Source of the DNA: Tubulanus polymorphus
Taxonomy: Eukaryota > Animalia > Nemertea
Length of the DNA: 64,000 bases
NCBI RefSeq assembly: GCF_964204645.1
Contig: NC_134026.1
Coordinates: 17,084,150 to 17,148,149 of the forward strand
Direction: 5' to 3'
The notes below the pieces were generated by a model that did no database searches, was not told where the DNA came from, and saw only the letters and a program-made list of their open reading frames with translations. The stretch's first letter is position 1. Each line of letters opens with the position of its first letter. Positions 1-64,000 of this stretch are shown here, piece after piece. The position numbers and the translations under genes were made by a program.

Positions 1-1450
1 CGACGAGCTGCTATACGCGGTACAGCGTGCTTTTGAAAAATATTTTGTTAAGCAAAAAAGTGGGGCGGCTTTGGCCGCCCCTGCCGCCCCTGTTCCGACG
101 GCCATGAATAGAGATGTTACGAGAGGTCATCGGTTGGTTTTTCGATGTATTTGATGATGCGCTGTAACTTAAACCATAGCGCCGAATCGATTTAGGGTGT
201 TTTAGTAAAAAAATTCGAATCGGAACAGTTTTCCAACTTATTACTACCAACGGAATTCCTTTGTAAAAGTACATAATTTCAAAATTTTTGATATATCTCG
301 AATATCGTTGATGAGTCATATATAATGAAGGTCGAAGGTTTAGAGGGTCGATTCATTGGAATTTTAAAGGCATAGATATATAATTTCTGGAATGAAAAAA
401 AATCAAAGTTTGGAACTTAATGATAGTGAAGTTTCAGCATGTCTCCTTTACAATGAAGGATTCAATCCGCGATGTTGATTCTACTTGCTTAAAGGGCACA
501 TGTACAATTAATAGAATATCATGTCATACTTTTTCTATGAAGTAATATGTTCACAAGTTATAATATGCTACTGATTATCATTTCAGTCATTTCCTGAAAT
601 ACACTTATAAATCGGCAGTTTGAGCAGGTGCTCACTGTATCTAGATGTGTGCAGGTACGTGTTCCTGACGTCATCTCTGTTGAAAGCTTACTGTTAACTC
701 AGTTTCTACTCATTTAAAAGGGGTATTTAAGATTTTTTTAATTAATGATTTCTAAAGTATTGTTGGTGCCATCGTATATGATATGATAAACATATATGTT
801 AGTGGGTGCATCATATAGCCGTGATATATAAGAGGGAACAAATTATGACTATCAATTGTATACGTATATGGGCTAGAGAGCGCATACGTGCTTAGGTTTA
901 TCACCGACATACCGTGAAAAAAGCAACAGTGAGTTTGGTGAACTGTGTAAACAAAGTGAAGAATAAATGAACGACGCATTTATAAGTAATCATTCCTTTG
1001 CGAAATAAGCATTGCGTTTATCAATCACGAAAAGTACAATTCATTGGCCATGTGGCCAAAAGTAAAAACGTTTGAGACGCTGAAGCAAGAGTTTCGGTGG
1101 GCTGCAATCAAACCCAGGCAAGTATGGCGCCAGAGAGGCGATCCGATGTTTATTGGACAGTGTCTGTCATCGAGAGGATTTCCGAGGTTGCGCCAGACGT
1201 GATGACACAATCAACTGGGACTATCGTAGCTACGTCACCAAGCAATGATGCTGACCTACTATTTTGATATCGGAAAAGCTGACCGTGCGAAGAAGAAATT
1301 GATATCTGTTATCACTCATCACCGCCCAATGAGATACAGGTGAGAATCCCACCTGTTGCTGACGCACTGTTGCTGGGGCACCGCTCCAGGGGAAATTAGT
1401 ACGTATGATCACAAATGTGAAAATGCAGTGTTAAGTATTATATTTTAAAG

Positions 1451-2162
1451 TCTATCCCAGTGGTTATGATCGCGGTGCATCAAACAGTTCATATCATCGC
1501 AGATCTGGAACCCTGTGGTTTCTATGTGCTCAACCCTGCAAGTAACTGAGGTCAGGCAACTACTACATTCAAGAGTGAATAATACTAAAGTTTTCACATC
1601 CTGGTCATTCACTTCTCTTTATTCCTCTAGATTTGGTTTTTCTTGTATATTCTCAAAGAACACCGATTACTTAAAATGTATTTAAGCATGGAATTTCGAG
1701 GATTAATTTCTTATTTTGTGCACTTAACAAAGCTAGACATGCGCAAATATGTTAACTAATGACTATTTGTGGATTTGATTATCATCTCATGAGATCGTAC
1801 GTTCTGTGTTGCTATTTTGCTTAAACACCGTCCAAATATAATGTTTCAACTTGAAAATTAGTTCTGACACTTTCTAATGTAAACATTGACTTTGGTATCC
1901 TCGGAAAATATTCACTCTTGAATGCAACAAGACTTCAAACTAATTTTTCCTTGCTAATTTCTTCATTTTCTTAGTGTAAACTTCGAAAGTTTTGCTCTTT
2001 ATTCACTCTTGCCTGTAACTATAGTAACAAGCAGCTGGGGTCCAGCGAGTCAGTGATGCTCATGGTGAGTTTGACCACTTACAGCTGTCAGTATCAATTA
2101 AATTGTTGTTGATACTGGCTCTTTGAGAGTGGAAATGCCGCGATCATAACCACTGGGATAGA
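1451..2162. mobile_element. MITE-like non-autonomous DNA transposon
   Basis: Perfect 25-bp terminal inverted repeat TCTATCCCAGTGGTTATGATCGCGG (1451-1475 / 2138-2162); non-coding interior. Confidence 0.7.
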
Positions 2163-2984
2163 TTTTTTTAGCAATACAACACGACAAGTTGAGTCGCTTT
2201 ATCGCTTTTCTAGCAATCAATAAATGCTCCCTATTGTGCGTACTGATCACGCCGCTTAAAGCGTATGTATGTTTCAATGCGCGAAATTAAATAGTTCCAA
2301 TTGTCACCTAATTTTACTTTGCTTTCCGGAAGAAATTCAGATGTGTCGTTACTTTTACGCAAAGAGTGTAAACATGTAACAATTAATTATTGGAAACAAT
2401 ACGATAGTTTTGTGCTTGAAGATAAGATTGATCTATTCTTTTATCTCATCATTCCAGAGAGCAGTGGAAATATGTAGAGATTTAGGGGGATGAGGGTTAT
2501 TGAGGCTTGGGTCACATAATTTTTCTGAGATCGGTAGATCACATTTTGCGGCCGTAAAAGCGCTGCGAACCGTAAAAGCGTTTATTGTTTGTGTTTTCCC
2601 GATCTCCGTTTACCTTACGTTGTACATGTTTTATATATAAGTGTAACACGGAAAATCGCAATGCCGGGTATTGATGTGCAGTCGCGGCCATGGCCATTTT
2701 TCAGAAGGTACCGGTATAATACCACGGAATATAAATGTTCTAAACTCGAAAGGGGGGACACCTTTAGATGTATATGAATCCATCGGGTAATATGTAAATA
2801 GTATGTTCCGTAAATAATGTTTGTTATGTTTTAAGATACGTTTTCATTTACCTCCTAAATGAATGCTGTTTTTCCTCCCCCATATACCATAGAAGTGATT
2901 GGAGTGTAATGAATATTCGTATTCGTATTAAAAGTATTGAGAGCAATCTGATCGAATAGTATTAAAACATGTGTGTAACTGAAG

Positions 2985-3131
<147 letters not shown>

Positions 3132-3665
3132 GTATTTATGTGCGCTCTCATTTCCAGCCATTTTCGGTTTAGGGATGAAAAAATGTTCTTTTCTATGGAA
3201 TTTGATAGATAGGCGGGCAGAAAGCATCTGTTTATTTTATATCTTTCAATTTCATGGGCTTGCAGATATTTACTTCTTGATGAGGGGATTCGATAACTTT
3301 CGTTAGAAACTTTCTCTGTTGTTAAGGGCTCGGGAACAATCCATGGTTAATTGATTAAATGGTTAAAGAGGCGAATAACATATAAAGGTCTATTCGGTGA
3401 CGAGAAAAACGACCGAGCAATACGCACGTTCTTAAACCAAGATATTAATAGACGCAACTTAATAAACTCCTGACGTAAAGCTACAGCTGACCGCTCTCGC
3501 GGTCGCATACGCAATCGTGTTTAGACGTCTGGATTGGCTCGCGCCATCACCTGGCGATTTGTTGTCAAGGTCGAGGTCGAGTTTGTTTATCAGCAGAGTA
3601 GACATAGTTACGTAAAATGTCTGGACTACGGCATAGTGTATACCAGCGCCACCTGGCGAATAAGT

Positions 3666-3875
3666 AGCCAGCTTCACATTTTGAATCGGGAGCTGAACCA
3701 GTAGCCGGCTCCCGGTTCCCGGTTCCCGATTCGGCTCCCGGTTCAAAAGCATTTTGAATCGGGAGCTGAACCAGTAGCCGGCTCCCGGTTCCCAGTTCCC
3801 GATTCGGCTCCCGATTCAACAGCATTTTGAATCGGGAGCCGAATAAGGAACCGGGAACCGGGAGCCAGCTTCACA
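3666..3875. repeat. Tandem ~72-bp repeats bounded by direct repeat AGCCAGCTTCACA (MITE fragment)
   Basis: CATTTTGAATCGGGAGC three times, internal GGTTCCC/GGGAACC inverted units. Confidence 0.7.
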
Positions 3876-4075
3876 GGGGTAAAATCGTTTTAACAATAGG
3901 TGCGCAATCACAACTAATACATGTGAGACACAGATCAAGATTACTAGAATACTTAAAATCTGTTTTTCTGGACGGTTGACCATATATTATCTAAGAGGGA
4001 CACACTATAAACTGAGTCGTCGTCGCTAGTAGGTGGTCCAAAATGTAGAGGGAGCTTATTGGAGGCTTTTTTAAA
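3876..4075 (-). pseudogene. C-terminal part of gypsy-type env gene, separated by LINE insertion
   Basis: Removing the LINE at TSD TTTAAA gives in-frame ...TNAFK-KASNKLPLHFGPP...QILSILVILICVSHVLVVIAHLLLKRFYP (hydrophobic segment). Confidence 0.7.
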
Positions 4076-6274
4076 CTCAACCGCGAGATAGATACTGATG
4101 AAGTAATAAAAGCGATCTCACTACTTAAGAATAAAAAGGCATCTGGCATCGACGGGATAACAAATGAATTGCTAAAAGTCAATCGATATCCCTATTTAGT
4201 TAATATTTTGCAAAACCTATTCAATCTTGTTCTAAGGACTGGCCATGTACCGGATACTTGGTCGATTGGGGTGATCAAACCGATCTACAAGAACAAAGGT
4301 GATCCCGACGATCCCGATAATTACAGAGGCATCACTCTAGTGAGCTGCCTAGGAAAACTGTTTACGAGCATATTGAATCAGAGACTATCTCTATTTTTAG
4401 ATGCAAACATATTATAAGTGAAGCCCAGGGTGGTTTCAGATCTAAATACTCGACAGTTGATCATATCTACACTCTTAAAACCATTGTTGAACTGTACCTT
4501 GGCCAGGGGAGAAGACTGTTCTGTGCGTTCGTAGATTTTAAAAAGGCATTTGATTCAATCTGTAGAGTAACTCTTTGGAAGAAACTTATTAGTAATTGTA
4601 TTACAGGAAACTTCCTGAACGTTATTAAAAGCATGTACGACTCTGTAAAATCGTGCGTAAAATATAATGGCAATACCTCACAATATTTCACTGCCGGCAG
4701 AGGTTTGAGACAGGGCGAAAATCTATCACCAATCCTATTTTCACTCTATTTAAATGATATAGAGGCATTTTTCGTGGGAAATGGTAATCCAACTCTCTCA
4801 TTTATAGAAAAGCTGAATTCGGACTGCGATCATGATCTTGACACCCTGTTAAATCTATTTATTATTTTGTATGCAGATGACACAGTTATCTTAGCTGAGG
4901 ATGAAAATTCACTGCAGTCGCAGCTGGATACTTTGTATGCATATTGTTTAGAAAACGATAATTACGTCGACGTAAAACTAAAGTTTTAATTTTTGCAAGA
5001 AGTAAATGTAGGATCAAGATAGATACAAAGTTTATGTTTGGCACAGATGAGATTGAGATCGTTGAGGACTATCTATACCTGGGAGTTAAGTTCAATTGGA
5101 ATGGCAGCTTCGCCAAAGCAAAAAAATATCTATATGACAAGGCAATGAGAGCAATGTTCTCGGTAATACAAAAAGGCAGACGCTTGAAGCTCCCGATAGA
5201 TGTTTTGCTGAAACTATTCGATATGTGCGTCGCACCCGTTGCGTTATATGGTTGTGAGATATGGGGCTTTGAAAGCCTCGATTTGTTAGAGAGTCTGCAC
5301 TGTACGTTTTGCAAAATTATTATGAAAGTGTCAAAATATTCGCACAACCTGCAGGTATTAGCTGAACTTGGGCGGTACCCCATGAGTATCGAGGTAAAAC
5401 GGAGGATGGTAAACTTTTGGCTTAAAACTGTTACCGGCAAAGAATCAAAACTTAATGCAATCCTGTACCGTATATCCCCCAATCTGTATGTACGCGAAAA
5501 ACACAAGTCCCCTTGGTTATTGTATATAAAGAAAATATTTGACGACATTGGCTTATCTTACATATGGTTACAGCAATACACGGAAAATTATAAAACGCTC
5601 TCCAAGTACGTGAAACAAGTCCTCCGTGACCAACACGTACAAGAAATGCTTCAAAAAGTGAATGACGATCAGCAGATGTTAATTTCAAACTATATAAGAA
5701 CGATGTTAGGCTTGAAAAAATATATAACTCAACTTGACGGAAGTCTCGTGCATAGCTTATTCGAATTCAGAATTGGTTCCTATTTATTACCGGTAAATAA
5801 TCGATCGAACGCTCATATAGACCGAAGTGAAAGACTGTGCCCTGCCTGTAACACCGTAGGAGATGAGCTTCACTTCATTTATGACTGCACTTTGCTAAGT
5901 GATCTGCGTGATAATTCCATCCATTTAAGTATGTCCAGAAACTTGGAAATATTAAGGAATCCTACCCCACAATTAGCTAAATTTATCCAGTTAGGTTTAA
6001 GTTTATACAAATCCCTCCAGTGAATTGTGTATATACGTGTGATATATCTTGCTGTATATAATTCAATCTCTGTACTTGCTTTGTTTGTAAATAGTTTTAT
6101 TACTGAAAGTTTGATATTAAATTTTGTTAATTCCTATTTTGTTTTGTATATATGTATATAATTCTGTTCATGTTTTGTAAATTTTTATATTCCATATTTT
6201 GTATTCAATCTTGCCTCCACGTACCATTCTTATGGTTGGAGTGAAATAAATATCTTATCTTATCTTATCTTATC
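4076..6274 (+). mobile_element. 5'-truncated non-LTR retrotransposon (LINE, possibly RTE-X-like) with disrupted ORF2 reverse transcriptase
   Basis: RT motifs NYRGITL, FVDFKKAFD, GLRQGENLSP, YADD, YLGV; C-terminal CxxC...DExHF..C; AATAAA plus (TATCT)n tail; TTTAAA at both ends (4070-4075, 6275-6280). Clade assignment is tentative. Confidence 0.9.
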
Positions 6275-7504
6275 TTTAAATGCGTTGGTCGCAGGTAGTT
6301 GACCCGATGCGATAACGGCTGCAGCTATTGTGGAAAGAGTTCGCCGTGTAAATATGATTGAATAAACTGAAAATGCTAATGAAATTAAGCTTAGAAATGG
6401 AGATATTGACGTCAATAAACGATCCTGACTTATTCCAGGAATGAATGAATCCGTATTGGTCCATTTGGCGGATAGAAGCGCATCAGCCTTAGTAGCGAAT
6501 AGTTTTACCTTTTTGTGTCCGTTTTCTGTCAGCTTCTTGAAATTCGCGGTAAATTTTCCCTCGTTTTGAGCTACCTGGCTCCATTTATCTCGAACTAATT
6601 TAATCTCCGGTAGAGTCACTTGGTGAATTTGAGACGAGTGACTTTCCGTATCCAAAATTTGTTGTCTCTTATTGAAATCAAGATGCTTGAAAAACGCCAA
6701 AATAACTGGTAGATTTATTGGGTGAGAATAGATTGGTAACATGTCAGTTTTGTGACAGTTCGTAATTTTCGCGGGGATTTTGAATTTAGATGATGTTATT
6801 CCGCACCCGCACGGTAGTTTTATTAAGCACATTGTGCACGCGGTTATAGCTTTTACAGGCTTGCCGGGGCAGGTCATGGACCAGGATGAGTCCCTGCCGC
6901 TCGCTAAGTACGTTCCGGATCCCAAGTCTAGGGCTCCCTCATAGAGTCCGGATTCCTGGTACCTAGTGTCACAAAGACGCATAATGTTGTTGTGATCGTT
7001 GAAAAACAGTGCGCTCGCGCAACTGGATACAGAGCGCGACCTCATAGATCTAGCCGTCGGACAGACCTTCACACCTTTACCGTCACATGCTGCATAGTCG
7101 CCTGTGTCAAGTTCAGTATAGAAGTCTCCCGAGTTAGTAACACCTATGTATGCCGGAAGGTCTTTTATTAGAGTACAGTTATCTGATAAGGCATTGACTG
7201 GTACAGGAATAGCGGAGATCGAATATATATTAAATTTTGTGCTAATTTTTGAAATTGGGAACTTGACCGTAATATAAACAGCTCTGTCTGTCCTGGTGTA
7301 AAGGATGTCCCAAACTTGATAATAATACCAGGGTCTGGATAAGATATTGAAAAGCCTGGGTAATCTTGGGATAGCAGGTCACGAATTGACTTAATTGTAT
7401 TAGCCATAATTTTGGTAGGGACTAGACTCATCGGCAAGTAGCCGTCAACCAGGGTTTGAACACCTGATTGCGCCAATTGCGTGCCTCGAGTTCAGTTTGC
7501 ATAG
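6275..7504 (-). pseudogene. env: Gypsy-type envelope (class I fusion-like) glycoprotein, central/C-terminal part, frameshifted
   Basis: GVQTLVDGYLPMSLVP, Cys-rich ectodomain (CTMCLIKLPCGC), TM LLTSISPFLSLISLAFSVYSIIF; continuous with 13822-14180 across the BEL TSD. Confidence 0.75.
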
Positions 7505-7744
7505 TGTGAAATATTACGGGTTCAAGGCCCGGAGCTGCAGTAGAGTGGCAGAGACCTCAAGAAAACGACGCGAACTCGATGGATTCCTTACTACAACTGA
7601 AGATATATGTTTATTTCTCACTATACAGTATGGCGTGTTGCTGGGTCGCACATGTGGTCCGAATAAGCTAATCTAAATAAACTGGAGTTAAGAAAGTTAT
7701 AGTGACAGCGTGAGAGCGCGGAGAGCGGTGAGAAATTATCGACA
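7505..7744 (-). repeat. 3' LTR of BEL/Pao element
   Basis: Direct repeat of 13582-13821 with about 3 mismatches; preceded on minus strand by purine tract GGGCGGGAG. Confidence 0.95.
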
Positions 7745-8145
7745 CTCCCGCCCGGGCAAATTAATTATTTCACAATAATTCGCTAGTGTAAATGACATAT
7801 AACCATCACAAGTGCGAAACCCAGCCAAACAATTCGATTTAAACCTTTTATACACACATAATCCTAAACTAATTAATACAGCATGAAATAATCTATTCTA
7901 GTACGTAATTTTTAAATTTTGAACTCTGGGTTGAATCTCGAATCGTTTCGACCAGGGTTGATTCTACTTCACATCATCCGTGTCCAACCTGAAACCCGTA
8001 ACCTGGTTAGGGAAGCTAAACGGGTTGCTAGCGCTTGCTCAAGGCGCCACCCTAAAGACTATGGAGGGAAGGAGGTGTCTCACTGCTCCTTTCTTGAGCT
8101 CGGACCACCTAAGTGAACCGGTCTCAAGCCATACCCCGACTGTGT

Positions 8146-11100
8146 TTAAGCCGATGTTAAAGCGGCAACCATGCTCGTGGTCGCTTCGTTGCTTAACTGC
8201 TCTCGTATTTTGGCTCGTGCCAAGTCTGCGGCTGCCCGTTGGGGCCGTGTTGCGTAATGGTCTGCCGCCGGTTGAGTGGCGTTCTGTTGTTTGAGCCCCA
8301 CGTTCAGCTCGACCGGATACAATTTGGCGATCGCTCGATTAGATTTGCCCGCCGTAGTGCGAACCGTGGCTGCGCGCGTCACTCCGTCTTGTCCGGTCAA
8401 CAGTTCTTCGATGACCCCCAGTTTCCACTATCGGCGTGGGAGGTCTTTATCATGGACGAGTACGACATCTCCTCGTTTGACGACGTCAACAGATTTCGCG
8501 TACTTCCGAGCCTCGTAGCAGTGTCTTTCACGTAAGACCGCTAGGTACTCGCTCATGAAACGGTTCCTGAAATGGTTCAGAACTTTGTTGCGAGTGTGTG
8601 CTATGCTTTCTAGCGCTTCGTTCTTGACGTTGAACGACGGATCGAATACTTTCTCCGCGTCTTCGTATGGAATGGCGTTCAAGTCATGCCCATAGAGAAG
8701 ATGATTCGGTGTTAGCGGCGACAAGTCGTTGATGTCGGACGAGGTGTACGTCAGCGGTCGATTGTTGATGGTAGCTTGAATCTCGCGGACTAAAGTAGAC
8801 AACTCGTCATATGATACCAGAGCTCTACCAAGACATTTTTTTAGTGCTGACTTCGCGACACCGACTATTCGCTCATGGACCCCTCCAAACCACGAGGCCT
8901 GTACTGGGGTGCGCTTAAATGTAATACGGTTACCGGCGAGGTAGTCTTTCACTTCCGAGCTTCCGATCGCCTTATATATTCTTTCGAGCTCGGCTTCAGC
9001 TGCTGTGAAAGTCTTCGCATTGTCGCAATATAGTAAGGAGGGTGTTGAATAGCACGCCGCGAATCTCCTGAAAGCTCTTAGAAAAGCCGGAGTCGACATA
9101 TCTGGCACGATCTCAAGATGCACTGCTCTTGTGGCACAGCAGGTGAATACGCACAGATAGACTTTCCTGTTCTCGTTGCTTTTCACGTAAATGTGCGCGG
9201 TGAAGTCCATTGCTGTAGCTTGAAATGGCCGTAAATATTCTAGTCTGAAATCTGGTAGTGGGGCGTCTGCCGGCCTCTCATACGGTCTGCCCATGATCTT
9301 CCTACATACAATGCAGCGTTTTAACTGTTTCTTGACAAGTGATCGGAGTGATGTTATCCAAAATCTACTACGAATGTGGTTCATTGTTGCTCCGACGCCG
9401 TAGTGCTTTACTTTGCTGTGACTGTCACTGACGATTAATGTAGCTAAATATGAGTTGCTGTTCAGTAGCATTGGGTGCTTTCTCTCGGTCTCGATCGGTG
9501 CGTTTCTAAGCCTCCCGGCGCAGCGGATTATGTCATTGGTGTCTATATACAAGCCTAGTTGCGAAACGGTGGCTGGACATTTCATCTTCTTCTGTTTGTT
9601 TACGGGAGCGGCTAAGTAATCATAGCAATCTCTATATGCAGCTCGCTGTGCGCTCCGTATCCACATGTGTTCCGCCGTGTTGATGTCCGCAGCTGATAGG
9701 TCACGTCTGTTGTTGATGCCTGGTTTGAAAGCTCGGTTCACCAGGGCCGTTACACGTAGTAAATTGTTGTAATTGTTGTGTTCGTTTACGTCGATCGTAG
9801 CCGCTATATCCTGTACTGGCAGTGACCTGTTATCGGGCGCGAATTCGCAATCTGTTTCTAGGGCAGCGGTCATCACACAAGTCGATGATACGTTCAACTC
9901 TGAGACGTAGGTGAGCGGCCAGTTTTCGCGCTCTTTTTTCAGCCAATCCGGCCCTGTTAACCACGATGACGTTTGCAATTCTTCCACGGTGGCTCCCCGT
10001 GATAGAATGTCTGCCGCGTTCTCTTTTGTCTGCACGTGCGCCCACGCGGTTATCTCTGATTTGGCGCGAATCAAATCCACTCTGTTTTTGACGAATTGAG
10101 GCAGAGTCTTGTTGGATTTCAACCAATGCAAAGCGATTTCTGAGTCGGAGGCGTAGACGGTCTTCACCTCAGGGTATTCCTTGCGGTAAATCTCGCATAT
10201 GTGTTCCGCGTATCGGGCGCCCATGGCCATCTTTTTTTGTGAAATTACTCTGTTTTTCGAGCCGAGAAGCGCTACTTTTTCCCCTTGAATTGCGTAGGCG
10301 ACGCATCCGATCGCTGTTTTCGGACAGGCGTCACAGAACGTCATGATTGTTATCGGTACGTTGATGTCGCCACCCAGCCAGCGAGGTAGTCTGAAGTTGT
10401 TGGCGCGCACCAGTGATTGCTGGATGGTGGTCCACTCCGCTTTCTCTGTTTCGTTCAGGTGATCGTCCCAGTCCTTGTCCACCCACAGTTTATTGATGAA
10501 CCGCTTAGCTGGAACTGTCAGCGGAGCGATCAGTCCTAACGGGTCAAAGATCGACGCCGCTCGTGACGTTATGGTGCGCTTGGTGAGATCTCTGTCTCCC
10601 TCAAATTGTTTTCCGGCCAAGAAAATCGTGTCTGTGATTGGGTCCCATTTCAATCCAAAAATCGTAACCGAATCCGACTGGTCGTGCACCAAGTCGCGTC
10701 TGGCCTGGTCATTCACAGCTGGACAGTTGCTGGCCCATTGTCGTAGGGTGAAGCTCCCATGCTGCATAATTTCCCTCGCTTCGTGGTAGTAGCGCAAAGC
10801 TTCGGCCTCAGAGTCGACACCTGTCAGCAGGTTATCAACGTATAGCTTATTCATAACGTCGGAAGCGATGAGAGATCGGTATCCCTCGAGGTGTTTCTGT
10901 AATGTGATTGCCAGCGTAAACGGTGACGAAACGTTGCCAAATATGATCGTGTTGGCGCAGTAGGGAACGAGAGATTTTGACACGTCATTATTCTTGTACC
11001 ACAGGAATTTCACAAATTTCCGATCGTCTGGTTTCAGCCTGATGCACAAAAAGGCTCTGGCGATATCTGTCAGAGCGATCTTTCTCGTGCGAAACAACAG

Positions 11101-13464
11101 AAGCAACTCTGTGAGATCCCTGATCATGTTAGGCCCCTCGTACAGACATTCGTTGAGGGACGGGCTCCCACAGCTGGCGTCGAAGACGATTCTTACTGGT
11201 GTCGTAGCGCTGTTTCGCAGGACTGGGAAGTGGGGCATGAAGTAGCCCTCCACGTCCTTCTCGTCGAGTTCAGAAATGTACCCCTTTTCTATATTTTCGC
11301 GCATGACCTTTACGTACTCTCCCACCAGATCTAATTTCTTTAAACGGTGCATGACTTGCCTGATTCTGCTGTTGCAGGCCTCTAAGTTGGTGTTTAACTC
11401 CGGGTGGTCGAGTCTCCAGGGTAGGGGTGCGAAATATTGACCGTTCCGGTACTGTAATTGGTCCATGTAGTCCCGTTTGAATTTGTTATCGTATTCGGAA
11501 TCGTTCACGTCGGCGCAGTGAATGGGGGTGGACTGAAAATATCTGTCCAGTCTCTCGGCTTCCTCGTCGATCTCCTTGGGAGTTTCTCCGACGTCGAGTG
11601 ACCCCGCGGCCACTACTCCGTGCACCCGGCAATTCCTGGAAATCAGGGGTCCGGATACAAAACATCCCAGGTTGGAATGTTGGACGGTGGGTCCGTCTCC
11701 CTTGACCATGCGGTTTTCTAGGAACGCGCAATCGCAACCGATTAGTAGGTCGACTACAAATTTTTCGTCTCTGAAATCATTCGCGAGCGGTAATTCTCGA
11801 ATGTAGTCGTAATTAAGGCATCGTGCCCACTGCTCTTGCCGTATGGGTTTCACGATTTGATCGGTGATCAGGACGGCTATCGTTTTAACACCCTCGGTGG
11901 TGTCTACACTAACGTACGCGCAGTCGTATTCCTTCCTCGTGGTGTGTCCACCAAATCCGTTGACAAAAAGCGTATGTTTGCCGTGCGTTGGTAAACGTAA
12001 TCGAACGGCTGCTTCTCTTCGCAGATACGAAAGCATGCTGCCCCTATCTATGAGGCAGCCGGCTGTAATGTGCCTATCTCCGTGTGATAGGCCGACTTTT
12101 CCGGTCTCCAGTAACACGATTTCGTCGTCCAAAACTGAAGAAACGGTCGCTGTTTCTGGCGTTTGCGTTGTTTCATCCGTGCACTGTAATCGAGATTGCC
12201 CCTGCGGCGAATCCTTCCGGACTTCTTCGTGCTGTAAAATGGAACAGTGTTGCTCGGTTTCCGTTCGAGACGGCTGCGGCGCGTCTCCGTATTGCCCGTA
12301 ATGCCCGTGTATGGCCGAATGATGTTTTTTGCCGCATGTTCGACACCGGCCGGCGTTGGAACAGGCCTTAGCCGAATGATTGCTACTCAAGCAATTGAAA
12401 CAAAGCCGGTTCCGTTTAATCGCTTCGAATTTCTCTCCCACGGTTAGTTTACACGACATAACGGAGTGCGGAAGAGCACAGAGCGGGCACCGGTTTCTCC
12501 TCTGGAACTGTGCATTGCTGATAAGAGCGCATGCGGATGACGCCGGCAGCGGATTGCCAGAAGACTCGGCTCGTTCGCCCAAATTGTCCAATTGCTCGGT
12601 GAGCGACGACATGAATTTACGCAAATTGAACTCGGCATCTTCACCGCTTGTGCCCATCTTGTCGCGAACCTGTTTCGGTAACTTTCGTTCAATGATAGGC
12701 ACGATATAAGCCGCGCATTTCTCATTTTCCACTCCCAAATACGCTATCGACCGAAGATCTCCGTTAATCTTGTTGTAAAATTCGTTCAGAGAATGGAAAT
12801 TCGCGGATGGTGTTGGTGTGTCCAACAGATTATTCACGTGCGCGCGAATTATTTTTCGCGGTTGACCGTATCGGTCTTTCAGAATATCCACGAGAGTCTG
12901 TAAATTTTCTGCCGATGCGTCGATCCCGACGACCGTATTTAGAGCCGCTCCGCTCAGTTGCCCTACTATATGAATGAATTTCGTGATGTCCGCGTATTCT
13001 GCGTTGATTACATCAGCTTCGATGGTATCCCAGAACGCTTTCCATCTGGTGAACTCTCCGTCGAAGGTGGGCAGTTTTATTTTCGGTAATAAAGCGGTCT
13101 TCTTCTCTGTGGTTGAGCTGTTATAGACGGGTTTTTTCTGTTCTCTAGTTTTCTCTATATAAATTCTAACCTTCATCATTCGTGTGCGGTTGGACGTTCT
13201 CTGGTCGCTAACCGTCTTCATCTCATCGGCCAGGGTCTCTTCGGAGGCCCCGGTGGCCATCTGGCCTTCGATTTCGTCATCCAGCGTCAAGATCGCATCG
13301 AATCTTGCTTTCAGCTCGTCTAGATGACATTCTAACTCTGCAGGTTCTGTTGAATGTTCCATGAACGTTTCTGCGGTATCGTACGCCTGTTCGAAGGCCT
13401 GTTGGAGAGCGTTTCGCTTTTTTCTCTGCGTCTCCAGGGTGGAGGCTGCGTTCGGTTTAGTCAT
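8146..13464 (-). CDS. BEL/Pao Gag-Pol polyprotein (gag, Zn knuckles, protease, RT, RNase H, integrase) with one in-frame stop at 8428-8430
   Basis: LPKIKLPTFDG gag, CFNC..H..C / CRTC...HH knuckles, LIDRGS protease, VRIVFDAS and YVDN RT, FCDAC RNase H, DF/DNA/ER integrase triad; ORF 8146-8400 continues in the same frame. Confidence 0.95.
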
Positions 13465-13562
13465 CTTAAATTCCGTATCCTGTCGCTAACTTTCGCGTCG
13501 TGAAATGTAAAATCCTGATATTGCGTTGTGAGTTGTGCGTTAATCTGATGTTATTCCTAACA

Positions 13563-13581
13563 AATCCTGGTCACGGCACCA
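13563..13581 (-). promoter_or_regulatory. Primer binding site (tRNA-His)
   Basis: TGGTGCCGTGACCAGGATT directly after the 5' LTR, complementary to the 3' end of invertebrate tRNA-His. Confidence 0.85.
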
Positions 13582-13821
13582 TGTGAAATATTACGGGTTC
13601 AAGGCCCGAGGCTGCAGTAGAGTGGCAGAGACCTCAAGAAAACGACGCGAACTCGATGGATTCCTTACTACAACTGAAGATATATGTTTATTTCTCACTA
13701 TACAGTATGCCGTGTTGCTGGGTCGCACATGTGGTCCGAATAAGCTAATCTAAATAAACTGGAGTTAAGAAAGTTATAGTGACAGCGTGAGAGCGCGGAG
13801 AGCGGTGAGAAATTATCGACA
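13582..13821 (-). repeat. 5' LTR of BEL/Pao element
   Basis: 240-bp repeat, adjacent PBS, TSD CATAG. Confidence 0.95.
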
Positions 13822-14180
13822 CATAGCTGCTTCCTGGTAAGCTGCAAAATACTGAATGAAATTACTGACAACGGAGACTGATGTACTAAGATCCGAAATT
13901 CGTGCCGAGTTACGCGAAGATAGCTGTGATAGTTTCATAAGATTGGTCCATTTGGCGGACAGACCGGTGGTTTCAAAAAGGGGATAGGGTACTGAATCCA
14001 TGGTAATGAATATGTATGGCTCCAATACGAGCCCGCATTATCAATCTGGCTCTGAAACGAGAAAAGGATGCCGTAATTCTTTCTTAATATAACCCTTTCA
14101 TTCCCGGTTGCACCATCCACTCGAGTGAGTAAAAAAAGAAAAAGGTGAATAAAGAACGCTATGACTACCGCGTTGATCAT
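13822..14180 (-). pseudogene. env: N-terminal part of gypsy-type env (signal peptide)
   Basis: MINAVVIAFFIHLFLFLLTRVDG signal peptide; RKNYGILF...YWSHTY motif; candidate splice acceptor TTTCAG at 14207-14202. Confidence 0.7.
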
Positions 14181-14280
14181 CGTGCAACACTGAGTCTGTG
14201 TCTGAAATAGATTTTGAATTGGTAGAGTTAATTCATTGCTCTAGTAGGCAAATTTCGTTTTCTTTCATGTAGTCGGTTCA

Positions 14281-16281
14281 TTTAATATTTTTATTTCGTT
14301 CATATCTCTGTATTGGATAAAGATAGAAACAAAGTGAAAATATTGATTGACTCAGCTGATAATTAGTTTATTACTCGATCATAAAGTTAATGCAACAATG
14401 AGCGCTGGTGAGGTTATAAGCATTGATATCGTTTTCCCGATAATTCAACTTGAATTATTGCTCATCGCATTCAAAAGTTCGTAATTCTTACAAATTTTAA
14501 TCTACATTTTTGAAATGTTCAGGATCAATAGCCATCTATATGTGGTATTATATACTTTTTACCGTTTTCAATTATCTTTATTAGTTTTTAAGTAATTGCG
14601 AGTCAAACTTCCAAAACACGTTTTCCCGGGTCCCCTGGGTGCATCTTTATATCAGGAAATTTCACAATTTCACCGGTTCCTACTTTGTTTATTAAGTGAC
14701 CATGGAAATAAGGGCACCTAGGTTTTTGAAAAATGGTTATTAAAGATATATATTCTCTAGGATTTGTCAAAATAAACAAAATAACCCAGGTGTTGCTTTA
14801 ACCAGCTACCTAGGTTCACAACAGATCATTTTGTCCAACGTGTTTCATTCGATTCCAAAACTGCACGTACGGGTATACGATTGCAAATGTGAAAGTCAGA
14901 CATTATGTGGCACATGTATGAGGACCACAGTCTCAATGCTTCGTCGCATTGCCGTCGCAAATTTGCATGGCTACTTACGTGAAGTGGGCTAATACAGACC
15001 TTGTATGATCAAAACTGACTTAGAATTCGTGCCAAATCTCAAAACAACTATCAAACACACGAGATCAATTTTGACAGAAAGTAAACGAATGTTATGTTCC
15101 TCAATATATACTAATATATTCCAAAGTTCCAATCTTTCCAACACAATCGACTAAGCCTAATATATTCAAATTCAATTTGAAACACCTTCCAGCTCGTGTC
15201 ACGATCAGTAATAAAGATCGAACATCGAACGTTCTCAAAAAAGCAAACCCGATCCAACGGTTTGCAAGCGTCAAGTTTGACACAGCCGTGGCTGCCTCCA
15301 TTTGCGTGGAGCTGCTGCTGAAAATTCAAAAATGTAATTCGGGTACCGGTATTTAACTGAAGACCGAGCGCTCGCCATTACACCATGGTATTTCTGATGG
15401 TTAACTTTTGAGCAACTGGCTCCAGAATCACCTGCCAACGGCCATATTTCATTGATGCAATATACTGTGAAACGATATAATATAGACGGGAGATCAATGA
15501 AAATTAAATGCCTGACACTAAGACTTATTTCGACTTTTTTGACTATCTTAGAAGATTGGGAGAGGGGTCCAAAAATAAGGACATTTCCCGTAGATTAAGG
15601 CTGTGAGTAGGGTGTCCCTCGGGGTTGAAACAAATACATCCAAAACAATTTAATTTGCAAGAGGATGAATGTTAGATTTGTAAGTTTTATGCGATCACTG
15701 TCTTGACAAAGATGGTAATCTTAATGGGAAGGAGCAGGGGTCCGGACTACCGACCCTCCAAACCCGTAGTCTGTCCCTGTGTTACTAGAAATATATCTCT
15801 ATTTACCATTTTTTTCAAATAACTAGGTGCCCTTGTTTCCATAGTTACTGAAAATTTTGATTTTAACAATGTAGGACCGGTTAAATTGGCAAATTTCTTG
15901 ATATAAATATGCACACATGATACTCTAGAAAACGTGTTTTGGAAGTTTGACTCGCAATTACTTAAAAACTAATAAAGATAATTGAAAACGGTAAAAGGTA
16001 TATAAGACCACATATGGATGGCTATTGATCCTGAAAATTTCAAAAATGTAGATTAATATTTGTAAGAATTACGAACTTTTGAATGAGATGAGCAATAATT
16101 GAAGTTGAATTATCGGGAAGACGATATCAATGTTTATAACTTCACCAGCGCACATTGTTGCATTAACTTTATAAATGAGTGATATCATAAAAAAGTTTAT
16201 TATCAGCCGAGTTCATCGATATTTCTACTTTGTTTCTATCTTAATCAAATCCAGAAATATGAACGAAATAAAAAGATTAAA
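14281..16281. mobile_element. Non-autonomous DNA transposon with ~480-bp imperfect terminal inverted repeats
   Basis: 14281-14760 is the reverse complement of ~15785-16281; no coding interior; ends approximate. Confidence 0.85.
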
Positions 16282-16545
16282 CCGGAGAAAAATAGGGACA
16301 AAAAATTCAACAATGCGGACCCGGTGGGTACCCAAAAAAATGGCGCCTGGAAACTGTAAAAAGGCTTACTCTGTAATTAATACATAGCATGTACGAGTAC
16401 AAATTAGCGATTCATATGGTCAAGTTATGATATATAGGATAATCGAGTATACATTGGTGAATAACAAATAGATCGGGATTACAAATAGGTAGAATATTAC
16501 GGTTACTTAGTGTCCAATGTATACTCAGCGATGTATCACTTAGTG

Positions 16546-17120
16546 TCAGTTCTTTTTTAAGCGTCTTCTTTTCTTAATTTTTGACAATCTAAGTGTTTCT
16601 ATCAGCCGTTTGTCTAGTATATTGCTTGCCGGCTCCCAGGACGGTGGATAGTCACCGACCCACTTCACCAAATATTGACGTTTATTTTTTCGCTTCCGCG
16701 ATTTTAACAAACACTCCACGGAATAAGTTTCGTCACTTTCTCTGTGATCAGTTTGGGCGTTGTCGGGGAAGGTTTGGTCTGCCTCACCGATCTGATTCGT
16801 CAGCTCACCGTCGTCATCTGACCGATCTAGGGGTCTGTCTTTTGGGTGGATATAGGTCTTGAGTCTGTTTGCGTGGACCGGAGCTCGCAATACTCTTCCT
16901 GCCTGAGTTTTGAGTATGTAATTGACAGGTGATACTTTCTTGGTGACAATATATGGACCATGATACGGGTACAGGAGCTTCTTAGTGAGGCCCTTGATGT
17001 TTCTAGAATTATGGAGCCAGACTAAGTCACCCTCCGCGTACGGTGGCTCAGTGGCCTTAAATCGATTGTCGTGGTGTTCCTTTGTCTTTTGTTGGGTTTT
17101 CTCTAGATTTAGTTTGGCCC
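16546..17120 (-). pseudogene. Gypsy integrase C-terminus (GPY motif) with chromodomain
   Basis: KKLLYPYHGPYIV...VHANRLK; chromodomain YSVECLL...QYLVKWVGDYPPSWEPASNI. Confidence 0.9.
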
Positions 17121-17230
17121 ATTTTCGTCTGCCGTAAGCAATCACGCGTTCGTGACCGTCAATACGCTGACACAGAACAGATCAGTGTGTAGCTCGAAGG
17201 GTTGATTAAAGTCCGGAACCCTCCACCAAA

Positions 17231-17765
17231 TGACATATGGGACTAGCTCAGATATGTGATACGTGTTGTCCGTGAAATGATTGTCCGTAAAATGGAGAAA
17301 TGACCACTCGCGAATTCAGATATATGTATTGAACGTTTATTACCGACTGCTCAGGATGAGTGTAGAGGTACGAATGGTGATGATCGAGGGAGGGATCCTA
17401 CTATATTCTAAAATGATGGGAGTAGAGAATCTCACCGTCGGGATCGGATTTCCTTACCCGATATGGTAAACTGACCAACGGTTCAACTCTCTACATGAAA
17501 TGTATGAGGAGATGAAATGAAGATGAATCATGGGATGAAATGTTGTAACAAATGATATATATATATAGTACATGGGCTATATATCAATACCATTCTATTA
17601 ACCAGATACCTACCTCAAGATCATCAGTAACGAGACATAGGACCCTTCATCAACGACGATGGGAATGGACTATCAGAAGATCAAGAAGAAAGACTGAAAC
17701 TACAAAGCAAAACCCATGACTTTCTTTTAATGTTTGCTAATCGCATACAAGCCCACTATGTAACA
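17231..17765 (-). repeat. Candidate 5' LTR of the env-bearing gypsy element
   Basis: Minus strand TGTTACATAGTGGG...CCCATATGTCA, internal AATAAA, then TT and PBS-like TGGTGGAGG; no second copy in window. Confidence 0.5.
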
Positions 17766-18095
17766 CTAGATAATTTCAACATTATCGGGGATGTCCAAGG
17801 GCATGGATACAAAAGCCAATAATATTGAGTGGTCTTTTATAATTTGGAACACCCTCGAAATAGGTCCCTACGTAGATCTGTCTGGGGAGTGCACGGTTGT
17901 TTTATTGAAAACGTATGTTATTAGACTGAAAGGACAGGGGTCACCAGATATAGGTAAATAGTTTACATCACTCAGACAAGATCGTTCGGGAAACACTCTG
18001 TATCTAGGTATGACTGCGTAGTGTGCTTCACCATAGAGACGCTCTTGACCCGAATTCGGCTTCTGCCTGGGGAATCTAAGTGGAGGTTACGCATA

Positions 18096-18440
18096 GCCGC
18101 AATCACACGGGCGCTTTAGGCTCGACCAAAACTTGGCCCAAAACAACGGGGGCCAAGTGGACTTGAGCCTGTTTAGCGAAATTTCCAAATTTCGCCCGAA
18201 CAAAAGCGTTGGACCAGGTTCGAGCCAATCTTGAGACAAATGCTTGTGTGTGAATTGCAACCGGTACCGAAAATTATTAGGATCCGAAAGAAACTGATTT
18301 CACTTTATTTGCGCATTGTTAAGTATCGAGTGAGTGGTTTTCGTGTGAACGCGCTCTCTAATTAGACTCGGGCCAAATTGGACTCAGGCCTGATCCGTGC
18401 GAATGTGGCAAGGGCAAAATCGTCTCCGTGTGATTGCGGC
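18096..18440. mobile_element. MITE (PIF/Harbinger-like)
   Basis: 15-bp perfect TIR GCCGCAATCACACGG. Confidence 0.7.
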
Positions 18441-19466
18441 CTATGTATTACGAATTTGATACTGGATATAACGAAATATCGGTTATAACCATCCTCCCGG
18501 CAGGGTTTGAACCTGATGGCATCGAGCATACCACGGGTCGTGCTGTGGCTGGGTGTAGTGAATCCATCGGGTTCGAATCCCTGCCGAGGGAGAATGGTAT
18601 AACAAACATCTGTTCCCTGTGAAATTCACGCCGTTCCACTGTAGTTTCATCCTCAGTCTGGAATTTGAATCAACTGAAATTTCAGAAAAAGATGAAGAAA
18701 AAGAGAACTGTATCCATCCGGGGTCCGTCCATTCGTTCCTTCATGCGTACACAAGCTGCGTATTCACACAGGATTCGGCGCTCAAGTACCGTACTCGCGA
18801 ATTGCCGCATATGCCAGTACGGCACCAATAGAACGAGTTCACACGTGATTCGGCACTTAACGTAAACCCGCTTTAGTCACACCGAAATTGAGTGTTATTT
18901 CAACATGGCGTTTTCATGCTATTATCGTTTTCTTGTATGCATTTCAAATCCATTCTTAATCTACTCTCCTGCCTTCCGAATGGCAGTTTGAATTGCCAAT
19001 TTGGCGTTACAACTGTAAATGTAGATACGTACGTATGTGAGTAATTGTGGTATATTGTTGACAGGAGCGTCAAATGAAGTGAATACAACTGCCTATAAAG
19101 CTTCGTTAATTTTGGTGTCTTCTTCGGTTAAAAACTGGAATATATAACTAGTAACAGCTGGCATGTGCGTGAATAAACGATGCCCATCCCCAAGTTCAGT
19201 GTAGCATACTATGATACGCGGCTTATTATGCGCCGATTCTGCCATCACACTACATACACGGCTCAGTGCTCGGCGCAGCTCAGCGCTGTACTGAGATTGA
19301 ATATATACATGGCGGTTAAATATTCTATATATTAAATATATGTCGTTTTAAATGACTTTTGCAGTAGTAGAAGCGATCCGGCATACACCTCACTTAAATC
19401 AAATAAATCCAAATTTGTAAAACACTGCCAAAAACTTTACCCACGTAATATGCTTTCTTGTACATT

Positions 19467-20353
19467 TACTTTCTTGAAGTGCAATAGACTTGTTTTTAAT
19501 GATAGTAAGACAGAGGTTATACATTTTACGTCAAAATTTCGTAAGGGAGACAAGCTATCAAGTATTAGAATAGGAGATGACAGTATAGCTACTTGTCAGT
19601 CAGTCAGTCAGAGATCTTGGCTTTTATTTCGATCATAATTTTACCATGTCTTGTCATATATCTTACGTCTGTAGATCGATTTCTTACTCCCTGCATCGCA
19701 TTGGTAAAATACGCAAGTTTTTAGATCGCACTAGCACCGAAAGATTGATTCACGCTTTTATAACTTCCAAATTAGATTACTGTAATAGTCTTCTCTACGG
19801 TCTTCCGAATTGTTATATTTCTCGCCTACAAATGCTTCAAAATTCTGCCGCACGCCTAGTCACTCTAAATAAGAAGCACGAGCATATAACTCCTATACTG
19901 TATGAACTACATTGGCTCCCTGTTCAATCGCGCATTAAAATTTTGCATGACCAAGCACCAGCCTATCTTTCGTCTGTTTTAACCACTCTTACACCTTCCA
20001 GACACACGCGCTCGACCGTGGCAACTAAATTATTTGAACCGAGATACCACCAAGAATTTTATGGCTCTCGAGCTTTTGCGGTGGTAGCCCCCCGCCTTTG
20101 GAATGCTTTGCCACAGTCGATGCGCGATTTATCTTCCCTTAATAGTTTTACCTCGCAATTGAAAACGCACCTATTTAATCAGCACTACAAATGATTTTAC
20201 TTGAAGCAACCGTTTGAAATTAAATATCTTTTTTATTGGGTAATATTTTATATATCTGTCAATTGTCTTATGTTTTGTCAATTTGTAAAGTCTGTTGAGA
20301 TATTTTATGTAACGGACTGTAAATAAATATTATTATTATTATTATTATTATTA
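19467..20353 (+). mobile_element. 3' fragment of L2-clade LINE
   Basis: HAFITSKLDYCNSLLYGLP, LQNSAARLV, HITPILYELHWLPV, AFAVVAPRLWNALP; AATAAA plus (TTA)n tail. Confidence 0.9.
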
Positions 20354-21867
20354 CATTAAGTGTTCTAAGCCACGCATAAAGATGCTATATATCTGGATAG
20401 CAAGAAGAACACTGGATCGCAGTATTGTGCTATTCTACAAAATCTAACGAAGGCATACAATAGAACACGCCTTTGCTATTTCATGCTTTCCTTGCTCCGA
20501 ATGGATCCGAATTTACAGATCAATTTACCTCATTTAATCGTCTCCAATCAGGTCGAACAAATTATAATCTCTAAAGTGAAGTTAAAGACTTTTTCCAACT
20601 ACCATTATTTATTCTCTTACATAGTAATAATAACACAGATTTGCATCAATCACAGTCTCTTTTTTATCAGCGGCCCATGCTTAGTTGGAAACAAACTGCT
20701 ACGGTACACTCTAAATACAGCTGTTCCATTAACTGGATTTTATTCCCGATTAGCCTAGGAAAACTACGGTTATCGGTGTAACGTATGTAGCCGACCATTT
20801 GCGAATGTCAGTTAATCGAAGATAGTCTGGAAATAGCGAGTCACGAAACCCAACATGGTCACTCGAGTCCAGATCTATTCCCAAGATGGCTGACAGTTTG
20901 TTCGGTCATTGGCACCGACCAATAGTCGATTGGCTACGAAAACCGATATTCGCGCTAAGTAGTGGCGATAACTATGAATTGGAAGTGGAACTGGTAGTCA
21001 TTAATGAGTAGATAAAGCTTGGTCTGTTTTGGGCCCTTCCAACAAGGCAAATTGCCGTTGTTTAAACTTCGCTGAATCACTGAAAATTTCAATTTTATCT
21101 AACACACCACATCCAGTCAATTTCTTAACACTGAACTTTGTACTAGCATATTTAGATCATTTGGGCTAGAATGTGTCATTTCGTGTATTAACTGTTTATT
21201 ATTGTGTATTTAACTAGTTGTTTATTCACCGTTGGCGCTCCAGGAATCTGCACAGTCGGCTTAATCATTAGATAAGAGACATATATACGCAGATGGTAGC
21301 AATCTATTTGTAATATGCTTCTCACATTCGGTGATTCGACGAAGTTCAAACACCGCAAAATCTTACAATAACCTATGCGTAAGTATATATGCATAGATGT
21401 CGGCACATCTCAAGAACATTCTGCTTAAGGTATAACGCATTTATTAAATTATCGATCAACGAAATGAATCCAATTTTCAATGTAAACTATTCTAAAAAAT
21501 GATTACATTTTCACACATACATGTATCAATATTATTCTACACTGAAAATTTTACGACATTTACTGAACGAATTTAATACGATATCGATTAACTCTGTTCA
21601 ATATACAAATGATATGTAAACAAAACATTTCAAATAAAAGCCGATAAATCATCACATGTGTGCACATTCGCTGATTAAATGTGTATATATATGCTATCAA
21701 AATTGTATAGTTTTTGCATATGTACATAAAACCACAAAGATTTTATACACACAAAGATTACAGTATGGTAGTTTTTGAAAAATTTAGATTTATCACAATA
21801 GAATATTCACCAAGAATGTACAACTCATCTTTAAATCTTTAACCCATGCAAAAGATAAAGTGATATG

Positions 21868-22274
21868 GTTTTTTATGGGGAGCATACTGTATTCAGCAAA
21901 ACCCTTCAACAGATTTTCTTCAAATTCAACAGTTGTGTTGTACTATATGAGGTTAGTAACTGCTTAGATTTTGGGTCCTGTACATCCAAGGTCAAGGTCG
22001 CAGAAAGCCATTTAGTGAATTTAATTTCCGGGCTCTAACTCATAAACGGTTTAAGATAACTTTCTGAAATTCTATGGATGGGTTATCCTAGATACCGTGA
22101 GTGACTGATTAGATTTCGAGTCCTGTAGGTCAATGGTCAAGGTCACCTGTAGCCGTTTTGTATTTTTCATTTCCTGTCTTCAGAAATAGGTCGACATACA
22201 CTCGGGGTGTATTTTACACTCAGGCGTTTCACCTGATGTGGGGGCATCAGTCCTCCTCAGCGACATTCTAGTTC
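21868..22274 (+). mobile_element. Helitron/Helentron-like non-autonomous element
   Basis: GGTCAAGGTC repeats, subterminal hairpin CTGATG...CATCAG, CTAGTT end. Confidence 0.5.
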
Positions 22275-23689
22275 TTTCTCATTTTGATCTACCTCTCGCG
22301 GCGATAAATGATGGTTCTTTATACTCTATGGAAATTCACCCAGCGATAAAGTGCATATTGCGATTATTTCTGTCGCGTTCTCATTGACGACGTAATGAAA
22401 CCGACGGTACACAGAAAATCAGTTTGAAGATGACAGTTAAATAGCCAATGCAAAATGAGAACAGGGGTGGAACCGTGATTTCAGAGGGCAGGCTTCTGGA
22501 GGAAAATGGCAAATTTCCAGGGGCGGACCAGAAATTAAAAATTAGAAACCGTCACGGCCTAGTTGTTTTTATATACAACATCGAGCACCTAAAAGCGTTT
22601 TTGAAAAATTTGAAAAAAAGAAAAATTTTCTGAACATATGGAGTGGTTATAAAACACAATGACCAGCAATAATATTATCTAAGTGTTAAAGCAATAGGCG
22701 ATCGGGCTTTCCGGGCCCCGACATTCGCAGTTTATTGTGTGATTGATAATCAAAAGAAAATCTGTTCTGTAGATGCTCGTCACACTATCAAGAAACATTA
22801 TCACATTTAGCCCGCGCGGATACAGAGCCAACTGTAGAGGATAACATAACTTCTAACGAGTAGTACGACCCACAAAAAAACCAGTGCAGTTTCACAAGAA
22901 ATTTTCGATATTAACTGCTTTTTGTTGCAATTTCCAAGCAGTAAATGTAATCTTATACATTATGAGGACTGGGTGTGCCTGTTTGTTAAGTAGCGTATGT
23001 CTCGTCTTGCCATATGCTATTTTCAATTTTTTTTAGATTGATGACAATGGCTAAATCTGCCGATTTTTAATCTTCATTGGGATTGATTCATTGGCGAGTG
23101 AATGTGCTTTTAGTTGAAAATAATCTGCCTCGTCGCGTAAAGATGTGCCTTTTGATCTTAACGATGGATGCGATGGTTTTACGGGTGGTCAAAGCATTTA
23201 AAGTTAGAAGTTATATTCTACACAAGCAAAATGCAGTTCTCTACTTGACAGGCAACAATACAGGCCTTCACGAGCGTTAACAATTGATTGTAACGGCTAT
23301 ACAAATTACTTAAGACCTCCTGGGGAAAAACCGAGGGTCGATCAAAATCAAGATGGTTAACATCTCTGCGGTGAGGTAAAATCCAAGAGAATTCGGCGGA
23401 AATACGTTAAATAGTATCATTATCCTCACTATCAATAATCGTTATCAATCATCATGTTTACCATCATTATCATTATTTTTATCAGTATGCTTGTAATCAT
23501 TGGTAATCACAATTATGCAAAGCGCTAGATAAACTGATCAACCTCTAAAAGGTTGCATCATGCACAAAAAAACTTATCCTAATGAGGAATGTACTGCTGA
23601 CCAATTCCTAGCTGTGTTCCAAGTTTGACTTGAATGAGCCTTGGCCGGGAATTCACCGCCACATGTTACTGGGTTTGTGATAGATGGGT

Positions 23690-24135
23690 TAGAACTATCG
23701 CCGCAAATATTTCTATTCTAAAAAAATCCATGTACAGTCGCAGCCGCTAGGCTGTTTTCCCCTGGTGGCCATTATTTGAATAGCATCGATCCAATAGCAA
23801 ATAGGGTTTTGCCGCGCTCGTGTAACAAATTTATGATTGAAGGCCATGATTTGAAGCGAAGTGACCTAATTTTGAATAGGGTTCTGCCCCAAGCGATGCC
23901 CTTCTTGTGTACCAAGTTTGAAAAGGGTCGGCAAACGCGGAATTCAGTCGGCTAATGTCACTTGCGGCGGCGGCGGTGTATTCAGACGGAGGAAATCTGT
24001 ATGCCCTTCTGAACTACGTTGAATTTCCTGATCCCAGTATTTGAATACTTAAGGAATCATAGCAAATAATTCTATGGCGGTGGCAGACATGACGGAATCT
24101 AAATACCACCGCCGGCGGTCGAGGGAGCATAAAGA
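23690..24135. mobile_element. Helentron-associated element fragment
   Basis: GTGACCT...GTGTACCAAGTTTG motif, (CGG)n, terminal hairpin-like region and GCATAAA end. Confidence 0.4.
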
Positions 24136-26271
24136 CCTGTTGTACTGATCACTTATACAGATAAAGAAATACAATAGCGTCTAAACTGTATTTCATATTT
24201 CTAAAAAAAAACATAAGATCGTTCATAACGCTACGTTTTCCCACGGGCAAATTATTCTTTTTCAAGTAGTGCATTTTTAGGACACTTCAATCATAGGGGC
24301 TCGTATCAGAGTTGTAGGTAATGTAAAAACGATAATCTGTTAATCCAATGTATATAGTATATATAAAATAACAAGGGGGCTAACGACGCTCACTAACTAC
24401 TCAACTTCAGTCGGTAACTATTTCGTTATTTTTCATCCGATTTTGATAATCCAAGCATGATATGAAAGCTAATAGCTCCCTTCTTCTAACGAAACTAATC
24501 CCGTTAACTTCCGATGACAAGTTCGTGAATTATATGTCTTTGAACGCGAAATTAGGGCCGAAATCGCCTGGACCGAAAATGCTTAAATTTCTTGGATGTT
24601 ACTATGAATTAGGCGTTATGCATTTTCCGATTCGGTGTTTTTCATTAGGCGTTTTTCAAATACCGATTTCGGAGTCACGAATCATTAAGTAGACCAGATG
24701 ACCTGACAACCCTTGACAATAATAATGATGATGATTAAATAAGGTAGATAATAATTAAGACATTTCTATAGTTGTTTCCTGAGAAGTGACAGAAAAGAAT
24801 ATAACTATTCCAAATAGAAAGCATTTTTGAACATCCCTACAGAGCAAATTATGCCATCTTTTAAATTGATTATTACGTATTTACCAATTTAGTAAGCTTT
24901 ACATTAATTATCAATGATTTCTTTTATATCCATGAATAAGAAATGCAATTTTCGTCGATTCTAGATTGTAGATACGTAGATAGCACAAATCACACTTTGA
25001 CGTTAATCGATAACCAGCCTTTAAACAGTATTTGAAACAAAACTTAATGATTAGGAATCATTTAAGCACTGGAAGAAAGAATCGACCCACACATTCGTAT
25101 TTTCCAGCTGTAGCACTATTTAGGGTGTGGCAATTTGCTCAATAGCCTACGCTAGTCATCGGTCGATACACTAGCACTACCTCCCTGTATGCCGCGTGAA
25201 AATAGGCCGATGGTTATAACGCGCTTGCCACGTCTCACATTAAGATTACAAGATTATATTGGGAAAACATATTATATTCTTGACTAAATGGGAAGCACTG
25301 TAAATAACAGAAATGACCTCGACTACATACCACTATGGGCTCATCTTAGGGAAGGTTTAAAATCATTTATCACACGTATATTGATTTTCACGAATAATGA
25401 CATGTTTTTTTTTGTCGCGATTTGTCAACTTCACCCGTGGCGGTTTCAGTCCAGGAATTTTTCTGCATGTATTTCTACGCAAGCGATCGGTGGCATTATT
25501 ACACGTACAGGAATCACAACCCGCTAGTCTTAATGGACAAAGTATTAATCACAGTAAAACATTTAGCGTTACGTATTGATTAAAAGTAGACATTATTGAT
25601 GCGAAATTGATACTTATTGATTTTCTGGTGGCATAAGCTGGGAACACCCATTATGTTTTTAACGACTTTAAATGTGCAATCGATTCAATTCGAGTCATGA
25701 TACACGTAGCTTCAATTGACGAAGATAATATTTCCGTCATTAAATCAACGTCAAAAGAATAAAACATGGTATCCCATTGATTATCCATTATCCCGTTGAA
25801 ATATCGAAATAAATACTTTTAACTAGCAATTATACAAATATTACCCTAACACGTATAATCGGTTATCATTCTATTTGATTCATTGAAACAAACCATGCAT
25901 TTATCGATCTAAGCTCTTACCCCATCCCTACAGAAATAGATTCTTTAGACTTTTATTCTCATTTCCTTTAATCCTCCAGTGTTCACCTGTGCCAGGGACG
26001 ATCCCCACAGAAAATTCAACCAATAATGGAAGAATTGAAAATTCAAGAGATAAGTTCTTTTATCGCCATAACTTCAAAAAGTGGAGACTTCGTTCATAAC
26101 TATTTCAACAATTTTTAGAGGGGTGCTTGCCAGGCGGTAGATTAATGCGATCAAAGATCCGAATTTTCTTTTTGTTATCATCAACAATAAAATCGTATTC
26201 TATACTCGTACCAATATTCGTACCAATGTTATTTTACGTACATCATGCTGTTTGCTAGTTTCTCTATCATT

Positions 26272-27582
26272 TTAGTTACCAATGATCTCTTCGGCTATTG
26301 ACTCGTGTCTAATGATTGCTTTATCAATGTCAGACGTGCTGCTAAATCGTCTGTCAATTATTTCACATATATGTGTCTCTGTACTTAACCGCCTTTCGTG
26401 ATTAAAATTCACGTCGATGCTCGACCTTCTTTTAGATCCATTTGCTTTGGTGGCTATTCCAGTTCTTCTATTTTCCAGGCCGGTGTCACTCATTCTTCGC
26501 ATCGGCATTGATACACTCGAGCGGTAAATGGTTTCCTCACTGAATCTGCGACCAGAAATCGAATAACTACCGATACTCACTATTGACGATCGACGGAGTG
26601 CTGACGGATCAACACTCGATATTCGACAACACAAAATTGCTTTGATATCTTGCCTGAATTTTCCACCACCAGCCAGACAATACAGGTAGAAATTTACCGC
26701 ATTATTTGTATGAATTAGTTTTAGAAATACACCCGATAGGAAAATATTCCACGTCTGCATCTCGTTCCCGTAAGGTGCTGATCCAATCTCAGCGACGATG
26801 AAATGAATTCGATGGGGACTTACAAGTATTAGAAACGTGAATGAAACGAATAACAGCGTACGTGTTATCGTCGAATACTCAGTTCGTTTATCTACCACCT
26901 TTCTCCCCAACTTGATCTGAAGCTTGTTTGACTGCTTAATGGCGACGATGATACTTGCGTTTGCATACAGGATTACGATAAATGGAAGCAAAGCTTCGAC
27001 GAGAAATTCAAAATAGGTTACTAAGTATAACTTTCCAGCTCCACCGGCAAGAATCCGCGAACATACCTTTTTTTTCAATTTGTTGACGTGATAGATTTCG
27101 GTCGTCCAGTAGACGTGTATGCTCAGTAAAACCGATAGGCCTAAAATTATACACACTATTTGCCGAGCCCGCTCTACTGTACACCAGACTGTAGCCTGAA
27201 GAGGAAGCCTAATAGCTTGAAGTCGATCCATGGTCATTGCCGCTACCACCCAGGCCGAGGCGCAAAACAGGAAATTGACAACACATGTCATCAACTTACA
27301 CGAAACATTATTTTTGACGTATTCGGTAAAATTGTTATCTATCCAATAAAATACGAATGTACCCATAGCCACTGTATCCAATACCGCTAAGACCGCCATG
27401 TACACACAAAACGACCGCTTTCGATTGTAGGGTAACAGCATAACCATGAACAGGGTAACATTTCCAAACAACCCAAGTATCAAAAACACAGGGGGATAGA
27501 TAAGGTCGAGGTAATCGTCTGCTGTCTTAAGGTTTTCGAAAAGCATCGAGGTTTTGTCGGAAAATTCGTTCGTTTCATTCAT
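26272..27582 (-). CDS. Intronless class A (rhodopsin-like) GPCR, FMRFamide/peptide-receptor-like
   Basis: 436 aa, seven hydrophobic segments, GN in TM1, LAVLD in TM2, DRL after TM3, LLP in TM5, NFYLY in TM7, N-terminal NET glycosylation site. Confidence 0.95.
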   Translation of the reverse strand: MNETNEFSDKTSMLFENLKTADDYLDLIYPPVFLILGLFGNVTLFMVMLLPYNRKRSFCVYMAVLAVLDTVAMGTFVFYWIDNNFTEYVKNNVSCKLMTCVVNFLFCASAWVVAAMTMDRLQAIRLPLQATVWCTVERARQIVCIILGLSVLLSIHVYWTTEIYHVNKLKKKVCSRILAGGAGKLYLVTYFEFLVEALLPFIVILYANASIIVAIKQSNKLQIKLGRKVVDKRTEYSTITRTLLFVSFTFLILVSPHRIHFIVAEIGSAPYGNEMQTWNIFLSGVFLKLIHTNNAVNFYLYCLAGGGKFRQDIKAILCCRISSVDPSALRRSSIVSIGSYSISGRRFSEETIYRSSVSMPMRRMSDTGLENRRTGIATKANGSKRRSSIDVNFNHERRLSTETHICEIIDRRFSSTSDIDKAIIRHESIAEEIIGN

Positions 27583-27645
27583 TTTTGGAAGACTCTAAAC
27601 GAGATGCTGCAACTGCTGGGTTAGCCCATCGACATCTGCAAAAAA

Positions 27646-27771
<126 letters not shown>

Positions 27772-27811
27772 GAGAGAGAGGGAATTATTCCCGATATAGA
27801 AATATCGGCCT

Positions 27812-28656
27812 TAGTCCGATATACGACATTATGGTGCAACCTGCAGAGATAATTTTGGAGTAAATCGGGGAATTAATGCGCAAGCTGAAACACAAAAGCG
27901 TAATAATATGAACTAAAAGAAGTTCCATGAAAATAGATCCTTGATTTGGGATCCATATTCTACAGCTGATGGCACGCGACACCTTACATACTAACCTTAC
28001 ATACTAGGGTGATGAGTCTGCAGGACGGTTGACAGATGACACCCTACACATCAGTTGGGTGACGACTCCACAGGTCGGTTGACAGATGACACACTACATA
28101 ACAGTTAGATGACGACTCTAAAGGACGGTTGACAGATGACACCGTCAGTAACGAGATAACTGTACAGGACGGTTGACGATATGCCTCTCACGCCAGTTAG
28201 GTTCCGTGTGAACGAGTACACTGATCGTCATGTATTCTGCTTCGATGACATCGATCACCTAATTAATTATTCCCTAAAATAATTTGTTACTAAGTTTACA
28301 TATTATTTTGTTATATACTAGCAGGAAACTCGTCCTCGACAGGTTGGTAGATGTGAAGACACACACATCAGTGGAGACATTTACAGCAGCGTCACATTTC
28401 TTTATATTAAATGATATATTCATGGTCCTTAACAGAGAAACAGTCTCCCAACAGCCAATGTATAGTTCACTTATTCCTGAATTGATGCCTCACAGTAACC
28501 CTTAACTATAATCCTAACCCTAACCCTAATCATTCACATTTTGGCCCAAGTCCGATATACGACATTATAGTGCAACGTGTAGAGATACTTTTGGAGTAAA
28601 TCGGGGAATTAATGCGCAAGCTGAAACATAAACGCGTAGTAATATGGAACTAAAAT
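27812..28656. repeat. Two ~105-bp direct repeats (27812-27918, 28548-28656)
   Basis: AGTCCGATATACGACATTAT...GGAGTAAATCGGGGAATTAATGCGCAAGCTGAAACA in both. Confidence 0.85.
28005..28180. repeat. ~49-bp minisatellite, 3-4 copies
   Basis: GGACGGTTGACAGATGACAC core repeated. Confidence 0.85.
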
Positions 28657-28867
28657 ATGGACCAACGAGCTCGCTGACAACCATGTGAATGTTTTAACTA
28701 TCTATAGTACCTCACCTTACCCTAATCCTTTCCCTAGGGGTAAAACGGAACCCTCTGGACCCTCTTCTCACCCTTTTGACACTAACCCTATCGAAACCCT
28801 AGCCCTAGACCCAATATAATGATTTTATTGTTACTTTTTTATTAGTTAATACTATATATTAACATAT

Positions 28868-28871
<4 letters not shown>

Positions 28872-28954
<83 letters not shown>

Positions 28955-28979
28955 GTATATATATATGTATATATATATA
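28872..28979. repeat. (TA)n microsatellite
   Basis: Read directly. Confidence 0.97.
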
Positions 28980-29294
28980 AAATAATGGAAAATAAAAATA
29001 ATGGAAAAATAATGGAACGGTATAATAATGGAATTAAATACTTATCCGTATACGGTTAAATATCCACTTCGTAAAAGGCTAAACGCTGGTGTAATAATCT
29101 TGGGTCTGTATCGCAGTCCGGAAAAATCCTGCGTTTCGGCGATTCGGCGTTTCGGCGTTAAGCGGTTGGCGAAAGTGTTTCTGGAGCTGGCTTAAAGAAT
29201 AAATGCCTTGTCGCAGACATGGTAGGACATCCTTTACGAAATCAATTAGATAGAATTCATGCTTGAATCAGCTGCTATCTGTGCTGACGGATTG

Positions 29295-29452
29295 GGCCAA
29301 ATTCGGTTTTCGTATCTAGTCGACTAGTGGTCGGAACTAATAACCGAATGCGCTTGATTTTCGAACTATTTCCGGAATATAGTTCCGACTATCGGACATT
29401 CGGTTTCGTTTAGTTCGACTATAGTCGACTAACTCAGATAACCGAAGGTGGC
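29295..29452. mobile_element. Small palindromic MITE
   Basis: TTCGGTT...AACCGAA ends and mirrored TAGTCGACTA / GTCGGAACTA / TAGTTCCGAC units. Confidence 0.5.
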
Positions 29453-32400
29453 ATTGGTTGTTGATATTTCGTTTTTATACCGAAATAACGTAACGCTCAA
29501 TGCAGCATGAACTTAAATAGGTAAATATGGGGACGCTTATTCACGCATGAACTTGCCTGTTTTGACAGTGAAATTGCTAAAGTGCATGCGAATGTGCCCC
29601 GGAAATAGATTTGCAATTTTATTCATGTACCTTTTTTGGTATTTTCGAAATATTAAACATATATAGGCCTATGTCATCCGCAACCTTATGATTCTTACAC
29701 AATGCATATATGATAAACAATGACAATCTATAATGAAGAAAAATATCAGCAAGAGGCAGATGAAATAAAAGCCACACTGCAGTCATGGTTGACAGGTTGC
29801 CAGCTCGTCCCGTCGTTTACTCTAAATGTCAACTGTCAACTGTCAAACGCTGTTAACACTGACCGCAGAACCCAGTGTAACTCTACACACGCACTATAAT
29901 GTCGTATACTGGACTAGCGCCCACATTTTAAACTATGCCAAAAACCTTCCCAAGGTTATTTAGGACCAAAGATTGTCACATCAACATAAAAAACCACCCA
30001 ATAACCATATTTTAAAGTGTTTTTGGAGGACACATCATGATGATGTGTCCTCCAAAAACCACCTGTTCTCGTAGTTTAATTTAGGTGTCGCCTGTAAACT
30101 GCTGTGAACACTAACCGAATAACGCGGTGTAACACACGCACTATAATGTCGTATACTGGACTAGCGCCGAAATATGCTTTGTATAGTTCGAAAGAAAAAT
30201 TGATCACAAGTCTTCTTTATATGTAAAAATTGATTGATTCGCTACCCTTTGATGTAAAATGTCACCGGAGAAAACATGAAATGTTCCTAAATGTTCTTAC
30301 GAACACAAATCAATCAGTAGTGAATTCAATGTATATTAAAGACACATAAGTTGCAAGAAAATAATTTGTGTATATACGGAAAAAGGTGACTGTTTGATAT
30401 CATAGCACACTGTTTTGTGTGGGTAATGGACTAAAATGGCAAACAACAGAATTTTGAATCGAACTCCGCTAAAACTAGAAAATTTGCTTCCTTCTATGAT
30501 AGTCGACTTTGAAAGCAATTTGAAAGGCGAGCACCACCTAGTCACGCGTTATCTTACACAAGAAAATTTATTTCAATAAATCATTTGACAGCTGCGAAAA
30601 AGTGTAGACACGTAGAGTTGGATAAGCTAATGTGCGATTGCAAATTTGAAATCGAAGTTTTAATAAATTTTGGGAATTATGAGATTTGGCGATAGGGTAG
30701 GTGATACAGGTCTTCGACTGTAAATTGTGGTTTAATTTTTTGTTCAAAATTGTCAATTATGGGTTATCGACATATTACGAATTAGAGGTCGGGATAATTT
30801 CATTCAGTTTTCATATAATAAGGCAAATAGAAATTTTTCCGCGTTTAACAAGGAAACTTTACGGCAGACTTCACATAACTGCTGGCATACTTCATTTGCA
30901 AATACGCATATCTCCTGTTTAATTCTCCCTTAGCTGAGGGAGGGAGGGAGAACGTGTTCATAAAACACTTTGGCGTTTAATATCAAATGTCTTTCTTCAA
31001 TCTTTTGTTCTATCAATTTATTGCATGTCTTAACCTACGTATAAATGTTATATACGGCGCTATAAATATAAGTTCAAGTTCAAGTTAAGCTTGTTACAAT
31101 GTCACCTGGTACACATGCCATCAGAGGACGCGGAGCCGTATACAACAGCTAAGCTATTATTGCTAAACGGGATCGTTCTCATGAAACCTGCATACCCCTA
31201 ATATCGAACATATTTTCTAAAACATTTGAATATTGAAATTATTTGTTTACAAATTTTTATATTGACCGCTTGTAGCCGCCGATGAAATTCACGCCGGCCC
31301 CACTCAGATCATAGATAGCTTCGTCATTCCACCAGCATCCCTATGGACAGGGTCATACTTTTATATCAGACTTCTAAATCGTGTATACATCCGCCATTTT
31401 GACCATCTTATTTACCTATCATTTCTATTTATGCCTGCCGTTTCTAATATAATCATACGATCCATTACACCATTATATTACGTCTTCTCATGATATTCAA
31501 TGCAATAATATTTCGACGTTCAAATAGGGCTCATTATATAATCAAAGGAAGACATTCTACATCTTCTAATATTTTGCCAAATAGCTTGTATGTGTACATA
31601 TAGACCGGTGACGTTTTGCACATCGATTTACTGTAGTGATTGTAAAATGACGCTGAATTGTTAACACTGTTTAGGTTTCAAAATGGTAACGTTTTATAAG
31701 GCGTCAGAAAATTGCAGTAACAAGAAATGAACGTTACAATTAGACTTTTCCAAGTTAAGTAAAATACTACATGCGCTGGGGAAACCGTGTAAACATCCAG
31801 ACATTGCATTTTGGCTACATTGAATAGACCACCATTTGAGTTTTGTTGTGTTTTTATCACTCTGAAGTAATATCTTAAAAAGGTGATCGCATTAAACTAG
31901 ATTCGAATAAATATTCTGCTAGTATTATTACAAATATCTCTTGACGGGGTTTACTCGAAAGTTACGTCAGAGGGTCAGGGTTCAAAAATTAATTCATATC
32001 TTTTAAGTTTTCAGCGCCCTGCACAAAAGTAATTTGTAAATGAAGCGACTTATGAAGTTATGAAGTCAGAATTTGACCTTTTCCGCGATGAAATGTTTAA
32101 ACACAAGTAGTACTCAAATATGGGTGACCCAATTTTTAAACAAGGATTTTGCACCTAGCTCCTTAGCTGGAAACGGTAGAAAAGGCTCCTGTTGCATTCA
32201 GCAGCCCTTCTCTTAAAAGTTCAGACGCTCTACAGTTAATAGTCGGTAAATGATTGGCATGCGGTCCAATGTGAAAACTTTTCAAATTTTGATAGTGTTT
32301 GGATACTATGATTTATTTGGTTACACGAGGCAATGGTATGACCGTACATTCTCCGTCGGAGTATTCCAAGGCAATTGGTGAATATTGAACACTTCTTATG

Positions 32401-32978
32401 AAGTTTTTAAACACAGAAACTACGATAATCATCCGATGGTTATCATTGAAAAGAAACTTTGCGTACATTGTTTTATTTCAGGCACGTTAGAAAAAAACTT
32501 AGTCAGTCAGAAAATTGAATGGATTGAAACCTACCCTGTCTATACCTGGACGTGGTCTTTATGATATCAAGGGCGGACCTAGGATTACGGGAGGGGGGGA
32601 TTGGTGGCTGAACTGAAAGGAAATGTTAAATCGTACCTGCTCCACTTCTCGCACAAAGACGAAGTCTCCAAGGGGGTATGGGGAGGGCTCCCCGAGGAAA
32701 ATTTTGAAAATCAGATGCTCTCGGATGCATTTTCCATGGTTTTCACTGCTTATATTAAATTTGACACTCGAAAAACAAGGGGTCCAGGGACACCACGCCC
32801 ACTTGGGAAGTTGTTGAAATACTCAACTAACATACCTTAAAACTAGGTACTCACATTTTAGTCTCCAAAGTCGTCAAAATTTATCGATGATAACTTGTAT
32901 ATCAAATTAGGTATATTCGATGATTCAATAATGTTGGGATTAAGAAACATTAGTTGATTATTTATTCATTGATTATTG

Positions 32979-34314
32979 CAGTCAACCCCCGATATTCCGG
33001 GCTGTTCGAATATCACGGATACCGGATACCGGACACCTAAATACCGGATACTCGAGATTGCGGAGTATATAGCGCATCGGGTCTAAGGATTCGTTTCCGT
33101 GTTGTTGTAAGTAGTACTGCCGCGACATACAATTCATTTATGTCAAATTGTTACAGCGGCTAACCAACTTATTTGTCTTAATGCTAGCCTGATAACAGCC
33201 TTCTCTCACGTTTTAAGTGTCATCATCGATCTCAATATTATACATATTTTTTTCTGAATACTGTTTTTCTTTGGTTAGGTGAAGTTAAACGTTATATTCA
33301 TTTTTTATTATCTTACTTCACTGGTGATGGATATGTATTGGTGGCCCTTTTTGGTTTTTCTGTAAAATCCTTTCATTAATAGGGCTGAGTACTGCTAGGC
33401 CCTATATCTCAAGTTTGAAGGCCATAAGCGAGTCTGGCAGTTCTAAAGTTTCTTCTAATAAAGTTTGTTTTAAAGATCTCTACATTTTGTATTTGTTGAT
33501 TTACGATGGAATAGTTGAGCTGAACACCAATGAAATACAAGTATTTACAAACAAAGAATTGAAATTCGTTTTCTTATTTTATGGAGGAGAATATTCGGTA
33601 TATTCTATTTATTGGACGATATGTCTACATTTCATTCTCAATCACGATGTCCCTAAAAATGAAATTGAGTCTATGGCGATCGTCGAAAATCAACACCCCT
33701 GGACACCAATTGTTTTGGTATAACCTTCAAAAATCAGTTCGTCAAATACCGGTACCTACCATACCTCTAAGTGACTATTTACCCTGATGTTAAATTTAAT
33801 TCTAAAGATCATGAAAATATAGATCGTCAATAACGCTTAACTTTATTAAAATGGCCTTCTTCGTGAAACTGAATGATAAAGATATTTTGTATTGTACAGT
33901 AGCTCTGCCCAAAACGGTCTATTCGGTAATCCGTTCAAATTGGCAGAATGATAAAAAATATTTTCTGTCTACTGTTTGTTACCGTGACTGTCGTATGTAA
34001 TCGTGTTATTACTCGGAAGCAATAAATCTGTTTGAATTGTCTATACCGGTAACATTTGTATGCTACTGTACTTGAAAAGCATATACCGATGTATTATGAA
34101 AATAGTATAGGCCTTTTATTCTTCTACTAGATCTCACACGAACTGCCGTTTACCGCTGACCATTAGACCCGATGCGCTATATACTCCGCAATCTCGGGTA
34201 TCCGGTATCCTGTATTTAGGTGTCCGGTATCCGGTATCCGTGATATTCGAACAGCCGATATTCCGCCCTCCCATTTAGCGCCAACGGTCATACCGGTATA
34301 TCGGGGGTTGACTG
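32979..34314. mobile_element. Tiny Tc1/mariner (pogo/Tigger-like) MITE split by a MULE insertion
   Basis: TIR CAGTCAACCCCCGATAT / ATATCGGGGGTTGACTG, TA on the right flank. Confidence 0.75.
33000..34256. mobile_element. Non-autonomous Mutator-like element (MULE)
   Basis: ~90-bp TIRs starting GGCTGTTCGAATATCACGG; perfect 9-bp TSD GATATTCCG (32991-32999, 34257-34265). Confidence 0.85.
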
Positions 34315-34438
34315 TAATTCATTATAGATTAATTACCGGGGTTTTCTGTTTTCGATGGATACCAAGCTTCAAATGATTCCGAAAATTATGCTACTGCAAA
34401 CTGTTTACGAAATTTTCAACATACATAATATATCAGAG

Positions 34439-34768
34439 GCATTAATGACAGCCGTTACAGGTTGAGGTTTATCAGCTGATATCTTGTAAACTAATCAAGA
34501 TAGACCAAAAGTGAAAAACAGTTTTCAACAGAGAAATACATAAGACTTATCTAATAATATAAACAAAATAATTCGCTACATAATATGTATTGTTTTTGGT
34601 CAAGGTTTTGGTCAACAGATACTATCTGTTGACAAAAACCTTGAAGGAAAGTGCTAGGGAATTGCTGGCCAGACTTGAGACATTTATATTCATTTTTTTT
34701 GGTTGAAATGTGTAGTCTAGTGTTAATAGACCATAAACGCTACGTCGGATTAAAGCTGTCATTAATGC
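34439..34768. mobile_element. Possible MITE
   Basis: 14-bp perfect inverted repeat GCATTAATGACAGC. Confidence 0.45.
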
Positions 34769-35758
34769 TGCTATTTCCATGTATGATAATTTGTTGTTTC
34801 GTCAAGTTAATGTAATTGCAATGGGTAGCACCCAACTCCCACGATCTCATATTCCTGTTTGGACATACTAAATCACTTTCCTTCAAAATAACCTATTAAA
34901 AAGTGTGATTCGACAATTACTCACAAAGACACATAGAGAATGTATACACCTGAGTTAGTACGTATCGATTGTACCGATAATATATTGTGAAAATCTCGGT
35001 TTTAATGAAGGTAAATTTCAGCAGATTGCAACAAATAAAAATGCGCGCAGCGCATTTAAAGAAATCCAAATTCAACGATAATTTTCTCGCAGTGATTTGC
35101 AAAAGAAGTCATCCTTAACCATTTTTTTCGTTTTGCAATAAAATCATTTTTATGAGTCATTTCTACATGTGACCTGCGACTAGAATGCGCAGGTGACCAT
35201 TTATCAATGAAGAAAATCCGCATAATGACTTGAGCATCACATAGATCTCTCAGACTTACCTTGCACGCGTTGCTTGGAAACATTTGATGGAATGTGCGAG
35301 CAACTACCTTACCAGCAGGCTTATAACAACACAACACAACGGTACACTCCTGCTGGTGAATGCGTATCCAATACATGTTCAGATGTTAACATAATGATCT
35401 GCAATTTTGCACTATACAGCCTCAACGGATTTTCATTTACGACCGGCCTCAAAATGGTTACGGAAATGTTTGCAAAAAAGTGCCATTGATTGTAATCATA
35501 GATGTATGTGTTATAGGTAACCAAAAAACGCATAGACCTCTAACCTATTCGCAAATAGAAGCGATTATCTGTGACTAATGGCAGGATGATATTAATTGAT
35601 CCCCCTAATCAAAGTTTGTTTAGGTTTGATCGCAGCACATTGAGAACCCATGTCCTGTTCCCGTTTGAGGCATTCCAAGCCGGAACGATGATCGACAATG
35701 GGAGATCAGTTGTGTGGAATGCCTGAAACAACACTGACAATTAATCTGTGGAATGTTA

Positions 35759-36244
35759 AGGCTGGTTTCAACGAGCGGTTTCCAGCTAGGTTTTTCCTGC
35801 GGCTTTTTCCAGCTACGTGAAAACGACTTCAGCGGCACACATTTTCACGTAGCATGGTTCCAGCCAGCTTTTTCCTGCAGCTTTTTCCAGCTACCTGAAA
35901 ACGCCCCGAGCAACAATAATTACGAATGTGCATGGTCACCCGGACAACCGAACTTCAATACCAGTGGCACGCATTTTTACGAGCGGTTTCCAGCCACCGG
36001 ACAAAAAAAGCTATTGCACGCAATAGCTGGAAATTGCCGCTGGTAGCTGGAAACCGCTGCCGCATTTTGACCATTTCACGAGCGTTTTTGGTGACAGAGC
36101 TGGAAACCGCTGCGGCAAGCATTTTTACGAGCGGTTTCCAGCCAGCAATTTCCAGCTGAGAAATTTTGTAGTAGCTTTTTCCAGCTGCGGTTTCCTGCGG
36201 CAGCTGGAAAAAGCTAGCTGGAAACCGCTAGTGAAAGCCAGCCT
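35759..36244. mobile_element. PIF/Harbinger-like MITE
   Basis: TIR AGGCTGGTTTCA..AGCGGTTTCCAGCTAG, TTA TSD, many internal TTCCAGC/GCTGGAA units. Confidence 0.8.
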
Positions 36245-38731
36245 TTAGTAGGGTAAACATGTACGTATCCACCGTATTTTTCTCTGGTTGAAATAAGCTA
36301 AAATCCTTGCAAATGGTATTTACAGTGGCTTATTTTTCAAACTTTCCCCGAGAAGCAGCCCAGACCCCTTTTCGATAGTTGTAGACTGCATATCTTTAAT
36401 AATTATTGTCCTTTCCATCGGGCGCTAAACCACGATATAAGCTCTGGATCCGCCCATGCTCAAGAAAGTGCGAATATTGCGTGTTTGCTTCAGTAATTGC
36501 AAAATCAGCGTTCCAGGCCAGAGGGCGAGAGGGTGTCACATAACACATCACCACTCATCACCACGCGTAATTTTTTTCTATATTAATGGGAGACAGAAAA
36601 ACATTCTTAGTGTCAATAAATAATGGAATAAAACCAACATAAAAACAATATGAAATTAAGAAATTATTTGATGATGTTTCACATGAAATTGAAACAGAGT
36701 AATAAAATTAGAAAAAATTAAAACTAAATATTGTGAAAAATATCAGCAAATTGAAGTTATTGTAATGTAAACACAGCAAAGTATTTTACCTGATAAATGG
36801 TCTACTATAGATTAAGGTGAAGTAAAAAAGATTTAGAAGGTTATAAAATAATTTATTCGGGGAAAAATGAAGATGGCCATTATGATTAAGAAATTATTGA
36901 ATGAATATTTAATAATATTTAAGTGCAATATATAACATTTAAGTGCATGAAATAAAAATAAGATAATCAATCTTTTGTAATGCTTTTTTTCACACTACGA
37001 GGACACAACAAGGAGAAAAAATGGATGATTTTTTTTAGAATTAAAAACGAGGACAAAACGAGGTGTGAAAAATTGATGATTTTTGGTTCGAAGAATGAGA
37101 ACCTAAGCTATCGTCAAGTTGCAGTCATGAAGTCACGTGAAAGGATCGGAAGATTTTTTTTTAGATCGAGTGATACGCCTCAATGAAATAGGTCCACATA
37201 CGTAATTCGCTTGTCTTACGAATATTATAATTATCATGATAGATATATTCAAATTCTCTGAATAATATCATTTTCTAAAATCATGCGTAATGAATGCCGA
37301 TTTAGCGGTTGGTTAAAACAAATCATTACATCTACTCGCGCATAATTACACCATCAATGCTGAGCCTGTTAAAGCGCCAGTAACCGTGCGTACAGCCATA
37401 CACACGTTGATGCCGACACCGGCTTCCACTTCAAAAGTTAAGAACAAAATATTAGAAATATTTGTGATCCGATTTACACGAAATAAACCTTCAAAGTAAG
37501 GTATTTAGCATCGGATATTGTGCCGAAAATTCTAGATTGATACACAACATAGTTTTTCCAATTATGTTGATTGACAGGCAGGCTCAGCTGCGCGCCTCAT
37601 TTCATTGATGACGTCAGATGTAAACAATAACATTACCACGTGCGCAATGCAAGCGGTAAACAAATTGAATTTTTTCAAACAAACTTCTCTAATGGAATAT
37701 CAATTTCTTTTCATAATTTGCCTTTCTTTTATGTGATTTATAATTTGTACATCAGACTTCGCTTCTTCGAACCCCAGGACTTTGAAGTCCTCTTGTTAAG
37801 AATTAAAAACGAGGTTAAGACGAGGAGTAAAAATTCAATGATTTTAAAGAACTAAAAACGAGAAGAATGAATTTTGATTTCTTTTTCTTTTCTAATTAAA
37901 ATGTTTGCTTAATAAATGGAAACAATTCAAACAATGCTTTATCAAATTGATGGTAATGAATTAAAAAATTTATTAGATTTAATGGAAATCAAACATTATA
38001 TTCCTTTCAATTAATTAGATATTAAGAAATCTTATACGATATATAACAGTAAATATTTAATATTAGATGGTGAAATATTTAGAATAATGGAATTAGTGAT
38101 GAAAATAATGACAAAATATTCAATACGTTATTAACTGATTTATTAGAACTTAGTGATTTAATTCATGAAATCAAACAATGTTTAAAAGGATCTAGTTTTC
38201 AAAGAAATAAGACAGCATATTTTCGTAGAGATTTTAATGAACTTTATTATTCAAACATTAAATAAAATCCTAAAATCAATTATTTAAACAATAATTCAGA
38301 TAATAAAACTTATGAAGACAAATCGATACAATGTGACTTAGAAAATGAAAAAATTGTTGAAATAATTGATGAAATTAATAAATTGTGAAAATATGATAGT
38401 AAATGTATATCTGTTGTTTCAGGCCAGAGGTCGGAAGGTCGAGTGAATAAAACGGAATATGAAAAGTAATATTAATTTCTAACTATAATATATATTCATA
38501 GTCGTGTGTATTACTACTAATAGATATGATAATAACTCAATAATTAATTTAGAATATGAAGGATTAAAAGGCAATAAATATAAATTCAGGAAAAACTTAC
38601 TACATAGAATCACTTATCAAGTGAAGATATTGAAAAATTATGTTCCGGTGATTTCTATTTCACATATAAAGGTAAGAATGAAAAAGGGCACCATGATATA
38701 GATTTCGAATTTAAAAAAATATGTAAAATAA

Positions 38732-39447
38732 ATGCAAGATAAATTAAAAGAATATAGATTATTTCTTGATTCTAGAAGACTTACAAATTATAAATCACAA
38801 AATTTGATAATACAACCAGATAGAGAATTTAAAAATTGTGTAGATTTATGATTAGTAAATACTAGTTTATGTAATTCTTTTTATAATATACCGGATAACT
38901 CTTGAACATTTAATTTTTTCAATCTTTGTTAGGAATAAGGATAAATGGCATCGTCTATTTTTGAAACCAGGATTATATAATTCTGAAACATTAGTGGAAG
39001 AAATTAATAGAAAAGCTCGGGTCAGATTAGGTTGTGATGGTGGATTTAACATTAGAATTTTAAAAAGTGATAGTTCCAATAAAATAAGGATTAGGTTAGC
39101 TCATGATGAAAGACATCATTTTTAGTTAAAAAACCTATAGCTAAACTGTTAGGAATTACACCAGATAAACTTTATTCAAATGTTGATACTAACCCAAACT
39201 TGAATAATTGATATTTTTTTTATAATAATAAATATGAATATAATTGTAGGACCGAGTATATGTTTTGAAGAGTATATGTTTTATATGTATATGTTTTTAC
39301 TTTCTTTGAGATTTCATGAATCAGATGAAGATTTTATTAATGATGATCTCAAAAACATTATAACTGAAATATATGATAATCATAAAAGTAGTGTTGAAAT
39401 AAATTATAACAAAGATAACTATATATTTTGAAGATAGTAATTTTTGA
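38732..39447 (+). pseudogene. Third, deleted copy of penton-like gene plus the following GPSICF gene
   Basis: MQDKLKEYRLFLDSRRL start and MNIIVGPSICF, homologous to 40135 and 40908. Confidence 0.8.
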
Positions 39448-40134
39448 CGCCTTATAAATCGTTACCATTATGACACCTAAAAAATGTTAACCATTCAGCC
39501 TCATTTTACAAACGACAACCGTAAATCGATGTGCAAAACGTTACAGGTCTATGTGTACACATACCAGCTATTTGGCAAAATATTATTGACAAAGATGTAG
39601 AATGGCTTCCTGTGATTATATAATAACCTCTATTTGAACGTCGAAATGTTATATTGCATTGAATATCATTAGAAGACGTAATGTAATAGTGTAATGGTTG
39701 TATTATTATATCAGAAACGGCAGGTATAAATAGAAATGATAAGTAAATCGGATTATTCGGTAAAATGGCGGATGTTTACAAGATGCGGAAGTCTGATATG
39801 AAAGTCAGACCCTGAAATGGGGATGCTGGTGGAATGACGAAGCTATCTACGATCCTCCGGTTCCTATTTTCGAGATTGGTAGAATTTACATTGGGCGCCT
39901 TAAATATAATGTGATTTCTGCCAATCATTGAAGGAGATCTCGTGAGACGGGGTCGCAGGGAATGTGAGTATAAATGACGGGGGATAAGCATCCCGTGGCG
40001 CCTTTCAATAATGGGATGCTTATCCCCTGAAAACTCTGTAGGTCGAGGATAGGGTAATTTTGCTAAAACTTATGAGAATATTTGGAAAAATGTTCATAAA
40101 ATTAATTTACCTAGTAATTTTTTTTGTTTAATAA

Positions 40135-40905
40135 ATGCAAGATAAATTAAAAGAATACAGAATATTTGTTGATTCTAGAAAACTTACAAATTATAAATCT
40201 CATAATTTACTAGTACAACTAGATAGAGAATTTAAGAATTGTGTTGATTTAAAATTAGTCAATGTAATTTTATGTTATTCTTTTCATAATATATCGAATA
40301 AAAGTCTTGATCATTTAGCTTTTAAAATTCATGTTAGAAATTTGAATAGATGGTTTCATCTTTATCTAAAACCAGGATTATATAATTTAGAATCATTAGC
40401 GCAAGAAATTGATAAAAGAGCTCGTTTAAAAATGGGTGCATCTAGTAAGTTTGAAATTAAATTTATTAAAAGTGATAGTTCGAGTAAAATAAGAATAAAA
40501 GTAGTTAATGAACGACATAGATTTCTAGTAAGAAAACCTTTAGCTAAACTGTTTGGAATTCTTCCAGATAAAGATTATTCAAATATTAATACTTATGCAA
40601 ATATAATACCTTACACACATTTCTATATTTATTGTAATTTAATTGATCCTACAAAAACATTTGAAGCAACTAAAGATACAATTTGTAATTCTAGTATATT
40701 AAATATTTTACCATTGAAAAATGTTAAACAATTTGGAACTCAAATAAATTATAATTTAGCTGAATGTGATTTTAAACCTTGTGTTTCACGATTTAATAAT
40801 TTCAAATTAGAAGTAAGAAATCATAATGGTAACTTAATTGATTTAAATAATTTTCCTGTAATTTATGAATTAGTTATAAGATGTAAAGAGTATTTTTATA
40901 TATAA
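40135..40905 (+). CDS. Putative minor capsid protein (penton), copy A, open ORF
   Basis: YIYCNLI...ILNILPL...FKP...LEVRNHNGNLIDLN..PVIYELVI C-terminal pattern typical of Polinton minor capsids. Confidence 0.65.
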   Translation: MQDKLKEYRIFVDSRKLTNYKSHNLLVQLDREFKNCVDLKLVNVILCYSFHNISNKSLDHLAFKIHVRNLNRWFHLYLKPGLYNLESLAQEIDKRARLKMGASSKFEIKFIKSDSSSKIRIKVVNERHRFLVRKPLAKLFGILPDKDYSNINTYANIIPYTHFYIYCNLIDPTKTFEATKDTICNSSILNILPLKNVKQFGTQINYNLAECDFKPCVSRFNNFKLEVRNHNGNLIDLNNFPVIYELVIRCKEYFYI

Positions 40906-40907
40906 AT

Positions 40908-41246
40908 ATGGATATATCAGTAGGACCGAGTATATGTTTTAGATTTGATTTCAAAAGTGAGAAAGAAATGAAATTTGGTATTAATGATGTCATAACTCAT
41001 ATCAAAAATATTGCATTTTTTAATGAAACAACATTTGATTATGAAACAACAATAAATAAAGAAACTTATATTGTAGAAAAGATTACTGATTTAATTAGAA
41101 ATTCTTTAAGATTTTATGAAGTAGACGAAGATTTTATTATCGATGATATTAAAAAAATAATAACTGAAATATATGAAAATGAAACGGATAATATTATAAA
41201 TGTTGATATCATAAATGCTATTACTAAGATAACTAAATATTTTTAA
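40908..41246 (+). CDS. Polinton hypothetical protein (GPSICF), copy A
   Basis: 112-aa ORF conserved with 54122-54478. Confidence 0.7.
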   Translation: MDISVGPSICFRFDFKSEKEMKFGINDVITHIKNIAFFNETTFDYETTINKETYIVEKITDLIRNSLRFYEVDEDFIIDDIKKIITEIYENETDNIINVDIINAITKITKYF

Positions 41247-41270
41247 GGTGGTTATTTTTTTTCTAAATAA

Positions 41271-44200
41271 ATGGCGGATCAGAAGTGGATAATAACTGGT
41301 TTATAGAATGGAACATTACTATCAGTTGGAACTGTTGGTTATATATACAATGTTATTGAAGAAAGTATTTTAAATGGGAAATATTTATGTTGATAGATTT
41401 GATATCAATGGTATTTTAAAATCAACATTAGCAGTTATTTTATCTAATTTAACAATTGATTATTAAGAAAAACAAAAATATATTCCTCCTATTGACGGGT
41501 AATTTATAGCTAACTATAATTATAAATATTATAGGATCGGCAATTGTTAACCCTTTAGCTTTTACTGGTGGTGGTTATTTATTTAAGCATATTGATAAAA
41601 ATGGTTCATTATCAGAACAAAAAAGGCATAACTTAGCATTAGAGAAATATAATAAAGCTGCAGAAGAGTATAGAGAAAAGAGACAAAATTATATGGATTA
41701 TATTGATAAAGAATTGTATAATCAAAATATTTCACATAGAGATTTTAAATCAGTCGATGATGCAATGAGGGTATATAACGCAGGAACAAATCGTGAAAAA
41801 TTACATCTATATAAACCTAAATTATCAGATTATTATACACCAAGTAAAGAACAACAATATGAAGTAATTTGGATTTTAGGTGGAACGGAACAGTTATTGT
41901 TATATTTGTTGCTTATAAATTTACTAATTAGTAATTTTTTTATGATATGAATGGAAGATAAAATTGATGGTGTTAATATTATTCCTCGTGATATAAATAA
42001 AACTAAATTAAAAATATATTTAGAAAAACAAATATTAGAATTTGAAAGTGACTTAAAGATAAAAAAAGAAAAAATATTTAAAAAGTAAAATTAAAAGTTA
42101 TTTTATTATTAGTGGTTCAGTAACAATTAGTTCTGTAATAACATTTCTTGAAATATTCAGTCCATTAACACCTTAAGCTATATCGATTGGCGTTTTAGGT
42201 TTAAGTTCAAGTGTTTTAACCGGAATTAGTTCAAAATTAAATATAAAAAGTAATAAAGAAAAAATAAAATATAATAAAAAAGAAATTAATAAATCAAAAA
42301 ATATATTAGATTATATTATTAGTTTAAATGGTAATATAACAATTGCAAAACAAGATAAACTATTAAAAGAATCAATTAATTATTAATTCTTTTGTTGTAT
42401 AAATGGTAGATAGTTTTCAAAAAGCTTTCCAATATAATAAATCAATTGAATATAATATTCCTGCACTAGATTTTAATAAAAATATAACATATAGAAATGA
42501 AGTTTTAAATTCATTACTTAATTTAGATATTTATGTTTCTGAAACTAATGATTTTAATGTTAAAATGGAAAATATATTTATATGTATACTTAATTAATTT
42601 AAAAAAATTGAAATTGATCATCAAAATCTGAAATATTGGCAGAACCAATTAAACTTTGCAGTTTATTGCGCAACAACAGGTTGTGAAATTAGTTGGAATG
42701 ATCATTTAAATAATTCAAAATATAAATTAATTCAAAGTTTTTTTAGATTTCATACTTATTTTCATATACGATTAATATTAAACGAATTAGAACTTGCTTT
42801 ACCAGGATCTACATATTTTAAAGAATTAGATAATAATATTAATTTATCAAAGTTTTATAAAGTTTGTAATGAACTTAATATAAACATAAATAATTCTGAT
42901 TTTCGAACAAAAATTGGAACGATAAGATCACTTCCTTGTCCTGAAAATATTTTATAATATTGCAAACTTCCCATACCATCTAACAGTTTTTATAATATCT
43001 ATAATAATAAATTAGGTTATGGTAAAGTAGGAAATATGGATTTAAAAACATTAAATTTCAATAAATTACCGAAATTCTATGATAATTTAAAACAAGAAAA
43101 CAATAATGGTTGGGTTTATTTTATTTTAGAAAAATAGTGAAGGATTTACAAAATCAGGTATACAAAGAATAAATCAATCACAGGTTGAAACAAGATCCCC
43201 AATAATTGGAAATTTAAATACATCATTTGATACACAAAAACAATTCAAAGTATTATTTGAAGATTCTATTCATAATGATAAAAATAGATCGATTCCAGAA
43301 AATATAGTAAGACATCAATATTATTTAGATAAATCTCATGTAAGATTAAATTATTGTATAGGTCCTAATTTATTAATTATTTCTGATGATTTAATATTAA
43401 AAATGGGAAATATAATTGGTTATAATAATTTGATTAAAAACTGCACCAATAAATAATTCATTTGGATTAAATGATATAGATAAAAAAATTATCACTGCTC
43501 CAAAATTAATGGAAGGTGAAAAAATAAAAAAATATATACAATCAACAGAAACTAAAACAAAGAATATTAAATTAAATAATGTTTCTAAAATAAAAGATTA
43601 CAATACATCAGAAAATATAAAAACTGATAATATTCAACATGAAATAATTAAAATTAATAATGATAATAAATCACATGAAAATACTGAATTAGCTATTACT
43701 TGTATAGGCATTATAATAGGAGGAATATTATGTTTTAAACTTTAATTTTTTTATCACATAAATGGAAGTAGAAGGTGGAGAAGAAATTGGAATGGATACC
43801 TTTGATGAACCCGGTATAACTGAAAAACCACAACCTGATTTTAATGAAACAAGTTTTAGTAACTATAATGAAACAGCATTCTAATTTAGCAAGACCTGAT
43901 ACTAATGAATATGTTAATAAAGCACGTTCAAGATTGAATATTGATAATGAAAATCCATATTTAGTAAAAAGAATTAGGATATGATGAATTAACTGAAAAA
44001 TTTAAACCAATATTAAAAAATCTGGATTCAATATAACTAATAAAGGTATGAATTATTTAGTAAAAGATTTGAAATATTTAAATGGTGATTATTATTAGCA
44101 TTTGAAAGATGACTATTATTTTAAGATATCTTCTAATAAGTCTTGATAAAATATAATCAAAACCAACTTTAATTAAATTAGAACAATCTAGAATTAAGAA

Positions 44201-45188
44201 AATCAATAATGATGTTAAAACTGATGTTACAGAAGAAATAATTAATAATAAAAGAATATTTAATCGATGAAATAATAATGATTTTTTGAAGATAATTAAT
44301 GAAAATTTAGAACAAGAAACAATTCCTAAAGAAAGTATTAATTCCAAAACTAGTAAACTTAAATCAACCGAAGTTCAAACTGAAAAACTTTTACCTGAAG
44401 GATTATTGGACGCAACAGGTCAAGCAATAGAAGCTTTAAGTAAATATTTTTCTGAAAAAGTAATTAGAGAAAGTGAAGGTGTAAGAAATGAAGCTGATAA
44501 AATTTCTGAGATGAAATTAGAAAGAGATCAAAAAATTAATACTTTAGAAGATAAATTATCTAGAGCAAATGAAGAATTAGAACAATTAAAGTCTGATTTA
44601 AATCATCAAGTAATTGATGAAATGGAATATAAGCAAACAAAATTAAGTTTAGAAAAAGAAATTGATAATTTAAAATATAAAATAGAAGTACAGAAAGGTG
44701 AAAGAGATATATTATTAAAAGAATTTGGTAATAATTTTAAAAGATTAAAAAATATTTTGAAAAGATGTTTAATAAAACCAAATTCTAAAGTATCATTTAA
44801 GGGTAGAATAAAATTATTATTTAAATTAGAAGGTATAACAATTCTCTCAATTCTAACAGCTGTAACAATGATATATACAACAATTGGTTTAGCTATATCA
44901 AATTCATTAAGATCTACACCTACCCCTAATAAGCCAGATAACCCCCCGTAATAATTCTATACAGGATAAAGTTAAAGATGGTTTAAAAAAATTAGCAAAA
45001 TATTCATGGGAACTATCTAAAAAATCTGCTGCACCATTACCCGGAATTATTGCATCAATTGTTAGTTTTGTTTTAAAATCTGCTGGAAACATTATTAGTT
45101 TTGCTGCTGAACATATTATTTTATTTTTAATTACAGTTGTAAGTGCAATTATTTTTGGATGAGTAAACATGATGAAAAATAAATAAGT
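41271..45188 (+). pseudogene. Copy A of five Polinton membrane/structural genes, disrupted
   Basis: Colinear homology with 54479-58412; many stops and frameshifts. Confidence 0.8.
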
Positions 45189-45205
45189 CATTTATTTCTT
45201 AATAA

Positions 45206-46400
45206 ATGAGTGGGAGTTATATAAATCCTTCTAAAAATTCTAGAATATCTAACGCAATTAAATCAGAAAGATCTCATCATATAATTACTCATAATCCATC
45301 TAATATTAATCCTGATGAAACTTTATATGTAAGAATTCCTCGATTAACACAAAATACTTGGTTGTTCCAAATAGTATTTATTTATCAGCTGATATGAAAG
45401 TAACTGGTCATGATAATAATTACGTTGTCGATAATGTTGGAAGATATTTAATTAAAACATTAATTGTAAAGATTGGACCAGAAACCGTTTTTCAATAAGA
45501 TGATTATAATTTATCTACGCATTATAAAGATTTATGGTTAACAAAAGAAAATAGAAATAATATGATATTTCAAGGTATTCAATCAGAAAATCAAAATATT
45601 TTTAGATCAGAAGCTAATAATGCAGTAGTAAATAATGCCAAAATTTGTAAATTTTCCATTACACTTTGAATTAATAAAAAATAATGCGCCTTTATATAAA
45701 TATGCAATACAAGAAGATATTATATTCGAAATAACATTTGCTCCTGTTAATGAAATTGTATTTTCTAGCGTTATTAAAGATATGGATTATAAATTATCAA
45801 ATATATGTTTAGAATATGACAAAATAACTGATGAAAATATTGCGAGCACAATTCAAACTCAATACAATCAAGGATTTTCATTATTATATGATTATGTTGA
45901 TAAATTTAAAACTGTAACTATTAATGCAAATGATGAAATAATAAATGAGAATATCAACTTCCCAAGAAGATTTAATCAAGGTATATTAATACTTTTTACC
46001 ATTGCAACATATTCTGATGGTGCAATAAAGGTTGATAATTATTATAATCCTGAAATAACAAAAGTAGAAATAACAATTGAAGGTATAGCAAATAAAATAT
46101 TTTGTCAAGGAATGAGAATGATAGATTTTATGAATGGAAAAAATAAAATCATCTGAAGATTGTAATATTAATCAAATTGATTATTATACTGGTAATAAAT
46201 ATGCATTATGGTTAGATTTTAGAACGACAGAGGATAACTTATTACATGGTTCTGGGAAGAAATTACAAAATACAAAAGATGGAATACAATGATTCGTGAA
46301 AAAGAAAAAAGGAGGTTTAAATTATAAGATGCATATTTATATTATATCTGACGCGCAATTAAATATTATAAATTCTTAATTAGATAGTATTCAATATTAA
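45206..46400 (+). pseudogene. Major capsid protein (double jelly-roll), copy A
   Basis: ITHNPSNINPDETLYVRIPRL; LWLDFRT..D..LHGSG; paralog of 58433-59684. Confidence 0.75.
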
Positions 46401-46430
46401 GAATATAAATATAAAATTAACGATGTATAA

Positions 46431-46626
46431 ATGGGGGATAAAAAAACTCCTAATACTAAAGAACAATATTTAAGAAATTTATATTATAACCCTGAGAGTT
46501 CGGTTGCTTATTCTTCTGCAAAAAATATATGGCGCCAAGTAAAACAAGATAAATTAGATAAGACAATCCCACAAAATTTAGTTAAATATAAAGATATAAA
46601 TGATTTTATGTAAGAACAACCAACAT
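46431..46626 (+). pseudogene. Truncated integrase N-terminus, copy A
   Basis: LRNLYYNPESSVAYSS, matches 59715-59910 then ends abruptly. Confidence 0.85.
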
Positions 46627-46908
46627 CATCACAGCTAGGCTCTAGTGAGAACGGACGATTGCTCTATGATACACATATACAGTGAGTGCGCGTAACAACA
46701 ACTGCGCGTGGATATATCGATACAGTGAGTCGCTACTGAGAACGGTTATTAACGCGTGTGCTATTACTGTAGTACAATGATTGCGTGTCAACTGTGCCCG
46801 GATAAATAGATGCTGTGAGGCTTGGGTGAGAACGGTTAATAGCGTGCTTGTTATATACAAGGGGAAGTAATCCCCACTCATCACCACAAGTATTTTTTTT
46901 CCTTATAA

Positions 46909-49900
46909 ATGGGGGAGAATGAACACCAGACAGAAAACAATAATGTTAATAAAAATCAATATTATTGTTCATATTGTAAAAAATACATCGATAAATCTAA
47001 CAAATCTAAACATGAAAAATCTGCAAATCATAGAAAAAATGTTATAGATTTTGAAACTCCAGAAAATTCCAATGAAAGAAAAGAACGATTAGATGATATG
47101 AATGTGGATGAAGTGTGTGAAGTTTGTAATGAATTTATAGTAAAAATGAATTATAAAAGACATCTCGAATCACAAAAACACCATCAAAATTTGAGTTATA
47201 ATGTTTTAGGAAAAGATAAACCTCAACAAGTAAAAAAACCAACTTCAAAAACTAAATCCATTTCAAATAAACCTTACATGGAAAATGTTAGAAATTATAT
47301 TGATTCACTATAAATAAAAGATACAATTGAAATATTAGAAACATTACGTAGTAAAATTGGTCCTGCAGCTATTATATTTAGATTTTTTAAAGGTACAACA
47401 ATAGAAGATTATAGTAAATTTAATGAAATAATAGAAAAAATACTAGATTTGATAACAGATGTTGAATATCCAAAAATTAGTATCTCTGGGAAAGTAAGTT
47501 TTTTAAAGTCAGAAGAGAAAATGGATTATAATATTCAAACACTCTCTGAAGAAATAATTTCAAAAACGCAAATAAAAGAGAAATTAGAAAAAATATTTAA
47601 TGAATTTAAACGTCATATTGAAGAAAGATATTTTGAGGGTTCTGGTTTAACATTGAATGGAATTATATTTTTAGATTTAAATGTTTATAATACAAAAAGG
47701 AATAAAACATCAAAAAGTAAAACAATGTTTAAAAATGATTCAAGCTTTACAACAGAAAAGGATATTAAAGCATCATCTTATATTAAATTACCATTTACAA
47801 CAAAAGCAGTAATAAATGTTCAAAATGAAGATAATAAATGTTTTCTATGGTCAATTATTAGTTGCTTACACCCAACAGAAGATATTACGCATAGTTTAAG
47901 AATAACAAATTACCGGAAATATGAAACATTATATAAAATTGATCAATATCCAGTAACTATAAAAATGATACCCAAAATAGAAAAAATTAATAATTTAAAA
48001 ATAAATGTATTCGAATTGATGCAGTTACCAAAGACAAAAGGTGAAAATATTAAAGATTATACATTGGAAGCTTTATATTTAACAGAATATTATGATGATG
48101 AAAAAGCTATAGATTTGTTATATTACAAAAAAGATGAAAATGAACATTATATGTGGTTAAAACAAATTGATTTATTCTTTAGAACAGAAAGTGATTTTAA
48201 CAGTCATAAAATTTATCTATGTAGAAAATGTTTATCTAAATTTAGAACTGAGAATGCGTTACTAAATCATAAAGAATAATGTGATAATAAAGATTTTTGT
48301 AAATTAATAATGCCAACAGAAAAAGATTATAAATTGAAATTTACTAATCATAAATTTAAGAATATTGTTCCATTTGTAATTTATGGGGATTTTGAATCGT
48401 TGAATAAAGAATTAACTGATCAAGATAGAAAAGAAATATATAACAAAAAGCAATTATTAAAATCAATGGATAAAGGAAATGAACTAAATGAAGACACAAC
48501 ACAAGACCCGCCAATTATAAATACAATTAAAAAAGTTCACCAAAGAGCTGCTGCTTATGGAATTTATATAAAATCAAATTATCCTGAATTATATGAAAGT
48601 CAATATATTTATTTTAGAGGTGAAGATGTAGTTAATAATTTTTGTAACAAAATAATTGAATTAGAAAGTGATTTTGCAAAATTATTAAACAAAAATAAAA
48701 GAATAGTTATGACAAAAGAAGATTGATTTTAATTATGCAACTCATTGTTGTTATTGTGAAAAACGTTTTTATTCATTTGATAAAAAAGTTAGAGATCATG
48801 ATCATTTAAATTCAAAATATCGTGGAGCTACTCATGAAGATTGCAATTTACAAGCTAAGAAAATTAATTTCGTACCAATATTATTTCATAATTTATCAGG
48901 CTATGATACCCATCTATTTATAAAACAATTATCGGGAAAATTGGGCGCAATTAATCAAGAAATAGAAGAATATAATGCTATGAATGGCGTAAATGTAAGA
49001 AAATATGATTTTAAACTATTAGCTAAGACATCTGAAAATTATATTTCATTTCAATTTGGTTGCATTAGATTTTTAGATTCTTATAGATTTCTAGTAGCAA
49101 GTTCATTAGATAATTTAGCAAAAAGTTTAGTTGATAATGATTTTGTTATAACTCGATATTATTATCCAAATGAACAAGATTTTAAATTATTGAGATATAA
49201 AGGTGCAATTCCTTATTCATTTTATAAAACACACAATGATTTTAATGTAACAGAATTATTAAAAGATCAATTTTATGATCAATTAAAAGAGGAGTATGTG
49301 AAAGATGAAGTGTTTAATAGAACATTAAATATTTGGAACCATTTTAAGATGAAAAATCATGGTGAATTAGTTGATTTATATTTAAAATCAGATGTTATGA
49401 TACTGGCTGACATATTTGAAAAATTTAGAGAAGTTAATTTGAATCATTTTAATGTTGATCCTTGTTATTGCTACTCTAGTCCTGGTTTAACCTGGCAATG
49501 TGGTTTAAAATATACTAACGTAGAGTTAGATTTATTAAAAGTACCAGACATGGTTTTATCATTTGAAAAATCAATTAGAGGTGGAATTAGTGGTGTTATG
49601 GGAGATAGATATTTTAAAGCAAATGATGAATATAAATTATTATATATTGACGCCAATAATTTATATGGTTGGGCAATGATGCAACCTCAACCATATAAAA
49701 TTTTATATTAACAGAAGTTGAAAATGGTGATAAAACTGATTGGGAAAGCGCAATTGCGAGTTTAAAAGATGAAGCACCAATTAGTTATTTCTTTGTAGTT
49801 GATTTAGAATATCCTGAAAATATAAAGTTTAAAACAAGAAACTTACCTTATTGCCCAGAACATTTAACTGTAGATGATAGTTATTTAAGTGAATACCAGA

Positions 49901-52025
49901 AGAAAATAAAACCGAAAGATCATGTTTTTACAGAAAAATTAATACTTACTCAAAATAATAAATACAATTATATTGTTCATTATAGAATGTTAAAATTTCA
50001 TCTAAAACAAGGAATGAAATTAAAGAAAGAACATAGATATATTGAATTTAATCAATCGAAGTGGTTAGAAAAATATATAGATTTCAATACTCAACAGAGA
50101 ACAATATCTGAAACAGATTTTGAAAAAGATTTTTTTAAATTAATGAACAATAGTTTTTATGGTAAAAACATGTGAAAATATTAGAAATAGAAATGATATT
50201 GAATTAGTAAATAATTCTGAAAGATTGAGACATTTACAATCAAGTCCTAGACATTTAGGAAATAAAAAATTTGAAGATTATTTAACTGCAGTGAAATTAA
50301 AAAGAACGTCAATGAAATTTAATAAACCTATATTCATTGGTTCAACTGTTTTAGAAGTATCAAAATTATTAATGTATGATTTTAATTATAATGTTTTACA
50401 ACCACTTTTTGGGGAAAAGCATATTGAAATATTATATTTTGATTCTGTAACAGCTGACACCCCAATATTATTAAAATGTAATGATAAAATATTGATAAGA
50501 AGAATTTCAGAAATAATTCCAAAACAAAATGAATGTTATATTTCATATGGTGAAAAAGAATTAATACAAATAAATTGTTTAATGGATGTTTGGACAAGAA
50601 ATGGATGGAAAAAATTAAAGAATATTATTAGGCATAAAAGAAATAAGAAAATCTATAGAGTTAGAACTAAATTAGGGTTTGTAGATGTTACAGAAGATCA
50701 TAGTTTAATTAAACGAAATGGTGATGAAATAAAACCAACTGATATAAAAATTGGGGATGAATTATTACATAAGAGATTTTTCCAAAGAATGAATCATATG
50801 TCATTCGACGAAATTATTGATAATATTTATAATATAGAACCTGAAACATTAGAAGAAAAAGAATATTTTATCCAAGGATTTTTTTTATGGGAGATGGTTC
50901 AGCAGGTGTGTATAATTATGTTAGTGGTAATAAATATTGTTGGTATTTATGCAATCAAGACTTGAAATTATTAGAAAGAATTAAGAAATTCTGTGAAGAA
51001 GTTTATTCGCACAAAGTTTTTAAAATCATAGATGTTATGAAATCATCGCAATGTTATAGAATACATGTGAATAATCCTAAAGATTTTGCTATAAAATATA
51101 ATGACGAATTCTATATTCATGCAATAGTGAAAAGTAATACTTCAACTAAAGAAAAGATAGTACCAGATTATGTATTAACTGCAAAAGATAATTTAAGAAA
51201 ATGGTTCTTCATTGGATTTTATGCTGCAGATGGTTCAAAAAGTTTCAAAACAATATCTTTAGCTCAAAAAGGAAAAGTTGCTATATCAGGGTTAAATATA
51301 TTATGTAATTCATTAGGCTTCAATATGAATATTGGATTATTAAATCTAAACCAAATTGTTTTAATTTAAGCCACACAGAAAAAGATTTAACTGAAGAAGT
51401 TAAAGATTTATTTGAAATATATAACCCATCAGATTATGTCTATGATTTATCAACTGAAGATGGCACATTCAACTGTGGATTTCCATTAATTTGATTCAAT
51501 ACTGACGCCTACATACTAAAAATCAAGACAAATGACATAACAAAAGACTTAAAAACATTAAAACATCATTTTGATTTTAGGAATTATCCCAAAGATCATG
51601 AACTATTTAGCAATGATAATAAAAAGATTCCTGGTAAATTTAAAGATGAATTAGGGGATGATGAAATTATTGAATTTGTTGGGATAAGAAGTAAAATGTA
51701 TAGTTACAGAACAAAAGATCGTGAAGCTAAAAAGTTAAAAGGAATAACAAAACATGTGGTTGATAAACATGTAGAATTCCAAGATTATATAAAGTGTTTA
51801 TATAACTCAATTGTAATGAAACATAAAATGAATTGTTTAAGATCAGAAGATCACGAGATGTACATTAATGAAGTTGAAAAAACTAGTTTGAATCCATTTG
51901 ATGATAAAAGGCATATTTTAGATGATGGTATAAAACATTACCTTATGGTTATTAAAATGGATCAATATCATCAAACTCGAAATCACTATTGGTTTCTTCT
52001 TTTTCATTTAATTGTTCTTGTATAA
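46909..52025 (+). pseudogene. polB: Protein-primed family B DNA polymerase with N-terminal Zn fingers, endonuclease VII-like domain and an intein; disrupted
   Basis: Exo I YGDFES, Exo II FHNLSGYD, Exo III YLKSDV, Pol A IDANNLYGWAM, Pol B KLMNNSFYGK, Pol C YFD|TDA, KMYSY; several stops and frameshifts. Confidence 0.95.
50444..51500 (+). mobile_element. Intein with LAGLIDADG homing endonuclease in PolB motif C (degenerate)
   Basis: Block A SVTADTPI, block B VDVTEDHSL, endonuclease blocks GFF-MGDGS and FFIGFYAADGS, block F DYVYDLSTEDGTF, terminal Asn then Thr+1. Confidence 0.92.
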
Positions 52026-52026
52026 T

Positions 52027-53278
52027 TTATTTAGGTTCTTCCATTTCATTTTTCTCATTTAAATAAAGTTCTATCTTGTACCACATTTCATCTCGCTGTC
52101 TTTGTTTCTTTTTGTTCGTTAATTCATCAAATGGAATTATAATATCGATGTTTAAATAATTTACTATCTTATTTAAAAAGAATTCATAATTAATTGAATC
52201 TGTTATTCTATTATCCACATAATATCTTAATATTTGTTTGAATGTTTCTTTTATATTTTCCATATCTTTTTCTGTTAATTTAGGTTTTTTATAATAATCG
52301 TTAAATAATAAATATAAATACATTTCCTTTTCTTGTGTGTTGAATGTTGATGGAATAATTGTTTTTATTATATCTTTTTTAGTTATTTCACCATTTTTAT
52401 TTTCTATTATTTTCATTTTTTCAAGCCATTGCTTATATTCTGGTGTATGATCTTCCATAGAAAATATCTTAAATATTTCATCTAGATAATTTGATTTTGG
52501 TTCTATAAGAATATTTCTAGTTTTTTCATCACCCCATAAATTCTTTTGCCATCCACATTCATTACAAAATATCACCGGACCTTCTTGTCTTAAGTACTCA
52601 TAAATACATTTTGGGCATTTTTGTCTATCATTTCTTAGTAATAGATCTTCGTTAAGCTCTTGGTATTTTCTTACGTTTTCTTTATGTTTTATTGTTCTAT
52701 TATGTAGATTTGAATTACTTGTTGTAATAATCAATTTACAATATTTACAATAATATGTTTTTCTTGTTAATTCATTATATTGTTTTTCTAACTTTTCAAC
52801 TGTTTCTTTATTATCTGGTAACGTTTTCTCATATTTTATTTTTTCTAATAAACTATTTTTTCTTTCATTGAATTCAGTTTTAAATTTATTAGAAATTTTA
52901 TCTATATGTACTTTACGAAATTGATGATTCTCCCAATCTTCTATATTTTCAGGACTAAATTTCATTCGACAAGGCTCGCAGAAATGATCTTTTACATTAT
53001 CCTTATCATAGAATAAGAAAGGTCTTTTCCAAATAACTTCAGGTTCAACTTCAACAGAATTACTATTACTTTCGTTACTATCAACATTAACCGTTGCGTC
53101 ATTAATTTTACACTTCTCTGAATGTTTTTTAACATAATTTCTTGAGAATAATTTATTACATTTTGGGCAGTTTATTTTAGGGGGGTTTATAATTTTCATC
53201 ATGTTTTTTCATATGTCGAGCCATATTACTTTTTCTTAGAAGTTCACCAGAAATTTCGCATGGTATCTTCTCATCCAT
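52027..53278 (-). CDS. Zn-finger protein with C-terminal VLTF3 (poxvirus late transcription factor)-like domain
   Basis: 391-aa ORF 52027-53202 (probable true start 53278, frameshifted); several C2H2 fingers; CPKC..CNECG ribbon; INYEFFLNKIV...KKQRQRDEMWYKI. Confidence 0.6.
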
Positions 53279-53345
53279 TTATTTAGGAGAAATTTTATTA
53301 AAATTAATTTTTAGTGATGGGCGGTAATTTTTTATGTTATAAATA

Positions 53346-54105
53346 ATGGTAGAATTAAAAGAATACAGAATATTTGTTGATTCTAGAAAACTTACAAATT
53401 ATAAATCACATTATTTATTAGTACAATTAGATAGAGAATTTAAGAATTGTGTTGATTTAAAATTAGTAAATATAAGTTTATGAAATTCTTTTTATAATGT
53501 ATCGGATAAAAGTCTAGAACATTTAATTTTTTTCAATCTTTTACAAAAAAAGGAATAAATGGTTTTTTATATATTTAAAACCAGGATTATATAATTTAGA
53601 TACATTAGCACAAGAAATTAATAGAAAAGCTCGAGCTAAATTAGGAAGTGATTCCGGATTTAGTATTAGATTTTCAAAAAGTAATAGTTCTAATAAAATA
53701 AAGATTAGGTTAGCTCATGACGAACAATTTAAATCTACAGTAAGAAAACCTTTAGGTAAACTGTAGGAATTAACCCAGATATTGTTACAGTAAACGCAGA
53801 AGGTAGATCAAACGTTAATACCTTACACACATTTCTATATTTATTGTAATTTAATTGATCCTAAAAAAACATTTGAAGCAACTAAAGATACAACATGTAA
53901 TTCTAGTATATCAAATATTTTACCATTAAAAAATGTTAAACAATTTGGAACTCAAATAAATTATAATTTAGCTGAATATGAATTTCAACCTTGTATTCCT
54001 CAATTTAATAATTTTAAATTAGAAATAAGAAATCATAATGGATATTTAATTGATTTGAATAACTTTCCTGTAATTTATGAATTAGTTATAAGATGTAAAG
54101 AGTAA
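53346..54105 (+). pseudogene. Putative minor capsid protein (penton), copy B
   Basis: Homologous to 40135-40905, with stops and frameshifts. Confidence 0.7.
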
Positions 54106-54121
54106 TTTTTTTGATATATAA

Positions 54122-54478
54122 ATGAATATAACTGTTGGGCCGAGTATATGTTTTGGGTTTGATTTTAAACGTGAGAAAGAAATGAAATTTAACATTAATG
54201 ATGTAATAACACATATCAAAAATATTGCATTTTCTAATGAAACAACATTTGAGTATGAAACAACAATAGATAAAGAAACTTTAAATGTAGAAAAGATTAC
54301 TAATTTAATTAGAGAATCTTTAAGATTTTATGAATTAGATGAAGATTTTATCATCGATGATATTAAAAAAATAATAATTGAAATATATACAAATGAAACT
54401 AGTAATGAAATAAATGTTGAATTAATCATAAATAAGTTAACTAAATATTTTGAAGATAGTAATTTTTTTGATAAATAA
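54122..54478 (+). CDS. Polinton hypothetical protein (GPSICF), copy B
   Basis: 118-aa ORF, TAAATG start. Confidence 0.7.
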   Translation: MNITVGPSICFGFDFKREKEMKFNINDVITHIKNIAFSNETTFEYETTIDKETLNVEKITNLIRESLRFYELDEDFIIDDIKKIIIEIYTNETSNEINVELIINKLTKYFEDSNFFDK

Positions 54479-55148
54479 ATGAGTGATAATAAGTGGATAA
54501 TAAACTGGATTATATAATGGAGCATTACTATCAGTTGGAACTGTTGGTTATTCAATGGTATTAAAAAAAGTATTTAAAATGGGAAGTGTTAATGTTGATA
54601 GATTTGATATAAATGATATTTTAAAATTAACATTAGCAGTTACTTTATCTAATTTAACTATTGATTATTTGGAAAAACAAAAATATATTCCTCCCATATA
54701 AATGCGTAATTATTTTACTAAATAAATGGCTTCTGCCGTTATAACTATTATATGATCGGCAATTGTTAACGCTTTAGCATTTACTGGTGGTGTTTATTTA
54801 TTTAAGCATATTGATAAAAATGGATCATTAACAGAACAAAAAAGGCATAACTTTGCATTAGAGAAATACAATAAAGCTGCAGAAGAATATAGAGAAAAGA
54901 GGCAAAACTATATGGATTATATTAACAAGGAATTATATGATCAGAAGATTTCACATAGAGATTTTCAATCAGTTGATGATACAATGAGTTTATATGACGC
55001 GGTTACCAATAAAGAAAAATTACATCTATACAAACCTAAATTATCAGAGTATTATACCCCAAGTAAAGAACAACAGAAATATGAAATAATATGGATTTTA
55101 GGCGGGACAGTTATTGTTATATTTGTAGCGTATAGATTTACTAATTAG
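54479..55148 (+). pseudogene. Two small Polinton hydrophobic proteins (starts 54479, 54726)
   Basis: NGALLSVGTVGYSMVLKKVF; AIVNALAFTGG..LF...EQKRHN.ALEKY; duplicated in copy A. Confidence 0.65.
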
Positions 55149-55167
55149 TAATTTTTTTGCTAAATAA

Positions 55168-55602
55168 ATGGATGATAAAGTTGATAATATTGATATTATT
55201 CCTCATGATGTAAATAAAACTAAATTAAGAATATATTTAGAAAAACAAATATTAGAATTTGAAAATGATTTAAAAGTTAAAAAGAAAAAATATTTAAAAA
55301 GTAAAATTATATATTATTTGATTATAAGTGGTTCGGTTACAATTAGTTCTGTAATAACATTTCTAGCAATATTCAGCCCATTAACACCTTTAGCTATATC
55401 AATTGGTGTATTAGGATTAAGTTCAAGTGTATTAACCGGTATAAGTTCAAAATTCAATATAAAAAGTAATAAAGAAAAAATTAAAACTAATATAAAAGAA
55501 ATTAATAAATTAAAAAATACACTAGATTATATAATGAGTTTAAATGGTCATATAACAGTTGGAGAACAAGATAAATTATTAAAAGAATTAATAAATTATT
55601 AA
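55168..55602 (+). CDS. Polinton coiled-coil/transmembrane protein
   Basis: 144 aa with a central long hydrophobic hairpin; duplicated at 41952. Confidence 0.7.
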   Translation: MDDKVDNIDIIPHDVNKTKLRIYLEKQILEFENDLKVKKKKYLKSKIIYYLIISGSVTISSVITFLAIFSPLTPLAISIGVLGLSSSVLTGISSKFNIKSNKEKIKTNIKEINKLKNTLDYIMSLNGHITVGEQDKLLKELINY

Positions 55603-55618
55603 TTTTTTAATTATATAA

Positions 55619-56944
55619 ATGGTAGATAGTTTTCCAAAAGCTTTCCAATATAATAAATCAATTAAATATAATATTCCTGCAATAGATTTTAATAAAGATA
55701 TTTCATATAGAAATGAAGTTTTAAATTCATTAATTGATTTATATATTTATGTTACTGAAACTAATTATTTTAATGTTAAGATGGAAAATATATTTCATGT
55801 GTATACAATTAATTTTAAAAATTTAAATGAGGCAAAACAATGGTTATTAAAATCTAATATGAAGTATTGACAGAACCAATTAAATTTTGCTGTTTATTGT
55901 GCAACAACAGGATGTGGAATTAGTTGGAATGATCATTTAAACAAACCAAGTTTACCATTGATGTTATCACTCTTTAGATTTCATACATACTTTCAAACAA
56001 AATTAATATTAGATGAATTAGAATGTCCTTTACCAGGTTCAAAATATTTTAAAGAATTGAATAATAATATTAATTTTTCTAAGTTTTATAAAATATGTAA
56101 TGAATTTAATATTAATTCAAATAAAGATTTTAGAGCATAAATTGGAACGATAGGTGGATTAGGAATATTATATACTAAAGAATTTGGAAAAATAATGGCA
56201 AATTCAGATATAAGAACACTAAATTGGAATGAATTACCAAAATATTATAATAATATACAACAACAAAACAATAATGGTTGGGTTAATTTCATTTTAGAAA
56301 ATAGTGAAGGTTTTACTAAAGCTGGAATACAAAGAATAAATCAATCTATTAGAACTTATTTGATATGTATTTTAGGCGCTCAAGTTGAAACAAGATCCCC
56401 AATAGTTGGAAATGATAACACTTCATTTGATGCGCAGAAACAATTCAAAGTATTATTTGAAGATTCCATTCATAATGATAAAAATAGATCGATTCCAGAA
56501 AACATTGTAAGATATCAAAATTATTTAGATAAATCTCATGTAAGACTAAATTATTGTATAGGCCCTAATCCATTAATTATTTCTAATGATTTAGTACTAA
56601 AGATGGGAAACATAATTGGTTACAATAATCTAATTAAAACTGCAACAATAAATAATTCATTTGGATTAAATGATATAAATAAAAAGATTATTACTGCTCC
56701 AACATTAATGGAAGGTGAAAAAAATAAAAAACATATTCAATCAACAGAAACTAAAACTAAGAATATTAAATTAAATAATGATTCTAAAATAAAAGATTAC
56801 AATACATCAGAAAATATAGAAACTGATAATATTCAACATGATATAATTAAAACTGATAATGATAATAAATCCCATGAAAATGCTAAATTAGCTTTAACTT
56901 GTATAGGAATTGTAATCGGAGGAATATTATATTTTAAATTTTAA
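55619..56944 (+). pseudogene. Polinton conserved protein with C-terminal TM anchor
   Basis: QNQLNFAVYCATTGCG, FRFHTYFQ, RINQSIRTY..CILGAQ; ends LALTCIGIVIGGILYFKF; internal stops. Confidence 0.75.
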
Positions 56945-56960
56945 TTTGTTTATTATGTAA

Positions 56961-58412
56961 ATGGAAGAAGGTGGAGGAGATATTTCAATGGAAGGCATTG
57001 GAAATAATAATGAAGGATATATTGATGATGATTGTAATGATGAAGAAACTAATATTGATAATGATGATGAATCAGCATATAATTCTAATTTAGCAGATAG
57101 TGGTTCTAAAGCCCCATCAACAGTTGAATTTGATAGAAGCAATAAATCGAGAATAAATACTGAAAATTTAAATCCAGATTTATTAAAAAGAGAATTAGAA
57201 TATGAAAATTTAACTGATAAATTCAAACCAATATTAGAAAAATCTGGATTCAGTATAACAAATAAAGGTGTGAATTATTTAGTAAAAGATTTGAAATATT
57301 TAAATGGTGATTATTATTGGCATTTGAAAGATGACCATTATTTTAAGATTTCTTCTAATAAAAGTCTCGATTAAATAATAACAAAATCAACTTTTATTAA
57401 ATTAGAACAATCTAGAATTAAGAAAATCAATAATGATGTTATAACTGATGTTACAAAAGAAGAGATAACTCTAAATAGAAAAGAATTTATTCGAAGAAAT
57501 GATGATTTTTTGAAGATAAATAATGAAAATTTAGAACCAGAAACAATTCCTAAAGAAGTTCATAATTCCAAAACTAGTAAATTTAAATCAACCGAAGTTC
57601 AAACTGAAAAACTTTTACAAAATGGGTTACTTGATGCAACAGATCAAGAATTAGAAGATTTAAATATATTTTCTGATGAAGCAATTAGAGAAATTATTAG
57701 TATAAGAAATGAAGCTGATAAAATCGCGAATGATAAAAGTATAAGAGATTTTAAAATTAGAACTTTAAGGAGGAATTAATTGATAAAAATAAAGAAATAG
57801 AACAATTAAAGTCTGATTTAGATCATCAAGTAATTGATGAAATAGAATATAGGCAAACAGAATTACGTTTAGAAAAAGAAAAAGATGATTTAGAATATAA
57901 CATAGAATTACAGTAAGAAGAAATTAAATTATTATTAAAATCATATGATTATAATATTAATAGATTAAAAGTTATTTTTAAAGATTTGTTGATAAAAACC
58001 AAATTCTGAAATATCATTAAAAGATAGAATAAAAGTATTATTTAAATTAGAAGGAATAACAATTCTTTCAATTCTAACAGCTGTAACTATGTTATTTACA
58101 ACAATTGGTTTAGCTATATCAAATTCACTGAAATCTACTCCTACTCCCAATAAACCGGATAAACCCCCAAATGATAATAATTCTATACAAGATTAAGTTA
58201 AAGATGGTTTAAAGAAATTAGCAAAATATTTATGGGAACTATCTAAAAAATCTGCTGCAGCTTTACCAGGAATTATTGCATCAATTGTTGGTTTTATATT
58301 AAAATCTGCACGAAACATTATTAACTTTGCTGCTGAACATAATATTTTATTTTTAATTACAGTTGTAAGTGCTATTATTTTTGGGTTAGTGAATATGATA
58401 AAAAATAAATAA
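56961..58412 (+). pseudogene. Polinton acidic/coiled-coil membrane protein
   Basis: Acidic N-terminus, coiled coil, EGITILSILTAV..., AAALPGIIASIV hydrophobic C-terminus; duplicated at 43762. Confidence 0.7.
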
Positions 58413-58432
58413 TTAATTTTTTTGTTAAATTA

Positions 58433-59684
58433 ATGAGTGGGCGTTATATCAATCCTTCTAAGAATCATAGAATATCTAATGCTATTAAAGCAGAAAGATC
58501 ACATCATATAATTACTCATAACCCTTCTAATATTAATCCCGATGAAACTTTATATGTTAGAATCCCTAGGTTAACACAAAATACTTTTTATGTTCCAAAT
58601 AGTATTTATTTATCAGCCGATATAAAAGTAACTGGTAATAATAATAATTATGTTGTTTATAATGTTGGAAGATATTTGATAAAAAAATTAACAATAAAGA
58701 TTAGTCCAGAAACAGTTTTCTCATTAGATGATTATAATTTATTTATGCATTTTAAAGATTTATGGTTAGCTAAAGAAAATAGAAATAATATGATATTTCA
58801 AGGAATCCAATCAGAAAACCAAAGTAAATTAAGATCAGACTCTGATAACGCAATAGTAACTAATGCTGTAGATAACTTAATAAAAAAGATTTATGGAAGC
58901 AAATATAAAATTCCATTAGACTTTGAATTGATAAATAATAATGCACCTTTATATAAATATGTAATTCACGAAGATATTATATTTGAGATAACATTTGCTC
59001 CTGTAAATGAAATTATATTATCTAGCGTTGTTAAAGATATGGGTTATAAATTATCGAATATATGTTTAGAATATGACAATATGAAGTAACTAATGAAAAT
59101 ATTGCTAACACAATTCAAACTCAATACAATCAAGGATTTTCATTATTATATGATTATATTGATAAATTTAAAACTGTAACTATTAATGCAAATAATGAAA
59201 TAATTAATGAGAATATTAACTTCCCAAGAAGATCTATTAAAGGTATATTAATATTTTTACCATTGCAACATATTCTAATGGCGCAATAAAGGTTGATAAT
59301 TATTATTATCCTGAAATAGCAAAAGTAGAAATAACTATCGAAGGAATAGCAAATAAAATATTTTGTCAAGGAATGAGAATGATTGATCAATGGCCAGAAA
59401 TTAGGAAACATTTTATGAATGAAAAAGTAAAATCATCTTGAAATTGTAATATTAATTAGATTAATTATTATGCCGGTAATAAATATTCATTATGGTTAGA
59501 TTTTAGAACAACAGAGGATAATTCACTACATGGTTCTGGGAAAAAACTACAGAACACTAAAGATGGAATACAATTATTCATGAAAAAGAAAAAAGGAAGC
59601 TTAAATTTCAAAATGCACATTTATATTATATCTGACGCACAATTAAATATTGTAAATTCACAATTAGATAGTATTCAATATTAG
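58433..59684 (+). pseudogene. Major capsid protein (double jelly-roll), copy B
   Basis: ~415 codons; THNPSNINPDETLYVRIP, Y.LSNICLEYD, LWLDFRT, LHGSG; frameshifted after 59080. Confidence 0.75.
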
Positions 59685-59714
59685 AAATATAAAGTTAAAA
59701 TTAACTATATATAA

Positions 59715-60844
59715 ATGGGCGGTAAAAAAAACTCCTAATATTAAAGAACAATATTTAAGAAATTTATATTACAACCCTGAGAGTTCGGTTGCTTATTCTT
59801 CTACCAAAAATTTATGGCGTCAAGTAAAACAAGATAAATTAGATAAGATAATCCCACAAAATTTAGTTAAATATAAAGATATAAATGAATTTATGTTAGA
59901 ACAACCAACATATACAACACATAAAAAAATTGTTAGAAAATATAAAACTCGTAAAACTATGGTAAGTTATGTAGATCAACAATGGCAAGGAGATTTAATT
60001 GATATGAAAAATGTTAAGAAAGATAATGATGATTATTGGTGGTTATTGAATATAATTGATATTTTTAGTCGTTATGTATGTAGCTTCCCACTTTATAGAA
60101 AAGATGCTGCACAAACATCAAATGTTTTAAGAAAATTTCTTTCGGATGATAAACTAAAACCAGAAAAAATACAATTTGATGATGGAAAAGAATTTGATAA
60201 TTCACTTGTTCATGAACTCTTAGATAATCATAATATTAAATATTTTTCAACAAAATCGGATAAAAAAGCAGCAGTTGTTGAACGATTTAATACAAACATT
60301 AAGAACAAGAATGTGGAAATATTTTACAGCAAATAATACTTTTAAATGGATTGATGTTTTACCAAAATTGATAGAAGGATATAATAATTCTTATCATTCT
60401 TCTATTGGAATGAAACCTATTGATGCTAGAAATCCTGAAAATGCTGAAATTGTTTGGAATAATTTATATGGGGCATTTCTTGTAGATGATTTTGGTGAAC
60501 CTAAATTTAAAGTTGGTCAAAATGTTAGAATTTCTAAGTATAAAAAGATGTTTGACAAAGTATACGATCGAAATTTTACTAGGGAAATATATAAAATAAA
60601 AAAGGTAATAACAACAAAACCATATGTCTATAAATTAGAAGATTTAAATGGTGAAGAAGTTGATGGGTATTTTTATGAAGAAGAATTGAGTTTAACTACT
60701 GAAAATCTAGAACAAGAATATAAAATTGAAAAAGTATTAAAAACAAAAACTGTTAAAAGATAAAAATATTCTTTAGTAAGATGGGTTGGATGGCCAGATA
60801 AATTCAATGAATGGATATTATCAAGTAAAATTAAAAATATATAA
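59715..60844 (+). pseudogene. Retroviral-like (rve) integrase with C-terminal chromodomain
   Basis: QWQGDLIDM, IDIFSRY, QFDDGKEF, VVERFN; LVRWVGWPDKFNEWI; frameshifts. Confidence 0.93.
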
Positions 60845-61448
60845 ATGAATAATAAGGAATTATTTATATTTGAGCCTCATAATATGTCAATTTCTGGCGT
60901 AACAAATTGTGGAAAAACTTATTTTATATTAACATTATTAGAAACTATTTATAAAAACTATTTTGATAATATAGTATTATTTTGTCCAACACATGAATTT
61001 AATCAAACTTATGATAATATTACTAGAAATAATAAATTTATTATATTAGATCCTAAAACAGTAAAAGAAAATTTAGATAATTGTATTAAAATAGCAATTG
61101 ATATTTATAAAGGATCCAATACATTATTCATCATAGATGATTGTGCTAATCTACATGATTCAAAAGTTAGAGAAAGTGAGTTATGCTATTTAGCTTTCTC
61201 TGGGAGACATTTTGGGATAACAACATGGGTTTTAAATCAAAAATATAATTCAATTGTTGAAGACTTTAGGGATAACATAAGATTTTTAGTATTATTCTAC
61301 AATAAAGATATCGATGAAAAAGGCACTTGAAGAAAATGATATAATTCCACATAATTTACGTAATGAATATATTGATAAATTGAAAAAAAATAAAAGATCA
61401 AAATTACTATTTGGATTACAACACCCATTTAAATATGAATTTATTTAA
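60845..61448 (+). pseudogene. A32/FtsK-like DNA packaging ATPase
   Basis: Walker A GVTNCGKT, Walker B LFIIDD, SGRH motif; frameshift near 61315. Confidence 0.9.
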
Positions 61449-61449
61449 A

Positions 61450-61735
61450 TTCAACTGGTTTGTTAATCTAGTTGAATTCTAGTTACATTCTAGTTGAATT
61501 CTAGTTATTGGTAGTTGAAAAAAAAATCAAATAAAATTCAACAATATTTTAACTAGCTTGTTAATCTAGTATATTTTTAGTTACATTCTAGTTGAATTCT
61601 AGTTATTGGTAGTTGGAACAAAAATCAACTAGATTTAACAAGAAATAAATAAAAACAACAATATTTCAACTATCTTGTTAATCTAGTTGAATTCTAGTTA
61701 CATTCTAGTTGAATTCTAGTTGCAACAACACAACT
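61450..61735. repeat. Intergenic tandem/palindromic repeat array
   Basis: Three ~110-bp units built from CTAGTTGAATT / CTAGTTACATT 11-mers. Confidence 0.85.
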
Positions 61736-61753
61736 AATTTGTTTGTTATATAA

Positions 61754-62633
61754 ATGGGAGGTGAAAAGAAAATAAAAATCTAAAAATGGTGATGTTCCAA
61801 TTGAAAAAACTTTAGATGATTTAGGAATAACAGAAACAGAATTAACTCCAGATGATGGTGCTTTAAATAATGTTACAACAAATAATAATTATGAATATTA
61901 TCTTTATTGTAAACATCAATTAGAAATATTAATAGCATCTGGAAAATGTAAAAATTTTATCGGTAAAAATTTAACTTATAATGAATTCGATACAATGAAA
62001 TTATTAGATTATTTAAGATTTATGAAACCGCGAGAACAGCTAGAATTAATGACGCGATATCAGAAAATGTAGTAAAAGGTTATAGTAAATTATGTAGTTA
62101 TATGCTGCCAATTCAAGATGAAAATAGATTATATGCTGATTTAAAAAATGATTATTTAGTTATGACTGAATTAAATAAATGGATTGGTTATTTATCATTT
62201 CAATTAGGTGGATTTATGACATTATTATCAACTGGAGTTATTACATTTTCAAATATTGAAAGTAAAAATATTTCTATAATAAATGAGCAAGGTGGAAGAA
62301 GTGAAGAAAAAACCGAGAACTCAGAAACAAATTGAATGGTCTCGGCAATTAGGAATTAAATCACAAGAATATAAAAAAGCTGTAAAAGAAAAAATAAGTA
62401 ATAAAAACGGTGAAAATATTGTTATTTCTACTCCTTCTAATAATAGAATATATGATAAATGTCTATATTTTACAGTTGGATTTGTAATTGTATTCATTTT
62501 GATTGGGCGTAATTGGTATAAGAAATCAAATAAAATTTATGATATTAATAATTCTGAAACAACTGCTATCAAAAATGAAAATACTTCTGAAATTCCAAAA
62601 TTGACAATAAAAAAAAATGGATTAATATTTTAG
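61754..62633 (+). pseudogene. Two Polinton hypothetical genes with hydrophobic segments (starts 61754, 62283)
   Basis: TAAATG starts; LYADLKND..; RTQKQIEWSRQLG and TM CLYFTVGFVIVFILIG. Confidence 0.6.
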
Positions 62634-62789
62634 ATAAAAAGCAAAAAAAATAATTTTTTTTAATTAATTGAATATCACCATGTGGGTGCCATACGGCACC
62701 ATCTCACTACTTTTGTCTATCTATGCGGAGCAATTAAATTGTCCAGATAAGTCATTTCGGATTCTAGATATTCATTATTATTATTAATT

Positions 62790-63117
62790 TATTTTTTTTA
62801 AATTAATCAACAATTTCTAAATCATGATGGCCATCTTCATTTTTTCCATGATAGATTATTTTAAATCCTTCTAAATCTTTTAATTCCTCTGTACTCAATG
62901 AAACCCATTTATCCATACATTCTCGCGACGTACTAACATTGCAGTAGCTTAAATTAGCTCATACTTTCTCTCCATATTTAGTTTTTATCTTTTCTAATTT
63001 CAATATTTTATGTTCAATTTCTTTTGTAACATCAACTAACTTTTTTATTTCAAATTGTTTTTTTGCTGGTTTTATTCTGTTATTTATTGTTGCTAAGAAT
63101 GCTTTTCTATCTCCCAT
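62790..63117 (-). pseudogene. Small terminal Polinton gene (inverted homolog at 36586-~36915)
   Basis: MGDRKAFL.. versus MGDRKTFL..; both follow the motif CCACTCATCACCAC. Confidence 0.55.
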
Positions 63118-63204
63118 TTATAAGGAAAATAAATTACTTGTGGTGATGAGTGGTGTCTCGTACTCTCGTACTCTGGTATGAAAACGCCATTTCCTAATTA
63201 CTTA

Positions 63205-63983
63205 GGTCTTCGTTTTAGTCATGCATAGTATTAGTTTTACGTTGTGTTTTACTACAGACAACATTATAAAATACATGACATCCAACTCTCAGATATCACG
63301 CGTATCGGTCTTATCATTACGGTCCCAAGATGAGATCCGACTCGAGCGGAGTGTTTAGTATTGGTAGAAGAATAGAATCGTAAACATTTATTGGTGAAAA
63401 TAATGTATTAGCCACGACAACGCAGCAAATCGAATATAATAGAAATCGCACATTTATAGATGAAAACTTCGTTCTGTTCGTCGTAAATACGTACGGGATA
63501 GTCGTAACTGGAGTTTCCCCGAAGTGATTACATGAATAATTCCATGTTTGAAGTAAATTTTGTAAAAGCGCATAGGAATTCGTTTCAGTCATGTATAGTT
63601 TTAGTTCATCCTCGCTTGCCAGGGGTCTGGTATCACTCCCGAACTCGCTTCCACCAGCCCCTGGCCTCACGAAGCGTGATTCCATTACTGGCGCTGTTGC
63701 GCATGAAGTCACACATCGATTTGTTAAATACTTCCTAGTTCGGTAAAACGTTCGCTGATTGGTCCATTTAACGGGAAAACCAACAGAAGCCCAATGTCGT
63801 TTGTTACAAGCGCTGTGATTGGTACGACTGGATTCTGGTCGGCTCGTAACGACTCCAACGACTCGTGAGGTCAAGGGGTTCGGGGAACAGCTTTAGCGTA
63901 GTGGGTTCGAATCCCTTGACGGGTGAAGATTAGTTTTAATTGTGTGGGTGTTACTAAAACTATGCACTACTAAAACGAAGACA
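63205..63983. mobile_element. TA-flanked MITE abutting the Polinton right end
   Basis: ~30-bp imperfect TIR GTCTTCGTTTTAGT..TGCATAGT.TTAGT; TA on both sides. Confidence 0.7.
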
Positions 63984-64000
63984 TACGCACCCAGTTCAAT

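Follow-up and report, generated by a model that had tools for sequence, protein, structure and literature searches.

A decayed, multicopy Polinton-like provirus occupies positions 46874..63153 of the window (the whole 64,000-nucleotide stretch analysed here), and 13 of its 15 gene starts are exactly TAAATG, preceded by T-rich DNA. At a probability of roughly 60%, we take the element to be a virophage-like parasite whose genes are set up for transcription by the RNA polymerase of a helper, a poxvirus-like virus in the same infection.

Most genes of the right-hand provirus, which has a GC content of 21-27%, carry stops or frameshifts in the list of open reading frames. Its inverted ends (46874-46916 and 63110-63153; 44 nt, 93% identity by self-blast) hold the putative promoter of the first gene at either end; the match between them is limited to these 44 nt, the ends are eroded, and no target-site duplication was located. 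The protein-primed family B DNA polymerase (pPolB), in several pieces (46909..52025, + strand; PF03175, E = 4e-13), starts at TAAATG and contains an insert with intein (E = 0.007) and LAGLIDADG (E = 7e-4) matches at ~50447-51500 (+). This insert is missing from the polymerase of the related locus L052, whose tblastn match is interrupted at residue 1117. A zinc-finger protein with a C-terminal Zn ribbon and a predicted helical VLTF3/A2-like domain follows on the minus strand (52027..53278; TAAATG start, broken near the 5′ end), and then the conserved gene F8 (53346..54105, +; ~250 aa), a candidate minor capsid protein gene that starts without the exact motif. Six conserved genes (54122..58412, +) start at 54122, 54479, 54726, 55168, 55619 and 56961, each with a T-run and TAAATG and with gaps of 0-24 nt; the one at 55168 has a weak SLATT-like match (E = 0.005). 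The major capsid protein gene (double jelly roll; 58433..59684, +) is broken, and its start in this copy is off-motif. The model of an intact homologue, P0001 (77% identical; pLDDT 86.6), matches the capsids of SGIV (an iridovirus), PBCV-1 and mavirus at E-values of 1e-16 to 1e-11. Also broken is the rve integrase gene (59715..60844, +; PF00665, E = 5e-10; TAAATG start), which in relatives encodes a C-terminal chromodomain (seen in locus L003) and whose stop codon doubles as the TAA in front of the next ATG, that of the A32-like packaging ATPase (60845..61448, +; PF04665, E = 2e-12; TAAATG start). Three conserved genes without a predicted function (starts 61754, +; 62283, +; 63117, −; span 61754..63117) all begin at TAAATG. 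Pfam, which left several conserved genes unassigned, small ones among them, matched no adenain-type cysteine protease in the scanned ORFs of the element or related loci, and no RNA polymerase subunit among the 43 + 34 + 53 proteins scanned from the element and related loci; gene F7 had no Atlas match. The host GPCR gene, a Pao retrotransposon and the repeat landscape point to an animal host; a search for homologues of the GPCR recovered nothing but the query itself.

Further copies lie to the left. A paralogous element (40079..46626, +), ~84% identical to 53280-59911, stops inside its integrase and has TAAATG at six of its eight identifiable starts, 40908 and 41951 lacking the motif. The remnant of a further copy (37910..39445, +) has it at 37916, an ORF with no homologue assigned, and at 38732, and lacks it at 39234; an end fragment of another copy (36549..36900, +) is 77% identical to 62807-63155, inverted. 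Of the eight left-hand sites annotated at first, six are paralogous starts in this ~84% copy and 38732 repeats one of the six a third time, so these sites are not independent of those on the right.

The first-pass annotation had placed 21 gene starts at TAAATG, and all 21 coordinates are indeed an ATG with TAA immediately upstream, although several belong to genes broken within a few codons. Its count of 13/15 in the right-hand element was reproduced, the exceptions being 53346 and 58433, and stands far above background: among 641 other ATGs on both strands, 34 (5.3%) carry the motif (binomial p = 2.5e-15). In-frame internal ATGs make a biased control, since TAA cannot stand before them. Local A/T composition predicts 7.5% (p = 2e-13 for the right-hand element), and in the host part of the window the figure is 4.3% of ATGs. 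For 14 of the 15 starts, the gene has a counterpart in intact relatives (tblastn against L003 and L052; alignment with P0045); the short gene at 54479 was matched by eye in L003 DNA. Other copies mostly have the motif form at the capsid-gene start that is off-motif here (739 of 753 of their genomic reads). The frequency of T is 0.73-0.93 at positions −16 to −10 of the right-hand starts. Intergenic gaps are as short as had been annotated: seven of the 11 same-strand gaps tallied in this element measure 0-24 nt and that between integrase and ATPase is 0 nt, with 54479 and 60845 being true stop-start junctions.

Among relatives, TAAATG stands at 46/51 starts in 16 metagenomic loci of 20-44% GC (19/21 in motif-bearing relatives of at least 33% GC) and at 0/70 starts in 19 others (0/26 in those below 37% GC), the two groups having been drawn with motif counts already known. 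A capsid tree of 33 rows served as an independent check; on it the motif label needs two changes, and a single clade is not rejected (p-AU = 0.18). Present at 44% GC in one group and missing at 26-29% GC in other relatives, the motif follows lineage and is not explained by AT-richness. The triplet before the ATG is TAA at 46 of the 51 starts and never TAG or TGA, whereas the genes of the same relatives stop at 33 TAA, 10 TGA and 9 TAG; the TAA is the upstream gene's stop at two of the 51 (upstream ORFs below 80 aa uncounted). At −3, T is found in 90% of motif-group starts and A in 74% of those in other relatives. The T-run peaks at −12/−13 (0.79/0.76; 33 non-divergent starts), that is, 9-10 nt before TAAAT. 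Back-to-back divergent ATGs lie 15-30 nt apart in six loci, leaving almost no room for leaders; divergent gaps are equally tight in relatives without the motif (12-63 nt), and short gaps are therefore a family trait. An apparent excess of AATAAA past stops was rejected as overlap with the next start (8/46 versus 10.6 expected once that start is masked). In the sister group, a TATA signal (37/70 versus 23.1 shuffled) is scattered over many positions, occurs at 1/11 in locus L026 and serves as a lead only. IMG/VR scans with the capsid alignment, the polymerase and the ATPase alignment returned no relatives.

The arrangement resembles that of vaccinia, whose late and intermediate promoters place TAAAT over the ATG with a T-rich block ~10 nt upstream and a short A/T spacer (PMC11980589, PMC5294985), the late ones having T at the 10th nucleotide upstream of TAAAT (PMC11980589). 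The first-pass reading of these starts as poxvirus late promoters gains from the TAAAT over the ATG, the T peak 9-10 nt upstream, the restriction to a lineage and the A2-like factor; its further suggestion, that intergenic T-runs carry the early terminator TTTTTNT, did not survive, the signal following stops in 4/46 genes against 3.9 in shuffled sequence. Instead, the position of the intergenic T-run is fixed relative to the following ATG. Depletion of TTTTTNT on the coding strand (z = −4.1) was rejected as terminator evidence, since the reverse strand gives z = −5.3. Unlike in vaccinia, the motif here belongs to a 16-kb integrating element without a detected RNA polymerase, covers every functional gene class and comes without a demonstrated early-type signal.

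Sequence support for assigning the zinc-finger protein to VLTF3 is borderline. The Pox_VLTF3 match (27.2 bits against a cut-off of 25; E = 3.8e-6) is restricted to the last 100 aa of the 52027..53278 protein; neither the full-length protein (at E = 0.01) nor its homologues P0045-P0047 have a Pfam match, and a PDB sequence search yielded zinc-finger matches alone. Atlas gave 0.97 for the protein, and of four matches in the full HMMER search three are real family members. In the fold search, the A2 proteins of cowpox, D. longicaudata and M. sanguinipes poxviruses took ranks 1, 3 and 4 (E = 2e-6 to 6e-5; rank 2 is unnamed), and VLTF3s of mimivirus, marseillevirus and pithovirus type fell below them at E = 8e-4 or weaker; similar length may contribute to the top rank of A2. 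No VLTF3-like match to the window copy was found in the left-hand element or in the related loci examined, the L003 orthologue being truncated by the contig end, and a word search of IMG/VR using the VLTF3 region was likewise negative. Gene and motif are not tied, because locus L016 has the gene without the motif.

Were the preferred reading right, T-run plus TAAATG would serve the helper's RNA polymerase as a late promoter of poxvirus type. Transcripts would begin within TAAAT and acquire a poly(A) leader through slippage of the polymerase, giving the ATG an A at −3. Every gene, those for polymerase and integrase among them, would be switched on in the helper's post-replicative phase, as in Sputnik and Mavirus on their helpers' late promoters; the A2-like protein may help to recruit or divert the helper polymerase, and integrated copies would stay silent until a poxvirus-like infection. 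Such helper dependence must still account for how the element spread through the germline to tens or hundreds of copies and how a cytoplasmic polymerase would read nuclear DNA.

The yeast cytoplasmic elements pGKL1/2 are pPolB elements as well, the smaller depending on the polymerase of the larger, and are not known to have a capsid or integrase. They differ further in an early-type upstream element, and their example shows that something other than a large virus can act as helper. Their TAAAN initiator leads to poly(A) leaders (PMC6211774). Virophages and helper-dependent Polinton-like viruses (PLVs; Mavirus/CroV, Sputnik/Mimivirus, PgVV-14T/PgV) share with our element a large-virus promoter motif upstream of genes and the lack of a detected RNA polymerase, Sputnik and Mavirus relying on late promoters (10.1101/2022.07.28.501842); theirs are protist hosts, Mimiviridae-type helpers and the motifs AAAATTGA and TCTA, against an animal host, a pox-type motif and a putative helper in the present case. 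Animal Mavericks/Polintons (Polintoviricetes; adintoviruses, PMC8502044) have the same pPolB, rve integrase, A32 ATPase, double jelly-roll capsid, inverted ends and many copies; the present element is set apart by having no adenain-type protease that Pfam could detect in the ORFs scanned and by gene starts that almost all carry the pox-type motif. Elements from corals, hydrozoans and bivalves have been placed outside the two main groups (10.64898/2026.06.19.733378). The word ‘promoter’ is absent from PMC8502044, PMC11131425 and 10.64898/2026.06.19.733378, and our literature search found no report of poxvirus-style promoters on such an element. PLVs associated with entomopoxviruses have been proposed as poxvirus parasites (Barth et al., PMC11296320); they come from occlusion bodies, and all have an adenovirus-type protease. 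That paper makes no mention of promoter, motif or TAAAT.

TAAATG is not exclusive to poxviruses. A pattern scan of IMG/VR singled out no helper; of its 19 matches, two lie in giant-virus bins with motif-rich starts. The helper could be a giant virus outside the poxviruses that brings its own polymerase, such as an iridovirus-like virus, whose late genes also start at TAAATG; we consider this alternative unlikely. Both bins encode an iridovirus-like capsid (E = 9e-117 to SGIV) and RNA polymerase and have TAAATG at 7/16 and 6/14 ORFs, in loci selected by the pattern itself; in related contigs it reaches 50% of starts, with TAA far exceeding TAG or TGA. Across 59 of 80 loci (at least 8 kb) of giant viruses with iridovirus-like capsids the range is 0-50% of starts, and the low-GC loci, with the motif at 44/218 unique starts, show an A-then-T profile resembling that of the element. 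However, the prevailing context in those viruses is AATAAATG, position +4 being G in 9/44 and 1/25 cases against 69% in the element's lineage, and the capsid genes of the two bins are not at TAAATG. The element's VLTF3 also resembles poxvirus A2 rather than its iridovirus-like counterpart: compared with a profile built on 11 VLTF3s of iridovirus-like contigs, it scored no significant match.

We regard it as equally improbable that the element is autonomous, its own TFIIB-like VLTF3 redirecting host Pol II to start at TAAAT in the nucleus, as in the mriyavirus proposal. The VLTF3-like protein is predicted to have a cyclin/TFIIB-type helical fold, its best structural match (Z = 6.8, below the tool's trust level) being chain M of the yeast Pol II pre-initiation complex, and the chromodomain-bearing integrase and high copy number fit autonomy. 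A T at −3 disfavours initiation unless an A leader replaces it, and the T found there in the element's starts therefore speaks against Pol II, as do a T-run spacing that is specifically that of vaccinia and the lack of excess Pol II polyadenylation signals. The missing VLTF3-like match in the left-hand element and related loci (that of L003 cut by its contig end) also argues against autonomy. Mriyaviruses, which retain VLTF3 although they have no RNA polymerase, and which are considered nuclear (PMC11253617), are a precedent for polymerase-less carriers of this gene and weigh against the helper reading.

There is little to recommend TAAATG as a translation signal, be it through coupling of stop and restart, through a guard stop in frame with the start or as the start-codon context of the host. 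The constant reading frame shared by TAA and ATG, the short gaps and the stop-start junctions at two window starts and two of the 51 starts in relatives fit the idea; yet neither TAG nor TGA ever replaces TAA at those 51 starts, the other relatives use A at −3, a positioned T-run lies upstream, and the motif is also found where no ORF precedes it, at divergent genes and at the genes next to the termini. Stop-start coupling is not the explanation. Chance in AT-rich DNA, for which the low GC content of the element is the sole point, is refuted by the departure from local composition and by the distribution of the motif over relatives of differing GC.

Beyond the parasite of a poxvirus-like helper proposed here, a broader view falls a little short of even odds: a whole lineage of animal Polintons would consist of endogenous virophages of poxvirus-like viruses as yet unseen in their hosts, with promoters and a captured A2-like factor recording the helper, while its sister lineage, where a looser TATA(T/G/A) signal lies close to the ATG, may fit a different, asfarvirus-like helper. 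A helper-type promoter, if true, would account for the silence of germline Polintons and would predict undiscovered poxvirus-like viruses in their hosts. Germline Polintons would then become candidates for an inducible antiviral role like the one that integrated virophages have in protists.

The host part of the window has a GC content of 35–51% and holds a Pao/BEL LTR retrotransposon (7505–13822), which retains an open frame of 1678 aa and, its LTRs being 99% identical, is a recent insertion, as well as a single-exon rhodopsin-family GPCR gene (26272–27582, minus strand; E = 3e-21), for which a homologue search found no close homologue. Inverted repeats of 309 nt, 91% complementary and spaced 1198 nt apart (14369–16184), are likely a non-autonomous DNA transposon. 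After this host DNA, a low-GC block (21–27%) from ~37.9 to 63 kb contains a Polinton-like provirus (46874–63153) with pPolB, rve integrase, A32 ATPase and capsid genes, a partial paralogue of it (40079–46626, 84% identical) and further remnants of element copies. Stops or frameshifts break most genes of the provirus; an intact homologue of its capsid protein folds as a double jelly roll in a structure model with fold matching. Noncoding direct repeats (61450–61721), the element's only long spacer, separate the ATPase gene from the next. Pieces of at least three more copies, adjoining or nested in one another, lie at 36549–46873, where 46627–46873 carries no assignment, and a host repeat (39439–39854; second copy at 31307–31713) splits one element copy. 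In one genomic run, read depth at 85% likeness was ~170–1040 over the element versus 2–6 over the GPCR gene, and hence there are roughly 30 to 400 related copies, on a single-copy baseline of two bins only. The pPolB gene carries an intein with a LAGLIDADG domain (~50447–51500), inserted at the YFD/TD polymerase motif, a site at which PolB inteins are known in giant viruses. Because depth over the intein is below that of the flanking polymerase, only some copies may carry it. The word ‘intein’ has no occurrence in the available portions of PMC8502044 and PMC11131425.

The TAAATG start pattern in the element is real. All 21 starts for which the first-pass annotation had claimed the motif do carry it, and in the provirus it is found at 13 of 15 starts, compared with 5.3% of other ATGs (p = 2.5e-15), while the local base composition alone predicts 7.5% (p = 2e-13). 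Gene identities and starts match those of an intact metagenomic relative (L003). One of the two exceptions, the capsid start, is peculiar to the window's copy: 739 of 753 genomic reads there have the motif. The left-element sites are paralogues that contribute little extra.

Relatives were retrieved by capsid alignment (62 metagenome loci) and their ORFs clustered; starts were counted for shared genes of family-fitting length, excluding short fragments and near-duplicates (L002, L012, L044 and L017, the last with a TGAATG capsid start). TAAATG was present at 46 of 51 starts in 16 loci (GC 20–44%) and at 0 of 70 in 19 others (0 of 26 in those below 37% GC), a contrast that is partly circular because the groups were drawn after the counts were seen. 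The capsid tree served as a check: 17 motif-side rows cluster (support 81/96), with L025 separate on a long branch, and the motif label needs two changes, a single clade being neither rejected nor thereby proven (p-AU 0.18). The motif persists down to relatives (L029, L035) whose capsids are 33–38% identical to the first sequence of the alignment. Two motif-bearing relatives have deoxynucleoside kinase genes (L003:10340–10981, E = 2e-31; L008:2898–3380, E = 4e-31), which are more typical of large DNA viruses. The heterogeneous motif-less L015–L061 group shows an ATATAG/TATATA excess 5–27 nt upstream of starts and A at –3, resembling, as a lead only, the asfarvirus late TATATA element described in the available text of PMC5294985.

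Upstream of the motif, T peaks at –12/–13, also in the 33 non-divergent starts. According to portions of PMC11980589, the vaccinia late promoter consists of TAAAT plus a following G that overlap the start codon, and the 10th nucleotide upstream is a conserved T; those of PMC5294985 place a T-containing core 5–7 bp from TAAAT. The TTTTTNT terminator proposed in the first-pass annotation found no support: the T-run keeps a constant position relative to the ATG that follows it, and the genes nearest the termini have it too. With the next start masked, stops are not followed by an excess of AATAAA. Divergent ATGs lie 15–30 nt apart in six motif loci, and motif-less relatives are equally tight.

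The gene starting at 53278 (minus strand) encodes a VLTF3/A2-like protein ending in a Zn ribbon and helical domain. Its last 100 residues exceed the Pox_VLTF3 cut-off, whereas a Pfam domain search of the whole protein, and of its three homologues, gave no match. The Atlas groups it with VLTF3 clusters (0.97), at a recognition value under the tool's usual level. The best named fold matches of its model (pLDDT 79.7) are cowpox and entomopoxvirus A2; comparison with the PDB gave a weak TFIIB/cyclin-type match (Z 6.8), and iridovirus-like VLTF3 profiles did not match the domain. VLTF3 in polintons has already been reported, according to the available part of PMC11131425. A second, unrelated-looking VLTF3-like gene (E = 3.6e-5) lies at L016:5082–5579 in a motif-less relative.

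Spacing, G at +4 and A2 likeness tip the balance towards a helper polymerase of pox type, to which we assign a probability of about 0.6. Another giant virus as helper is improbable. An IMG/VR promoter-pattern scan gave 19 matches, two of them in giant-virus bins that encode an RNA polymerase and have capsids resembling those of iridoviruses; ~40% of nearby ORFs there start at TAAATG, and 59 of 80 related giant-virus loci have it at 0–50% of starts, mostly as AATAAATG without G at +4. Because such iridovirus-like loci carry it, TAAATG points to a large-virus polymerase and not to poxviruses alone. Giant-virus contigs with capsids of iridovirus-like type (L076, L079, L082–L169) divide into AAAATG and TAAATG start lineages (0–50% TAAATG). 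Equally doubtful is an autonomous element using Pol II with its own VLTF3, which has a precedent in the available text of PMC11253617. A translation signal is very unlikely: the TAA also terminates the preceding gene at 2 of 13 motif starts in the window and 2 of 51 starts in relatives (upstream ORFs of at least 80 aa), the triplet before ATG in relatives is TAA in 46 cases and never TAG or TGA (gene stops: 33 TAA, 9 TAG, 10 TGA), and position –3 is T in 90% of motif-lineage starts versus A in 74% of other relatives, animals usually preferring a purine there.

Our search, which covered polintons (promoter, helper, VLTF3, Kozak or poxvirus contexts) and TAAATG in Nucleocytoviricota, found no paper reporting the pattern described here; supplements lay outside it and an earlier mention is possible. 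‘Promoter’ does not occur in the available portions of PMC11296320, PMC11131425, PMC8502044, 10.64898/2026.06.19.733378 and 10.1101/2024.03.23.586382. The motif, its spacing, its lineage restriction and the A2-like gene are established points of the mechanism, as is the lack of a detected RNA polymerase gene in a Pfam scan of the element's ORFs. Under a pox-type helper, transcription would begin within TAAAT by the helper polymerase, whose slippage would make poly(A) leaders, as described in part of PMC6211774. All element genes would be expressed in the late phase, on the model of Sputnik and Mavirus (10.1101/2022.07.28.501842, available portion), and the element would be silent when the helper is absent.

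Follow-up and report, generated by a model that had tools for sequence, protein, structure and literature searches.

A Broken pol-c Intein in the Protein-Primed DNA Polymerase of a Polinton, Very Likely Resident in an Animal Genome

A broken intein, composed of a Hint splicing domain and a LAGLIDADG endonuclease, interrupts motif C of the protein-primed family-B DNA polymerase (pPolB) of a Polinton in the 64,000-nucleotide stretch of Tubulanus polymorphus DNA analysed here (hereafter, the window). Taking the sequence comparisons together, we assign a probability of roughly 80% to the reading that this intein belongs to a Polinton-specific clade, which likely entered once from a giant-virus-type polymerase and has likely spread by homing, probably including homing among chromosomal copies. 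What is new is a pol-c intein in another class of polymerase, the protein-primed one, and, very likely, in animal chromosomes. Searches of the open PMC and bioRxiv literature turned up no description of an intein of the Hint/LAGLIDADG type from either a Polinton polymerase or an animal nuclear genome.

The insert and its host element

Three-frame translation of positions 47500-53500 reveals that the polymerase reads EILYFD up to 50443 and resumes with TDAYIL, with 1057 bases in between (Table 1). The insert opens with SVTADTPI directly after EILYFD and ends in Asn (51498-51500), the +1 residue being the Thr of TDAYIL, so that Ser1, TxxH, the block F Asp, the terminal Asn and the +1 Thr, the residue set of a class-1 intein, are all present. 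The penultimate residue in this copy is Phe, not His. A penultimate His is common in class-1 inteins, not obligatory. The two endonuclease motifs read GFF..MGDGS, which is cut through by a frame break in a poly-T run near 50880, and FFIGFYAADGS; a second frame break lies near 51340. The N-terminal piece scores 33.6 bits against the TIGR01445 intein_Nterm model (curated cutoff 24.5, E 5.7e-08), and the Pfam matches of the broken pieces, Intein_splicing (E 0.0034) and LAGLIDADG_3 (E 0.006), stay below their cutoffs; LAGLIDADG_3 (PF14528) is above cutoff in seven of seven relatives. The insert is 64% identical over 330 columns to the intact intein of another pPolB, and the nearest polymerases are colinear with the window gene apart from exactly the 50444-51500 stretch, which together place the match beyond chance. 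At the level of sequence, we regard this stretch as confirmed to be a Hint and double-LAGLIDADG intein at the YFD/TD site of a decayed pPolB (here and below, a slash marks the insertion point). A spliceosomal intron is ruled out because the insert codes for Hint and LAGLIDADG along its full length, a Hedgehog-type Hint domain by the embedded endonuclease, the terminal Asn before Thr and the existence of empty alleles, and an assembly artefact because reads from a different study cover the insert.

The host gene matches PF03175 (E 4.2e-13), begins within the 44-bp inverted repeat at 46874, and is itself decayed, with in-frame stops at 47311 and 48277 and frame breaks near 48725, 49696, 50163 and 51931. 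The element, ∼16 kb at 24% G+C set in DNA of 40% G+C, is by its gene content (pPolB, rve integrase, A32 ATPase, inverted ends) a Polinton/adintovirus. Its likely jelly-roll capsid genes have no Pfam or NCBIfam match in the element and are leads from Atlas features: the clusters that match the likely major capsid gene include PF21738 DJR-like (11% of members) and Capsid_N (15%), and the Atlas neighbours of the sister copy of the minor capsid gene, which we take to be penton-like from its motif pattern, are viral clusters. No target-site duplication was recognised in the flanks, which were read by eye and in which the exact element ends are uncertain. The element resembles the Polintons, Mavericks and adintoviruses of PMC8502044 in its pPolB, rve, A32 ATPase, capsid-like genes, inverted ends and length of about 16 kb. 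Unlike the elements described in that work, it carries an intein in its polymerase, and no adenain-type protease was matched among the 40 ORF pieces scanned.

Table 1. Features of the intein-bearing element, in window coordinates
Feature	Position	Strand	Basis or remark
Left terminal-inverted-repeat-like end	46874..46916	+	44 bp, 93% to 63110-63153
pPolB N-extein, broken (stops, frame breaks)	46909..50443	+	PF03175 and HNH/Endonuclease_7-like motif
Intein: Hint splicing domain and two-motif LAGLIDADG endonuclease	50444..51500	+	two frame breaks and one stop
Hint region, N-terminal: Ser1, block B TEDH 50690-50701	50444..50780	+	TIGR01445 above cutoff; PI-PkoII match E 4e-4
LAGLIDADG endonuclease region: motif 1 50876-50901, motif 2 51205-51237	50876..51340	+	translation; profile matches
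Hint region, C-terminal: block F YVYDL 51435-51449, stop 51492-51494, terminal Asn	51400..51500	+	translation
pPolB C-extein, starts Thr-Asp (Asp is the second Asp of motif C)	51501..51950	+	translation
393-aa ORF, U1-type zinc finger	52027..53208	-	profile match
Likely minor capsid (penton)-like gene, broken	53328..54105	+	84% sister copy intact at 40135-40902
Likely double-jelly-roll major capsid gene, broken	58433..59680	+	Atlas feature matches 0.96-0.98, recognition below threshold
Retroviral-type integrase (rve), broken	59668..60850	+	PF00665 E 4.8e-10
A32-type packaging ATPase, piece	60845..61330	+	PF04665 E 2.1e-12
Right terminal-inverted-repeat-like end	62807..63155	-	also 77% over 356 bp to 36549-36900

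These results bear out an initial annotation that had called the insert an intein in the protein-primed polymerase of a Polinton: the intein identity is supported by TIGR01445, the fold of relatives and the colinear empty polymerases, the host by PF03175, rve, A32 and the terminal inverted repeats, and the two frameshifts and the stop near the C-terminal end of the insert by the three-frame translation. That the insert decayed with its host gene stands in so far as stops and breaks occur in the exteins too; the decay is partly private to this copy, since most sibling reads differ from it at the first break.

The terminal motif CACCACTCATCACCAC occurs at 36549, 46872 and 63140-63155 of the window, three matches against zero expected. 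It recalls adenovirus-like CATCATC ends more than the usual AG ends of Polintons. A second, partial sister element lies upstream (36549-46626), with an inverted-repeat end and an 84% copy of the structural module (matching 53280-59911), and breaks off just inside the integrase region; the penton-like gene and the gene beside it recur a third time, incompletely, at 38717-39445 (77-82%). Some 240 bp of GC-richer, internally repeated DNA (46634-46871) are wedged at the left end of the element and are apparently missing from many other copies. With 134 reads running from 46633 straight into the terminal motif, the nested or composite arrangement with the upstream sister element may also be present in several copies.

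The insertion site is the pol-c site, as the initial annotation had also proposed: the insert enters motif C before TD, just as the mimivirus PolB intein sits at YGD/TDS (PMC549080). The window intein shares with the pol-c inteins of RNA-primed PolBs (mimivirus, archaeal; PMC549080) this point in motif C, a length of about 350 aa, the Ser1, TxxH, terminal Asn and +1 Thr residues and a LAGLIDADG domain. Unlike the known pol-c inteins, it has a protein-primed PolB as its host, that of a Polinton, and this element is integrated in many copies, likely in an animal genome; the pPolB inteins form a clade of their own, and their target codons are more varied (YFD, YGD, YMD, YLD, SSD, ASD). Nucleases inside Polinton polymerases have been described in a nematode study, which reports HNH and VSR insertions in pPolBs (PMC10748475), and endonuclease insertions in pPolBs have been suggested to "result from intein invasions" (PMC11161782). 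The HNH and VSR insertions likewise place an endonuclease domain inside a Polinton polymerase, but in the available parts of that study they lie outside motif C, whereas the window insert is a full splicing domain with empty alleles; intein, Hint and LAGLIDADG are not mentioned in the text or supplements of PMC10748475.

Occupied and empty alleles

Among ten sequencing runs under the same species label, four, all from one study that may be the assembly's source, contain 35-38% of the window's sequence words. Raw reads were drawn from another study under that label (run X5, 12% of the run read). Depth in X5 is ∼100-260-fold over the intein and mostly ∼270-420-fold over the exteins, and just 182 of 7958 reads are at least 99% identical to the window. 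So few near-identical reads at high depth show that the family is multi-copy and that the window contains a single, aged member of it. At the first break, 155 of 215 reads differ in length from the window copy, and at the second, 51 of 95. Depth is 200-300 within the element and 4-18 just outside, and 444 reads run into unlike sequence behind 63183; from the depth inside versus outside, our guess is a copy number in the tens. In forty raw reads, with 27 different starts, 50443 is followed by nine letters that differ from the window and encode T-D-S, and then by 51510. Such reads represent alleles without the intein, from this family or a sister one, and they depart from the window precisely at the intein's first base. 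Intein-bearing reads outnumber the empty ones at the likeness threshold used.

Intact relatives exist in public protein data. With the first intein piece as query, 130 proteins matched among 491 candidates, and the top matches of the 120 listed are the pPolBs P0002 (1693 aa, 67%) and P0010 (1603 aa), alongside numerous fragments from ENA contigs of 14-190 kb. The P0002 intein in turn retrieved, within the 120 of 1302 matches listed, at least five full intein-bearing pPolB clusters (P0002, P0010, P0141, P0151, P0152), all with open polymerase frames of 1500-1700 aa, the same insertion site and both nuclease motifs. Both LAGLIDADG motifs are kept in six of six intact relatives examined, as in the window pieces, and the penultimate residue of these six is His in four, Ser in one and Lys in one, Lys being common in the listed PolB inteins. 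The pPolB intein is uncommon, not unique: three carriers (P0002 itself, P0141 and the truncated P0282) occur among the 120 pPolBs nearest the P0002 N-extein. Empty-site relatives include P0246-P0254 and P0505. An Endonuclease_7-like domain is also present in this pPolB class. Searches for the DNA context of the intact pPolB relatives returned 0 loci in metagenome_contigs and 0 in viral_contigs; the 17 viral loci with related inteins hold PolB or topoisomerase inteins (34-56%), and the pPolB probe matches none of them. Some of the intact relatives may come from protists or from free viruses. We note that the same intein family occurs in type II topoisomerases at a DQD/TDG site that mimics the polymerase site (8 of 259 inteins extracted; P0029, P0033, P0041, P0063 and others; loci L012 and L013).

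P0014, a natural intact relative, has 2118 matches among all representatives, mostly long PolBs and short fragments at 56-89% among the 150 listed. Modelled with a 63-row alignment (pLDDT 92, pTM 0.91), it finds its best PDB matches in the TliVMA, PhoVMA, PI-PkoII and PI-PfuI inteins (E 4e-17 to 2e-14), also PI-SceI, with I-DmoI folds (rmsd about 3) ranking behind the inteins. Among named viral proteins, it matches best the DNA polymerases from a phycodnavirus, Pandoravirus, Megavirus and Marseillevirus.

A second family with both alleles is provided by the P0141 cluster (136 members, 15 listed, 12 full-length and aligned), where seven sequences carry the intein and five lack it. Far upstream of the site, intein-bearing (plus) and empty (minus) alleles share 98.4% identity, which drops to 92.5% over the 61 residues that precede the site and to 83.3% over the 60 that follow. 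Each of the nine fixed differences among 1116 columns falls at -7 to +44 of the insertion site, and 24 of 109 variable columns fall within 50 residues of it; out of 792 possible splits, fixed differences arise under the true 7/5 split alone. The flank of the plus alleles resembles another family (P0011). The coexistence of intein-bearing and empty alleles is shown as a pattern in the window species and in P0141. The flanks look as co-conversion would be expected to leave them after a cut allele is repaired from a donor, which amounts to at least one event and gives no rate; the same footprint would arise if one recombinant allele had later been multiplied by transposition.

The insert parts motif C (YxD/TD) one residue ahead of its second Asp. 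By established intein chemistry, and by the account of the mimivirus intein in PMC549080, Ser1, TxxH, the block F Asp, the terminal Asn and the +1 Thr make up the self-splicing residue set. Judged from these conserved residues, the insert, when intact, would excise itself in the manner of class-1 inteins and restore motif C; active polymerase would appear only after splicing, so the splicing domain would stay under selection. Polintons elsewhere in the same nucleus that still have an empty YxD-TD allele would be cut there by the LAGLIDADG domain, and repair from an intein-bearing copy would paste the intein, plus some flank, into the cut allele. Donors and targets could be Polintons scattered through the chromosomes of one nucleus or virus genomes that replicate together, and homing may occur in the latter, not in chromosomes. 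The window copy has decayed along with its element. Empty alleles often vary at the +1 and +3 codons (CDS, TDA) in intein-holding lineages (P0503-P0508, P0264 and the nearest pPolBs of P0002), possibly reflecting target-site escape.

Intein and polymerase phylogenies

Insertion at YGD/TDS is found in 206 of the 259 full-length inteins extracted. In a quick tree of 78 rows, all ten pPolB inteins form one group (SH-aLRT 100) inside a starred set that holds 28 YGD/TDS PolB inteins, the sister grouping of the pPolB clade to one PolB-intein subgroup being unstarred (90). A more careful tree of 40 rows recovers eight of eight pPolB inteins as one clade (100/100), with the window sister to P0002 (100/97). 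Both trees have a midpoint root only and contain no archaeal outgroup or archaeal pol-c inteins, and the related PolBs are labelled giant-virus-type from their Pfam content, the GVMAG names of their contigs and their neighbours in fold comparisons rather than from named genomes. Carriers are scattered on the polymerase tree: among 54 extein rows (P0010, too distant, and the fragments P0001, P0007 and P0008 omitted), the eight intein-bearing rows need seven changes, at least six of them forced by starred branches, with 159 of 500 shuffles as low. The nearest exteins to those of the window are empty (P0251, P0252, P0254); its N-extein is 69% identical to intein-free P0251/P0252 and its C-extein 73-78% to intein-free P0251/P0252/P0254.

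Identities of inteins and exteins can also be compared pair by pair. Between close relatives, inteins are less conserved than exteins (P0151/P0152, 77 vs 82%; P0141/P0011, 66 vs 69%), so pairs in which this is reversed point to lateral transfer. The window and P0002 share 64.5% in the intein and 57.1% in the exteins, the window and P0010 47.6% and 19.7%, and P0010 against all others 44-49% and 19-23%. P0010 probably belongs to the Alpha class and the other intein-bearing pPolBs to the Beta class of PMC8502044, an assignment made from PF03175 scores alone. As a pattern in these identities, the intein appears to have crossed between very distant pPolB classes.

The foremost alternative, which we nevertheless consider very unlikely, is a single old gain in an ancestral Polinton polymerase, followed by vertical descent with repeated precise loss and no ongoing homing. 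The single intein clade with its long stem and deep splits would fit such a history, as would the placement of the window and P0002 polymerases within one starred 11-row extein clade. It is contradicted by the P0010 pairs, and it sits poorly with the flank co-conversion in P0141, where alleles with and without the intein agree at 98% of positions far from the site, with the retention of both nuclease motifs in all six intact relatives and with the rarity of carriers among the pPolBs nearest P0002. Lateral spread by homing within a Polinton-specific clade is the reading that we prefer.

As to where that clade came from, motif C is the most conserved spot common to RNA-primed and protein-primed family-B polymerases. 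A rare intein jump between the two polymerase classes is for this reason plausible. The proposed kinship to giant-virus-type PolB inteins has held up, given the starred set shared with YGD/TDS PolB inteins and the viral polymerase fold matches, and we infer a transfer from giant virus to Polinton. The initial annotation had the intein jump into the pPolB, probably from a co-infecting large virus; the giant-virus-type kinship agrees with this, but the jump was probably not directly into this copy. A direct, recent jump into the window element, or several independent jumps, is a shade less probable still than vertical descent. Outside Polintons, the closest inteins, which are about 40% identical, do occupy this site in PolBs of the PF00136/PF03104 type, and animal PLVs share mobile genes with co-infecting entomopoxviruses (PMC11296320); however, the nearest intein sits in another Polinton (63-65%), and the pPolB inteins are all monophyletic. 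Because the nearest intein is that of the Polinton P0002 and the clade is one and deep, the jump was probably old and single, with later spread among Polintons. The G+C content is 0.25 in the intein and 0.25-0.26 in the exteins, so composition gives no sign of recent foreign origin.

Animal host and wider significance

The DNA that flanks the element contains a Pao retrotransposon and a rhodopsin-family GPCR ORF. Pao elements and rhodopsin-family GPCRs point to animals. The GPCR, a single ORF of 440 aa at 26272-27594 (-), is the main host-type gene in the window. The Pao element (6260-13822) has an open 1685-aa ORF and 241-bp direct repeats that are 99% identical (7505, 13582), and an ORF next to it matches Baculo_F (E 4.9e-06); with these features, it is possibly env-bearing and recent. 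We conclude that the intein-bearing Polinton very likely resides in an animal genome. Entry into an animal germline, which the initial annotation had also put forward, is favoured by the animal-type flanks, the same-label reads and the pseudogenised gene. A wrong join in the assembly, with the element stemming from a symbiont, a protist or a free virus instead, has as little probability as a direct jump: five of the ten same-label runs hold almost none of the window's sequence words and no single long read spans the element and the GPCR, yet a separate whole-genome run from 2026 with this label covers 30 of 30 bins of both stretches examined, at hundreds-fold depth with copies 5-10% divergent, the polymerase gene is pseudogenised, and Pao and the GPCR stand in the flanks.

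A survey of inteins reports them in fungi, protists, plastids and NCLDV, with Iridoviridae among the viral families, and proposes horizontal spread via dsDNA viruses (PMC5784728). Like those inteins, the one described here is mobile in kind and lies in a DNA polymerase of eukaryotic viruses; the viral families named in the available part of that survey are NCLDV only and its nuclear inteins those of fungi and protists, whereas the window intein is in a Polinton, likely in an animal. Inteins are not mentioned in PMC8502044 (text and supplement), PMC13215967 or PMC11131425, PMC10710043 makes no mention of polinton or animal, and the available portions of PMC12220804, PMC5718144, PMC3671162 and PMC13768754 treat inteins in general terms only.

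A broader interpretation of the sequence patterns, to which we give somewhat less than an even chance, is that animal germlines carry true homing inteins. The pol-c clade would then act as a gene-conversion drive among chromosomal Polintons, would have swept most copies of the window's family and would jump between polymerase classes, with empty motif-C codon variants as resistance alleles.

Our results bear on the statement, made in the available text of one review, that inteins are absent from metazoan genomes (PMC8529194). They add a complete intein in the protein-primed branch of polymerases, where the viral inteins covered by the accessible part of PMC5784728 are those of giant-virus families, and supply direct evidence behind the passing suggestion of intein invasion in Polinton polymerases (PMC11161782). 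The intein marks gene flow between giant viruses and Polintons, and is relevant to the question whether such viruses and animal Polintons come together within a single cell. Families whose occupied and empty alleles are 98% identical make it possible to measure homing, co-conversion and resistance of the target site in animal genomes.
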